In this document: positions 1-64,000 of the stretch, piece after piece | How the letters are laid out: every line of letters begins with the position of its first letter | Numbering within the stretch: the stretch's first letter is position 1 | NCBI GenBank assembly: GCA_001643675.2 | Contig: LSRY02000005.1 | Location: 682,001 to 746,000, forward strand | Direction: 5' to 3' | DNA: 64,000 nt | Origin: Monocercomonoides exilis PA203 | Taxonomy: Eukaryota; Protista; Preaxostyla | The notes under the pieces: model-generated | Told to the model about the DNA's origin: nothing | What the model saw: the letters and a program-made list of their open reading frames with translations, nothing else | Databases searched by the model: none | Made by a program: the position numbers and the translations under genes

Positions 1-1
1 A

Positions 2-3000
2 ATGACAGCCGATCAGGAAAGAAGGAGCGAGCACACACGTGGAATAGGCATTATTGGTGCAGCAAGTGGACTTGCTTCCATTCTGGGTGTGCAAGGACAG
101 TCACGTGTTGAGCCTCTGCTGCCATCGCTGCTGAGTGGTCTTGACTCGCCCAATAAGAACGTGAGAGAAGGGTTCATCAATCTCTTCCTGTTCCTCCCGT
201 CGACAATGAAAGACGACTTCGGAAAATTCTTACCTATTGTATTGCCAAAGATATTGCAGTGCACTGGAGATGAAGCTGAAACATGCAAAGAAATCGCATA
301 CAATGCTGTTAAGATGCTTGTGCACACATTTGCTTCATCAATTTCAATTGATCTGCCAACTGCAAATATTCCATTTGCCCAGATGACAGAGATGCTTGCT
401 GCAACTGCAGCAATGACAACCTCGTCATCATCACTTTACTCCTCATATACTTCTTATTCATTCTCTGCATTCCATCTTTTGTTGGCAACTTTCTTGTTCA
501 ATCTGTCTTCCAATGCACAATGGAGAATTCGGTTGTGCTCAGTGAAGATGATTGATCTGGTTGTTATGACTGTCGCTGGCATGTCTGGTGGACAGGCACG
601 CAACATACGAAAGCGCATGAGAGCACTTGCCGAAAAGAAGCAGAAGGAGAAAAGCAAGTCGAGTGGAAACGAAGAGGATGAAGATGACGAAGAGGAGTCA
701 GAAGCTGGATTTAAGGACGATGACGATGAGGATGATGAGGATGAAGACAACGAAGCATTGGCCGATGCTGTTGTTGGATCGTGGACTTATCAGTCGTATG
801 TCGATCATGCTCTGAACCAGTTCTTGACTGATCAGCAGAGAGCAGAGCTGTTCAGCACAATATACATCTCCCGCTTTGATACAAGCAGAGATGTGCGCCA
901 CGAGGCAGCCAGAACATGGAAGTCGCTTGTTGTGAATCCACCAAAAGTGGTCAAGCAGCTGCTTCCTTCTCTTATCCGCACTCTTTCTGCAAGCTTGTCG
1001 TCTGCATCTGGTGCAGAAGACGAGTGGAAGAAGGAGATTGCCGCCTCGTGTCTATCTGACTTGACTGAAAAAGCAGGAGACCAAACATTCCCAACAATGC
1101 TTCCTATCATATTGAACGACATCAACATTTCTTCCTCTCCAATTCCAATGGTGCGTGTGGGAGCATGCATTTCTTTGTCATCGTTGCTGTCTGCAGCTGG
1201 AAAGCCTCTTCTTCTGCAGCACTCGTCTCCAATCATCAGCTGCATCAAAATTGGGCTGTGTGATCCAGATGTTGTTGTCCGTCGTGCTGCTGCCATCACT
1301 TTTGACACGTTCTACAAAGTGATTGGAAACACAGCTATTCAGAAGATTGTGCCATCTCTTCTGCACATGATGAGCGGAAGAAACGAGAACAAACCAAAAG
1401 CAGCACCGAAAAAGAAGGAAAAAGAGACCAAAAAGGAGACAGAAGAAGAAAACTCGGAATCCGAAGAAGATGCGGACGAAGAAGTCGGAGGCTCCAGCGG
1501 AGCAATTTCAGACAAGGCGTTGTATGCACTGGAAGGAATGAGAGAGATCGTTGCATTGCGCTCATCAGCCATTCTGCCACAGATATTGCCATCTCTCCTG
1601 AAAGGGCAGATGACATTAGGATCCGTGCGTGCCTTGTCTGCTTTGGTTGAAGTGGCATCGACTGAGCTGTCTGCCAGAGTTTCTACTCTTCTTCCAATGC
1701 TGCTGGATGCCATGAACTCAAAGCCAAGCGATTTCATGCAGCCGGTGCTGACAATTGTGAAAGGTATGGCTGAAAAGGAGAGTCAGTGGGTGTTGGAAGA
1801 GATCGAGAGACAGCTGCTTGGTGGCACTCACAACAGAAAGAGATGGACAGTATGGCTTCTTGGTGCTTTGTTTGCCAAAAAGCCCAAAAAGGAAAGAAGA
1901 CAAAGAAACGAAGATGACAGCGACTCGGAAAGCGAAGAAGAGGAAGAAGAAGAGGAAGAGGAAGAGGAAGAGGAAGAGAATGTAATTGAATTCAGTCAAG
2001 AAGATCGTATTAATGCAGCTAAGATGTTGTTCAGATTGTGTGATGAAGACGATGATGTCAACAAGAAAGGCTCAAGCTCTGCTTCTGCCTCTTCTTCAGC
2101 ACAGCCATCGGTTGTGTCAGCGAACGATGCACAGTCACTTTCATTTGCTTCGATTATTCAGACATCTCTGAGTCAGGTGATTACATCGTTTACAAAGGAG
2201 GACATGATCCTGTTCGTGAAAATCGCATACCAGATTCTGAGCGATATCGACAGCCATCTTCAATCCAAAGAAGAAGAAGCTGCGACTCGTCTCAAAGAAA
2301 AAACCAGCAAAGAACTTCCCAAGTTTGGATCAATCGCAACTTCTGAATCCTCCTCTGCCTCATCTTCTGTCAAACCACCAGTTCGCACAATCGTCCTGCT
2401 GCGAACGGCCGTTGGCGTGACAACTGTCCGTTCAATATTCCTTGCAGGAATCTTCTCTATCGAACCCGATGTGTGTGTGTCATCGTGCAACGGTCTGCGC
2501 ATTCTGATTTCTCGTTCCGAGTTGGATGCGCTGCGCTCGTCCATCCCAGCTGTTGCTGGTGCGTTGATCCGTATCGCTGGAGATAAGTCAGGTGAAAGCA
2601 TGAAGGTTGGCTTGCTCGGTGCCATGCAGTGCCTGTTCAGCAAGGCTGGAAGGTTCTGCCAGTCGTTCATTCCTGCTTTGCTTGTTGCGTTGTATCGTCT
2701 GATTGTGAGCGAGCTGCCAAAAGTTCGTGTCGCTGCCTGCAACGTCTTCATGGAAGTTGTTCCGTTTGTTATCAGACCTGATTTGGTTGTCAATCATCTT
2801 CGGGATATAATTGTGAATGGCTTGATAACAGCAGGAGCGAATGTGACCTCGTCTGTGCCAGCATCATCATCAATGTCTCAATCAGGAATGGGAGGAGCAA
2901 TGGGTGCTGTCGGTGCTCCATTGCCTACAGCCGGCTCAAGCGGCCCACAAGCAACATCTCCAGCAGCAATATCTGCTGCCTTTGGAACTGGATCTACTGT

Positions 3001-4422
3001 TGCATCACGAACTCAGCCGTTGGATTTGGCATTGCGTGTGCTCACACCGTTGCTGGCAACAAATCATCAAAGAATTGCTCCTGCTGTGAAGGAGTCCCTG
3101 TTCCCTGTGCTTGTTGTAGATGCCCTGAAGAGCTGTTGTGCTTCTTCATCTGTGCTGTCTGGCTCTGAAGGATTCAGAACAATTGTATGCAACGCTGTGG
3201 CCGCATACGGAAGAACACTGAAAGGATTGGAGCTTCAGATGCTTCTGGATATTCTCCTGACCCGCTCAGTGCCATTCACCCGGGCTGCTGCTCGTGGTGC
3301 GGCTGCTCCTTCAGCCGAGCTGTTGGGCTCAGCAGACAAGTATTCGTTTGCATACAACATTCCTGTGTCCGCAAATGATGTTGCCTTTATGAACACAAAC
3401 TACTCATTTGCCCACAACGCTCAGCCACCGCTGGCAAAGCACACAAAGCTGATGGCTTTGGCTGCTTTGTTAAGAGCTGAGGCTGAAGCTGGCTTTGTTG
3501 CTCAAGAATCTCAGAATCAGCCAAAAGAGAAGGCTTCATCATCAGCAAGGCCATCTCTTGCCGGTAGATCTGCAGCAGCAACTGCAGCTGCTCCAGAGTT
3601 TTGCCTCACTCCTCAAATGCTTTGCGAAATTGGTGCATTTTTGGCGCATGCTGCATCTGATTCAAGAGTATGTTCTTGTTCTTGTCGGGATTAATTGTTA
3701 TTGTTTCTATTATTCTTCTTTCAATTTTTTGTTTTATTTTAATAAACAGGAGCAGCATCGTTTGTCTGTTTGCAACGCAATGACATATCTGTTGCTGCAT
3801 CCACATGTTGTATCACTTACATCAGAAGAGATGCAAAACAGCATTGTGCCAATCGATGGAAAGACTTCCGTCAATCCTTTGGCTGTGCTTCTTCAGATGC
3901 TGTCACAACGTCTGAACGTTTTCCTTGAAGACCCGCTGGTCGATACAAGAGTTAAAGCTGCTGAGTGCATGATGCATTTGGCAATTGGATTGAAAAACGT
4001 TTGCGAAAGAAGAATTTTTGAAAGTTGATTCGAAAAATTTTGTTCAATATGTATTGAATATTTTTTTAGAAACCATTGCAATTAACTTCTTGCTTCATTC
4101 AGCCACTTGTTCAGGCAGCAAAGAAGAGCACGTCTGCAACTCGAGTAGCAGTTTGTTTTAATTCTTGCTTTCAAATATATTTCATCAATTATTTGTCTTA
4201 TATTCTTTCTTCTATTTTTTTTTTTTAATTTTTCAAATAACTGTGTAATAATTCGTTTAGGCTGAAGAATCATTGAGTGTTATCTTCAGATGCCTTCCTG
4301 ACGGAGTTGATTCAACTGCTGAGCGTTTTGATGCCATTGTCGCTTCATTGAAGGAAATGGATTCCTCAGATGAGACGATAGCCTACATAAACCAGCAGCG
4401 AAAGATGCTATTAAAGAATTAG
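2..4422 (+). CDS. GCN1: GCN1-like HEAT-repeat translational activator, C-terminal part (5' end outside window). Exons <2-3667, 3750-3998, 4070-4150, 4261-4422
   Basis: HEAT-repeat motifs typical of the GCN1 C-terminal region (YISRFDTSRDVRHEAARTWKSLVVNPPKVVKQLLP; AITFDTFYKVIGNTAIQKIVPSLL; VAGALIRIAGD). GT-AG introns at 3668-3749, 3999-4069 and 4151-4260 keep the frame open to TAG at 4420-4422 (ATRVAAEESLSVIF...). Confidence 0.85.
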
Positions 4423-4836
4423 AACGAAAGTTCTACTCAAACCTTCAGTTTTCAAAGTAATAGCATTTGATAGTTATCAACAACTGTGTTTAGATCTTTT
4501 TTATCCGATCAACTGTTTTTTTACTATTCATCATTTAGTGCCCCATTTAATTTATTCTTGAGGTGATATTTTTATTGTGGCATTATTCTTTTTAATTGAA
4601 ATGTTGCAAAAAAAATTATCTCGGGCAAATTAGAGTGTTTTGTGAGATGAATCGGTTACTAAATTGAACAATCAGGAAGAGAAGGGGGAAAAAGCAAATA
4701 TAAACCTTTCAAAAAATAAAACATGTGATACAAAATATATATGACTTTATTGAAATGAAAGAGGAATTGTAAGAGCAGACAATAAATAATAAATGGTTAT
4801 AAGTGAGTTCATTGATGTGAAATGTATTTTTTTCTA

Positions 4837-6961
4837 TCAAATGTTGTCAAAAAGTTCTTCATAATCCTGTTCTTCTTCTGCAATTGGATCTGTTCTCAAA
4901 GATTTGTATTGTTCGTTTTCGGCTTTCATCTCCGTCTTTGGTGTGCCTAATCTCTTGTTCTCTCTTTCTCTCTCCGCTTTTTCTCTTTTCATGTCTTCAA
5001 ACACCAATCTGTCCAACGTGCTGTTGTCATCGAGTGAGCTGTCCATTCGCATAACGCCTCTTTCACTTCTCCTGTCGCTTCTGTCCCTCTGAGTTCTATT
5101 TCCTCTTGTTCGTTGGCCTTCAGATTGAATTCCTTTCCTCCTGTCATCATCCACATTTGTGTCCTCTCTCCACCTCACTCTGCCTATTCCTGCCCTCGCA
5201 TTTTGTGTTGCAGACGAAAAAGTGGAGTCAAAGAGGTGCAAAAGCAGCAGCACTTCTGGTGAAAGTGAAGGCGAATCAACAGAAAAAGAAAAAGGAGATC
5301 TGCCAACAGTTGTGGCAGATAGCACAGCTGTTGTAGAAGGCGCAGTCGAAGATGGAACCGTCGCTGCAGACAGAACAGATCGAGATGACGCGGACGGTCC
5401 CACAGAAAGTGTTGTTGAGCCAGATAACATGGAGGATGTTGAAGATGGAACGCCAGCAGCAATGCTTGATGCAAACGAATGCCCAGAAATTAATGAGGCA
5501 GTTGCAGATGCAAGACGCATCTTCTCATTCGTCGACTGCCGCTCTTTCTTCAATTCAGCCTCTTTTTTCTTTCTTTCTCGCTCTGCCTCTCTTTGTTTCT
5601 TCCTTTCAAGCCTTTCATCTGCTGTGTATCCATCTTCTTCGTCCATCTCTTCCATCATCAACTCTTCCTCTTCTTCTTCCATCTCTTCCTGCACATCTTC
5701 GATGCAATCCACCATGATCTGCTGCAGATTCTTCCGCTCCGCCTCTTCTGCAACACTTGCCCGTATACTCTTTGCTTTTTCCTCTTTGCGCTCAGCCAGC
5801 TCGTTTCTGAGTGACACCATTCTTCTTCGAAGTGAAGTGGGAGAAGATGGAAGAGGAAGCTGCGATGGACGAACCTGCTTTGTGTCGACACGATTCGTCG
5901 ATAGAAGCATGCGGGCTGTTGTTGCTGCTGAAGACGTAGCAGATGCTGTGTGCAGAGTGCGTAATGAAAGAGAAGATGGAGAAGATCCAGCTGATAATGA
6001 CGGCATTCCCATCCCAAGAGCTCTCTTCACTTCCTCCAAAGCCGTCGGCCGCCTGCGTGTTTTCATTGCTTCGGCAGCTCTCATTAATTCTTCCTCTGAT
6101 TCAACCACTGCAGATCCTGTTGTTTTAGTTCCCTTAAAAGCAAGTGACTTTGTTTTCTCTGAAGATCTGAAATTCCGCGTGGATTCTTTGCTTGTTTTAG
6201 CTCTGCTTTTCATTTCTGATAGTTTTTCCTTTCCTATTTTTTGTAAAGTCAATAATTCTTCTTTCAATCTCCGGTTTTCTTCGAGGAGCTGTGTAAATTC
6301 AATTCATAGATATGTTTAAAAAAAGTGTGCCAAAAAAAATATGCAAAAAAATTGAAAGTTGTCAGACTTTTTCTTGTTGAACTTGTAATTCTGTGTTCTC
6401 TTCGTTGAATTCGGTATATTCAAATGCTTTCCTTTTCAATTCAATTGAAAGTGATTCATTAAGCCTGTGGACCCTTTCCAGTTCCATTTGGAGCAAAGAA
6501 ACAGTTTGACTACTTTCACGAAATCTTTTGATCCAATAAGAAGCATCGGCATCAATTTCATCTTGATGATCGGGCTGTTTTTCAATAGCTTCTTCGTGGA
6601 GTCGATCTTTAAATGATCGCATTAACATTCTTTTGTGCTCCTGCGCTTCTTTGTTAAATGTAGCTTGCAATTCGACGAGTTGTTCTTGAATTTTCTTATT
6701 GATAGATTTTAATTCCGAAAGCGAATCTTCGACTTTCTCTTCAGTTTCACGGGGCACAAATGAAACTTCAGGATAATCATCGTATCCTTCAATTTCGCAT
6801 TGACTTGGGCTAACCCACTTAAAATTTGAAAAAGAATTCATCGTTCTATCATTTTTTTGTGTCAATTCCTGGTTAATGTTGAATCCATCTGGTTTTTTCC
6901 TTGAGTTTGTTGTCAGTAAATATGATGGCGATTGATTAATTTGGGGATTCAATAAATTCAT
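4837..6961 (-). CDS. Hypothetical coiled-coil protein, ~681 aa. Exons 6961-6368, 6288-4837
   Basis: Two adjacent minus-strand ORFs joined in frame by a GTCTGA...ACAG intron (6367-6289), giving QQEK|LLEENRRLKEELL. E/K/L-rich heptad-like segments plus Ser-rich linkers. No family recognised. Confidence 0.65.
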
Positions 6962-7860
6962 AAGTTAATGATAGGTTTATTGCTTATTCCTTTAAAAAAA
7001 AACGTTTGTTTGGCTACAATGCACGAAAATATATATATATAATAATCTCTAAATCTAATTGAGGTAAAATATAAATTTATTTTAATTTTATTAAAATTAT
7101 TTTTTTTTAAATTTTATAAGTTCAAACATTAGATTTATTTGAATTTTTTTAATTATGGACATTTTTTTAAACAAAACTTCAATTTTTTTAAAATATTTTA
7201 AATTCAAAATGATAAATATTTGTTGAAATTCCTTCAATATTTTCGCGAATAAAAAAACTATTTATATTTGTATGAGTTATTAGATAATTTTGAATATTAA
7301 ATAATTTTCACGTTTTTTTTTTCCAATATTTCTCTTTTTTCTTCTTCAAAAGAAAAAAGAAAAAAGAAAGATAATTAATATGTGATTGCATTAGAATTAT
7401 TCATATAGGCCTTTGTGACTAGGATAGTTTCTGCAATTGGTGAAGGTCAAAAAACTCAGTTTGAACAAAGTGTCTTTTTTTTGTTTTTAATTATTTATTT
7501 TATTTAGTTTTTATTTTTTATTTTTGAATCGATTGTTTTTTGTTGTTAAGAATTTCAATAACATGTTTGATAATTTTCTGTTTCGGCATGAATAATAGTT
7601 ATGTTTAAAACTTTGAAACAAATTTGATTTTTGGAAATTCGAAAATAATTAAATATTTCTGATGGCAAAATTTGGATAATTTTTTTAATCCACACAATTC
7701 TTTTTGAAAAGTTGCAAATGTTTAATTTTCAAATTATATTTTTAAGTCCTGCTATGATAAAGTTATTGTTCATTCAACGAAACTTCACTAAAATCGAGAT
7801 AATAACATTATCAAACAATCACATTTATTCTTGTGAATTATACTGAGCTTGAATGAAAGT

Positions 7861-8195
7861 ATGATAAAAACGTAAAAATTTTCATTTTCATAAGAAACTT
7901 ATTCAAAAGGAACTGAGGGAAAATACGGACTTTCAAGCTTTTTATGCACAAAGCTGGAAAATATATTTTCACTCATAACTTTGTTTCGCTTTCTCGGATT
8001 TCAAAATAAATTTGATTCTCGTATCCGTAAACATGCATCGTTGATATTGAAACATTAAGTTCTCCAACATTTTACGAATATTAAATAATGGACCCATTTT
8101 TATTGTGTTTTTTGATCTCAAAAAGTCAATAAAAAATGCATAATTTTTCAATGAAAATGCCTGAAGTGAAATATTTCTCCCCAACTTTTCATGAA
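7861..8195 (+). repeat. Dispersed repeat family C, copy 1 (~330 bp)
   Basis: Aligns by eye over its length with the reverse complement of 59246-59581 (shared blocks include ttttgatctcaaaaa, atttttcaatgaaaatgcctgaagt, tttcgctttctc). No clear TIR; probably a TE fragment. Confidence 0.8.
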
Positions 8196-8203
8196 AATAT
8201 AGA

Positions 8204-8829
8204 CAAATGGGTGATAATTATTGATTTAATATTTATTTATTTAAAATATTCAGTTCATATATTTCCTTTTAATGTTAATAAAAGAGCACTTAAAAGTGAA
8301 AATACAGTTTGTGCAAAATATACCGGATAAGATCGATATCTCAATAGCAACATGAAGAAAAATTCTGACAATTTTCCTCAAAATATATCTCATCAATTCA
8401 AACTTAATTAATTAAAGAGACTTTCAAAGCAGCTTCATTTGTGCTCAGAAAGAATTATTATTGAAATTACGGAGAAATAGGATTTTGAGTCTGTCCGAAT
8501 TTTCAATAATAATTTTCACTGAGAACAAATAAAGCTATTCAAAAAGTCTTGTTCCCCACGTGAGTTTGCATTGAAGAGATATATTTTGAGGAAAATTTTC
8601 AGAATTTTTCTTCATGTTGCTATTGAGATATCGATCTTATCCGGTATATTTTGCACAAACTGTACTATATAAGGATATCTTAATCATAATTTCTGCTAAA
8701 ACATATGCTTTTGAAATGATTTTGATGAAATTTATCATTTTAATACAAAATCTTTATTCAAAGATAAACAACCTTTGAAAAATTAACCCACCGAAAATAG
8801 TTATGATTTCAAAAATAATCACCAAAATC
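8204..8829 (+). mobile_element. Putative MITE family D, copy 1 (~265 bp once the nested family-A element is removed)
   Basis: Sequence on both sides of the 8305-8662 insertion aligns with 21061-21323 (minus) and 60334-60604 (plus). Ends GGTGAT...ATCACC form short inverted repeats. Confidence 0.65.
8305..8662. mobile_element. Foldback MITE family A, copy 1 (358 bp), Tc1/mariner-superfamily type
   Basis: 64-bp perfect TIR starting CAGTTTGTGCAAAATATACCGGATAAG; imperfect palindromy continues almost to the centre; flanked by TA (8303-8304, 8663-8664); no ORF. Confidence 0.92.
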
Positions 8830-9495
8830 AATACCAACAAGAATAAAAACATTTCATACAACATTTTTGTTGAAAAAGAAAGAAAGAAAATTTATTTTCT
8901 TTTTTGCGATAAGAAAAAAAATATTTATTGAAACGAAGTGATTAAGAACAAAAAATAAAAAATATAAATAAAAATGAAAATAAAACAAAAAGACAATAAA
9001 AGTTAAGTTAACGAACAATGAAAAAAACTCAAAACAATCATAACACATAACTTATACTTCCATGAACAAGTCTTCAGTCATGAAAAAATAAACGAAAATA
9101 ATCAACATCAATTTGAAGAAACAAAAAATTTGAAAAAACACATTTTCCTGATTTGTGAATAGTAATATTTTGCAGATTTTCTAAATTCATATTATTTACA
9201 AAAGTATTCTTGGGGATCGGAACATTTATATTCCGAAAAAAAAAGTGGTTTTCAAAATATCTTGTTACACAAACAAAGCAAAAAATATCAAAAATATTCA
9301 AAAGTTCATAATTTGCATTATTTTGAATATAAATAATTCATTAATAAATTTTCATTGAAAGACAAATGTTAAAATCAATTTTTGAAACTTTTAAAAATCT
9401 AAAATTTTCAATGTATCCCAAAAGCAATGTTTTCATGAAAGTATGTTATACGATCCTTATTTAAGATTGGAGAAAAAATTCATTTTATCTTCGGA

Positions 9496-10598
9496 ATGGC
9501 TTCTCAAGGATCTGGTGTCGTTTCACGAGGCTCATATAAAAATCATGGTGATTGGGTTACTTCAATTGCAGCAGCCGGAGATCACATCGTTTCAGGATCT
9601 CGGGGTTTGTTTATATTGTTCTTCTCTTTTGCCAATCAGCCGAAAATGCTTATTCATTATGCAATATCATTTACATTTCGTTTCATATCACATCTAACTT
9701 TCGCGTATTTATTTCATTTTTATTTGAAGACAAAACTTTGTGCATGTGGAAAATTAATGAAACTCATCCAGAGTCATACATAACACCAAAAAGCGTTTTG
9801 ACAGGACACAATCACTTCGTCCAAGATATTTGCCTGTCATCTGATGGACAATACGCCCTTTCAGCTTCATGGGATAAGACATTGCGCTTGTGGGATCTTT
9901 CAGCAAAAAAAACAATTGCCCGTTTCAATGGTCACACAGACGATGTTCTTTCAGTTGCTCTTTCTCGTGGAAACCGCCAAATCATTTCAGCTGGGCGCGA
10001 TAAAACCATCAAATTGTGGAACATTCATGGCGAATTGAAATACTCCACAGCTGAGTTGCCAGAATGGATTACCTGCGTGAGATTTGGAATGGCCGATGAC
10101 CTCAACCCAATTGTTTCAGCAGGATATGACAGAATGATTCGCGTGTGGGACAGAACAACATTTGCTCAGAAATATGCATTGACAGGCCACACAGGATACA
10201 TCAACTCTATTGCCATTTCACCAGATAGCGCTTTCGTTGCATCAGGTGGAAAAGATCAGGTTGTGAATCTTTATGACCTTAACACAGGATCACATTTGTA
10301 CACATTGCAAGCTGGTGATGTGATCAACTCTATCACTTTCTCTCCAAGCAAATTGTGGATTGCTGTTGGAACTGATTCCGCTCTCAAGATTTTCTGCCTC
10401 AAGAAGAAACAATGCATCATTGACTTAAAGCTTCAGGCTGCTGATCGCGAAGTTGCTGTTGATGCTGAAGCTGAAACGAAAGAACCAAAAGTACCAAAAT
10501 GCTTGTCAACTTCATTCTCAATCGACGGAATGAATTTGTTTGCTGGCTATTCTGATGGCTTCATCAGATCTTGGAACATTCCAGCCACCACACAATAA
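9496..10598 (+). CDS. RACK1: RACK1 / Asc1 WD40 40S ribosomal protein, 325 aa. Exons 9496-9604, 9730-10598
   Basis: Diagnostic motifs HGDWVTSIA, SRDKTL (across the intron), GHNHFVQDICLSSDGQYALSASWDKTLRLWDL, GHTDDVLSVA, LFAGYSDGFIRSW. Intron 9605-9729 (GTTTGT...AAG). Confidence 0.95.
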
Positions 10599-10892
10599 AT
10601 ATCTTCTTACTTATTTTCACCAGATTCACTTCTGCTTGCCATTAAATAATGTACCGAAGTAATTTCAACAATGAAAAAATTAATTATTTTATTATTTTTT
10701 TGTAATTTTGCACGGAAGGAAGATTGTCTCTCTTTTTATAAAACATATAAAAATTATTAATAAATAGAGCGTTTTGAATGATAAAAATATTTTGAATAGA
10801 ACGAATTGTGAATCATTTTATTTAAGAGAATGGGGTTACGATCGTTGATCAGATCAGCTATCAATTGTTTGATAGAGAATCCTGAACAAAAT

Positions 10893-11572
10893 ATGATTTT
10901 GTCGGTAATAGTTGTTAATAACAGAGGAATACCACGACTTACACGTTTTTATGAAGATATGGTATGAATTGCAAATGATTATTGCCTCTTTAAAACTTGT
11001 CATCATTATAAAATGAATTTTTAGACTTTCGAGAGGAAAAAGCATTTAACAAAAGAAATTTACAATTTGATATCTAAAGTTTGAACACTTAATTATGAAA
11101 AATTAAAAGTTAGTTGAATATTTTGAATATTTATTTTGACAAAACAGCGTCCAGCCTCGGCGTGTAACTTTCTTGAAAACACAGGAATTTGGGGGGATAG
11201 CAAATCAATAAAAATTATTTATCGCTTATATGCCACTCTTTGCTTTGTAATTGTGTGTGACGCGGCGGAAAATGAATTAGCAATCCTGGATTTGATTCAA
11301 AACTACGTCGAGTGTTTAGATAACGCATTTCACAACGTCTGCGAACTTCACCTCATTTTCAATCATGAAAAAGTATGCATATTTTTTAAATCATTTTTTT
11401 TGTACTTAGAAATTACATTTTTCATTCAATATTTAAATGTTAATCTTATTGCATAAAGTGTTATGCAATTCTTGACGAGATAATTTGCGCAGGGCTAATT
11501 TTAGAAACTAAATCTTCTGATGTCCTTCCTTCTGTTGATGCAATGGATAAATTAGATAAAGCTTCAAGATAA
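10893..11572 (+). CDS. AP3S: Adaptor complex small (sigma) subunit, most like AP-3 sigma, 153 aa. Exons 10893-10961, 11025-11078, 11148-11372, 11459-11572
   Basis: Spliced translation MILSVIVVNNRGIPRLTRFYEDM..ISKRPASACNFLE..KIIYRLYATLCF..ENELAILDLIQNYVECLDNAFHNVCELHLIF..CYAILDEIICAGLILET matches the sigma-3 pattern (YATLxF, ILDLIQxxVExLD). An upstream in-frame ATG exists at 10830. Confidence 0.88.
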
Positions 11573-11951
11573 AAACCGAATGTTTGCCTTTTTTTTACTT
11601 TATTTTAAATAATTATAATATTTATTTATCATTTTATTATAGCTATCACTTGTGATAAGCTCTTGCTTTTTTAATCTCTTCGCAATCATTGTCAAATTGC
11701 AGAATTTTTTATTCTTTTCTTCTCTTTCGTTCTTCTCTTCTATATGTTATCGTCCCTCTGCTTAATCATTTCATAAATTATGAGTGGTGTATTTGAAGGG
11801 CATATAATTCCATTATTTGTCCATTTTTTCTTCATCTATTAGTTTTGGGATTATAACCTTTATTCACTTTTGTTATCTTTAAAAATTTTTGCTGTTGGAG
11901 TCAAAGAATCAATAAAAAGGGTAATTTTTTCGTTATATAAATTGTCGCATC

Positions 11952-14900
11952 ATGGAAAACAAGGAAAAGGAAAGGGCAAATAATAAAATCGAAATATTGT
12001 GCCCAGATATTGTTGAAGATAAAGAAAGCAAAGTTAAGTACAAGCGAGGAACAGCCCTAGGAAAAGGAGGGTTTGCAATCAACATTATCTTACTATTTTT
12101 AGCTGTTTCAAAACAAAAAAAATTTTTTAAGATTTGCAAAAGTGTTTGAATTTACGGATCTTTCAACTTTAGAAATTTTCGCAGGAAAAGTTGTTCCAAA
12201 GTCAATTTTAACAAAAGAAAAAACACGTGAAAAACTTGCATCAGAAATACAAATTCACAGTTCAATTACTCATCGTCATATCGTCCAATTCCATCACTAT
12301 TTTGAAGATGAAGAAAATGTTTATCTTGTTTTGGAACTCTGCACTGGAAGTGTATGTGCTATATTTTATGACATATAACAAAAGATGCTTTACAATTCTT
12401 ATTTGCATTTGTATCTCAGACACTCCTTGACTTGGTGAAAAAAAACGGAAGACTAATGGAAAGCGAAGCACGATATTTTCTTCTTCAGCTTCTCCCTGCC
12501 TTAGAGTACCTTCACGAAAAGAATATAATTCATAGAGATTTAAAGCTGGGTAATGTTTTTCTAGCGAAAGATAACAAAGTGAAGCTGGGTGATTTTGGGC
12601 TTGCAGTACAACTAAAGAATAGAGAAGAGAGAAGAAAAACAATTTGTGGAACACCAAACTACATAGCCCCAGAGGTCTTGTTCTGCAAAGAGATTGGGCA
12701 CTCATTCGAGGCAGATGTTTGGTCTGTTGGGGTGATAATATTTACTATGCTGTTTGGCCGAGCGCCTTTTGAGACACAGCACGTGAAGGAGACATATCAG
12801 CGTATTCGTAAAGCAGAGTACAGATTTTCCTCCACAATTATCATCAGCGAAGGCGCGCGCGATGTGATTTCTTCGATTCTGCAGACGGACTGGACGAAGC
12901 GCCCGACAATAAGCGAGCTTCTTGAGAACGACTGGGTCAACGGCCACCCTTCACCATTGACTCAGCAAATTCCTCATTTTGACAGCATGTTTGCCTCAAA
13001 GACAGCAGCGCCTGTGACTTCAGACAGAGAGAAAAACAGCTCTTTGAATGGCAATTCTGCAGAGGCAGACAAAAGAGAGCAGCAAAACACTCAGAGAATG
13101 TTGCTCAATAAGCCATCATTGCACAATCCGTCTTCTTTGTCGTCTGCTCCAGTATCATCTGGTTTCTCTTCAAATACAATTTCTGCTTCAGAGAATCAAA
13201 CGAATGAAGTACCTTCAACATCTGAACCAGCAATGCCATCATCTGCAGAATTAGACAAACAAAAACAAAATGTCAATCATTTTTCTTCATCTGCAGATTC
13301 ATCAACATATTCAATGACATCTTCTTCTTCCTCTTCTTCCTCTTCTTCTTCAGTGCCAATAAACACACAAACAGAACAACCACGCTCTTCAAATATGTCA
13401 CTTCAATCGTCTCTCAACAAAAGGCCAGTTTCTTCTCTTCCAATCAAAAGGACGATGACAAGATCTCGTTCTGCTCCTCGTATTAATGTGGCATCTTCAT
13501 CATCATCTTCATCTAACACTTCAGCTTCCTCCCCCTACCCCTCCTCTTCCCCCTCCCCCTCTTCTTCTTCCTCCAACGCCACACCTTCATCAACAACATC
13601 ATCATTTTCTTCTTCTTCTTCTTCTCGTTCTGTTTCCACCCACAACTCACCCTCTTCTTCCACTTCATCCGTCAAAAGCACCACAAAATCCAGACAAACA
13701 CCCCAAGTTGGCTCTTCCTCTCCTGTCTTTCGTTCTCATTCGTCTCAAACAAGGCATCTTCAGCGGTGCTCATCCACAGACGACATTTCTGTTGGCAGCA
13801 GAAGAGACACGAAAGACAAAGCAGCCAGTGGGATTTACTTGCAGCCTGCGAAACGAGTCAGACCTTCCAGTGCAACAACATCAACAACATCAACATCACC
13901 TTCATCATCATCTTCTTCTTCATCTTCAAGTGCTTCTTATGCAGCTGCCTCAGACACACAGAACTCCATCCGGCTGGACAGAAGCAAGCTGGGCGTGTCG
14001 AATGTCAGCGGCGTTGGGCTCAGTGTGATCAACAAGGGATTCATTGCATCGACACTGGAAGGATTTTCAAGTGGGAGAGGAGGCTCTGAGAGTGGAAGTG
14101 AGAGAAAGATGGATGGAAGTGGAGGAGGGGAAGGAGAAGGAAGAGAAGGAAGAGAAGGAAGAAGTGGAAGTGGAGGAGTAGGAGAACTGACAGATAGGAG
14201 CAGAGAGTCAGGTTGTTGTGAAGAAGGGAAAGAAGGAGGGGTGCAGAGCAGCGGGAGAACAGGAAGAAAAGGAGAGAAGGAAGAAAGCAATGCAAAGCAG
14301 ATACAAATATTGAAGGCGCCTATTTTGATGAAGAAGACACAGCCGATGAATCTGCGCGTGTCACCAAAGCCAAAACAGTTTCGCACACCAAAAACAGCTT
14401 CTTCTTCTACTTCTTCCTCTTCTTCCTCCTTCTCCTCCTCTTCTTCTTCATTTTCCACACCACCATCGTCATCATCATCATCCAACAGGCAGTCACTTTC
14501 ACATCGTTCAGCGTCTCCTCGTCCCATTTGCTCTTCTTCTTCTTCTTCTTCTTCAATCAATTCTGACACACACTCGAAATTTATTCGTTCAAACTCTCCC
14601 TTCTCAAAAAGCTCATCTTCATCATCTGCCTCATCATCTGCAAGATTATCATTAACTTCAACATCATCTTCATCTTCATTATCATCACCATCCGCCACAT
14701 CATCACTTTCCACTCTTTCCACCCCCATCTCATCTTCTTCAACCAAATCTTCTTCTTCTTCTTCTTCAACAAGACCAACATCTGCCCCACAAAAGCGGTT
14801 CGGCCGGACATTTTCATCTTCTTTGATTGATACTGCAAAGAAGGAAGTGACAAAACGAAGCACAAAAAATGGCTCTCTTGTTGCTTCTTCAAAGAAATTG

Positions 14901-17696
14901 GCGCTTTCATCCTCACTCACTTCGTTTCCACCTGGTTCAACTTTGTCTTTAACATCTCCTTCTTCATCGCCTTCTTCACATTCATCATCATCATCATCAT
15001 CTTCTTCTTCTTCTTCTTCTTCTTCTGTTCCTGTCACTTGCTCAACCCCACCCTCAATGGAAACACCTCAAAAGCTGTTTCCTTCACCCGAAGAGCATTC
15101 ACATTCAAACAATGCTAATCTCACTTCTGATGAGTCTTCTTCTTCTTCTTCTTCTTCTTCTTCTTCTTTATCCACCCCACCACAACCACACACACCAACA
15201 TCCATTGCAAACAAACAATTCACTTCTTCATTTGGTTCAACTTCTTCTACTTCTTCTACAACTTCTTCTTCTTCCATTTCAACACCTCCTCCACATTCGA
15301 TGACATCATCATCATCTTCTTCTTCTTCCTCTCCTTCTTCCTCATCCTCTTCCTCCTCTCCCACAATGTCTCTAACCACAATGATGCTCTCCCCCTCAGC
15401 CACATTCTCTTCCCTCTCAATCCTTTCTTCTCCATTCACTTCTTCCGCCATGCCTCTTCCTGCTGCCAAAGTCACCTTTCAGCTGCCTCCTTCCCACCTC
15501 CTCTCAGTCGTCTCTGCTCAACAACAACAGCAGCCAAAGCAATCAAATACATCAAATGCATCCAACCCACCAAAACTAACAAATCTAACAAATCTAACAA
15601 ATCTTTCAAAACAATCAAAACTCACAAAGCAATCAAAATCAGCTCAAAAGCCCTCTTCCTCTGCAGCTCCTTTGCGCAGTGTGAATGCTCCTCTGCCTCT
15701 TGTCACTTCTTTGGAAGAGCCACGTTCAGTGCTCTTTCTGGTGACACAAATACAACAAGCCCTGAGTCATCCAGAGCAGATGGCGAGTGCACGAGGAGAA
15801 TGTGTTTCTTCTCCCTTCGCTTTCTCGAAGCATTACTCGACAGTCTCTTTGAAGAGATTCATGGCTCGTGCATTGACACGAAGGAGAGGGAGAGAAGAGG
15901 AAAAGAAAGAGGAAGAGACAAGGAGAAATGAAAGAGCAAGTGCTTCTTCTTCTTCTTCTTCTTCTTCCACACCCTCTGCCTCTGCCTCTGCCTCTGCCTC
16001 TGCCTCTTCCTCATCCTCATCCTCCCATCCTGCCCTTCCCTCCACAACACCTCCTCCTCTTCTCGACTTCTCACCTGCAAACAAACAGCTTCCCCCTCCT
16101 TTGCGTGTCGTGGCGTGGGTCGACTACACAAATCGCTATGGCTTCGGCATTCAGCTGTCAAACAGGCACACGTGTGTGTTCTTCAACGACTCCACGTCGA
16201 TTCTGTCAGGCTTCCAGAGAAGCAGAGAGAGAAGCAGGGATGTTGTGAGGGTTGTGCTGAAGAGAGAGGAAGAGAAGGAGGAAAGGAAAGAGAAAGAGAA
16301 AGAGAAAGAGAAAGAAGTAACAGAAGTTGCATGCTCAAAAGACAAACACACTGCCACATCTTCATCCAAAGAGAATATTCCCCCTTGTTTCTATTCAGAG
16401 CTCCAGTTTTGGCCAAAGCGCGAAACAAAGAACAAAGAAGAAGAAGAAGAAAAAGAGAAAGAGAAAGAGAAAGAGAAAGAAGAAGAAGAAGAAGAAGACA
16501 CAACATCGGATATTCAATCTATTTATGTGCCAGCATTCAAAGGAGTCAGCTGCTTCTTCTCGTTCAACCCGCCAAAAGCAGCAGGGAAGAAGTTGGGTGT
16601 GTTGAGACACATCAAAAAGTACTTCAGAGACACGGTGGGATGTTATGTGCCAGAGGAAGACAATTACTTGGAGGTGTGCTGGGAAGAGGAGGGGAAGGAA
16701 GAGAGAGAAGGGAGAGGAGAGAAAGAGGAGAGAAAGGAAAGAGAAGTGAAAAAAGAGAAGGAGAAGAAGAGAGAGAAGAGAGAAGGGGATAATGAAAAGG
16801 ATGAAGAGGAAGAAGAAGAAGAAGAAGAGGACGAAGATGATGATGAGTTTGAAGATCCAGAGCTGCAGATAGCAAGATATGGAGATGTGATTGACGAAGA
16901 AAGGAAGAAAGAATATCGAATGAAGATGGATGAGCTGAATGAAGATGACTTGAATGTTATCACTTCTGTTAGAGATGACTCAAAGAAATCATCTTCATCT
17001 GCTTCTGCTTCTGCTTCTTCCTCTTCTACCTCTTCCTCTTCTTCCTCCTCTCCTTCCTCTCCTTCCTCTTCCCCCGTCGAATTCGCTCCAAGCAACCCTC
17101 ATCTGATTGAGCTGACACCTCCTCGCCGCTTCTTCCCAGCCACTCAGCTGATGAAGTGTGTGCGGACGAAGCAGGCCATCCTCTTTGTCCTTTCAAATGG
17201 AACTGTCCAAGCAAACTTCCTCGACCACTCCAAAATCGTCATCTCCCCTGCTGTCCCTCATCCCTTTGTGTATTCGTGCATTTCTTCTAATAATAATAAT
17301 AATAATACTTCAAATACTTCTTCTTCTCCTTCTTCTCCTTCTTCTTCTTCTTCTTCTTCTCCTTCTCCTTCACTTGATGACTTGTCCTGTTTCTATCACT
17401 CATTCACTCCATTCCCTTCTGATCCATTCTCAAGAAGACATCCACCCAATCCTCACACTTCGTCCAAATTTGTGCCTTCCTTAGGATTTTCTCCGTCTGC
17501 ACGTTTCGATCTTATTCCCCCGCCTGACCCTCCCCTTCCCCCAATTTGTACTTACATTGAAAAGGACTGCAGAGAATCAACATTGTTTTTGGATGAAGCA
17601 ATTTCTACTTTTGGACAAGGGTTTTGCAAAAGATTGAGTAATCTTGCAGCATGTCTTCGAAATGTACTGGATCCTTTGCGTATTCAACACACATAG
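11952..17696 (+). CDS. PLK: Polo-like kinase, ~1871 aa. Exons 11952-12070, 12132-12351, 12420-17696
   Basis: Kinase motifs LGKGGFAKV, AGKVV, HRDLKLGN, DFG, KTICGTPNYIAPE. Polo box 1 (VVAWVDYTNRYGFGIQLSN) and polo box 2 (LSNGTVQANFLDHSKIVI). Introns 12071-12131 and 12352-12419 restore the frame. Confidence 0.95.
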
Positions 17697-17827
17697 CAAT
17701 TGGATTTTTTTTACAAAATTTTCATTTCACATTTATGTTTCTTTCTTTAAACTCGAAATTAATGATCTTAAATGAAAAAATATGGGAAATTTTTGTGTTT
17801 TCATGCTCTTAAATAAGTAGGATCGAA

Positions 17828-18695
17828 ATGGGTTTGTTAAAAACGTATTTTTGACATTTGGATACAATTCTGTATGTTATATTAAATAATATTACTATAG
17901 GAATTACTCGAGACTCAATTCACAAACGCCGTGCAACAAGTGGCAAGCAAAAGGAGTGGAGGAAAAAGAGAAAGTATGAAATTGGCCGTCCAGCAGCCAT
18001 GACCCATCTTGGTGGTGTTCGTGTCCATCCAGTACGTTGCCGTGGAGGAATCATCAAGCACAGAGCTCTTCGCCTTGAAACTGGAAACTTTTCATGGGGT
18101 TCTGAAGGTAAATAATTCTTTATATTTGCTTTTGTAAATAAAGTATTTCTTTTTAAAATTAAATTTAGTCACAACACGCAAGTGCAGAATTTTGAATGTT
18201 GTTTACAATGCATCGAACAATGTTTGTGAATTTTTTTTTAAAATTATGAAATATGTGCTCTATTTTGGTGAAATTATTGTTTAAATTTTCATGATTAACT
18301 GACAGGAACTTGTGAGAATGAAAGTTCTCGTCAAAGGATGCATTGTTGAAATCGATGCTTCTCCGTTTGCTGCATGGTATGAGAAACATTATGGCGTCTC
18401 AATTGGCAAAAAGAAGATTTCCAAAGCTCAGAAGGACAAAAAAGGAGGAAAAGAGAAAGCAGCCGAAAAGGAAACTGTTAAGAAGATGTCAGACCATCTT
18501 CATCGCAAAATGCAATTGCGTAACAAACACAGATCACTCTCAGAAGCTCTTGCTGCACAATTTCAGTCTGGAAGACTTCTTGCGCGCATTTCATCACGCC
18601 CAGGCCAATGTGGAAGAGCTGATGGATATATCTTAGAAGGTCCTGAACTCGAATTCTATTCCAAGAAAGTTGGAAAGAAGAAGGGAAATAAGTAA
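17828..18695 (+). CDS. RPS8: 40S ribosomal protein S8 (eS8), 217 aa. Exons 17828-17831, 17901-18107, 18169-18221, 18306-18695
   Basis: [75 protein letters not shown]; three GT-AG introns. Confidence 0.97.
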
Positions 18696-19024
18696 ACTTC
18701 GGAAAAGGAGATTTCTCAATCTTTTTCATCTCAGTGATTTGTGATGTCTCTGGTGTTTCTCAACAAAAACAGGCAAAGTGCTGAGAATTGAACTTGAGCA
18801 TTAACACTATGTATTTATGTGGATTATTTAAATTAATAAGTGATGAAGTGTAAAAGTAAAAGCAAAATCAAAAATATTTATTTATTTCGTAAACAAATAA
18901 AAATAAACAAATTAATATTTTTTAATGATAACTATGTATTTTATGTAACTTTAACAATTTATTTTTTATCATATTAAAATATTACGTTTTATATTCTTAT
19001 TATGTCCAATGATCATCTCAAAAA

Positions 19025-20441
19025 ATGTTATTTGCTTTTATTGGTTTTCTCGTTTCAGTAGAAGCAAAAGTTTATTTTGCTGAGCAATTTGATTGTGTGT
19101 TTATTTCATTTTTAAATTTATTTTCTTTATTTGCCCTATGTTTTGAAATTATTGAACAATTATTAAAAATCGTTTTTTATTGCTTTTACTAAACTTGATA
19201 ATAATTTTTTCAAATAGACACATGGCCGCAAAGATGGAAATATAGTACAGCGCATCAAGAGGAAAACAAAGCTGGTAAATTCACATGGGAAAGACCTCCA
19301 AAATACTATCATCTCGAAGCTTCCAAAGGATTGAAGACATCGCAAGATGAAAGATATTATCATATCAGCGCAGATATTGGAGAAACTGTCACGAACTTTC
19401 GAAAGAATCTTTTCATTGGATTTACAGTGACACAAACTCAAGATATTAAATGTTCAGGATCATATCTAAAGTTTTTCAATGAGCCGTTTGATCAAGAAAA
19501 CTTTAACGGTGATACTCCATTTGAATTGATGTTTGGGCCCGATACTTGCGGCTCAATCAACGATCAAGTTCATGCGATTTTCAGACATGAAGGAAGAGAA
19601 CAAAAATCAAGAGCACGTATCAGATCCAAAGATGACAAAGAGACCCATTTGTATGCAATCAAATTGTACGCAAACGGATCATATGTTTTGCAAACGGATA
19701 TCAAAAAAGAGAATTGGGGTGAATTTCAGGATCAGTGGGGCAATTGGTACACACCTCGATTTGTATGTTCAATTTTTTTTTAAAAAAGAAAAATTAAAAT
19801 TCCATTATTTATGATAAACATTCTAGGTTGAGGATCCTGATGCAGAGAAGCCAGAAGAATGGGATGACCGAGAAGAAATACCAGATCCAAAAGATATTAA
19901 GCCAGCTGATTGGGATCAGCCGAAGTATATTCCAGATCCAAATGCCACAAAGATGAAGGATTGGAATGATACCATAGATGGAGAATGGCGTCGGCCTATT
20001 ATCCGTAATCCATTGTACCATGGAGAGTGGATTCAGAAGACCATTCCCAATCCGATGTGGATGGGGCCTTGGCAAAGACCACGTGTGCCAAACATGCAAC
20101 TCACTGAAGAAAAAGAAAGAAGGCAGAGCATTTGGTTCAGATATGTCGCAATTGATATATGGCAGGTTCAATCAGGGACCATCTTTGATAATATATTTAT
20201 TGGAGATGATGAAGCAGAGTTTGATGCATTTTTCAATGCAACTTTCAAGAAACAGAGAGAAGTAGAAGAGCCTGGATGGGAAGCAGAAGAACTAAGAAGG
20301 CAGGCTGACAGGAAAGTGAGAGATAAAAAGAAGAGAGACGAGAAATTGCAGAAGCGTTATGATCTTAAGCTTGATGATGAAGAAGATATTGAAGTGCCAA
20401 AAGGCGATGAAGACGATGAATTTTATTTGAATGAATTCTGA
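19025..20441 (+). CDS. CALR: Calreticulin-family ER lectin chaperone, 409 aa. Exons 19025-19094, 19218-19762, 19827-20441
   Basis: Signal peptide then KVYFAEQFD; GLKTSQDERYY; DIKCSGSYLK; LMFGPDTCG; P-domain repeats DPDAEKPEEWDD, DPKDIKPADWD, GEWRRPIIRNPLYHGEW; IDIWQVQSGTIFDNI; acidic tail and no TM helix. Confidence 0.9.
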
Positions 20442-21060
20442 GAGCATATTTTCATTGGAAAAGAAATGTATTACATAAACTTATCTTTTGAGGTGATGAT
20501 GAAGTGCTGTGAAATTATGTTTATCAAAAGTCATTTTGTAATTATTTGCAGTTCAGTGTTCTTTTGTTCAATTTATAAAAGTGTTTTCTTTTGATTTATC
20601 CATTTCTATTTTTTGATATGCGTGTTTTAAAATTAATATCTATTGCTTAAAATGCTTCCACATTCTTTTTTGTAATTATATCTTTTCAAAATTATAACTT
20701 TTCGCGTTTTCTTTTTGAAAATGAAAGATAAAAGAATGATTTTTCTGTTTCAATCTTGAATTGTTCATCAACACAAAAAATCAATTATAATTCATTGTTT
20801 TGTTTTTCCAAAAAATTTTTTGTTTCTTTACGTTTATTTTTTCCCAAATTCAGTTAATGAACAAAATTCTATCAGGAACAAAATTTTCATTAGGATAATT
20901 CTTTCTGAAACATCACAAATGTTGAATTTTCATGTTCATTGAAAATTTGCATGTTTTTATGAATTCTTGTTATCGAACAGTCAAATTTGACATGAATACA
21001 AGTCATTGCACATTGGAGTTTTTTTTTATTTTCCCGATCACATATAAGTTTGTTATTTAA

Positions 21061-21323
21061 CACATGGGTGATTTTTTTTGAAATCAAATCTTTTTTCGGG
21101 GTGTATATTTCTCAAACGTTATTTATCATAGGAAAGAGATTTTGAATTCAAATGCTAAAATTATCACAATTGTATTAACACAAATGTTTCAACTGAATTA
21201 AAGATGAAAATGTGAATGATTAGCCTTTTCATTTTTCAATGTTCTTCAGTTTATATTTATGGAAATTTTTGTACCGAAAATTATGAAAAAAAAAATATGA
21301 TGTCATTAATAATCACCCAATTG
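21061..21323 (-). mobile_element. Putative MITE family D, copy 2 (263 bp)
   Basis: Reverse complement aligns with copies 1 and 3. Ends CACATGGGTGATT ... AATCACCCAATTG are imperfect inverted repeats. Confidence 0.7.
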
Positions 21324-21859
21324 AAAAATGAATATTTTCATTTTCATCTGAAAATCAAACAGAATAAACTTTTCGAAAATTTTATGGAATAAAAAATTCA
21401 TCTTTCCCATTTCCTACAAAATTAGCTGAAAGTTTTGTGTCAAAGAAAACGTGAAAAAGGTACAACAAGGACGATCCTTTATGAACTTATTCTTTCGTTC
21501 AAGTTGTGATCAGAAATTTTCTTAGAAAAAAAATTGAACAAACAATGGGGACACAATTCTTTCATTTATGAATAATTCAATAATTTGTTCCAAATTTATT
21601 CTGCAATTGAATAATTTTTATTCTAACATTCTCATGCAAATATAATAAAGAAATATTCAAAATTCGAGGAAAATCTTTGAAAGTTCCATGTGGAACAAAA
21701 TTAAAAAAACAAAAAATTTTGTCCCAATTCCTAAATAATTTCATTATCATTATTTGATTTATCAAATCGTTGAAGCTGTTATGTTCAATATTACAACGAT
21801 AGTAATTTTTATTTACAAAATTCTGAAAAAGAGTGATTTCAAAAAAGATTAGTTTTTTC

Positions 21860-21860
<1 letters not shown>

Positions 21861-21909
<49 letters not shown>
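21861..21909. repeat. Poly-T homopolymer (49 nt)
   Basis: Direct read. Confidence 0.95.
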
Positions 21910-21911
<2 letters not shown>

Positions 21912-22002
21912 ACTTGCTTGATAACAAAAAAATATAACAAATAACATTTTTTCAACATTCAATTTCGAATATTCTTAAATTTTTGGAAAAAAAAGATATT
22001 TA

Positions 22003-22814
22003 CAGATACAGTCAAAACCGGATATAATCACGTCGAATACAATCACATTCGTTTATAGTCACATTTTTCCATGCACCGACATTTTTGGCCTATTTTTCAT
22101 TCATTTTCCATCGAATATAATCACAGGGATGAAAATATATAATCACATTTTAAATTATAATGGGCAATTTTTTCAATGAAAAATCGGTTTTTTGATCAAA
22201 AATTTCAAAAAATCGATTTTTCAAAATAATGTTAAAATAAGTCTGAATAACATAATGAAACACAAGAAATTGTTATTTCTATTGAAAAATGTGTATTTGT
22301 GAAGAATTTCAAAAATAAAAAAATCGACCCAAAAATAATTTATTAATTAATTAATTTTTATTTTTTTCTGTGTTAAGCAACATCGTGTATTATCACAATC
22401 GGATATAGTCACAAAAAGTTGTGCAAAAACCGATGTGATTATATCCGGTTTAGACTGTATCGCACAAAATACCGGACAAGATCGATATCTCAATTACAGC
22501 AAGAAGAAAAATTCTGATAATTTTCCCCAAAAAACATCTCATCAATACAAATTTATTCAAAATATAAAACTTTCAAAATAGCCTCATTTGTACTTAGAGA
22601 AAATTATTGTTTGATTTTTAGAGAAATAGGATTTTGAGTTTCTCCGAGATTTAAAAAAATAATTTTTTCTGAGCGCATATGAGGACATTTTGAAAGATTC
22701 GAATATCAAATGAGTTTGCATTGATGAGATATGTTTTGAGGAAAATTATCGGAATTATTTCTTTTGCGGTTATCGTGAAATCGATCTTGTCCTTAATTTT
22801 TTGTGCGATATCTG
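22003..22814. mobile_element. Foldback MITE family A, copy 2 (divergent subfamily), left TIR interrupted by a family-B element
   Basis: Right end ...TTGTGCGATATCTG|TA mirrors the reconstructed left end TA|CAGATA-TCGCACAA. Body aligns with 8305-8662, including the identical central gagaaataggattttgagt. Confidence 0.88.
22009..22457 (+). mobile_element. MITE family B, copy 1 (449 bp), pogo/Tigger-like ends
   Basis: TIR CAGTCAAAACCGGATATAATCAC / GTGATTATATCCGGTTTAGACTG; TA duplication at 22007-22008 and 22458-22459; a second copy of equal length lies at 59727-60175. Confidence 0.92.
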
Positions 22815-22962
22815 TATAACAGAAATGAATTTAAAGAAAAACAATTATAGATGAAACTAAATATAAACTTAAAGAACGATAACCACATTATTAATCATTT
22901 GGATAATATTAATGAATGATGTTATTAAGTTTTTTGATAATCCTTAACCATAATATAATATC

Positions 22963-25900
22963 ATGATGAGTTGTTTTGTTTTTATTTTTTTGTTCTGCGC
23001 AAACTTATCCTGCGATGCTGGCGAATTCTATTTTCTTGAAAAACTCAGAAAGAACGACTTCAGAAAAGACGTTGTTGTTCGTGATATTCTTGAACCACTT
23101 TGCGATTGTGAAAGAAGTCGAGAGTGTCTTCCTGAGAACGCATGCCTTCATCGATTACGCGAAATTGACAAGGACAATAGAAGGCGCTTATATGGACTTG
23201 CATCCATTTCAGCACCAGTTTCCATCTGCAATTCTTCTTTGAGTTTTTATTCCCTTCAATTAAATTCCGAAGGAGACGATGCAGTTGCATCGTTGTCTGA
23301 CCAATCAACGTTTTTTGTGGGCAATTGTCTGCTTTCTTTGTCCCAAGTGTCGGGTGCCGATTTTGTTCATTCGTGGGGTGGGTCGATGTGCTTTTTCAAT
23401 TTGTCGTTGGCTCTGTCTGGACCGAACTGCCTTGTTCATTCGCTGGTTTCGTTTCCTGAAGCAAGCGCACAGCAGGCACATCGAAATAGCATCAAAATCA
23501 TGGACTCTTCGTTTTCGTCCTTCGGACTGTTTGATTCGCAACCGCTTGTCCAATCTTCGTGCTGTGATGTGATTAAGATTGAGCTCTGCTCCTTTGAAAA
23601 CATATCTCAAGAGCATGCAAGGAACAACGTTTCTTGTGCACAATGCTCGTCATTCACATTGGCATCGTGCATTATTTGCTCGATTGCCAACCCAACAGAA
23701 GGCTGCATTGCACCAAGAATATCAGATGGATCACTTCATTTTTTGAATTCTTCGTTTTTGAGATGCTCCAAAACTGCTGGCCAGAAAATTAATCACACAG
23801 GTTCGGAGAACACACTTGTGGACAACTGCTTGTATGAGAATGTTAACGGAACAAGCATATCGCATATTTCAACTGGTTCTTGCGTTGTGACAAATACAGA
23901 TTTTTTCAATTCAAGAGAATGCCTTTGCATAAATCCCAATTACTTTAGTGTTTTCAATTCCATCAACAACACATTTAATCTGTTAATAAAAAATAGTTTT
24001 GTGAACTGTATTTCTCCTTGTAAAGGAGAAGGCCCATTTACCATCTCAAATAACAATATGACATCTTGCGAAGCAATTTGGGGTGGAGGTTGCATTCATA
24101 TTCATAGAGGATTTACTAAAAACGACATCATATCAGATTGTTCATTTAAGAACTGCTTTGTAACAGGAAGAGATGTTCATTGCAATGGTGGAGGCGCAAT
24201 TTGGAACGGAGAGGGAGCAAAAGTGTCATATTCAAATGTTGCTTTTGAAAACTGCTGCGCCAATGAAACAGTTGGAGGGGCAATCTATTTTGATTCAAGA
24301 GATATATCATTGGTGCATCACAGTTCACTTTCTTTTTGCTTATTTGTTGATTGCGATGCACTTGGTGATGGAAAAGATATCTATGCAGAAAGTCCGTGGC
24401 AAGATATATTGAAAGAAAGTCAATTCAAATGGTGCTTGACAAGCAACTTTGCCGAGGCTAATCGACTCGTTTTTGGAGTTGGAGGGGATAAAAGCAGTTG
24501 GATAGGGAAAAATGAGATTTATGTTGACACCATGGGAAGGGATGAACCATTGTGCGGCTGGAAGACTAATCCATGCTTGACTGTGAGGAACTCTGTCCGT
24601 GATGCAACTTCCGCAAAGAAAGATCATCCATCTCGCATCAACATTAATGCAGGTTCATATGTGGAACAACCGCTTGTGATTGATTCTAAATATCTGGTTT
24701 TTGAAGGATCAAGCAATTATGGAACAAAGTTGAGTGCCAGTTCTGTGAATGCGAAAGCGCTTGTTGAAGTGTCATCTGGGTATGCCTCTATGCTCGGGTT
24801 ATTCATCGTCAGAAACTCTTCTGCGTCGACTGAACAGCCGTTGTTCTCTGTTTCTTCAGCATCTGGGGAGCTTGTGCTCTGCTTGTGCAAAATATCAGCT
24901 GAACCATCGCAAGTTTCTCCATTCACAACAGCATTTGCAGCAGTGTCGGCTGGTCTCTTGAATGTGTCGAGCACGACTGTTGAGTCGATGATATTTTCAG
25001 ATGTGTCAGCTGTTAGGATGGAGTCGTCGACACTGCACTGCTTCAATTTCGAGAATGCGAGTTTCAGAGGCATCACGCGAAGCGAAGGAAGCGGATCGGT
25101 GTTTGATGTGACTTTGGCGAGTGGGGATGAATTGGATTTGGATGAGGTGTCATTCAGCAGATGTGTGTGCAGCAAAGGGGATGGAGGGTCTGTGAGCTGT
25201 GTTCTGGAGGGAGGTGGGAGATTGATGCTTGGCACCACAAAAAGAATTGAAATGGAGGGATGTGGAGTGCCGCAGGACAGCATCAGGAAAGGAAAAGGGG
25301 GAGGAGTGCATCTGAAAGTGGTAGGGAGTTCGTCGAACTTTGCGATATGTGATGCTGGGTTTGGTGGATGCACAGCGTGGAAGGGAAACAACATATTTGT
25401 TGATGCGATCTCGTTGAGCGTGTCAATAACAAGGAGCACATTCGGGTTTGTGGAGACAGGGATGAGTGACGATGATCTGATGGGGTTTGAAGAGGAGTGG
25501 AGGGCAGATCCAGTTCCGCTTCTGGCATATCTGCAGGTGTTCTCGGGGGCAGCGGTTGTTGGAGGAGCGAAAAGGCGAGATTTCTCGGGGTGTGGAACAG
25601 CGAACTATCCGTGCGGGAGCATTGGATATGCAGCAGGACTTCGGTTTGGGAGCAGGAAAAGAATAATCACGCTGAATGGAGACTTTGAATGGACAGAGTC
25701 GGTGGTGTTTGATGCGTTTGGGTGGGAGGTGAAAAGTCCCACGAGAGGGCAAGAAACAAAAGTGTCGAGTGGAGGCACGAGCACAGCGGAAGGAATGGTG
25801 ACTGTTGAGATTGGATCGCTCATTGCGAACCTGAGTCTTTCAGCAGCTACGGAGCTTGGGAGGCATTCTTGGTTCATATTGTGCCAGTGTGGTGAGCTGT

Positions 25901-28900
25901 CGATGGCTGACTGCTCGCTGAAATGCTCATCGAGTGGAAATGCTGCATTTGGGTTTGGGTTCATAAAGATAAACGGAGGGAGCCTGCTATTGAGCAGATT
26001 TTCCACAGCATCGCAGATTGGGTTTGGGTCTGGTTCGCTGATCAGTCTGTCTGGAGCAGGGATGCTGAACTGTGATGGATGCACGATGAACAGCATCAGG
26101 AAGACGAGTGGAAATGGGGGGTGCATTTCGATTGAGAAGAACAGTTTGCTGGGAAACAGCGGATGCAGGGAGATAACGATTGATGGATGCACTTTCAGTG
26201 ATTGTTGTGTTGGTGGGAATGGAGGAGAAGGAGGAGAAGGAGGAGGGGTGAGTGCCTGGCTGGGAGAAAATGACATTCTGGCTGTGAATGGGTCGAGCTG
26301 TTTTGAGGAATGCCTTGCGCCAAGTGAAGAAGGATCAGGTGGAAAAGGAGGAGGAATGTGCCTCCGCTGTGGGGATGAATCTTTTTCTTTTGAAATACGG
26401 AATGAAGTTGAGTTCTCAAAGGTGAAAGGGAACAAGGCAGAGTTTGGGAAGGATGTGTTTGTTGGGTGTGAGAGTGGGGTTTTGCTCTCCCAAATGATCA
26501 ATTCGTCTTCGCTCGGATTTTTTGATTCGATGAAACAGCCGACAGATGCTTTGGGTTTGAGCGGGAGTGAAAATGGAAGCGATTCTGTTGTGATTCCTCT
26601 GCATGCATATCTTTGCCGTCTTCAATCCGAAATAATCACAGACAGCGGTAATGGAGTTGACCACACACACTGTGGATATGCTTCTTTTGCATGCTTGTCA
26701 ATCGATCACTGTGTTGGGAGCCGAATAAGCGACACATTGCACAACATCAAAGTTGTTTCAAGATCAGTTATCCAACAGGAAATATCGATCTCTTCCACAT
26801 CAGCGAATATCTATTCTGAGGCGCTTGTGCCAGTTTCAGTCAGAGACACAGGTGGGACAACTCAGGAAGGGCTGGTGATGTGTCTCTCTCCTGTTTTTCT
26901 GTCGAATCTGTCGCTGAGTGTGCCGAGAGCATTTGGAGCAGCAAGAAAAGCCTTTCTTTTGTGTTCGTCATCGCTTTCAATTGCCAACTGCTGTGTGGAA
27001 TGCTCCTCAGAAAATGCAGGCGATCCTGTTTCTTTCAGTGTGATCTTTGTGAAGAGAGGAGATCTGGTGGTGAGTGGCTTCACAATGGAAGTTGGTGTAG
27101 CATTCACAACTTCTCCAATTTGGATTTGGGGTTACAATGCTGTCACAATGGAGAACAGCAGCGTGTGTGGAATGAGGAGGATGAATGGCGATGGCGGGTG
27201 CCTTTATATCAACGAGGCAAATGGAGATGGCAAAAGCATCACAATCCAAAAATGCAACTTCAGTGGGATGTGTGATGAAGGGAATGGAATTCGAGGCGGG
27301 GGAATCATGGGGAATGTTGGGAGCGGGAATGCTTTGAGTGTGAAAAGCACAAGCTTTGAGAACTGCATGGTGCCTTCGGATGGCAGTGAAAATGGAGGGA
27401 AAGGATTGGGGGGTGGGATGTATCTCTGCTTGAAGGAAAGCATCGGAAGCCTCGCCTTCGATAATATTTCATTCAGGAGCTGCAATGCCTGGAAAGGAAA
27501 GGAGCTGTTTGTTGATGGAGAAGATCTGAGGCAGATTGTTGGGGATTGGTTGCAATGTTTCAAAACAGAGACCATCTTGGCTGAAGACATGATGGGGTTT
27601 GAGAGAAGCACGACAAATCGCGAATTCCACATTCCGCTCATGCTGTATTTCCGAGCATTTGAAGAGCCTTGCTTCATTGGCGGAGCAGAGGAGAAGAGCC
27701 TTGATTACACAGGATGTGGGTTTTCGGATTATCCGTGTGGAACGCTGCCGTATGGGGGTTTTGTGCGATTTGGGGATTCGAAGGCGCATTTGAGGCTCAC
27801 AGATCGCTTTTGCTTTGCTGATGCGATTATTTTGAGTTCACAAGAGATGGACATTGATGCAGGGGCAAACGGCACAGAGATAAATGTGCTGTCTGATGGA
27901 GCAGGAGAAGGCGAAGGACTCATCGAGACAAGCAATGCAATCTCATTCAGTGGAATCGCATTCAATGTTTCGACAACATTCACAGCAGCTGAAAGAAAGA
28001 GTCTGTTCCTGTGCTGTGGCTCAGCCCTTTCGCTGGTTGATTGCTCGGTGAGCGCACAATCGAAGAAGATTGGGTTTGGATATGTGATTGTGAGGGGTGG
28101 GAGTCTCCATGTTCTGAGGGGAGTGCTGAACGAAATAGAGCTGGTGGGAGCGCCAGTGGTTGAATTGAGTGGCAGTGGCAGCCGATGCACCATGGAAGAT
28201 GTGGAATGGAACAACCTGAAGACAGGATCGGCTGAAGGGCTTGTTGTTGCGAAGTCAAGCAGCCATGTTGAGATGAAAAACTCGAAGGTGTCAGGGCCGA
28301 CGAAGTTTGAGAACCACGGGGTGCTGTTTGTGGAGGAGTCGTCGAGTGCAGCAGTTGAAAAGAGCAACTTCAGTCTTTTGACGAGGAACGAAGGAAACGG
28401 GGTGGTGATTGTGGTGAGAGTTGGAGGGGGAAAGACGTTGAGTGTGGACTGTTGCTCATTCACAACGATCAGCTGCATGGCGAGTGGCTCTCAAGGTGGA
28501 AGTGTCATCGCATCTGTGTCTGCCAATGGGGAGCTGCTGTTCAACAACAACACGGTTGAGGAGAGCAAAGTGAGGAAAGCGGATGGGCTGGGGGGAGGGC
28601 TGCACATGGAGTTTCTGAGCAGCGAGGTTGGATACTCGATGAAGAACAACATATTCCGGAGCAACGATGCGATGCTGGGATACGATGTGTATCTTGTGTG
28701 CCCTGCGCCGCGGATGACGATCGACCGAAACAAGTGGGCAGGGTCGGCCACAGAAGGCCAGGAGGAGGAAACGATGTGGGTGATTGATCCATCATTTCCG
28801 GATGGAACAGACACGCTTCTGAAGTATCTGTTTCCGAGAGCAGACGAAATAATATATGTGAACACACTCAATGGCCAAACAGACAAGTGTGGGGCAGACG

Positions 28901-31900
28901 ATTATCCTTGCGTTGAGCTGTGGTATGCTTCAAGGAAGATGACCGAGGAGAAGCGGATCCTACGAGTTCTTTCATCGTGCGAGCTGAGCGGAGCAATAGA
29001 GAAGGAAAACGTTTCGATTACAATTGAAGGGAAAGGGGAGGACGGGAGTCGGGTGATTGTGGGGAAAGAGGGGCACTTGAAGATGGGAGTTGGAACCACG
29101 CTCACAACACTGACGATTTCGAAGATTGGATTTGAGCTGCCAGGAGCATCAGATTTTGCTGAGCTGGTGGAAGTTGGGGTGGGCAAAACATATTTTGTGG
29201 AGTGCACATTCGGAAGCGCAGATCCGGAAGCACCAGCAGAGACAAGCATGCGGATCATAACAGGGAGAGGCGGAAGGATCTCGCTGGATGGAGTGACCAT
29301 AAAGAACATGGAATATAAAGCTGACTACGGAATCTTTCTGAGCGGCGAGGTTGGGTGCACATTTGACAGTGTGGAAGTGAGCAACATCCGATCGAGCGGG
29401 AAAGGGATGGTTGTTGGAGAAGGGGGAACAGAGGTTTTGGTGAATGAATTGAGAAGCACAAACTGCACATTTGGGAATGGTGGATTTGTTGTGCTGAAGA
29501 AAGTGAAGATGCTGAAGTGGAAGAATGGGACGAGCATGACTGATTGCAGGAACGAAGGAGGAAACGGGGGATGTGGGTTTATTTCAGTTGAGGGAGAAAG
29601 CGATGTTGAGATGAACGGGACAAGCATCAGGTCGTGTTCAGTGAACGAGGAAGGCGGAAGAGGAGGCGGGCTGTATCTGGAGATTTCAGAGAATCGCCTG
29701 GTGAGGATGAAGCTGACAGAAATGGGGTTTGCAGAGAATTGTGCGTTTGAGGGGAAAGACATGTTTGTTTTGAGCACAGATGTGAATGCGACAGTTGTGA
29801 GAGAAAGATTTGCGTTTCAGCTGCAGAACGAGAGAAACGAAAGCGTTGTTGATCTGAAAGGCACAGATGATGCTTTGTTGGGCGGATCTGTTGTTGATCT
29901 TCTGCTATTCCTGATCCAAAGGAAGGAGAACACGATTCTTGTTTCAAGGGGTGGAATGGACATTCTGGGGTGTGGAAGTGCAGAATTCGGTTGCCTGTCG
30001 TTCTGGAGAGGATATGAAAACATCGATTTGGAAGCGCCGAATCGAGTGATGCAAATTGACACAGGAGCAAACATCAAAAACCATTTCGATCTCTCATCGT
30101 TCAAAGTTGTGTCGAGGAAGGCAGATGAGAGGTGTGTGGTGCTGTTTGAGGATGCCCTGGAAGGAGGTGAAGAGAAGTCAGTCATCCGAAACACGAAAGA
30201 ACTGAAGTTGGAATTGGTTCAGCTTTCGCTTCCTTCATCATTCACAAACAACGAAAATGTTCTTCTCCACTCTTCATCAGCAGATTCATGCCTTTCGCTC
30301 AATGGATGCACCTTCAAGTGCAGCAGCGCATCAGACTTGGAGTTTTGCCTTATTTGTTCTGAAGGGGGTGATGTTCAGCTGGAGAGCTGTGATTTCTCTT
30401 CGCTGTCTTTCTCGTCAACGCCTGTTCTGCTGAATTCTTCGTGTGAAATAATCGGATGCAATTTCTCATCGATATCTGCGAAGTGGAGCCAGAAGGGAGG
30501 AGCGGTTTGTGTGGAGCTGGTGGGCGAAGCGACATTTTCGATGAGCCAAACAGAAACAGTTGGGTGCGGCTGCTCTGAAGAACAAGGGAAAGGAGGGTTT
30601 GCGTTTGTTGAGTGCCAGGGTGCTTTGGTTGAAAATCCTTTTGTTTTTGGAGAAGATGTTTCATTTGCTGGACACAAGGCGCAGAGAGGAAAAAACATAT
30701 TCATCTGGGCAGGGGATCTGAACAAAACAGTGACGCTGTCGACCTTCTGCTTTGACTTCAGGAAAAGCGGAGAAGACGAGCTGCTGTTTTGTGGGAGGGA
30801 TTTGGTCTGGGAAGACACCACGCTGCTGCGTTTCTTGGAGGCATTCACAAGCGCAACGATATTTGTGAGCTCTGGTGGATACGATATCATGAGATGCGGA
30901 AGCGCAGAGGATCCGTGCCGGAGTGTGTGGAAAGGGATGAGGCAGATGGAGGGAGGTGCTGGGCAGAAGTGGATGAAAATAGCCGATGAGACGACTGTGC
31001 AGGATATGTTTGTGCTCTCCAACTTTGTTTTTGAGCATGAAGAAACAGAGGAGGACAGTCGAGGAATGCTGATATTTGCGAGCAGGACAGCGGACAGGAG
31101 CGATGCAGGAATAAGGAGCGAGGGAGATGTGCAGCTGAAGAGGATTTCAGTTGTGGTGTCGGAAGGGTTTTGGAACGAGCAGCAGTATTCATTGGTTGGG
31201 AAAAGCGGGCTGATTGGGATGAGCGGTTGCTCGTTTGTTGCGGAGACTCGTGGAGATGTGGCCGCGAAGGTTGGACTTTTGGCGATGGAGAGCGGGGTGG
31301 TGAATGTGAGGAAGCTGGTGGTTGAGAATGTGATGTCGGAGGTGGGGGTGTTTGCGATGGGCAAGGGATGCGAGTGTGTGATGCAAGAAGTTGTGGGTTC
31401 GGGATGCACGTTTTCTGGCGAGGGATTTGTGAAAATAGCATCAGGCGGAAATCGAAAGGAAGGAAAGAATGGAGTTGGATGCTCGGTTGCAATGAACGAG
31501 TCGACGTTCCAGCTGATCAGTCGGAGCAGCAACGGGCCAGCGATCATCAGTTCGGCAGGGTGTGTGGCGGAGCTGTCCATCAGGGGATGCGCATTTGACT
31601 CGTGCAAGGCAGTGGGGTCAGAGAAGGGAGGGGGAGTATTTGAGGAGCTTGAGAGCGAAGGAGCTCTATCAATGATCAAATCATCAGTGATTCAGTGTGG
31701 GTGCGACAATGGCAGGGGAAAGGGGGGAGGGATATACATATATGCCAGCTTTGAGGGAGCACTGCCATTTGTGTTTGAGAAGATGACGTTCAAAGGGAAC
31801 AGCGCGAAAGTGGGGAATGATGTGTTTGTGGAGTGTGTTGACATCGAGAGGCAGATCAACGAGACGCAGTTCTGCTTTGACTTGCGAGAAACAGCATACA

Positions 31901-34900
31901 CGAGGCTGAATGCGATCTACGGGATGGACAGGACAAGCCACCAGAGCGACACGAATCTGATGGACTTCATCACGATCCACCAGGCAGACACGATCATCCT
32001 GTCGTCTGCTCCGTCGAAGAATGGGAGGAACGAGAGGCAGTGTGGGACGCTGAAGCTCCCGTGCCTGACGATGGGGTATGGGCTGAGCCATTTGACGAAC
32101 GATGTGGAAAGCCGGCTTCTTGTGGATGAGGAGTCGTTTGTGGAAAAGGAGATGGATCTGGAGGATGTTTCGGTGGCGTCTCGGAGGGATGATGCTTCGA
32201 AAGTTTCGATATTCCGAGACATTCCGCAAACAAGAGGGAGCGTGATAACAGCAAGAGGGAGTGTTTCTGTGACGAATATCGAGTTTTTCTTTGGCTCAGA
32301 TTTTTCGACAGCGCACCGTGTTTTGGTTGCAGCAGAGGCAGGAAGCCTGTCTCTGCTTTCGTGTAGCTTTGCGCAGTCACAGGAGGAAAGCAGCACACAA
32401 GCAATCGGGCTGGGGCTTATCTCAGCTGAAGGGGGAGAAGTGGAGATAAGCAAGATGAACATCAGCCGAATTTGGCTTTGTGGTGAATCGGCGATTGGAA
32501 TTGTTGATTCAGAAGAATCAGAAGAATCAGAGGGGAGAGTGGTGCTGTCAGAAATGAAAGTGGAAGATGTTGTTCTGGATGAGGGTGCATTCATTCTGAT
32601 TGAAGGAGCACGATCATTGTCCGAGCAGGCGAAAAATGGAAGAGAAAGATTAGTTGAACTGAAAGCGGTGTCTTTCAACAACGTTTCTTCTGCACAGGAA
32701 GAAGGAGGAGTTATTGGATGCTCAACGTTCAACGAAGGGATTTATTTTGACAACTGCAGTTTTGGGAACACATCGTCAAAGTCTGAAGGAGGAAGTGTAA
32801 TGACTTTTTGCAGGTGCAGCAGCGTGTCAATATATTGGAATGTGCTTCGAGGCGAGCTGGGTTATTCAGAAAGAGGTGGAAACAAGGAAGAAGCAGAGAT
32901 TTGCGGATGGGCAACTTCGGCTGTTTCGTTTGTCAACAGCACAGCAACGTTAAAAGACACCACAATTGAGAACTTTTCGAAAGGAGGGGTGAGAGTGACA
33001 GGCGGGCAGTTGCTCATCGAGAAGGGTGAGTTTGTGGGGAACGATCCAAGGATTGAGGGATACCCATCAACAAGAAGGAACATTGTGTGTGGAGGCAAAG
33101 GGAGCGTGAATGTTGGGAGTCTGAAAGGAGGAGATGGGCAGGAAAAGAATGGATCGCTTTGGATGCTGAATGAAGGATGCAAGCTGAGCGGGATTGTGGA
33201 AGAAAGGAAAGCTTCTTTGTTTGTGCCCACTTTGGAAAGTGTGGCTGTGGAAGAGGAAGGAGCAGAGTTGAAGGTGGCATTCAAAGGGCAACTTCTTTTG
33301 CCTTGCAATTTGTCATTTCGGGTGGTGACAGCCATCCGATCAGAAGCATTGGTGGTGCGATATGAGTTTGAATCAGAAGGGTTTGTCTCGGAAGATGAGA
33401 CTTGGGGCAAAATACCTTCAAATTCAATTCGAGAGGTGGAAGAGGAAGCAGAGGTAACCGTTTCAATTCTTTTTGGAGATAAAGAGGCACCATCATCAAC
33501 TGAAGCAATTATTCTGAAGAACAAAAGCAAGATACAAGCTGCTGGAGATGATATTATTGTTGAAGGAGGAAAAGAAAGAAAATCAATATGGCCTATTATT
33601 GTTGTTGTATTGGCAGTGCTGTTCTTGATAGTATTAGTTGGATTTATTGTGTTTGTTGTTCGATGGAGAAGAGCAAAGATAGAGAACAACGATTTGAGAG
33701 AGATTGTGAATGATAACATCAGAAAAGATCCAAAGGCGTTTGAGATGGTGACAATGGAGATGTCGCCAGAAGAGCAGTGGAGGAGAGCAGAAAGAGAGGC
33801 AGAGAAGAAGAATGAGGAGAGGATAAAGAAGAGGGTGTATGAGAAAAGCTTGGGACATTCAGAGTCATCAGAGCATTTGTTGAGTGAATGTGGATCAACT
33901 GAATATATCCTTGGAAGAGATTCAGACAAAATACCTCAATGGATGCTGGAGAAGATTGATGAGAAGGAAATTGAGGATGAGGAGACGAGAAAGAGAACAC
34001 CATCACCATCCATCTCATCCACTTCAACAACTGATTCAGATTCCACTTTTATCCGGCCAGAGAGCATGTGCCCGACCACCTCATCGATGTCGAATCTGGT
34101 GGATGCGATGGCCTGCTCATCGCCTCATGAGAAGCTGATTGTGGATCTGAGGGATTCGCTGTTCATGCTGCTGCATGGGCGGAACAAGACGAAGGAGATG
34201 GCGATCGGGACGGTGGAGGAGAGGATGGCGACAGGGGCGCAGATCCTGTTCTGGGTGGGGAATGTGGCGCTGCACTCGTTTGGGGAGATGGAAGTTCCGC
34301 TGGAGTCGCTGGACAGGCTGAGTCCGCACATTGTGCTGTTCTCGGAGCACATGGTGATCTGTGTTGTGATGCACTCGGGGAGTTCATCGTCAGAGGATTC
34401 GGACTCGTCGTCAGTGTCATCGCTGAGCGTTGTCTCGTCATCGTCGAATGTGTCGGTGATGAGCGAGAGGTTCACGGACTCGCCGCCGCCGTCGTCGGCG
34501 TTTGAGGATGAAGAAGGGGAAAAGGAGTATTTGCGGTGGAGGGCGCCGGAGCTACTGGAGGGGAGGAAGAAGCATGCGACAAAGAAGTCTGTTGTGTTTT
34601 CGATGGGGATGATGCTGTGGGAGTGTGTGGCGCTGGCGATCCCGTTTGGGGAGTATGATGCAGAAACGGCGGGAGAGAAGGTGAGGCATGGAGAGCGGCC
34701 GGGGGTGTGGCGGGAGGAGTGGGCGGCGGGGGAAGTTGTGGAGAGCATGGTGCGGCAGAAGGCAGGGGAGCGGGCGACGCTGGTGGATGTGAAGCGGGAG
34801 CTGTTCAAGCACTTTCCGTCGGGGACGGTGTTTGTGACGATGTCGGATGCAATCGACTGCTATGGGTCGGGGTGGTGTGGGAGTGGAGATGGCAGGGACG

Positions 34901-34971
34901 AGTCTGGAAGCAGAAGCAGAAGCAGAAGCGAGAGAGGAAATGAGAATGTGAAAGAGAATAAAGTTGGGTGA
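22963..34971 (+). CDS. Giant type-I membrane protein (4002 aa): Pmp-like/right-handed beta-helix ectodomain, single TM helix, cytoplasmic TK/TKL-like pseudokinase
   Basis: Uninterrupted 12-kb ORF. Hydrophobic N-terminus; recurring GGG/GGA(I/V) and FxxN/FxxC motifs; 8 CGx5-6(P)C caps; TM IWPIIVVVLAVLFLIVLVGFIVFVV at ~33586-33660 followed by RWRR; YLRWRAPELL..SVVFSMGMMLWEC..IPF. Confidence 0.85.
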   Translation: MMSCFVFIFLFCANLSCDAGEFYFLEKLRKNDFRKDVVVRDILEPLCDCERSRECLPENACLHRLREIDKDNRRRLYGLASISAPVSICNSSLSFYSLQLNSEGDDAVASLSDQSTFFVGNCLLSLSQVSGADFVHSWGGSMCFFNLSLALSGPNCLVHSLVSFPEASAQQAHRNSIKIMDSSFSSFGLFDSQPLVQSSCCDVIKIELCSFENISQEHARNNVSCAQCSSFTLASCIICSIANPTEGCIAPRISDGSLHFLNSSFLRCSKTAGQKINHTGSENTLVDNCLYENVNGTSISHISTGSCVVTNTDFFNSRECLCINPNYFSVFNSINNTFNLLIKNSFVNCISPCKGEGPFTISNNNMTSCEAIWGGGCIHIHRGFTKNDIISDCSFKNCFVTGRDVHCNGGGAIWNGEGAKVSYSNVAFENCCANETVGGAIYFDSRDISLVHHSSLSFCLFVDCDALGDGKDIYAESPWQDILKESQFKWCLTSNFAEANRLVFGVGGDKSSWIGKNEIYVDTMGRDEPLCGWKTNPCLTVRNSVRDATSAKKDHPSRININAGSYVEQPLVIDSKYLVFEGSSNYGTKLSASSVNAKALVEVSSGYASMLGLFIVRNSSASTEQPLFSVSSASGELVLCLCKISAEPSQVSPFTTAFAAVSAGLLNVSSTTVESMIFSDVSAVRMESSTLHCFNFENASFRGITRSEGSGSVFDVTLASGDELDLDEVSFSRCVCSKGDGGSVSCVLEGGGRLMLGTTKRIEMEGCGVPQDSIRKGKGGGVHLKVVGSSSNFAICDAGFGGCTAWKGNNIFVDAISLSVSITRSTFGFVETGMSDDDLMGFEEEWRADPVPLLAYLQVFSGAAVVGGAKRRDFSGCGTANYPCGSIGYAAGLRFGSRKRIITLNGDFEWTESVVFDAFGWEVKSPTRGQETKVSSGGTSTAEGMVTVEIGSLIANLSLSAATELGRHSWFILCQCGELSMADCSLKCSSSGNAAFGFGFIKINGGSLLLSRFSTASQIGFGSGSLISLSGAGMLNCDGCTMNSIRKTSGNGGCISIEKNSLLGNSGCREITIDGCTFSDCCVGGNGGEGGEGGGVSAWLGENDILAVNGSSCFEECLAPSEEGSGGKGGGMCLRCGDESFSFEIRNEVEFSKVKGNKAEFGKDVFVGCESGVLLSQMINSSSLGFFDSMKQPTDALGLSGSENGSDSVVIPLHAYLCRLQSEIITDSGNGVDHTHCGYASFACLSIDHCVGSRISDTLHNIKVVSRSVIQQEISISSTSANIYSEALVPVSVRDTGGTTQEGLVMCLSPVFLSNLSLSVPRAFGAARKAFLLCSSSLSIANCCVECSSENAGDPVSFSVIFVKRGDLVVSGFTMEVGVAFTTSPIWIWGYNAVTMENSSVCGMRRMNGDGGCLYINEANGDGKSITIQKCNFSGMCDEGNGIRGGGIMGNVGSGNALSVKSTSFENCMVPSDGSENGGKGLGGGMYLCLKESIGSLAFDNISFRSCNAWKGKELFVDGEDLRQIVGDWLQCFKTETILAEDMMGFERSTTNREFHIPLMLYFRAFEEPCFIGGAEEKSLDYTGCGFSDYPCGTLPYGGFVRFGDSKAHLRLTDRFCFADAIILSSQEMDIDAGANGTEINVLSDGAGEGEGLIETSNAISFSGIAFNVSTTFTAAERKSLFLCCGSALSLVDCSVSAQSKKIGFGYVIVRGGSLHVLRGVLNEIELVGAPVVELSGSGSRCTMEDVEWNNLKTGSAEGLVVAKSSSHVEMKNSKVSGPTKFENHGVLFVEESSSAAVEKSNFSLLTRNEGNGVVIVVRVGGGKTLSVDCCSFTTISCMASGSQGGSVIASVSANGELLFNNNTVEESKVRKADGLGGGLHMEFLSSEVGYSMKNNIFRSNDAMLGYDVYLVCPAPRMTIDRNKWAGSATEGQEEETMWVIDPSFPDGTDTLLKYLFPRADEIIYVNTLNGQTDKCGADDYPCVELWYASRKMTEEKRILRVLSSCELSGAIEKENVSITIEGKGEDGSRVIVGKEGHLKMGVGTTLTTLTISKIGFELPGASDFAELVEVGVGKTYFVECTFGSADPEAPAETSMRIITGRGGRISLDGVTIKNMEYKADYGIFLSGEVGCTFDSVEVSNIRSSGKGMVVGEGGTEVLVNELRSTNCTFGNGGFVVLKKVKMLKWKNGTSMTDCRNEGGNGGCGFISVEGESDVEMNGTSIRSCSVNEEGGRGGGLYLEISENRLVRMKLTEMGFAENCAFEGKDMFVLSTDVNATVVRERFAFQLQNERNESVVDLKGTDDALLGGSVVDLLLFLIQRKENTILVSRGGMDILGCGSAEFGCLSFWRGYENIDLEAPNRVMQIDTGANIKNHFDLSSFKVVSRKADERCVVLFEDALEGGEEKSVIRNTKELKLELVQLSLPSSFTNNENVLLHSSSADSCLSLNGCTFKCSSASDLEFCLICSEGGDVQLESCDFSSLSFSSTPVLLNSSCEIIGCNFSSISAKWSQKGGAVCVELVGEATFSMSQTETVGCGCSEEQGKGGFAFVECQGALVENPFVFGEDVSFAGHKAQRGKNIFIWAGDLNKTVTLSTFCFDFRKSGEDELLFCGRDLVWEDTTLLRFLEAFTSATIFVSSGGYDIMRCGSAEDPCRSVWKGMRQMEGGAGQKWMKIADETTVQDMFVLSNFVFEHEETEEDSRGMLIFASRTADRSDAGIRSEGDVQLKRISVVVSEGFWNEQQYSLVGKSGLIGMSGCSFVAETRGDVAAKVGLLAMESGVVNVRKLVVENVMSEVGVFAMGKGCECVMQEVVGSGCTFSGEGFVKIASGGNRKEGKNGVGCSVAMNESTFQLISRSSNGPAIISSAGCVAELSIRGCAFDSCKAVGSEKGGGVFEELESEGALSMIKSSVIQCGCDNGRGKGGGIYIYASFEGALPFVFEKMTFKGNSAKVGNDVFVECVDIERQINETQFCFDLRETAYTRLNAIYGMDRTSHQSDTNLMDFITIHQADTIILSSAPSKNGRNERQCGTLKLPCLTMGYGLSHLTNDVESRLLVDEESFVEKEMDLEDVSVASRRDDASKVSIFRDIPQTRGSVITARGSVSVTNIEFFFGSDFSTAHRVLVAAEAGSLSLLSCSFAQSQEESSTQAIGLGLISAEGGEVEISKMNISRIWLCGESAIGIVDSEESEESEGRVVLSEMKVEDVVLDEGAFILIEGARSLSEQAKNGRERLVELKAVSFNNVSSAQEEGGVIGCSTFNEGIYFDNCSFGNTSSKSEGGSVMTFCRCSSVSIYWNVLRGELGYSERGGNKEEAEICGWATSAVSFVNSTATLKDTTIENFSKGGVRVTGGQLLIEKGEFVGNDPRIEGYPSTRRNIVCGGKGSVNVGSLKGGDGQEKNGSLWMLNEGCKLSGIVEERKASLFVPTLESVAVEEEGAELKVAFKGQLLLPCNLSFRVVTAIRSEALVVRYEFESEGFVSEDETWGKIPSNSIREVEEEAEVTVSILFGDKEAPSSTEAIILKNKSKIQAAGDDIIVEGGKERKSIWPIIVVVLAVLFLIVLVGFIVFVVRWRRAKIENNDLREIVNDNIRKDPKAFEMVTMEMSPEEQWRRAEREAEKKNEERIKKRVYEKSLGHSESSEHLLSECGSTEYILGRDSDKIPQWMLEKIDEKEIEDEETRKRTPSPSISSTSTTDSDSTFIRPESMCPTTSSMSNLVDAMACSSPHEKLIVDLRDSLFMLLHGRNKTKEMAIGTVEERMATGAQILFWVGNVALHSFGEMEVPLESLDRLSPHIVLFSEHMVICVVMHSGSSSSEDSDSSSVSSLSVVSSSSNVSVMSERFTDSPPPSSAFEDEEGEKEYLRWRAPELLEGRKKHATKKSVVFSMGMMLWECVALAIPFGEYDAETAGEKVRHGERPGVWREEWAAGEVVESMVRQKAGERATLVDVKRELFKHFPSGTVFVTMSDAIDCYGSGWCGSGDGRDESGSRSRSRSERGNENVKENKVG

Positions 34972-35473
34972 TAACAAATAAAATTAAACGAAATGAAGAA
35001 TTGAAATGAATTTGAAAGCGATCTTTTCTCTTCTTGATTTTGGATGCACTCCTTTTTGGAGAGCCACTTTTTGTTTGTTCTGTTGTTTGCGTTGTTTGAG
35101 AGTGTATGTATTTACCGTTTTGGGTTTCTGTTTTGCGTCGAATGCATGCATGTATGTATTATTGTTGAGATTATGTTATGAGAACCATTGAACCCTTTTG
35201 CTTGAAGCTTGAAAAAGAACAAAAATGTTCAATTTAAATTCTTTGAATGAACACAACGTTCTTTGTCGACTTTTTGGCAAAGGGGATGTTTGCAAGAGCG
35301 AAACACATTTTCTTTGTTTGAGAGCTTTAATTTTGACTTATCTGTTATTTGAGTATTTTTTTGACGTTTTGAGTTGATTCAACATTTCTTACTTTTTCAA
35401 TCAAGTTATTATTCAATAAAAATTTATAATGGTTGCTCGAACATTTTTTTCTTTAAGTTTCTTTCTTTTTCCA

Positions 35474-36923
35474 ATGGGGGGAAGTCATTCAAAAGTGAAA
35501 GAGCTCGGAACAAAGCTCTATATAACTGTTTTCAAAGCTACAAAATTAAAACCTGGATTTTATCGCAAGCCATATGTGAAAAGTGTTGAATCTTTATAAC
35601 TTCTAATTTTTCATGCTTTATCAAAATTACATTTTGTAGTCAGTGTTGGCAGGAAAGAAATATGCACGTCATTTGGACAAGGCGTAAATCCAATGGTTAA
35701 GATTTTTTTTATGGATGTTTTGATAATTTTTGCTTTTTAACGTCTAAACACAGTTTATGGAAAGGTTTTGCTTTGAATATGACGCATCTGATGGAGATGC
35801 AATTGTTCAAGTGTGGGATAGTGGAATGTGCTTCACTAACGAGTTTTTAGGAGAAATTAAATTTCCTCTTGAGCCATTCCTTCGTTCAGAGAAAAGGCGA
35901 ACATTCAAGCTTTTCCACGATAAAAATCCAAATCCAGGAAATATTGATTTAAGTGTATTCCTTTGCCCTGCTGGATATGTACTTGATCGTAAGGAAGTAC
36001 GATTGTTTTTTTATTTGCATTCAATAATGTTTATTATTTTATCATAAAAGAATCGACTTTCTAGCGTTACAGAAGGAATTGTACGCCCACCTAGGCCACT
36101 TATGTCTCCGAGCAGTGCAACAACTCCATCTCTTCCATATTACTGTAGAATCGATTATCCTGCTCCAGAAAAAATCATTTCAACACCTTCATATTTCGGG
36201 CTTTTCCTTGTGAACAAACGTCAAGATGCTCGTATACGCGAGAAACAAGATATGGACAAACTGAAAAGTGCAATACTCGAATTGTATAGGCAAAAAGAGC
36301 AGATTGATCCAGATAACATAGAGCTAATGAGTCAAGCAGAAATGAGACTTGAAATGACACTTGCTCATGCACAGCTGGCAGCAGACGTATCGTTTTTGGA
36401 TCTGAATGAAACCGAAGAAGAAGCACTGGAGAATTTGAAGCATCGTGTGGAGATAGAAACATCGAGATACAAAAAGAAAATACAAGAGCTGGAGCAGGAA
36501 CGATTGGACAAAATTGAAAAAGAAAGGCTGAAGAAAGAAAAGAAAGCCAAAAAACTTCAAAAGAAATTAGAGTTAGAACGGCTTCGCATGGAGTTAGCAG
36601 AAAAAGCGGAGAGAAAAAGATTGGAAAAGCAAAATAAAGAAAGAGGAGAAGAAATAGAGCTTGAAAAAATTGAAGAAGGCAATGAGGACAATGAAGAAGA
36701 TTCTCCTGAAGAAGAAGAAACAGTGGGAACACCTGCTGAAGCACACGGACAGAATGCGAACGAAAGAGAAGAAACAAACAATGAGGAGTCAAACACAAGA
36801 GATGCATCAATTCACGATGAAGATAACGAATTTATTAGGCCTCAGAGCAATCAAGGAGCAAATGAAGGAAATAGCAATGCCAATCATAACATGTCAAACA
36901 TGCTTCAAGAAAGCACACTTTGA
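35474..36923 (+). CDS. C2-domain plus coiled-coil protein with N-myristoylation-type start, ~426 aa. Exons 35474-35582, 35640-35695, 35754-35996, 36051-36923
   Basis: Spliced translation MGGSHSK..LYITVFKATKLK..KPYVKISVG..GVNPMFMERFCF..IVQVWDSG..NEFLGEIKFPL follows the C2 strand pattern. E/K-rich helical C-terminal half. Three GT-AG introns keep the frame. Confidence 0.75.
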
Positions 36924-37586
36924 TTTTATTTTTATTCATTTTGAATGATTGTTGGATTATCTTAATGTTTTATTGTGAATGCTTGCAATTTTGATTGCTT
37001 TCTTACTTAAACCGCTTTCATTTCACACCTAGTTCAAATTTAATATTTTTGCTTTTTGTTGTTTATTACTCACTATTTCACTTCATTTTTTTGTTCGTTG
37101 ATTTGGATATTTTTAAAACAAGAAGAAAGGAAGAATCATATTAAGACATCATTTTGTTCATTGAACTGTTAACTTGAAAATATAGTTCCGATGTGATGAA
37201 GAACCAAAAAAACAAATTATTAAATGAACTATTATCAAGTTGATTTTTTCCCCGATCGAAATAAAGAGAAATGAAATAATGAAAAGCCAACATTTTTTTC
37301 TTTGACATCAGGCTTTTTTAAAATACAAATTATTTCTTTCACGAGCAAACTGATGTGCCTTTGATGAAATATTTCTTTTTTGATAAATATATTTCAAGCA
37401 TCTTTGTAATTTAATTCAAACAAAAGATTAAATTTGAAGAAACTTTTAAAGAAAAGAAACATATTCACAAAATATCAACAATTATGAAATGAAAATGATT
37501 CAAAATAAAATGTTCACGAAAACAAAACCAAAATTTAATGAAAAAGAAACACAAGAACACAGAAAAACGAAAAATAAGTTTAATAT

Positions 37587-40500
37587 CTATTGCTCCCAAT
37601 ACTCAAGTTGCTGGAACAAAGGATGCTCAGCAGGCGATGTGGTGCTTGGATTCAAAGCTGGCGCAGCTTCGCCTTCAGCACTTTCAAACCTTGCTGTGGC
37701 TGTATTCAGCACCTTGTTAACAAGATCGAACAAAGCCCGGCCACAGCCACTGACCTTCTCCACTATGTAGAAAAGAATGAAGTCGCAGTCAGCCTTCAGT
37801 TGAGTAAGCACTGCTTTTGAGAGTGAGTATTCTCTAAGTGATTCTGTCCATGTCTATTCAAAGAAGAAGAAGAAGAAAGTTATCATATTTACATTTGAAT
37901 TAATTGTGAATATCAATATATATTTCGTTAATCATAAAGAATAAAGGCAAAATTCTTTTGAACATAAAAAATACAATTTCACAAACCGTAAACGCCTTAA
38001 ACATGATCTTCACGAAAATGTCCTGCACGTCTTTGTAATCTGGCTCAATCAGTTCTTCCACACGTCGTACATTCTTCGGTGCCTGTGAAGAAGACGCACG
38101 CGAAGTCACCATCATCGCCTCAGCCTCTTCTGCAGTGCCAACAGGCGTGCTTGTCGAAGCAGAGGCCTGTGCAAACACAGACACTGTGACTGTCTCCTCG
38201 ACAACCTCGCAATGCGCAGAGAATCCCACAAACAGCTCGTTCAACTCGCTCCACACACGCTTTGCTTCGTGGCAGAACAGTGCAGCAAAGATAGACGGCT
38301 CTTCCTTTGCATACCCCTTCTTTTCTTTTTCACTCTCGGAAGTTCTGTGATTGTCTTCGTTTTCTGTTTTTGACGCTTTCCAGGAATCATTCCACACAAG
38401 TGAAATCAACTCTTCCCTCAACATGCATCCCAGTCTCTCAGCCTCAGCAGCTGCATATCTTCTATGCAGCATATTGACAGCTTTCAAGAACAGCTTTCTA
38501 TGCGATTTCAGCTCTTCCAATTTTTGTGAGAGCTCTTCGCTGTTTGGACCACTGATCGAACCCTTGCTCAAATTATACTCTGAATCAAGCTCTTCAATCA
38601 CTGCATCCAGCACATCAGGCAGATGTCTGGCAACAGAAGCAGCTCGGAGCAGAGATGAAACATGCAGCGAGTGGTCGCACTGCTTGAATGCTTCGCACAC
38701 ACGTCCCAATGACAGCTTCACTAATTCCAGATACTCCCTAATATCCACTTGAGTTTCCAGTGTTGATGGAGAAGATGAAAGAGAACTGGCTGGTTGCTCG
38801 TCAGCTTTTGCATTGCTAGTTTGCTTTCCGCACAAAGAATTATGAACAGCCATTTTGTACTCGTCGAAGCTGAGTGGATCGATTAAGATACCAACATTTG
38901 CTTTTAACGAGTCTGGAAGAGATGGATATGCATTCCACGATGATGAAGCAGCAACAGGCAGATTTGATGAAGATGCCATGATTGAAGAAGATGAAGCAGT
39001 CTGAGAAATAGAATTTGAATGAAGTGTAATTGTGTTTCCAGTTTGATTGGTCAAATGCGCATTGGATGCTGCAATAGATGAAACGAATGAAGAAAAAGGT
39101 ATGTCTTTCTTTGAGGAAGCCAAAACAGACTGAGATTGTGCCTGTGAATGAGATGGATCAACAGCATCCCTCCAAACATTAAGGCTGTCGTGCAGATGGG
39201 TTAGAAGATAATGAAGCATGCTGCCATTTGCAGAGCAGCAAACAGATGTGTTTGATAAATAAGAGGATGAAATGGAGTAAAAAGCAGAATTGTAAATGCT
39301 TAAAGAGTCGCTCCCTTCGTTCAGGTATTCATCCACTGCCCATCCAATCACTGACAGATAGCGTTCAAGTTCCTCAAAGCTAAGTCCAGAAATAGACTTG
39401 TCTGCATTTTCAAGCAAAGAGATAAACAGCTCTGGCCATAAGATCATCCTTTGAGACATGCTGTTCCCGCTTCTTTGCATCGCAGTGTTGGGGAAAGAAG
39501 AAACAAAAGACTGAGAAGAATCTGATTGAGAGGGAGCTGACGATGCAAATCTTTTATCATTCTTTCTCAGCACATTCGCAAACTGCTCGTCTTCTTCGAC
39601 GTTGAAGGATCGCCATTCTCGAAAATCACTTCTGCACAAAAGGAATTCAATCATAAAATCGAAAAATTTATTCAATTCGTCTAAAAGCTCTTCCTTATAT
39701 ATCGCTGAGTTGTCTATCTTCATCAGCCTCTTACTGCATAATATCATGGGCTTCAGCTCCTTCATCATTTCATCCAGCGAATTTCTGATTGTACTTACCA
39801 CTTCATCTCCTGTGAGTCTCTTAATTAAAATAAGCTCAGCTGAATCTCTTTGATTGCCTTGAGCTGGACTCGAGTCATCTGGCTTGCGTTCTTTATCGTT
39901 TTTATCCTGAGAGTTTTTCAAGTTTCTGTCAGAACTATCAGAATTTGACAGAAGTGCGTTGCTGTTCTTCTTCAATCTGTCTTCTTTGCCATCAACCGAA
40001 TCTTCAGAATTGCTCTCATCGTCGCTGTCTCCATCGCTGTCCTCATTCGTCTGACGCGATTCATACAGATTCATTCTATAAGCGTTTCCTTTGTCAGAAG
40101 TTTGTGATCCGTTTCTTTTATCATTTTGCTCATTTTGTTCATTCTCCTTCATCGGAAGCTGCCACAAAGCATCAGTCAGATCATCGTCTTCTCCAAAGTC
40201 ACGCTCTTTGGATGACATTTCTCTGCCCTGCTGTCGTTCGAACTGATGCAGCACAAACCCACCAGCTGCTCCTGCTGTTAACATTTGTGCTGATGAAACT
40301 GATGGCTGCAAAGAACTCATACTACAACTCAGCCTTGTTGAATCTGATGTTGATATCTGAGGTATCAACGAATTCATTGCTCCAACAGCTGTTGACATTT
40401 TCGTTCGTGTCAGAAATCCCCCAGACGCCCACTCCATGTTCTTCTGCTTTGTGAAGAGAGGCGACGGTGCAGTAAACACAGAATTCATTACTCGGCTCAA

Positions 40501-42913
40501 GCCAGCACGAATTCGAACAAAAGCGTAATGAATAAACTCAGACTGAACTCTTTTGATTGTTTCTGAAGCAAACAAGGTGATTGCAGATGGAAGTCCCGAA
40601 GCAAAACGAGAAGTCCTCGAAGGCATCGATGAAGAGCGGAGATACGACGCAGAAGAGGCAGACTCTGCCCACTCCATCGTTTTGTCCTGTTCTGCATGAA
40701 GAAGACTCAGCTCTGTGGCCATCGAGCGCATGTTGTCGCAGAGCAGAGACAGCGCAGCAATAACATGCTCGGCGTTGGCAGCGGGCCCTGGGTCGCATCT
40801 GGCGCAGCTCCTCTGATGCAGCGGAATGAAAGACAGAAGAGATAGTGAGTGCGAATTGCTCGGCTGTGAAGACAAAACTGATGAGGATGAAGAAAGAGGG
40901 TGTGATGTGGCAGAAAGGGAGGAAGGCTGCTGAGGAGGGTTGAGCGTGGCTGAAGGAGAAACCGCATCACCCAGCGTGCTTTTGTCTGCAGATTTGAATG
41001 TGGTTGAGGCCATTGCACGTTTAATATCCAGTGACTTTAGTGCAGCCATCACCGAGTTTTGTGTCGAAATCCCAAAAAGATCGAATGAGTCATCATCATC
41101 ATCGTCCTTTTCAGAGATTGTGTTTGATCTCCTTTCACTTTGTTTGATTGGAGTGTCGTCTTGTGCATCATCTTCCTCATTTCCTTCTTCCGATTCTGCC
41201 TTCATCTGTTTCCGCAGCCTCGAACTTAACTCGTTGAGTATCTGTATTTCTCGCTTCTGCCGCCCAAACAGCAGCTGCTTGGTGATGATGTTACCGTAGT
41301 GCTCAAACACATGCTGCTTGAAAAAACTGACAAGCTCAGCGTCAAAACGCGGCTCAGAGAACAAAGCGCTGTATTCTCTGCAGAACGAAACAAAATGCAA
41401 CAGAAGTTTTGTGTTCAAGTCGATGCCCCGTGGCTGAAGCGGTTGCAATGCTGCCAAATTGGCAGCAGCTGTTGCAGCAGAATCTGAAGAGGAATTGCCA
41501 TCGGATGCACCGGGGAAGGGGCGAGAGGAAGAAGAAGAAGAAGAAGAGGAGGAGGAGGAGCCATAAGGTGGAGGGTGGTGGTGAAGTGAAGGTGTCACTA
41601 TCGATGGAGTAGAACCCAGCAGCGTAGAAAGATCCATCGGAACAGGAAGATCATCATCAGCTGCGCCATCTTTAGAGCGCTGTGTGGATGAAGCAGGCAA
41701 AGCGGAGGAAGGAGAAGTCGAGTGAGGTGGGGGTGGGGGTGGAGGTGGAGGACGCTTTTGATTTTGAAGCAATGAGGAGGCAGAAGAAGTGGAAGAAGCA
41801 GATGCTGCGTATGGCGCATCTGAAGAGCCCTCTCTTTTGGCTGCTGCTGGAGACAATGAAGTGTTGCGCAATGTATCCAAAAGCCAGTCGTGCGATTCCA
41901 ATTGCGATAGCATTTTTTCTATTTGCTTCGCTTCGCTTGCGAATTTTCAGAGAACGTAATGAGAGAGCGTGTTTTTTTAAAATGTTTTAAAAATAAAAAT
42001 TTTTTTTATCTTTTGCATAAATTATTCAATGCTACAAACTATTCAAGAAGTTGTTGGGAAATTGAATCTTTATCTGCTCCAAGTTGAAGCAAAAGACTAA
42101 CATCTGCAATTATATTCTCTAATTGGCGAGATTTATCTGATATTCGCTCTTCAAGAATACCTTGAAGGCGATTTGCTATCAGCTTCGCTTCGTTGGCCTC
42201 TGATTTGAAAGATGGTTCATTGGGAAAGACTTTCACTGCACGTTGTGATTGAAGGTAGTATTTTACGACTTGGTCATACGCTCCCATGTTCATGGCTGTT
42301 CGTATTTTTGTTGGTATTTCATGAAGAATTTTGATCTGGATTAAAAAGTTAGCGAAAAAAAATAAAGGAAATTTTTTTGTCAGACTTTTGATACGAGATG
42401 ATGTACTGCTGTAAGTTGTTCCAATTGTTCTCTACGTTCCCCAAGATGAATATCAACTTGGCCCGTCTCTTGATCAATTTGTTGAACTGTCGATGACAGA
42501 ATATCGAGATGATCTTCCATTCCATTCACCTTTTCTTTCATCTGCTGAAACGATTCTCCTGCGTCAATAAACTTGCTATAATTTTGATATACCAAAGATT
42601 GTAGTTTTGTATCAAGCTGTCTCATTTCTAAATATAAAAAATTATTGAAAAGGATTTTTTGGGAAAAAAAAAATAACATTTCCAAATTACAATAAGCACG
42701 AATATAGATTCTACCTGATTCAGATTCTATCTCTCTCTTTCGAAGCTGCTGAAGAGTGGCAGTAGGAATAATTCGTCTAAGATCCTCTTGCGCGTCATAT
42801 GTTGGACCGTCAATGTTTGTTGGATCTTTAATAACTTTTGATTCATTTGATGGTAAATTTACACCATAGAAATTTTGGAGTAATGACCTAATACGTGTAT
42901 GGCTATCAGCCAT
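37587..42913 (-). CDS. VPS51: GARP/EARP subunit Vps51 (Ang2), ~1650 aa. Exons 42913-42715, 42627-42386, 42335-42040, 41935-37987, 37853-37587
   Basis: N-terminal RSLLQNFYG..DPTNIDGPTYD..EMRQLDTKLQSLVYQNYSKFIDA and C-terminal KIMFKAFT|TWTESLR..LTQLKADCDFI match Vps51. Four GT-AG introns give one open frame; the acceptor at 41936 is the least certain. Confidence 0.85.
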
Positions 42914-43080
42914 CCAATATTGAAAAATAATGATGGGTAATTTTCAATGAATTCTTTTTCCATTAATTTTAATAATTTCACAAAATGTGTTTAAAAATAT
43001 TTTAAACAGACATACAAGAAAATGCAATATTTTGTACGAATTTTTTGAAATGAATGAATGATTTTTTTTTTTGAATTTTT

Positions 43081-43449
43081 CTAACTCTCAAAATGAAGAG
43101 GCTTCTTTCTTCCACACTTGTGCTTTATTGGTTCCCTTGCTTCCTTTGGTGGTGGTGGAGTAGTTCCAGGAACATGAATTACACTTTTTTGTTCTTTGAA
43201 TTCTCCAGAGCCTTTAACCATGTGGAAAAGCGTTTCGCTAATGCTCATTGTTGAAAATGGAACAACAAACGAAAATCCATCCGCAGAATGAAGTGAAACA
43301 TATTCGACTGTATCAGAAACTTCTTCCAGCATGCCAGTTACATCTCTTGTATTTTCCTCAGTGTCAAAATGAGGATTATGCTCAAAGTGAACTGTCCCAT
43401 TCCATATTTCGCGACAATTGGTTAAATAACTAGCATCTGACATTTCCAT
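43081..43449 (-). CDS. Small protein with the N-terminal half of an Elongin C/Skp1 (BTB/POZ) domain, 122 aa
   Basis: EYVSLHSADGFSFVV..SISETLFHMVKGSGEFKE resembles the Elongin C segment YVKLISSDGHEFIV..SGTIKAMLSGPGQFAE. The C-terminal half of the fold is not found. Confidence 0.55.
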   Translation of the reverse strand: MEMSDASYLTNCREIWNGTVHFEHNPHFDTEENTRDVTGMLEEVSDTVEYVSLHSADGFSFVVPFSTMSISETLFHMVKGSGEFKEQKSVIHVPGTTPPPPKEAREPIKHKCGRKKPLHFES

Positions 43450-43841
43450 TATGGTATTTTTTCAACAGAAAAAAAAGTTTAATATTCAAAATACTAATCT
43501 GTGTTTTCGCGGGAATTTTGAGGAAAATAATAAAAAATTTCACAATTCAATTTATAAATGATAAGTTTCATGCGCATGGGGAATGCATTATTAAACAATC
43601 AATTAATTCAACCTTTAACTTTGCATATTTCCCTTTCCTTTTAAAATAAAATCTAACTATTAATAATATAAACAATATTATGGTTTTAATTAGATGCAAT
43701 CAAAGAAATCTTCTTAATTTTAAGCGATTAATTGGGCGAACAGTAAGGATCACAAATGTTAACACAAGTTTGCTAATTGTACATTTTGACAGAAAAATCA
43801 AAAACTTTAATTATTATTATGTTAAATATTTCTAAATAAAC

Positions 43842-46800
43842 ATGACAAAGATGACTTTTTATCAAGAACATGATGAATTCCCACAAATCTCCGTAAGTAT
43901 TTCATTTGAATAAAATGAACTTATCTGACCTGATAAGATGATAAGTTTGGGTTGTTTTAAATATTTGATCTCATTTTATGCATTAAGGTCTGGATCAAGT
44001 GCTTTGTTTTGTAATCAAGTATTTTCAAGTTTTTGCAGCATATGCAAGATCCAGACGGGTTCCAAGATGATAACAAGATGTTGAAATCTCCTGGCAACGT
44101 TTCATCTGATGGATTACCCGGTGTGTATTTCATATTTACGTTCGAAAAAATTGATCTGCAATCTGCGAAATAAATCTAAAATAATGAAAATTTGCTGTGA
44201 ATTACATTTTAACATTGTTTCAATAAATCCAATTCCTTGAAAGATATCGGGAATGACTCTTCTATTGCTTTGCGTCATTCTTTCTCTGATCTTTATGATG
44301 TTTATCTTGAACGTATTGATACATCACACGAAAATCCTGGACCAGAAATTATAAAACACTATCCTGATGTTCCGGATCGTGGTTCTTATGTTCCACCTAT
44401 TCCAGCCTTTCAAGAATTGCAGTGCTGGTACATTACAAAAGAAACTGTTTGGAAAATATTTTTCCTTTTCCAATTAATTCGAGAGAAATTTGTGTTTGCG
44501 TATTCGAATGTGAAATGTAATTTTTATTATGAATATGAATTTATTAACAATTAGATGCTTGAACTATATATTGGACGATTTAAAGGTTTTCAATTTGTTG
44601 TTATTGATTGCAGATATCCATTCGAATATGTATGTATTTTCAGCAAAAACGTGTTTTTACTGATTTTTTTGGATGAGCATTTGAGTTTTTTGTTTTCATA
44701 ATTTTTTGAATTGAAAGAATTTTTAGAAACATTTTTTATTTAACGCCCATTGTTTTTTTATGGAAAATAATTTTTTTTTATTTTATTTATTTATTTTATA
44801 ATTATTATTGTTATTATTATTGTTGTTACTTATAGGAAGGAGGGCATCTTCGCAATGCTATCAATATATACGAACCAGATCGTTTATGTGATTTTTTCCT
44901 AAAAAAACCAAGTTCACATGGAGACAAGCTTCTTCTAATATTTCATTGTGAGTTTTCAACATCAAGAGGTTTATACCTATTCATTGAATTTTTGGTGTAC
45001 ATCTGTTGATATATTATTAATATTATTTCAGCACCTTACCTTGCCCAAGAGTTAAGAAATAGCGATCACGAAAAACATCCAGAATATCCGAAAGTGTTTT
45101 ATCCTCATGTTTTTGTTCTTAAAGGTGGATATCGTGGTATTTACGGAAAATATAGTAAATTTAGAGTTTGCCATAGGTCATTATGTTTTTGTTTTGAAAA
45201 TGAATACATATTCTCCCCGACTTAACATTAATTTTGTAAGGATTTTTTTTCTCCAGATGCAAAGTATGTTGTAATGAGGGATAAGAATCATTTACAAGAA
45301 TGCCAAAGGTTAACAAGCGAGAGGAAAAAGAAGAAGAAGATTCGCAGAGGATTAAATCTGAAGAATACGCATTCCTATTCAGGAACATCTGTAGCGTCTT
45401 TGGCAAATCAGGTTTCTTCGCTAACGCTTTCTACCGCTCTAAAGTCAGCAAATACATATTCATCGAATTTGCCTTCAACTGCACAGACATCTTTGATTGG
45501 TAGCTCTCAGTTTACATCACCACTTCCGTCGTCTGCTCCATCGCCATCACCTCCACAACATTCGTTGAAGTCTATTGATCCTTCATCTCTTCGCTCTTCT
45601 TATTCTGCACCGTTGAAGTCTTCGCATTCTCCAACTCCCTGTAAAGAAGGTGAAACAGTTTCTCCGTCTGCCTCGTCAATTAATTCGTTCACGTCTTCCA
45701 ATATACCAACTACTTCATCAGTAACAATCTCGCCCACTGCTTCTGTCGTATCGCGTTTTTCTCTTTCTGTTACATCTCTTGATAGAAAATCGTTGGATTC
45801 CAGTGGATTTAACGTCGATTCTTCAACAACATCGGTGGCAGCCAACTTAATCGATTCGAATGATGATTCGTTTCTATCCAGTGAATCACTCCGATCATTG
45901 CCGCTTCCAGTTGTTACGAGAAGCTACCGTCCATCTTTAACATCGCTTTCTTCGCAGCTTGAAGAGCGTGGCGAGCCTGCTGGAGAAGCTTCAGTCCATG
46001 CGGCTGGTAGAAGCAGCAGCGGCCCTGATGAAAGTGCAGAAGAAAATGGGGAGATGAAGAGAACTGAGGACGCTGAGGGTAATAGCTCTCCACCAAGCAC
46101 GCCAAAGGCACAAATAAAGTCATTTGCATTTATTAAACGTCTTCTTTCAAAGCCTGCAGATGCTGGGGGAAGGCACGGGCAGTCAAGCAGTACAGCCGAT
46201 GATGAGATTGAGCCGCTGCGAAGGGAAGAAATACATTCGTTTGCCGACAGTGTTGCCTCGCCCACGCAATGCAGCACACCCAGAATGTCCATGTCATCCA
46301 GCCAGAGGAATGCATGGAGGTCAAACTCCGGGTGTTATGAAGCCTTTGAGGATGATAATGACGATGTTGATGATGCAGAAATGCTGCGGATGACACAGGA
46401 CATCTGTGCTTCTCCAGTGATGAGGAAAGGGATGCTGTCGCCTACGTCGTCGCCAAGCATGCGATGTGCCTATTCGCCTTTTGGAATGAAGCACTCAGAC
46501 TCATCTTCTGCATTTGGTGCTTCATCATCCAGTCTGTCTCCTTCCTCTCCGCATGCTCGCCTGCTTCCGCCGATGATCCTTCGTACAATCATGGACGATG
46601 ATGACTTGGATATGACTCCGTTGGATGCAGCAAATCTAATGTCGAAAAAGGGATTAAAGAAGCACACGATTGATGATGACGACTTTGCTACTGATTTGGA
46701 AGAAGGAGCAGGGCAGGCATTCCGGCCAATGGAGTCTCTGCTTCCGATATGCCAGACTGAGGATGATGCCTTTCTGATGGGAGAATCGTTCGCTTATGCT

Positions 46801-48015
46801 GCATCGGCTGAACAGAGCACGTATTCTTCCTCGTTTGATTCACCTGTCTCGTCTCCTTCAACTTCTCCTCATCCGCCTTCCAAGACCTTATCTGCCTCAT
46901 CTTCCCACACCGCCACTTCAGCGCAATCACCAGATTCTCATTTATTGCTTGCCTCTCCTCTTCTTCCTCCTTCCTTTTCTTCTTCTTCTTCTTCAATCAA
47001 TCATTTCCAAACTTCACCTATTCCTCCATCGCCAATTGCACATGACATTTCATCTGCAACATCACCATTGCCTCCTGCTGTATCGAATAAGTCTTCGATT
47101 TTAGCTTCCACAGCCGGAGCTTCAATGTCTGCAACCTCAGTTGCATCTCAACCTCATCAAATAACTTCTGCTTCTGCTGCTTATTGCTTACAGAGTGTTC
47201 CTTTGGTATACGAAAATGTACTTCCCGCGGCTTCTTCAGCTTCTATGAGTGTACATTCTGATACTTCAATGTTATCATCATCATCATCGTCATCATCGAT
47301 GTCACAGCCTCTGTCGTCGTCTGCTCATCGCTCTGTCAACACGCCATCGACGCCGATTGCTTCCGGGGCATCGTCCAATTCATCACCACTTCCATCTGTT
47401 TTATCAGCACACTCACCTCACAGCCGGACTATGGCTTCGAATAAGATCCACGTCCGGCGCCTTTCCCAGTCGCAATCGCAGTCACAACCACAGGCTCTGT
47501 CCCAGTCTCAGTCTCAGTCTCAATCTCAATCGCATTCTCATTCTAGTTCTCATTCTCATTCCCATTCCCATTCTCATTCACATTCACGATCACCTTCATT
47601 GACATCACCCCACACGTCGTCAGTGGCTGTCACACCTTCCACCACCCCATCATTTGTGCGGGATGCAACTATCACCCAGTCGTTTTCATTATCTTCATCA
47701 CCGTCTCATTCTCAACATCATTCTCAGTCTCACTCTCCATCACCATCGCATGCATTGTCCTCAAATGCATCTGCTGCTGGCTTTGCTCGCTCGCAGAATC
47801 AAAGTCTACCTTCACTGACAAAACCATTAAGCCACTCCAGCAGCAAGTCATCGTTACTGCGACGTTCCTCGTCCACTTCTTCTTCAAAAGCGGTTTCTTC
47901 TCCAAAGATGACAGCTGTGTTCAGTGCTGCATCTCAGATGTCAGCCACAACAGCTACTGCTGTTGCTGTGGAGAAGAGGGCACCTTCAATGAAAAGGAAC
48001 TCTTTGAGACTGTAA
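43842..48015 (+). CDS. CDC25: Cdc25 (M-phase inducer) phosphatase with a long Ser-rich C-terminal tail, ~1150 aa. Exons 43842-43892, 44039-44120, 44244-44446, 44555-44629, 44836-44968, 45032-45165, 45241-48015 (first two exons uncertain)
   Basis: Spliced motifs VVIDCRYPFEY|EGGHLRNAINI, active site IFHCEFSTSRAP (HCX5R) and YPHVFVLKGGY; spliced in frame to the 913-aa Ser-rich ORF. Confidence 0.88.
47465..47590 (+). repeat. Coding hexanucleotide-like repeat giving (SQ)n then (SH)n
   Basis: tctcag/tctcaa/tctcat/tcccat units within the Cdc25 tail. Confidence 0.8.
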
Positions 48016-48603
48016 AGAGGGGATGGGAGTGAGCGAGGGAGGGGAGTGTGTGGCAATGGCGATGAGGGAATGCGATTGGATTGTGGTATGTTTTGCTGTA
48101 AAAAGATGCTTTCAACTTTTCAAAAAGTTATTGAAGTGGAGTGGAGAGAAGAGAAGAGAAGTGAAGCGATGGTTATGTTAATGGAGCTTTGAAAAAGCAA
48201 TTGATGGAATTCAATTACAATTTTGGCGGTTGTTTGAAAAGGGAAGAGTTTTAGATGGATGTTTCATTATTCTTTGAACAGAATTATTTCAAATAAGATT
48301 TGCTCGGTTTACATGTGTTTTTTTACAATTTTTGCTTTAAGATTTCGCCGCATTGTATGGCGAAAATAGCAAAGTCTGTAAATAGAACTTATCTTTACAT
48401 GAATGAAACATTTTGCAGGAGCAAGTTTATGTTAGTCTTTCTTGCTCCTTCGGAATGAAAAGAAAGAATAAACTGAGCTCATTATCATTGTCTGTAACCT
48501 TCATGGTTGCAGTTATCATCGAGTTTCATGTATTCTTTTATGCTCTTCTTATTCTGCAACTTGTCCACTTTTGAGAACTCCTAAGTTCGTTGTGTATGTT
48601 TGC

Positions 48604-48621
48604 TGTGTGTGTGTGTGTGTG
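48604..48621. repeat. (TG)9 microsatellite
   Basis: Direct read. Confidence 0.9.
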
Positions 48622-49592
48622 TTTTCTTGAACATCAACGAATTTAAAGAAAGGATTGTTCGATTGAAAGCGAAATCCTTTCTTCCGAAGAAATGAGTTGC
48701 ACTATTTATTTTGGATTGTCAAACGAAGTAAAGCCTTTTGTGGATACATCTGAAGCTTCTGATATTTTTGACACACTTTTCTTTAAATGAAAAGCATTTC
48801 TTTTTGATTGAAAGAGTAAAATGATCCAGTGAAATTGACAAGAATATCAACAAATGCGTATGTAAATTGTGGATACAGATTAGCTTTCTTCTTTTTGTTT
48901 TTACATAAATAAAAGTTGATGCCATTTCAAATTTTATATTTATTGACTTTACAGAGTATGATCTGAATGTTATTCAATTTTGTTTTTTGAGCCAATGGGC
49001 TTGTGATAAAGATTTGAAATGTTTTTCAAGTATTGTGAAGCGTGTTGAATACAACTTAACATTTTATCGTTTTTGACAATCTTTAGCGTTTTGTTTATCA
49101 TTTATTTGTGTTGTATTTTATTTTTTCTCCATCTATTTAATTCTATGTTTCACATTTATTTTATAATTTTCTCAAAATACTTATTTACATTTTTTATTTG
49201 ATAGCGCCTTTTAAGTTTATTTTAATCTTTTCTTGAATTATCGTTTCATTTTTCATAAAAGTCTTCAACTTGTCTTTTTTCTGATTAGCATTCAATTCAA
49301 TTTATCCCGTTTGTATTTGGCAAACGGTCAATGATTAATATTTTAATTAAGTTAAAAATTCAAAAAGAACAATTTTTTTTTTTTTTAAATATCGCTTCTG
49401 CTTGAAACTTATAAGCAAAAAAACGAATAGACCACCATAAATTCGACGAACAAATTTTAACAAATATTGCAATATATGTGAAAACGATGAACGCATATGA
49501 TTTGAATTCAACTAAAATTTTATTTAAAAGAAAAGGAAAAATATATTGGGCGCAGGAATTTTTATTTTCAGTTTTTTCTTTCATCTTCTTCC

Positions 49593-52500
49593 ATGGCGAG
49601 GTTCTCCACCAGCGCAAAAGTTGCATTCAATATTGTTGCTCTGATTTTGGTTGTTGTAAATTGCGGCAATGACAGAAGCATTGCTGTTAAACATAATCAA
49701 CAAGAAATGAATTGGGAGATGCCAGTAAGCACGATCAGCGTTGAAAACAACAGTAACAAATACTACAATAAAAAAGGCATAGGTGCAGCAAAAGTCATAT
49801 TTTCATCAGGTGATCGTGTCAGTTGTGCTCGAACAAATGTGAATATCGTCAATGCCTCGTTGTGTGTGAGCGATCTCGTCATGGAACCTCTCAGTGGCTG
49901 CGCATTTCTCACTGCACAACACCACTCATCGTGCACCATTTTCTCCTCCACCTGCCGAATCCACGCAGATGCCAGCCACCCACTTTTCCTCTCTTCCCAC
50001 AGCTCCCTCTTTCTCACAAACTTCTCCTTCACCATCCCTCAACCAGCCATCCTCTCCTTCCCCCTCTTCTCTCTTCCTCAAAATCTCCTCCCAGATGCAC
50101 ACTCTCCAATCCCTGCCTCCTTCTCCATCTTCCATTCCTCTTTCTCCTCTTTCATCTCCCTTCACAATCCCTTCCTTTTTTCTCCTTCTGTATCCTCTTC
50201 TTTTTCCCTTCTTCATCGCCATCTCCAAATCCACCTCGATCTCCACCTCTCTGACACACTCTTCACAAACATCACCACTGCACCACAATCCACACACTCC
50301 ATTCCTGCCAAACACACACACACACACAACTCATTCACCACTACCACAACCACAATCACCACCACAATCACCACAAACACAATCCCCTCCTTCTCCCTTC
50401 ATTCCTCTCTCTCCATCCACTCAACCATCTTCCTCTACACCCACAACCCCATCGATGGTGCCATTCTTCCCAACCTCAACAGCCCATCCACTTCTCTCTC
50501 TGCATTCAACACTTCTTTTCTCCACCAAACACGCTCTTCACCAAATGATCCTGCGAAATATATTGGATCCGAAACTCAAAGAAAGAAATTAAGTAGATTG
50601 CCATTATCTGATTTGAATAGCTATCTCTTTGAATGGTGCGAATGGAATAATTCAAATAGTGGAAGTGCATGGGGAGGTGCACTTTATATTAACTACACAA
50701 ACGCAAATATCGCCATCATATCGTGCTCGTTTAATAAATGCTCTACAACTAATGAAGGAGGAGCATTATTATGTTGGTATTTATTAAATGTCAGCATTAC
50801 TAAATCCAACATAACAAATTGTTCTGCTAATCATGGAGGAGCTGCTAATATCAGATATCCTCAATCATCCTCTGCTTGGACATTCTCTGAAAACAAAGTG
50901 GAAAGCTGTAAAATAACAAGTTGGTGTGGAACTGGCTGGTATTTTGTACTCGATAACATGCCGTCAAATGCTCAATTTCTGTTTTCCAAATGTAAATGTA
51001 TCTCAAATACTGGTGGAAATGCTGCTGGCTCATTAACATTTTTTAATCCTCCTAAAAATAAGCCAAACCAATTTTCAATCAATGATTGTCAGTTTATAAA
51101 TAACATATTAACTGATTCTTCAACGCGTGGAGGCGCCGGAATTTATTTGGATAAAACTTTTTCTTGGATGAATGGAATAAAATTCATCACATTCTGTTTC
51201 TTTGATGGCAACTCTGCAAAAAATGGAAGAGGAAATGATGTATTTTTCAATGGAAGTGATATTACCCAATCTCCATTCGAGAATTGTGGCTCAACAACCC
51301 AATCAAAAAGAGTATGGAAAAATGGAACTGCTTCAAATATCTCTGTCAACAGCTGGTTGCCTTTTATCAGCCAGTACAGAATAGTTGCAAACAGCGGAAG
51401 TGATGTTGATGGTTGTGGGGTACCTCAACAGAATCCATGCTCCACAATCGAGTATGCAATCTACGGCTTATTCTTTTACAAAGAAGCTTCTATCACCCTT
51501 CTCTGCTCCTCTTTTGCTCCAGCTCAAATACTAACCTTCAGCACAGTTGACACTAAAATCACTGGAAATGGCACAACTGCCACCACCATCGCCTCCAGTG
51601 GCATTCCCCAACCATCAAACTCACATTCACAGTCATCACAGTCATCATCATCATATTCATCATATTCATCATATTCATCATTTTCATCATTTTCATCTGC
51701 ATCTTCTTCACCAGATCCATCTGCCTCGTCTGCCCTCTTCCAACAGACCCAGGGCTCCCTCACAGTCTCTGCCCTCGCCATCGCCCACAACTCCACAAAC
51801 CCCATCACCCCCATCCTCTTCCACCTCTCCGGTAACTCCCCTTCCCTCAACCTCAACACAACCACCATCACAGGAACAACCCCATCTTCATCATCAATCA
51901 CAACCACCCTCTTCTTCCTCACTGCAGGCTCCCTCGCCCTCAACCACACAGCAATCACCAGTCTCTCCCTCAACAGCCAAAGCATCTTCTACCTCACCTC
52001 CCTCACAGCTCCACTCACCCTCAACTTCTCCAACATCACCGATATCACCTCCACCGCCACCCCCGCCAGCTGTGTCCTCTCCTCTGCCACCTCCCCTGCC
52101 CTCTCCCTCTCCATCACCAACTGCACCATCACCAACATCAACACGACTCCACAAAACCAACAGACTGCCACAGATGGCGGATGCATCTCATTCGCCTCAT
52201 CTGCTTCTGCCAACTCGTTTTTGGTGAGTAGCACCACCTTCTCCAGCTGCTGTGTGAGTGAGGATACAAGTTCTGGAGGAAGAGGCGGTGCTCTCATGAT
52301 CGAGTTCAAGGATGATTCAGAAGTGTCAGAATCCTCCTTTTCCATCACCAATATGGTGTTTTCAGCCAACAAGGCCAGTGTCGGAAGAGATATGTATTTT
52401 GTGTGTGAATCCCTTGTAGCTTCTGTGAAAGAGCCCTTGTTCACTTTCATGAAAAGCATCACTCAAAAAGACAACTCGGTTGTTGGGCGCGATAGAACGC

Positions 52501-55500
52501 AAATGTTTAGCAATTGGGATGTGGACCTGTTTATATTTTTGGACGGATATACAGCTGATTCTGTATATGTTGATGGAGTAATTGGAATGGAGAAGATGTA
52601 TTGTGGTCTGGAAAATGCTCCATGTTTGAATATGAATTATGGGATGGGGCGTTTGAAGAGAACACAGAATATTAAGCAGGAAATTATTTTATGTGCAAAT
52701 TCTTCTGTTACTGGATATGTGGATGTGAGCGGGATGAGTGTAAAGTCCAAATCCGAGACAATTGTTGGTATCGAATGCAAAAGGGAAGTAAGCGGCTCTG
52801 AACAATGCGTTATGAAATCATTATCGATTACAGAAATTCAGTTCGTTGGGATTGTTGTTCCATCAAGTTTTAACAGAACAATCACATCAGTTGTCGAATC
52901 AAGCACTCAAAATGGGGAGTTGCACATGAAGAACTGTGAGATGAGCGTTATTGGAGGGAAACAAAACACAATTGTATTTTCCTTGATCAAATCAACGGGA
53001 AAAATTGTTGAGCTGGAGTTTGTCACGATTTCAGATGTGAAATCATCTGTCTCGCTGTTTTCATTTTCTCCTTCATCAGGAAATATGAATGAAGGAGAGA
53101 ATGAAGGAGAATACAAAGTGAACCTGTTGAATTGTTCAATGGAAGGATGCAGTTTTGGTGACTCCTCATCTGGTGAATCTCCATTGATAACATCTTCTTC
53201 TGTTTTGTTTGAAAACAGCAACTTTTCAAACATTGAGAACAAAGGCAGCGAAGAAGGAGGCGTTGCAAAAGTGATATTGCAAGGGAATGAAAAACTGGTG
53301 ATCAAATCAACAAATGTGTCATCTTGTTCACTTTCATCGGACAATGGAAAAGGAGGATTCTTGTATCTGGATTCTCAAAATTGTTTGAATGAAAAACCAT
53401 TTCTTTTTGATGTTGACGTAACTTTTGAGAGCAACAAAGCAACCATTGGAAAGAACATGTTCATTTTGGGAAAGGATTTTAATTCTTCTGTGACAAATGA
53501 GACATTTGCCTTCGATTATCCATCAATGAAGGATGATAACAATTTGTTTGTTGGGAGTGATGATTTTCATCAAGAAAAAGATTTGTTCATGTTCCTCGTT
53601 CCATACAGCTCATTTGAGATATTTATTTCATCAGAAGGATTTGATGTGGTGCGTTGTGGAAGTGAAGAAGAGCCTTGCTTCACAATGTGGAAAGGGATGA
53701 AAAACGTAAAAAAGGAGATTGGAAATAAAACAATTCAAATTGAAGGATCAACAATTATTCGAGATTCATTCAATGTGTCCAATTACCAGATAAAAAAAGC
53801 TGTATCAATAGGAGAAGAAGATATGAAAGCTATCTTGAATTTTGAAAAGGCAATTGGAAGTCAACTGGAATATTTCATGGCGAATGAAATTCATCTTGAA
53901 TTGACAAATATCCAACTTCAACTTGCATCGGGATTTGACAACTCAGCCAAAACGATAATTTCAAATACAGCTGGTGAGTTGGTGATGACTGGATGTTCAT
54001 TCCATTCAGAAGCAGGAGTGAACAATGGATTTGATTGTGTATTTGTGGATGTGATTGGAGGAAGTGTGGAAGTGAATGATTTGTCGATGGAATCGTGCAA
54101 TGTTGGAAACAGTATTTTTGTCATTCACGATGCTGGAATAACTTGTCATTTGATGAATGTTCGAGTGGAATCGTTGAATGAAAGTGGAGGATGTATTTTG
54201 TCAATCAAAGGATCTGAATCAGGATTGAAGATAAATGAAGGAAGTGAAGAAGGAATAAATCTTCAAATTGACAAATCATCATTTTCAGGAGTGAAGAGAA
54301 GTGACAATGGAGCAAGCATTTTGGATTCAAAAAGTGAGAAAAAGATTTGTTTGGTTGTGAATGAGAGCAACATCACAGAAGACAAAGCAGAAACAAGTGA
54401 AAAAGGAGGGGCAATATTCTTCACATTGGGTGCATCAGGATCAATGAAGATGATTGAATCGACAATCAGTCATTGCAGCTGCACCAATGGGAAAGGAGGA
54501 GGGGTGTATTTGGTAACAAAGGAAACAGGGTTTCTTAATTTCACATTTGTGGGAATGAAGTTCAGCGCAAACACAGCAAAAGCGGGGAATGACATTTTCA
54601 TTGAATGTTTCAACATCACATCTCAGATCAATGAAAGACAATTTCAGTTTGATCTTCGAGAAGGCAACTTCAATCGATTCAATGCGATATATGGAATTGA
54701 TAATTGTGAACACAAAGAAGATACAGATCTGATTGATTTTGTAGCTATCTATCAGAGTGACACAATTGTTGTGAGCAGTGCGAATGGATCGGATGAGAGG
54801 CAATGTGGAACAAACACTTTTCCATGTGATTCGATTGATTATGGGCTGATGCACTTGACATCAGATTTCATTAGTCAAATGTTCATTGTTGAGGAGAGTG
54901 TGATTGATGGAGAGATAAATCTGGAGGAGATGAGCCTGAGTTCGAAGAGCAGAGGCTTGTGTGAAGTTGAAGTGAAATCAGGGATTGAAAAAACAAGAGA
55001 GTCATTGGTGACAACAACAGGAACAGTTTCATTGCTGAGAATGAACTTTGTATTTAATACAAATTTCACATCCACACATGAATCACTGATGTCACCAGAA
55101 GGAGGGATTCTTGAAATCATGAATTGTTCATTCACCTCAAAACAATCGGAGGATGGAAGAAATGCTGCTTTTGCAAACATACCACTTCATCTAATAAATA
55201 TGGATAAAGGAGAATTACAACTTGATGGATGCTCAATATCAAATCTCATTCTTCAAAAATCTTCAATATATCTATCATCATCACTTCCATCAGTGATTTA
55301 TTTATTTGAGATCAGCAATTCAACAGTTTCTCATTCGCTTGTTGAAATTATTGAATGTGGACAATTAAACATGGAAAAGTTTCATTCAGAAAATATCACA
55401 GTTGAGGGAAATGAAGAATCATTGATATCTTGCTTGTCAATGAAAAAGACAATTCAATTGACAAATTGCACAATTGGTGGAGTCAGTTCAAAGACTACAA

Positions 55501-57659
55501 AAGGGAAATTGATGAAATTGGAGAATTGTTTGGATGTGGAAATGGACAGTTGCATTTTCGATGGAAATTCAATAGAAAGAAATGAACAGAATATCAATGA
55601 GGAAGAAGAGATGTGCAGATGGGATGGATCTCTTGTTGATGTTGTGAAGAGTTCTGTTTTGATGAAAGATACAACAGTCTCGCATTCAGCAGAAGGAGGA
55701 ATAACATTGAGTGGAGGGACAATAACTATTTATGATGGAAGATTTGAGAACAATAATCCATCAATTGAAGGATATCCATCATTGAGAAGAAATATCATTT
55801 GTTCAGATGCAGGAACATTGAATGTGGTGAGTTTGAAGGGAGGAGATGGAGTTTTGCCAAATTCATCACTTTGGATATTGAATGATGGGTGCAGTTTTGA
55901 GGGGATTGTTTCTGAAAGAGCATCTCCATTTTTCATTCCTATTCTGGAGAGTGTGGAAGCAAAAGAAAGAACAGATAGAATGAAGCTGACATTCAAAGGA
56001 ATGCTTCTTGTTCCTTGTAATCTGTCATTCTCAATTGTGAAGAGAAAGGGAGAAGAGAAAGAGATTGAAAATTATGATTTTGATTCAAATGGATTCTTGT
56101 CAGAAAGAGAAGTTGAAGGAAGTGTGACAAAAGATCTCATCAGCAGTTGCGGAGATGAAATCGAGGTGAGTGTGCATGTTTTGTTTGGAAACGCAGAATC
56201 TCCATCTTTAACACAGTCATTCATTTTGAAGAATGCGAGCATCACTCCACCAAAAGGAGATGAAAAACTTGTTGAAAGTGGAAAAGAAAAAATGTCATCA
56301 TGGGCATTGATTGTGATTGTGATATTTGCTGTATTGTTTTTGATTGTACTTATCATTGCAGTGATTTCAACTGTTCGATGGAGAAGTACCAAGAATGAAA
56401 ATAAAGATCTGAAAGAGATCGTGAATGACACGGTGAAAAAAGATCCGAAGTTGATTGAAATGGTGACGATGGAGATGTCTCCCGAGAAGCAGTGGAGGAG
56501 AACAGAAAGAGAGGCTGAAAAGAAGAATGATGAGAGGATGAAGAAAAGAGTGTATGAGAAGACAATGGTGCATTCGGAATCTGAAGAGCATCTTCTATCT
56601 GAGAGTGGTTCCACTGAATATATCCTTGGAAGAGATTCAGATAAGATCCCAGAATGGATGCTGGAGAAGGTTGATGAAGAGGAGGAAACAAGAAAGCGAA
56701 CACCATCGCCATCTATTTCATCCACTTTAACCACAGACACTTCAGATACTGAATCCACCTTTGTTCGAGGAGAGGATCTGTGCCCAACCACTTCATCGAT
56801 GTCGAATCTGGTGGATGCGATGGCCTGCTCATCGCCACACGAGAAACTGATTGTTGACTTGAGGGATTCGCTGTTCATGCTGTTGCACGGAAGGAATGCC
56901 AAGAAGGAGATGGCAATAGGAACTTTGGAGGAGAGGGAGCAAACGGCTGCTCAGATTCTCTTCTGGGTGGCGAATGGAGCCATTCACTCATTTGACGAAA
57001 TGGAAAATCCTCTATCTTCTCTGGAAAATCTCAGTCCTCATATTGTGTTATTTTCCGAGCATATGGTCATCTGCATTGTGATGCATTCTGATTTCCTTTC
57101 ATCCGATGATTCAGATTCATCCTCCATCTCTTCATCAACAGTTGTGACATCAGCAAGTGATGATGATAAGGGGGAGGAGGATGACTCTCTTCCTTCATCA
57201 GCCTTTGAGGATGAAGATTATTACAAAAAAGAATGCCTGAGATGGAAGGCACCCGAACTGCTGATGAACAAGAAGATGGGGGCAACAAAGGAGTCGGTTG
57301 TCTTCTCGATTGGGATGATGCTGTGGGAATGCCTAACGCTCCAGATACCGTTTGGAGAATATGAAGCAGAAATCGCTGGGCAGAAGATTCAACGAGGAGA
57401 AACTCCAAATCTTGATGAAATTAATGCATCATCTCCCTTCTTCGCTCAGTTGATCTCTGCCTCTATTTCGTCCCACTCATCGCAGCGTCCGAGCCTCACC
57501 GATATGAAGCGCAATCTTATTGGGCATTTTCCACCAGGAGCGGCAATTCTGACCGTTTCAGATGCAATAGATCTTCAATATGCTTCAAATGGGAACGAAG
57601 AAGGTGGCTCGTCTCGCATTGGAATTGGAAGCGAAACAGTGAAAAACATTTTGTCCTGA
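49593..57659 (+). CDS. Giant type-I membrane protein (2688 aa), paralogue of 22963-34971: beta-helix-like ectodomain, TM helix, TK/TKL-like pseudokinase
   Basis: Uninterrupted 8-kb ORF. Signal peptide (VAFNIVALILVVVNC); WGGALYI/GGAIF and FSAN motifs; 4 CG..PC caps; TM WALIVIVIFAVLFLIVLIIAVISTV at ~56301-56375; CLRWKAPELL..SVVFSIGMMLWEC..IPF. The cytoplasmic tail aligns closely with the first paralogue. Confidence 0.85.
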   Translation: MARFSTSAKVAFNIVALILVVVNCGNDRSIAVKHNQQEMNWEMPVSTISVENNSNKYYNKKGIGAAKVIFSSGDRVSCARTNVNIVNASLCVSDLVMEPLSGCAFLTAQHHSSCTIFSSTCRIHADASHPLFLSSHSSLFLTNFSFTIPQPAILSFPLFSLPQNLLPDAHSPIPASFSIFHSSFSSFISLHNPFLFSPSVSSSFSLLHRHLQIHLDLHLSDTLFTNITTAPQSTHSIPAKHTHTHNSFTTTTTTITTTITTNTIPSFSLHSSLSIHSTIFLYTHNPIDGAILPNLNSPSTSLSAFNTSFLHQTRSSPNDPAKYIGSETQRKKLSRLPLSDLNSYLFEWCEWNNSNSGSAWGGALYINYTNANIAIISCSFNKCSTTNEGGALLCWYLLNVSITKSNITNCSANHGGAANIRYPQSSSAWTFSENKVESCKITSWCGTGWYFVLDNMPSNAQFLFSKCKCISNTGGNAAGSLTFFNPPKNKPNQFSINDCQFINNILTDSSTRGGAGIYLDKTFSWMNGIKFITFCFFDGNSAKNGRGNDVFFNGSDITQSPFENCGSTTQSKRVWKNGTASNISVNSWLPFISQYRIVANSGSDVDGCGVPQQNPCSTIEYAIYGLFFYKEASITLLCSSFAPAQILTFSTVDTKITGNGTTATTIASSGIPQPSNSHSQSSQSSSSYSSYSSYSSFSSFSSASSSPDPSASSALFQQTQGSLTVSALAIAHNSTNPITPILFHLSGNSPSLNLNTTTITGTTPSSSSITTTLFFLTAGSLALNHTAITSLSLNSQSIFYLTSLTAPLTLNFSNITDITSTATPASCVLSSATSPALSLSITNCTITNINTTPQNQQTATDGGCISFASSASANSFLVSSTTFSSCCVSEDTSSGGRGGALMIEFKDDSEVSESSFSITNMVFSANKASVGRDMYFVCESLVASVKEPLFTFMKSITQKDNSVVGRDRTQMFSNWDVDLFIFLDGYTADSVYVDGVIGMEKMYCGLENAPCLNMNYGMGRLKRTQNIKQEIILCANSSVTGYVDVSGMSVKSKSETIVGIECKREVSGSEQCVMKSLSITEIQFVGIVVPSSFNRTITSVVESSTQNGELHMKNCEMSVIGGKQNTIVFSLIKSTGKIVELEFVTISDVKSSVSLFSFSPSSGNMNEGENEGEYKVNLLNCSMEGCSFGDSSSGESPLITSSSVLFENSNFSNIENKGSEEGGVAKVILQGNEKLVIKSTNVSSCSLSSDNGKGGFLYLDSQNCLNEKPFLFDVDVTFESNKATIGKNMFILGKDFNSSVTNETFAFDYPSMKDDNNLFVGSDDFHQEKDLFMFLVPYSSFEIFISSEGFDVVRCGSEEEPCFTMWKGMKNVKKEIGNKTIQIEGSTIIRDSFNVSNYQIKKAVSIGEEDMKAILNFEKAIGSQLEYFMANEIHLELTNIQLQLASGFDNSAKTIISNTAGELVMTGCSFHSEAGVNNGFDCVFVDVIGGSVEVNDLSMESCNVGNSIFVIHDAGITCHLMNVRVESLNESGGCILSIKGSESGLKINEGSEEGINLQIDKSSFSGVKRSDNGASILDSKSEKKICLVVNESNITEDKAETSEKGGAIFFTLGASGSMKMIESTISHCSCTNGKGGGVYLVTKETGFLNFTFVGMKFSANTAKAGNDIFIECFNITSQINERQFQFDLREGNFNRFNAIYGIDNCEHKEDTDLIDFVAIYQSDTIVVSSANGSDERQCGTNTFPCDSIDYGLMHLTSDFISQMFIVEESVIDGEINLEEMSLSSKSRGLCEVEVKSGIEKTRESLVTTTGTVSLLRMNFVFNTNFTSTHESLMSPEGGILEIMNCSFTSKQSEDGRNAAFANIPLHLINMDKGELQLDGCSISNLILQKSSIYLSSSLPSVIYLFEISNSTVSHSLVEIIECGQLNMEKFHSENITVEGNEESLISCLSMKKTIQLTNCTIGGVSSKTTKGKLMKLENCLDVEMDSCIFDGNSIERNEQNINEEEEMCRWDGSLVDVVKSSVLMKDTTVSHSAEGGITLSGGTITIYDGRFENNNPSIEGYPSLRRNIICSDAGTLNVVSLKGGDGVLPNSSLWILNDGCSFEGIVSERASPFFIPILESVEAKERTDRMKLTFKGMLLVPCNLSFSIVKRKGEEKEIENYDFDSNGFLSEREVEGSVTKDLISSCGDEIEVSVHVLFGNAESPSLTQSFILKNASITPPKGDEKLVESGKEKMSSWALIVIVIFAVLFLIVLIIAVISTVRWRSTKNENKDLKEIVNDTVKKDPKLIEMVTMEMSPEKQWRRTEREAEKKNDERMKKRVYEKTMVHSESEEHLLSESGSTEYILGRDSDKIPEWMLEKVDEEEETRKRTPSPSISSTLTTDTSDTESTFVRGEDLCPTTSSMSNLVDAMACSSPHEKLIVDLRDSLFMLLHGRNAKKEMAIGTLEEREQTAAQILFWVANGAIHSFDEMENPLSSLENLSPHIVLFSEHMVICIVMHSDFLSSDDSDSSSISSSTVVTSASDDDKGEEDDSLPSSAFEDEDYYKKECLRWKAPELLMNKKMGATKESVVFSIGMMLWECLTLQIPFGEYEAEIAGQKIQRGETPNLDEINASSPFFAQLISASISSHSSQRPSLTDMKRNLIGHFPPGAAILTVSDAIDLQYASNGNEEGGSSRIGIGSETVKNILS

Positions 57660-58384
57660 TGATGACGATGACGATGGAACTGATTGTGCTTCCTTTTTGT
57701 TTCAATGCATTTGGTTGAATAAGAAAGAGAATTTTTGTTGACTTGATTTCTGACTTTTGGTTTTTATGTTTTAAAAATTCAGACAATTTGAAAGTTTGTA
57801 GGCCTCTGTTTGTTATTTGCTTGTTGATCAATATTTTGATTGCAAATTTTGGGAGATTTGCGGTGCAATGCCAGTTTCCCTGTTCATTTGCAAATTTTCA
57901 ACCATGTGCTGACTGTGTATTTCAATTTTTTGTTTTTCGAACACCAAATATTCGATTTCTTTCTTTGTGATTCTAAATTTTGAAAGAATTACACGTTAAA
58001 AAATTCATTTTCAGAATTGTCTCTCCTTTCAAAGCTTCTCTTTTTATCTTTTCAACAACTTTTCTTTTCTTATCTAGTCACATTTTTTTATGTGTTTTAG
58101 TTATTTCAATATTTATCTTTGTATTCATATTCAATTGAGATTGAACAATTAGATTCAAATATGATATTTTTATTTGTTATTTTAAGTTTTCAATCTTGTC
58201 AGCTTTGTTATTCCTATTTATAATGCATTTTTGATGAATTTATTGAAAGAGAAAAACTGTGCAAACCATTTCTTTTTCTTTTCTTTTTTCAATTGAAGAA
58301 TTGGATAATTAATTAAAATAATAGATGGCACTTTCATTTTATTGAACAACTTTTAATTCTCATAATTATTGTTTAATGAATTTC

Positions 58385-58386
<2 letters not shown>

Positions 58387-58415
<29 letters not shown>
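58387..58415. repeat. Poly-A homopolymer (29 nt)
   Basis: Direct read. Confidence 0.95.
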
Positions 58416-58418
<3 letters not shown>

Positions 58419-58555
58419 ATAAAAGCTATCAAAACTCATTCAATGCGTTCGTGATGTTTCTTTAAAAGAAACTCCTTTGCAAACATTTCTTTGGTTGGAT
58501 ATTTGTTTGATAACAACTCAAAAAAGATAAAAAACTTTGCACTATTTCAACTGTT

Positions 58556-58603
58556 CTTTTTTTTCTTTTTTTTCTTTTTTCTTTTTTTTTCTTTTTCTTT
58601 TTC

Positions 58604-58667
<64 letters not shown>

Positions 58668-58674
58668 TTTTTTT
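58556..58674. repeat. (CTTTT)n degenerate microsatellite ending in T24
   Basis: Direct read. Confidence 0.9.
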
Positions 58675-59245
58675 GATAAACAAATTTAATTTAATTTTCA
58701 GGAAAATTTTTGTATTATTCTTGCATTTATGAAAATTCACAACAATTTGTTTCAAACATTTTCTGACATGAAATAATCATCAGTCTTTCATTCTCAGGTG
58801 AATAATAATTTGATTAATAATGAAATTGAAAAACATTGTTAAAAGAATCGAATGTGCAAAAATTTTTAATTCTTGAAAAATATTTTTCTATTTCAAACTT
58901 TGTTTTAATTATATTTTATATTATATTCAAAATTGGATTTCTGAAATCGGGTTTGTCCAATATTTTGTGGCTCTTAAAGATTGCAATAAGGATCAACTTT
59001 TAAATAAGACTTTTTTAACTAATTGGCACTTTTTATGTTTGAAGCTGCCAATCAACAAAAAGTCCCCAAAGAATATCAACATGTGTGCAATACTTCTAAA
59101 ATTGTTTCTACGAATCCTTTTGCAGTTTGTTTTAATATTTTTTTAAATTAATAATTGAGTAATTTCATTTTTTTTGAAAAAATTGAAATGTCATTTTCCA
59201 GTTAACCGAACAACACGTATGGAATCGGAAACATGTTTAGAGAAG

Positions 59246-59581
59246 CTTTTTCGAAGATATGGGAAAAAATATTTGACTTCAGGCATTTTCATTGAAAAAT
59301 TTAGCACTTTTCATTGATTTTTTGAGATCAAAAATCACAATAAAAAATGTGTCCATTTTTTGACATTTATGAAATGTTGGAAAACTTTTTGTTTTGATTT
59401 CAACGATGCCTGATTGCATATATAAAATTCAATTTTTTTTTGAAATCTGAGAAAGCGAAAAAAAGATATGAGCGAAGTAATTTTTTTGTTCTTTGTGCAA
59501 AAAATGCTTGAAAGATCGTATTTTCACCCAAGTGCATTTGTGAAGATTTCATGAAAATGGAAAAATTGATTCTTAAATCAT
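59246..59581 (-). repeat. Dispersed repeat family C, copy 2
   Basis: Reverse complement aligns with 7861-8195. Confidence 0.8.
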
Positions 59582-59589
59582 TATGTCAT

Positions 59590-59700
59590 AATTTTATTAT
59601 TTTTATTTTTTTGTGTAATGTCACATAGAATATAATCACAATCAAATATAGTTCCAAAAACTTGTGCTAAACCAGAAATGAAAATATCCGAAATAAACTG
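59590..59700 (+). mobile_element. Degenerate 3'-end fragment of MITE family B
   Basis: tataatcacaatcaaatatagttccaaaaacttgtgc...atatccgaaataaactg|TA aligns with the right ~110 bp of family B. Confidence 0.7.
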
Positions 59701-59726
59701 TATGCAAATAAAAATTTTTGAAAATA

Positions 59727-60175
59727 CAGTCTAAACCGGATATAATCATGTCGAATATAATCACATTCGTTTATTGTTGCATTTTTCGATGTACCGACAT
59801 TTTTTGCTTGTTTTTCATTAATTTTTCATCACAAATAATCACAGGACTGAAAATATATAATCACATTTTTTATTATTATGTGTGATTTTTTCGATGAAAA
59901 ATCGATTTTTTGATCAAAAATATCCATTTTTTGATTTTTCAAAAATGTGCTCAAATAAGTCAAAATAATATGCATTTTCGCATAAAATTAATTTCGCAAG
60001 TGAAAAATGCGTTTTGAGAAGAATTTTCAAAAATAAAAAAATCGACACAAAATAAATTTTTTAAAAAATTAATTTTTATTTTTTTCTGTGAAAAGCATCA
60101 TCATCTTTAATCATAATCGGATATAGTCATAAAAAGTTGTGCAAAAACCGATGTGATTATATCCGGTTAAGACTG
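59727..60175 (+). mobile_element. MITE family B, copy 2 (449 bp)
   Basis: TIR CAGTCTAAACCGGATATAATCA / TGATTATATCCGGTTAAGACTG; TA on the left, AA on the right (mutated TSD); colinear with 22009-22457. Confidence 0.9.
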
Positions 60176-60333
60176 AATAAAGACAAAATCAAAAGCTTTT
60201 TTTAAGACTTTGTTTTGTTGGCGGATCTCGAGAGAATATTTGATAGATAATTGCAGATGATCGAACATTTCAACAATGAGGCACAAGCTTATGTTTAATA
60301 CTTATTATTTATTTCCCTTTCTTATAAAATAAA

Positions 60334-60604
60334 TATGTTGGTGATTATTAATGAAATCTTGTTATTAAATACAAAATATTCAGTTAAAAAGATTCACTTG
60401 AATAAAGACAAATGAACACTGAAAAATGAAGAGGATTACAAAAAACATTTTTATTTTTTATTCGATTTATCCATTTGTTTCAAAAAACAATTATCATGCT
60501 TTTTTTTTTCCTTTTGAAATCGAAATTGCTTACCAAAACCAAATAATTTTTGTAAAAACAACGCACAGAAAAAAGATATGATTTCAAAAAATATCACCTA
60601 CATC
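60334..60604 (+). mobile_element. Putative MITE family D, copy 3 (~270 bp)
   Basis: Aligns with copies 1 and 2 (ggtgattattaatga, aaaatattcagtt, gaaaaaagatatgatttcaaaaaa). Ends ATGTTGGTGAT / ATCACCTACAT. Confidence 0.65.
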
Positions 60605-61039
60605 AGTTAATGGTTTTTTTCAACACAACGAATGTAATTTTTATTTCAAGATTTTTGTTCACCTTATGATTGAAAGTTCTTCAAATCTCAAAAGTTATTC
60701 TTCACATGAAAAAAAGAAAATATCAGATTCAGAATTTGTGATAATATTGAACCCAAACCCAATCAATATATTTCAAATGGGATTTTTTTCAGTTTCGAGA
60801 AAAATTTTGCGTTTCTATTGTTCTATTTTTTCAATTGAATGCATTGAATGCAAATTATTAAAATGTTGAATAAATAAATTTAATGAAGCGGATACCAAAA
60901 CGGTTCAAAAAAATTAGATTTTCGTTTACAAAATATTCTTAATTTCGGTTTTTTTTTTGATGTTATAAATGTGATTATTTATAAACAAGAAAATTCGAAA
61001 AAAAAAACATTAGTTTAATTGTGATAATAATAAAATAAT

Positions 61040-63933
61040 TCAAAATTTTAATTGTTTTTTCAGTACTAGTATTTTTCGATGAAGTTGACCATAGCGTTGC
61101 TGAAGAATCTCTTCATTCGAACGAACTTGAAGAACTTTTATTCTTAATTCATTTATTCGACCTTCTGTCACCACATCTTTTTCTTCATTCCAAATCCAAT
61201 TAAATACACCAACTTTACCGCGAAGTGCACTTATCTGCATCTCCAGATCTTTCTTTTTCTTCCTCAATTCAGCAACTTTGCTCAGCCCTTCTCCCATCGT
61301 CTTCTCAATCTTCTTTTCCAGCGCTGCTCCACGCTGTTTAAGTTGCTGTGCAAAAGCCCTGGCTCTTTCCACTTCCGCCACAAGAGACTCCCTCAGCTCC
61401 TTCTCAGCCTCTGCATCCATCGCTCCCTTTCTGCCAAGCCCTCTCTCTGTTTCCTCAATGTCCATCTTATCTTCTTCGTTTCTGTGCATCTGCAACTGCA
61501 TCTTCTTTGCCTCACGCTCCAACAGCCTCTGTGCTCGCTTCATCTCCTTCAAGGTAAACAAATCAATGTCTGCAAATTCATCATCTGCGCCTTTCTCATC
61601 GCTTGCCTGCATTTGAGACTTCTTTTGCTTCTTTGGACCAAATTGATGCCATTTTATGTCGTGTGCAATAAGCTGCTTGGTTTCTTCCAGGATTAATCTC
61701 ATTGCTTCTGATTCGTATTTCTTATCCTCATCCTCGCTTGCTTTTTCGCCTTCTCCTTCTTCTTTTGTATCCACTTCTTTTGCAACTTGATTACTTCCTT
61801 TCTTTTTCCCTTTCCCTTTCTTCTTTCCTTTTTCATCTTCAACACTCTCTTCTTTGTCGCTTTGCTCATTCTGTTTGCTCTCTCCCTTCATCAACAACTT
61901 TTCAAACTTCTCTAAGCCACTCAAATCTATCGGACGAGGCAGGTTCAACTTCACAGCAGTTGTTCTGTTTGCTTCAATAACACGTTCTTTTTTGCGGAGC
62001 ATGTACAACTCTCGCTCATCTGCATCCATATCAGAATCCAATTCAATCTCATCCTCCTCCTCATCCTCCTCATCTTCATCATACCCTTCAGAATCACTCT
62101 CATCTGCATCGATGTACTTTACATTTTTCTGTGCTTTTCTGCCTGCTTTTCTGCTTCTTGGCTTTGTCTCGTCCATATCAATGTCCATATGAGAATCTTG
62201 TTCGTCATCGTATTGTTTTTTATTTGTATGTCTAACCCTTTCAACTCTTGGCTCATCATCATCCTCATCTTCATCTTCATAGCTACTATCTTTTCGCTTT
62301 TGCTGCTCGTCTTGCTTCAGTCTGGAATAGAACAACTTAGAAGCTTCTTCATCATCCTCATCATTATCATCCTCATCACCAAATGATTTTGATGAGTATG
62401 AAGTTGATTCTTCCTCTTCATCCATTTCTCCGATTGATCGCTTCATTCTATTGGAAATCCTGCGAGCAGCCTTTCCTCCTCCAATGCTATCTCCGTCTTC
62501 ATCCTCATCTTCAATGCTCCATTTACTTTCTGTCTTCATCTCATCCTCGTCCATTCCCATGTTATCATTCATTTCTGAGCTTTCATCAGAGGGTTCATTG
62601 TCAATCATCTTTGACTTCTTTCTCGGCTGTGGAAGTTCAAATACAATATCATCGTCCTCTTCCTTCTCGCCTCTTCCTCTTTTTCGCTTCGCGCTTCTAC
62701 CTTCATCATCCATCCCATCTTCTACACTTCCCCTTTCAGAATCAGGCTCTTGAGACGACGAACCATCTCTCGAATGCTGTGCTCGAGTTTTCGGCGTTTG
62801 GAATACCAAATTCGGAGTCTGAAAATAACAATAAAAGAAAATTAAACATTATCAAACATTTTAATAGAATGAGTCAAAATAAATGATAAAAAAAAAGCTC
62901 ATTAAGCAAACAGCAGGAACCGAGTCCTTCAGAGGCATCGATGTGTCTCCAAGGGGCAGACGATGCAGCGGCGTGTTGAGGCCACCCAAAAGAGGCGTCT
63001 GTGTTGACGTCAGTGCAACCAGATCGCGTGCCTGCTGCTTCAGCCTTTCTGAATGAGTGGCTGTTCGCATTGTCTGCAGAACTGCAGCAGACGAAGCAGC
63101 ACCTCCACTGCCCGATGCGACCTTTGCCGTTCGCAGAGGCGTCAGCAGTCCTCCTGCTGGACGAATCATCGATGGAAGGCCTGTGCTGGAAAGAGAAGAA
63201 GAAGATAAAGACGAAGAGGATGAAGTGGCAATCGATGCCGTTGTTGGGCCTGGAGCTATCAGCACTTTTGCCGCATTAGAGATCTTCTTTTTCTTTTGAA
63301 TCCTTTCTCCGTTTTCATTTTCATCCTCTTCCTCTTCCTCTTCCTCTTCTTCATCTTCATCACTCGCCATACCAAGCTCCTTCTCAGTCAAATGCATCAG
63401 TCCAATTCCGCTTTTCCCAATTTCAGCCATTTCTTCGTCGCTGACAGTTGGCATTGGGAGAGCAAAATCGACTTTGCGCACAGACTTCTGTCGAATGTTT
63501 GCTTCCTTAGCAGCTTCGGCACGACGAATGATTTCAGGAAGATTCTCTTCGGCCAACGCCTCCAACGCCTTTGCATCTTCAATCTCTTGAGCCTTCTTCT
63601 TCTTCCTCCTCTCCTCTTCTCGCTTGTCAAATCTGGCAGCCATTTTGTTGATGAACTGAGCATCGTCTCCTCGTGTTTTTTCACCACTGACATCAAATTC
63701 TCCCTTTGGGGCAGGAGTGTACAGTGGAATTTCCTTTTCATAGTCAATTCCTCTCCAAGTTCTCTTCTTCATAAAGGCAGTTATATCAATTCCAGCTGCT
63801 TTCAATTCTCTCCTTTTTTGCAAAGATGACAGTCTTCGAGCTTCTTTAAGTTGTCTTTCTCTCGCCCATCTCTTTGCTTTTTTACCCTTGGTGTTTGCCA
63901 AACGAGCTATTGCTTCAGAAATCATTTCTTTTT
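61040..63933 (-). CDS. CDC5L: CDC5L/Cef1 splicing factor (Prp19 complex), 3' part; Myb repeats lie beyond the window end. Exons 63933-62912, 62818-61040
   Basis: EKEMISEAIARLANTKGKKAKRWARERQLKEARRLSSLQKRRELKAAGI, IDYEKEIP and TQTPLLGGLNTPL are CDC5L hallmarks. Intron 62911-62819; an upstream intron acceptor at 63935-63934. Confidence 0.92.
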
Positions 63934-64000
63934 CTACATAAATCAAATAAACATTTCAGAATTTTAAAAATGATTTAATATATAAGAAAATCACATGCCA

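Follow-up and report, generated by a model that had tools for sequence, protein, structure and literature searches.

Two members of a large Monocercomonoides exilis family of predicted type I membrane proteins with beta-helix ectodomains and a kinase-derived tail

Two long uninterrupted open reading frames, located on a 64,000-nucleotide stretch of the genome of Monocercomonoides exilis PA203 (contig LSRY02000005.1, positions 682,001 to 746,000; hereafter the window), raise the question of what kind of protein they encode, how many relatives these proteins have and what they may do for a mitochondrion-less gut protist described as a commensal (PMC6759080). An earlier note, made from the letters of the window, had read them as paralogous beta-helix receptors with divergent heads, stalks of variable length and a near-constant non-catalytic tail. 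The two genes, A and B, are composed of the following parts, given in window coordinates.

22963..34971, plus strand: gene A, the 8-module family member, an uninterrupted ORF of 4002 aa
22963..24516, plus strand: gene A putative signal peptide (aa 1-~20; hydrophobic N-terminus judged by eye) and head (aa 1-518)
24517..32004, plus strand: gene A predicted beta-helix modules 1-7, each opened by a CG-x(4-6)-PC cap (placed by cap positions; fold inferred from the gene B module model)
32005..33576, plus strand: gene A module 8 (partial; placed by cap position) and conserved membrane-proximal domain (47% identity to gene B membrane-proximally)
33577..33660, plus strand: gene A transmembrane span, aa 3539-3566, from hydropathy windows
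33661..34968, plus strand: gene A predicted cytoplasmic tail, with the kinase C-lobe remnant at aa 3849-3946 (window 34507-34800)
49593..57659, plus strand: gene B (MONOS_3173), the 4-module family member, an open ORF of 2688 aa
49593..51377, plus strand: gene B putative signal peptide, Ser/Thr/Pro-rich tract and head (aa 1-595), from the ORF translation
51378..54767, plus strand: gene B predicted beta-helix modules 1-3, of which module 3 (aa 1343-1725, window 53619-54767) was the one modelled
54768..56288, plus strand: gene B module 4 (N-terminal two thirds) and membrane-proximal domain, from hhalign to the module profile
56289..56372, plus strand: gene B transmembrane span, aa 2233-2260, from hydropathy windows
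56373..57656, plus strand: gene B predicted cytoplasmic tail, with the kinase C-lobe remnant at aa 2545-2642 (window 57225-57518)

The shared order of parts that had been described for this intronless pair was confirmed, both frames being open throughout and each encoding a single hydrophobic span. The cap motif occurs eight times in gene A (aa 531, 877, 1237, 1585, 1976, 2337, 2645 and 3027) and four times in gene B (aa 608, 1004, 1355 and 1738), and module 4 of gene B aligned with columns 4-256 of the module profile (hhalign, Prob 99%, E 7e-18). The ectodomains of A and B contain 44-46 N-x-S/T sequons and 64-147 Cys, whereas the tails have only 2-3 and 5-7 of these, respectively, an enrichment that points to the extracellular character of the outer part; gene B also harbors long Ser/Thr-rich, mucin-like tracts. 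Further long uninterrupted ORFs of the window are found at 37900-41913 (minus strand) and 45274-48015 (plus strand), so that the lack of introns may set the pair apart less clearly than the earlier note supposed.

Proteins A and B are collinear across 1861 aa with 41% identity. Their heads, previously called barely alignable, share 25.3% identity, which is the level of the shuffled control (mean 24.1, maximum 27.8). Identity reaches 31-37% in the modules (A residues 2633-3014, for example, match the modelled B module at 35% identity, E 8e-71), 47% in the membrane-proximal region and 75.9% in the tail core. The rise in similarity from N- to C-terminus therefore holds from heads to tail core, but it does not continue to the end of the protein: over the last ~90 residues identity drops back to 38%. 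Likewise, the AT-richness ascribed to the heads applies to gene A (GC 0.40 in the head vs 0.495 in the modules) and not to gene B (0.416 vs 0.409). No common stretch or shared promoter element was found when the upstream sequences of A and B were compared.

To what extent the pair is representative was answered by searching the 82.3-Mb, 101-contig M. exilis assembly. For the 11-residue tail peptide PTTSSMSNLVD, 907 coding sites were counted in the genome (447+460; reversed control 0), in agreement with the large family that had been predicted and against the alternative of only a few copies genome-wide. All 93 scored tail matches had E values below 1e-209 and lacked internal stops, and for 82 of them the open frame extends over 1700 aa or more; most copies have stop-free frames of 2000-4200 aa, and for about 12% of the best tail matches the open frame is short. 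Across the annotated members of the family, the number of caps varies from 1 to 8 and is mostly 2-5. Judged by sequence, A and B, with 8 and 4 modules, represent two architectural classes within a family of ~900 predicted type I membrane proteins and are ordinary members of it.

The heads did not prove to be the hypervariable singletons that had been supposed, since both are shared with many paralogues: the head of A recurs in 3 copies at 79-80% and 9 copies at 52-57% identity, and that of B in 70 or more copies across the genome at 55-79%, of which the 11 most similar share its contig. They appear to be subfamily markers, tied to architecture class and gene length. The last ~110 aa of the A head look like a module's C-terminal cap (Prob 83%, E 9e-6 by hhalign against the module profile), and the end of the B head matches the same profile (Prob 84%, E 8e-6). 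The nearest annotated paralogues of gene A, P0099 and P0080, share 60-87% identity along the ectodomain, and family-wide identity is 52-59% at the membrane-proximal residues 2040-2150 of gene B. All named protein matches belong to M. exilis; word-index protein searches with the tail and module profiles retrieved M. exilis proteins only, plus one weakly matching beta-helix protein (E 5e-5), and two short patterns, the most conserved tail peptides, found no relative in JGI metagenome contigs, which is weak evidence of absence.

In the literature the family is known only as "tyrosine kinases" overlapping "unclassified repeats" (PMC6759080, PMC8767320), an equation that is putative. Protein tyrosine kinases were reported as the largest gene family of M. 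exilis, with "332 tyrosine kinases" published (PMC6759080), and genes overlapping 'unclassified repeats' were described in the assembly paper (PMC8767320). The published model of MONOS_3173 (gene B) is truncated, lacking the signal peptide and head, and several annotated relatives start where residues 300-600 of gene B align. Such loss of the N-terminus from gene models seems common in the family, so that published family counts and localisation predictions are probably biased. Assuming an average frame of ~2700 aa, ~900 copies would amount, as a rough estimate, to ~7 Mb or ~9% of the genome, which would be a great deal of sequence for a single protein design.

Whether these proteins are kinases at all depends on the tail. 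The one fold element that can be recognised in it is part of a TKL-type kinase C-lobe, namely its C-terminal half. The Pfam profile PF07714 matched gene B with 30.9 bits and gene A with 22.7 bits (cut-off 23.1), only at profile positions ~160-258; PF00069 matches were also seen in the tails, and TKL kinases of the PDB matched the tail solely from the APE motif to helix I (E 6e-6 for the family tail profile vs PDB kinases). The tail also aligned with the polo-like kinase encoded in the window (hhalign, Prob 95.8% over 90 columns), and an ESM Atlas feature search returned kinase clusters with a score of 0.96. No profile match was found upstream of APE, where the catalytic-loop and DFG region of the polo-like kinase failed to align. 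None of 169 tails has an HRD (H[RYLGC]D) or DFG (D[FLY]G) motif between the post-membrane helix and APE, and none (0/169) has a G-x-G-x-x-G loop or a VAIK-like ([VIL]A[VIL]K) motif. The places of HRD and DFG read L-x-N-LSPH-IV and IVMHS (judged by eye and by an HMMER stretch of -1.4 bits, below threshold). The position expected for the activation segment is occupied by an acidic, Ser-rich insert of ~55 residues. An AlphaFold2 model of the tail, built with 61 paralogous tails, had a pLDDT of 43.5, exceeding 60 only at residues ~330-400, which is too low for a fold to be read from it.

With no glycine loop, VAIK lysine, HRD or DFG in any of the copies examined, the tail would be unable to transfer phosphate and is, on these motifs, predicted to be catalytically dead. 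This agrees with the TK/TKL C-lobe signature and the non-catalytic tail of the earlier note. The published annotation implies active receptor tyrosine or TKL kinases, some members being named 'putative protein tyrosine and serine/threonine kinase' within what is reported as the largest gene family (PMC6759080), and the PF07714 and PF00069 matches lend this some colour; the confinement of the match to one part of the profile, the failure of the catalytic regions of a real kinase to align and the absence of catalytic motifs from 169/169 tails refute it, and we consider it to have next to no probability.

The tail, ~430 aa long with ~130 invariant columns, owes its likeness among copies to strong purifying selection. 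Median dN was 0.09 and median dS 1.04 (465 pairs; omega ~0.1), and with silent sites thus near saturation homogenising gene conversion was rejected as the main cause of tail constancy, conversion tracts being present but local. In the last module, the sole ectodomain segment measured, omega was 0.25-0.44 in close pairs, with no excess of amino-acid change. The copies are mosaics with sharp exchange breakpoints, both at the ectodomain/membrane border and within the tail; divergence along the gene is non-uniform and segment histories are incongruent, against the congruent trees and uniform divergence that would have contradicted the earlier proposal. The genes diversify via local duplication, change in module type or number and segmental exchange, and they lend themselves to the study of how modules are shuffled in what may be a receptor family.

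Transcript evidence consists of assembled bulk RNA contigs from one study (four runs), which are blind to strand and level and may include DNA carry-over. They cover gene B from the ATG onward, with none on the 200 bases before it, and match it with 0 mismatches at 50524-50938, which goes against the lack of expression that would have contradicted the earlier proposal; coverage is low and fragmentary vs a neighbouring gene.

These data bear on two further explanations. According to the first, the copies are decaying repeat DNA, selfishly amplified or carried by transposons and devoid of cellular function, as their overlap with 'unclassified repeats' (PMC8767320) and the ~12% of best tail matches in short open frames might suggest; stop-free frames of 2000-4200 aa in most copies, RNA coverage and purifying selection on tail and ectodomain despite saturated silent sites contradict it, and for the bulk of copies an omega far below 1 refutes it, leaving it exceedingly improbable. 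According to the second, they are variant surface antigens comparable to the Giardia variant-specific surface proteins, one or few of ~900 genes being on per cell and switched to evade host or microbial attack. A large family with a variable exterior, a constant tail, frequent segmental exchange and low, fragmentary bulk coverage of gene B would fit such a system, but bulk RNA contigs are unable to show exclusivity, A and B have no upstream sequence in common, omega is below 1 in the last module and M. exilis is regarded as a commensal of the gut (PMC6759080). We hold this explanation to be improbable.

What the exterior may do is suggested by the fold of its modules. AlphaFold2 modelled module 3 of gene B with a pLDDT of 91.6 and a pTM of 0.90, and the outer modules, of ~310-390 aa each, are accordingly assigned to the right-handed parallel beta-helix (pectin-lyase-like) fold, as had been predicted for the ectodomain. 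Foldseek matches in the PDB all had the same fold but were weak (E >= 2e-3), and the assignment was decided by an exhaustive VIA-align search, in which the model superposed over the whole domain (model range 1-383) on right-handed beta-helix enzymes and tailspikes (Z 21-23, 285-302 residues at 3.3-3.7 A). In the ESM Atlas, the clusters most similar to the model consist of cell-surface beta-helix proteins, the closest with PF02415 in 100% of its members (TM 0.64/0.72) and a DUF1565 (PF07602) cluster also near in shape (TM 0.62/0.69). The likeness to Pmp adhesins claimed previously is therefore one of predicted structure and does not extend to sequence: Chlam_PMP (PF02415) matched only 4 of 111 modules (best E 0.051) and neither whole protein at E up to 1, and DUF1565 matched none of the 111 at E up to 0.1. 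No autotransporter beta-barrel is present at the C-terminus, which consists instead of the single hydrophobic span and the kinase-derived tail.

The best structural matches (glycoside hydrolases, PL6 lyases, epimerases and phage depolymerases), together with the mucin-like tracts of gene B and the very large copy number and genome share, could also be read as signs of a surface coat or of surface-anchored carbohydrate-active enzymes, serving as glycocalyx or in polysaccharide digestion, with the tail used for sorting or anchoring only. However, across the alignment of 111 modules only Cys and Gly are invariant, and near-invariant columns are limited to C, G, P, F, N, A and L; no conserved acidic or basic residue was found (single modules could still differ), nor were conserved catalytic groove residues as in GH28, PL6 and PL9 enzymes. 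Moreover, a tail of this length, with its invariant columns and omega of ~0.1, goes far beyond the needs of a sorting signal. A coat or enzyme role is thus considered unlikely, though to be taken seriously.

The reading that we find reasonably probable is that of a beta-helix receptor or scaffold as a whole, binding outside and docking partners through a dead-kinase tail; a receptor or adhesin function is what we infer from the architecture. The beta-helix chain would project from the cell surface and may bind glycans on bacteria, food particles or host mucus, and the invariant tail would act as a docking scaffold that links binding to a common cytoplasmic machinery serving uptake, adhesion or signalling, probably being phosphorylated on TPSPS and acidic Ser-rich stretches. 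Two points count against this receptor reading: an omega below 1 in the measured ectodomain segment, without the sign of diversifying selection expected of a recognition repertoire, and the fact that the beta-helix fold is also typical of enzymes and purely structural coats. A more elaborate version, in which continual exchange of heads, modules and tails supplies a combinatorial repertoire of ~900 receptors, each cell showing a restricted subset that discriminates gut bacteria or host surfaces through one invariant non-catalytic hub, is doubtful at best. The design itself, with predicted tandem beta-helices outside and a selected, apparently dead half-kinase inside, changes the reading of the kinome, repeat content and surface biology of a model amitochondriate, and the tail, reduced to part of one lobe and kept almost invariant, is a tractable pseudokinase case.

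Among known systems, the family resembles the Giardia variant-specific surface proteins in comprising hundreds of paralogues with a variable exterior, one span, a conserved cytoplasmic end and recombination. The Giardia proteins have CXXC-rich ectodomains and a 5-residue tail, CRGKA, whereas the M. exilis tail is ~430 aa and kinase-derived. With chlamydial Pmp and DUF1565-type bacterial surface proteins it shares a right-handed beta-helix built on GG[AG]-hydrophobic turns, but its members are predicted type I membrane proteins of a eukaryote, carry capped domains in tandem and lack an autotransporter barrel. Animal and plant receptor pseudokinases (HER3, ROR1/2, RYK, PTK7; PMC13259870) are likewise membrane receptors whose kinase-like cytoplasmic domain acts without catalysis as a scaffold, the role proposed here for the M. 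exilis tail. The kinase fold of these receptors still has both lobes in full and is altered by point substitutions, whereas the M. exilis tail has no recognisable N-lobe, catalytic loop or DFG and carries the ~55-residue acidic Ser-rich insert. The Entamoeba transmembrane kinases (TMKs) have Cys-rich CXXC-repeat ectodomains, are far smaller, number ~90 members and contain a whole kinase domain, with catalytic residues in many; unlike them, and by architecture only, the M. exilis family has beta-helix chains, half a C-lobe and ~900 copies. In the same architectural sense, the TMKs of Entamoeba histolytica (PATMK, EhTMKB1 family), some of which are implicated in phagocytosis and show selective expression within a subfamily, offer a parallel: they too form a large family of type I proteins in a gut protist, in which a variable ectodomain is joined through one span to a kinase-type cytoplasmic domain (PMC2211552, PMC2880585).

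Both uninterrupted ORFs described in the earlier note are present in the window, and the anatomy it proposed for their products, with a beta-helix exterior, a dead kinase interior, a very large family and non-uniform divergence, proved largely correct.

22963-34971, + strand, ORF of 4002 aa (gene A)
49593-57659, + strand, ORF of 2688 aa (gene B)

The cap motif CG-x(4-6)-PC, which opens each ectodomain module and follows a short V-x-S-x-G-x-D strand, is present in eight copies in A and four in B, at a spacing of about 310-395 residues. Both proteins have a hydrophobic N-terminus, as judged by eye, and a single hydrophobic span about 430-460 residues ahead of the C-terminus. BLASTP aligned residues 2217-3997 of A collinearly with residues 878-2684 of B (41% identity). 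By region, identity amounted to 25.3% in the heads, which precede the first module (shuffled control mean 24.1, maximum 27.8), 31.6, 36.7 and 31.3% in three corresponding modules, 47% in the membrane-proximal domain, 52% in the membrane span, 75.9% in the tail core and 38% in the last ~90 residues; the N- to C-terminal similarity gradient is real but not monotonic. The AT-richness ascribed to the heads holds for A, relative to its own modules, but not for B. The C-terminal end of A is unusually divergent (approximately residues 3906-4002, window 34680-34968), its last 200 residues being at most 57-59% identical to any retrieved family member, whereas its ectodomain has relatives at 60-87%.

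The predicted very large size of the family was borne out by a degenerate DNA pattern encoding the invariant tail peptide PTTSSMSNLVD, which matched 907 sites on both strands of the genome (447 forward, 460 reverse; reversed control 0), two of them in the window, one in A and one in B. Searching the genome with the B tail gave 93 scored matches, the best 93 of 1431 first-look candidates, all with E < 1e-209, 74-86% identity and no internal stops; for 82 of these 93 the surrounding open frame is 1700 aa or longer, and frame lengths cluster at ~2.6-2.75, 3.0-3.1 and 4.05-4.2 thousand residues. Every named database match came from M. exilis, a scan of JGI metagenome contigs with two short tail peptides revealed no relatives, and tail and module searches, which depend on shared short words, returned M. 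exilis only, bar one weak unnamed beta-helix protein. Protein tyrosine kinases have been reported as the largest gene family of this organism (332 counted, 320 tyrosine-kinase-like; PMC6759080), with genes overlapping unclassified repeats (PMC8767320). Neither paper describes the architecture reported here, and a full-text literature search combining M. exilis with pseudokinase, beta-helix or receptor yielded no paper on such proteins among its best matches.

The heads of A and B are each shared with many paralogues. The A-type head recurs at 79-80% identity in three copies on the same contig within ~115 kb upstream. Nine genes carry it at 52-57%, seven of them with open frames of 3870-4052 aa, and some 30 others resemble it at 25-30%. 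At least 70 genes share the B-type head at 55-79% identity; most of them encode about 2650-2750 or 3000-3100 aa, and the 11 closest copies are all on contig 47, which contains the window. The heads are subfamily markers rather than unique cassettes, and their recurrence by gene length and contig ties head type to architecture class and chromosomal neighbourhood, the hallmark of local duplication. Left of the window, at a distance of 17-49 kb, two A-type heads with identical scores occupy opposite strands of contig 47 (633077-634624, +; 665164-666711, -), and a third copy lies at 591709; the arrangement resembles an inverted duplication of family genes adjoining the window.

Gene B corresponds to MONOS_3173, annotated as an "uncharacterized protein" of 2116 aa. 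The published model starts at 51250 (window region 51250-51372) in a different frame and enters the long ORF at residue 594 via a predicted intron, thereby losing 593 residues and the signal peptide. Since RNA contigs 51317-51502 and 51331-51487 cross the supposed intron unspliced with 0 mismatches, and the missing head is kept in the open frames of at least 70 paralogues, this model is very probably truncated. Several annotated relatives also begin at a point aligning with B residues 300-600. The RNA evidence comprises assembled contigs from four libraries of one 2024 study, which carry no information on strand, ends or level. Across the four libraries, 27-29 of the 30 bins spanning window 49000-54999, head included, carried exact or near-exact short contigs, and no contig fell at 49400-49599, just before the ATG of B; this single-study, contig-based pattern is consistent with modest transcription of B that starts close to its ATG. 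The upstream neighbour (45274-48015, +, and on to ~49300) is a 913-aa uninterrupted ORF without any Pfam match. It gave in each of the four runs a contig of 4.6-4.7 kb ending at 49205-49301 with a mean word depth of 55-84, which makes it an apparently well-expressed gene with a long 3' end. Another uninterrupted ORF (37900-41913, -; 1337 aa) showed neither a Pfam match nor similarity to the receptor family. Long Ser/Thr/Pro-rich low-complexity tracts in B (residues ~100-330 and ~640-830; window 49900-50540 and 51500-52080) have a strong coding-strand pyrimidine bias (GC skew -0.45) and very high RNA word depth, probably summed over paralogues.

An alignment of 61 cytoplasmic tails averaged 72% identity per column, with about 130 invariant columns. 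Alignment to kinases, whether from Pfam, the PDB (best matches CTR1, ILK, ZAK/MLT, TAK1 and BTK) or the window's own polo-like kinase, was confined to the stretch from the APE motif to helix I, and a language-model search assigned kinase features to the tail (score 0.96). HRD-, DFG-, glycine-loop- and VAIK-like motifs were absent from all 169 tails in the region bounded by the post-membrane helix and APE, in agreement with a dead kinase; the expected places read L-x-N-LSPH-IVLF and MVIC-IVMHS (by eye and from a below-threshold HMMER stretch), and APE itself follows a Ser-rich, acidic stretch some 55 residues long. The polo-like kinase gene itself (12432-17696, +; Pkinase and POLO boxes) has a kinase domain beginning at profile position 89, so that one or more further exons should lie upstream.

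Selection and exchange were analyzed in 31 copies over a segment comprising the final ~500 residues of the ectodomain, the tail and the 3' flank. In sliding windows, pN was 0.045-0.15 in the tail (pS 0.49-0.65) and reached about 0.4-0.6 in the last module. With pairwise medians of dN 0.09 and dS 1.04 for the tail, purifying selection on the protein, not recent copying, is the main reason why tails are alike. The ectodomain segment, with omega 0.25-0.44 in close pairs, is moderately constrained, without an overall replacement excess. A variant-antigen role, one of the two main rivals to the binding function favoured below, seems quite improbable. Divergence is indeed non-uniform, both in the regional identities of A and B and in segment histories that differ within the same gene pair. 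The convergent neighbours L025 and L026 (genome contig 36, 536339-545303) are 93-100% identical over a 2.1-kb tract that starts shortly before the membrane span, takes in the tail and ends 685 bases beyond the stop, against ~55% outside it (ectodomains and distal flanks). Ectodomain dS is 0.07 against 0.40 for the tail in L011/L016, while in L003/L004 the last kilobase is 95-99% identical versus ~50% in the ectodomain. B and its neighbour L002, 60 kb away, share ~80% identity over most of the segment, rising to 91-98% across the final ~600 bases of coding sequence and ~590 bases of 3' flank. In protein comparisons, B has different closest relatives along its length; some relatives match at 82-91% over residues 701-900, 19-29% over 901-1100 and 77-87% beyond, a drop between high flanks that points to a different module type in that slot.

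The AlphaFold2 model of B residues 1343-1725 (pLDDT 91.6, pTM 0.90), derived from an alignment of 111 paralogous modules, most of which share 17-40% identity with the query, consists almost entirely of short strands. An exhaustive structural search superposed the whole module (Z 22.9-21; 285-302 residues at 3.3-3.7 A) on right-handed parallel beta-helix proteins, namely a glycoside hydrolase, PL6 lyases, a mannuronan epimerase, a polygalacturonase, phage tailspikes and the Vag8 passenger, which bears out the beta-helix exterior. In both heads, the final ~110 residues resemble the cap at the C-terminal end of the module profile (Prob 83-84%), and B 1726-2232 has a module-like start (Prob 99%) followed by a distinct membrane-proximal domain, 52-59% identical family-wide. 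The ectodomains carry 44-46 N-glycosylation sequons and 64-147 cysteines. The other main rival, a coat or enzyme role, is in our view unlikely; among the 111 aligned modules, the invariant positions are two Cys, Gly and a few hydrophobic residues, and the lack of any invariant acidic residue argues against a conserved enzyme site. Surface binding is the reading we consider reasonably probable: the ectodomain would attach to glycans or microbes at the cell surface, and this binding would be coupled to the non-catalytic tail as a docking part. The nearest ESM Atlas clusters to the module are cell-surface beta-helix proteins; in the first, every member has the Chlamydia Pmp repeat, and another is DUF1565. 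At the sequence level, four of the 111 modules matched Beta_helix and only four the Pmp model (best E 0.051), so that "Pmp-like", as the modules had been called, describes their shape and not family membership: they resemble Chlamydia Pmp proteins in fold, but their sequences scarcely match the Pmp model.
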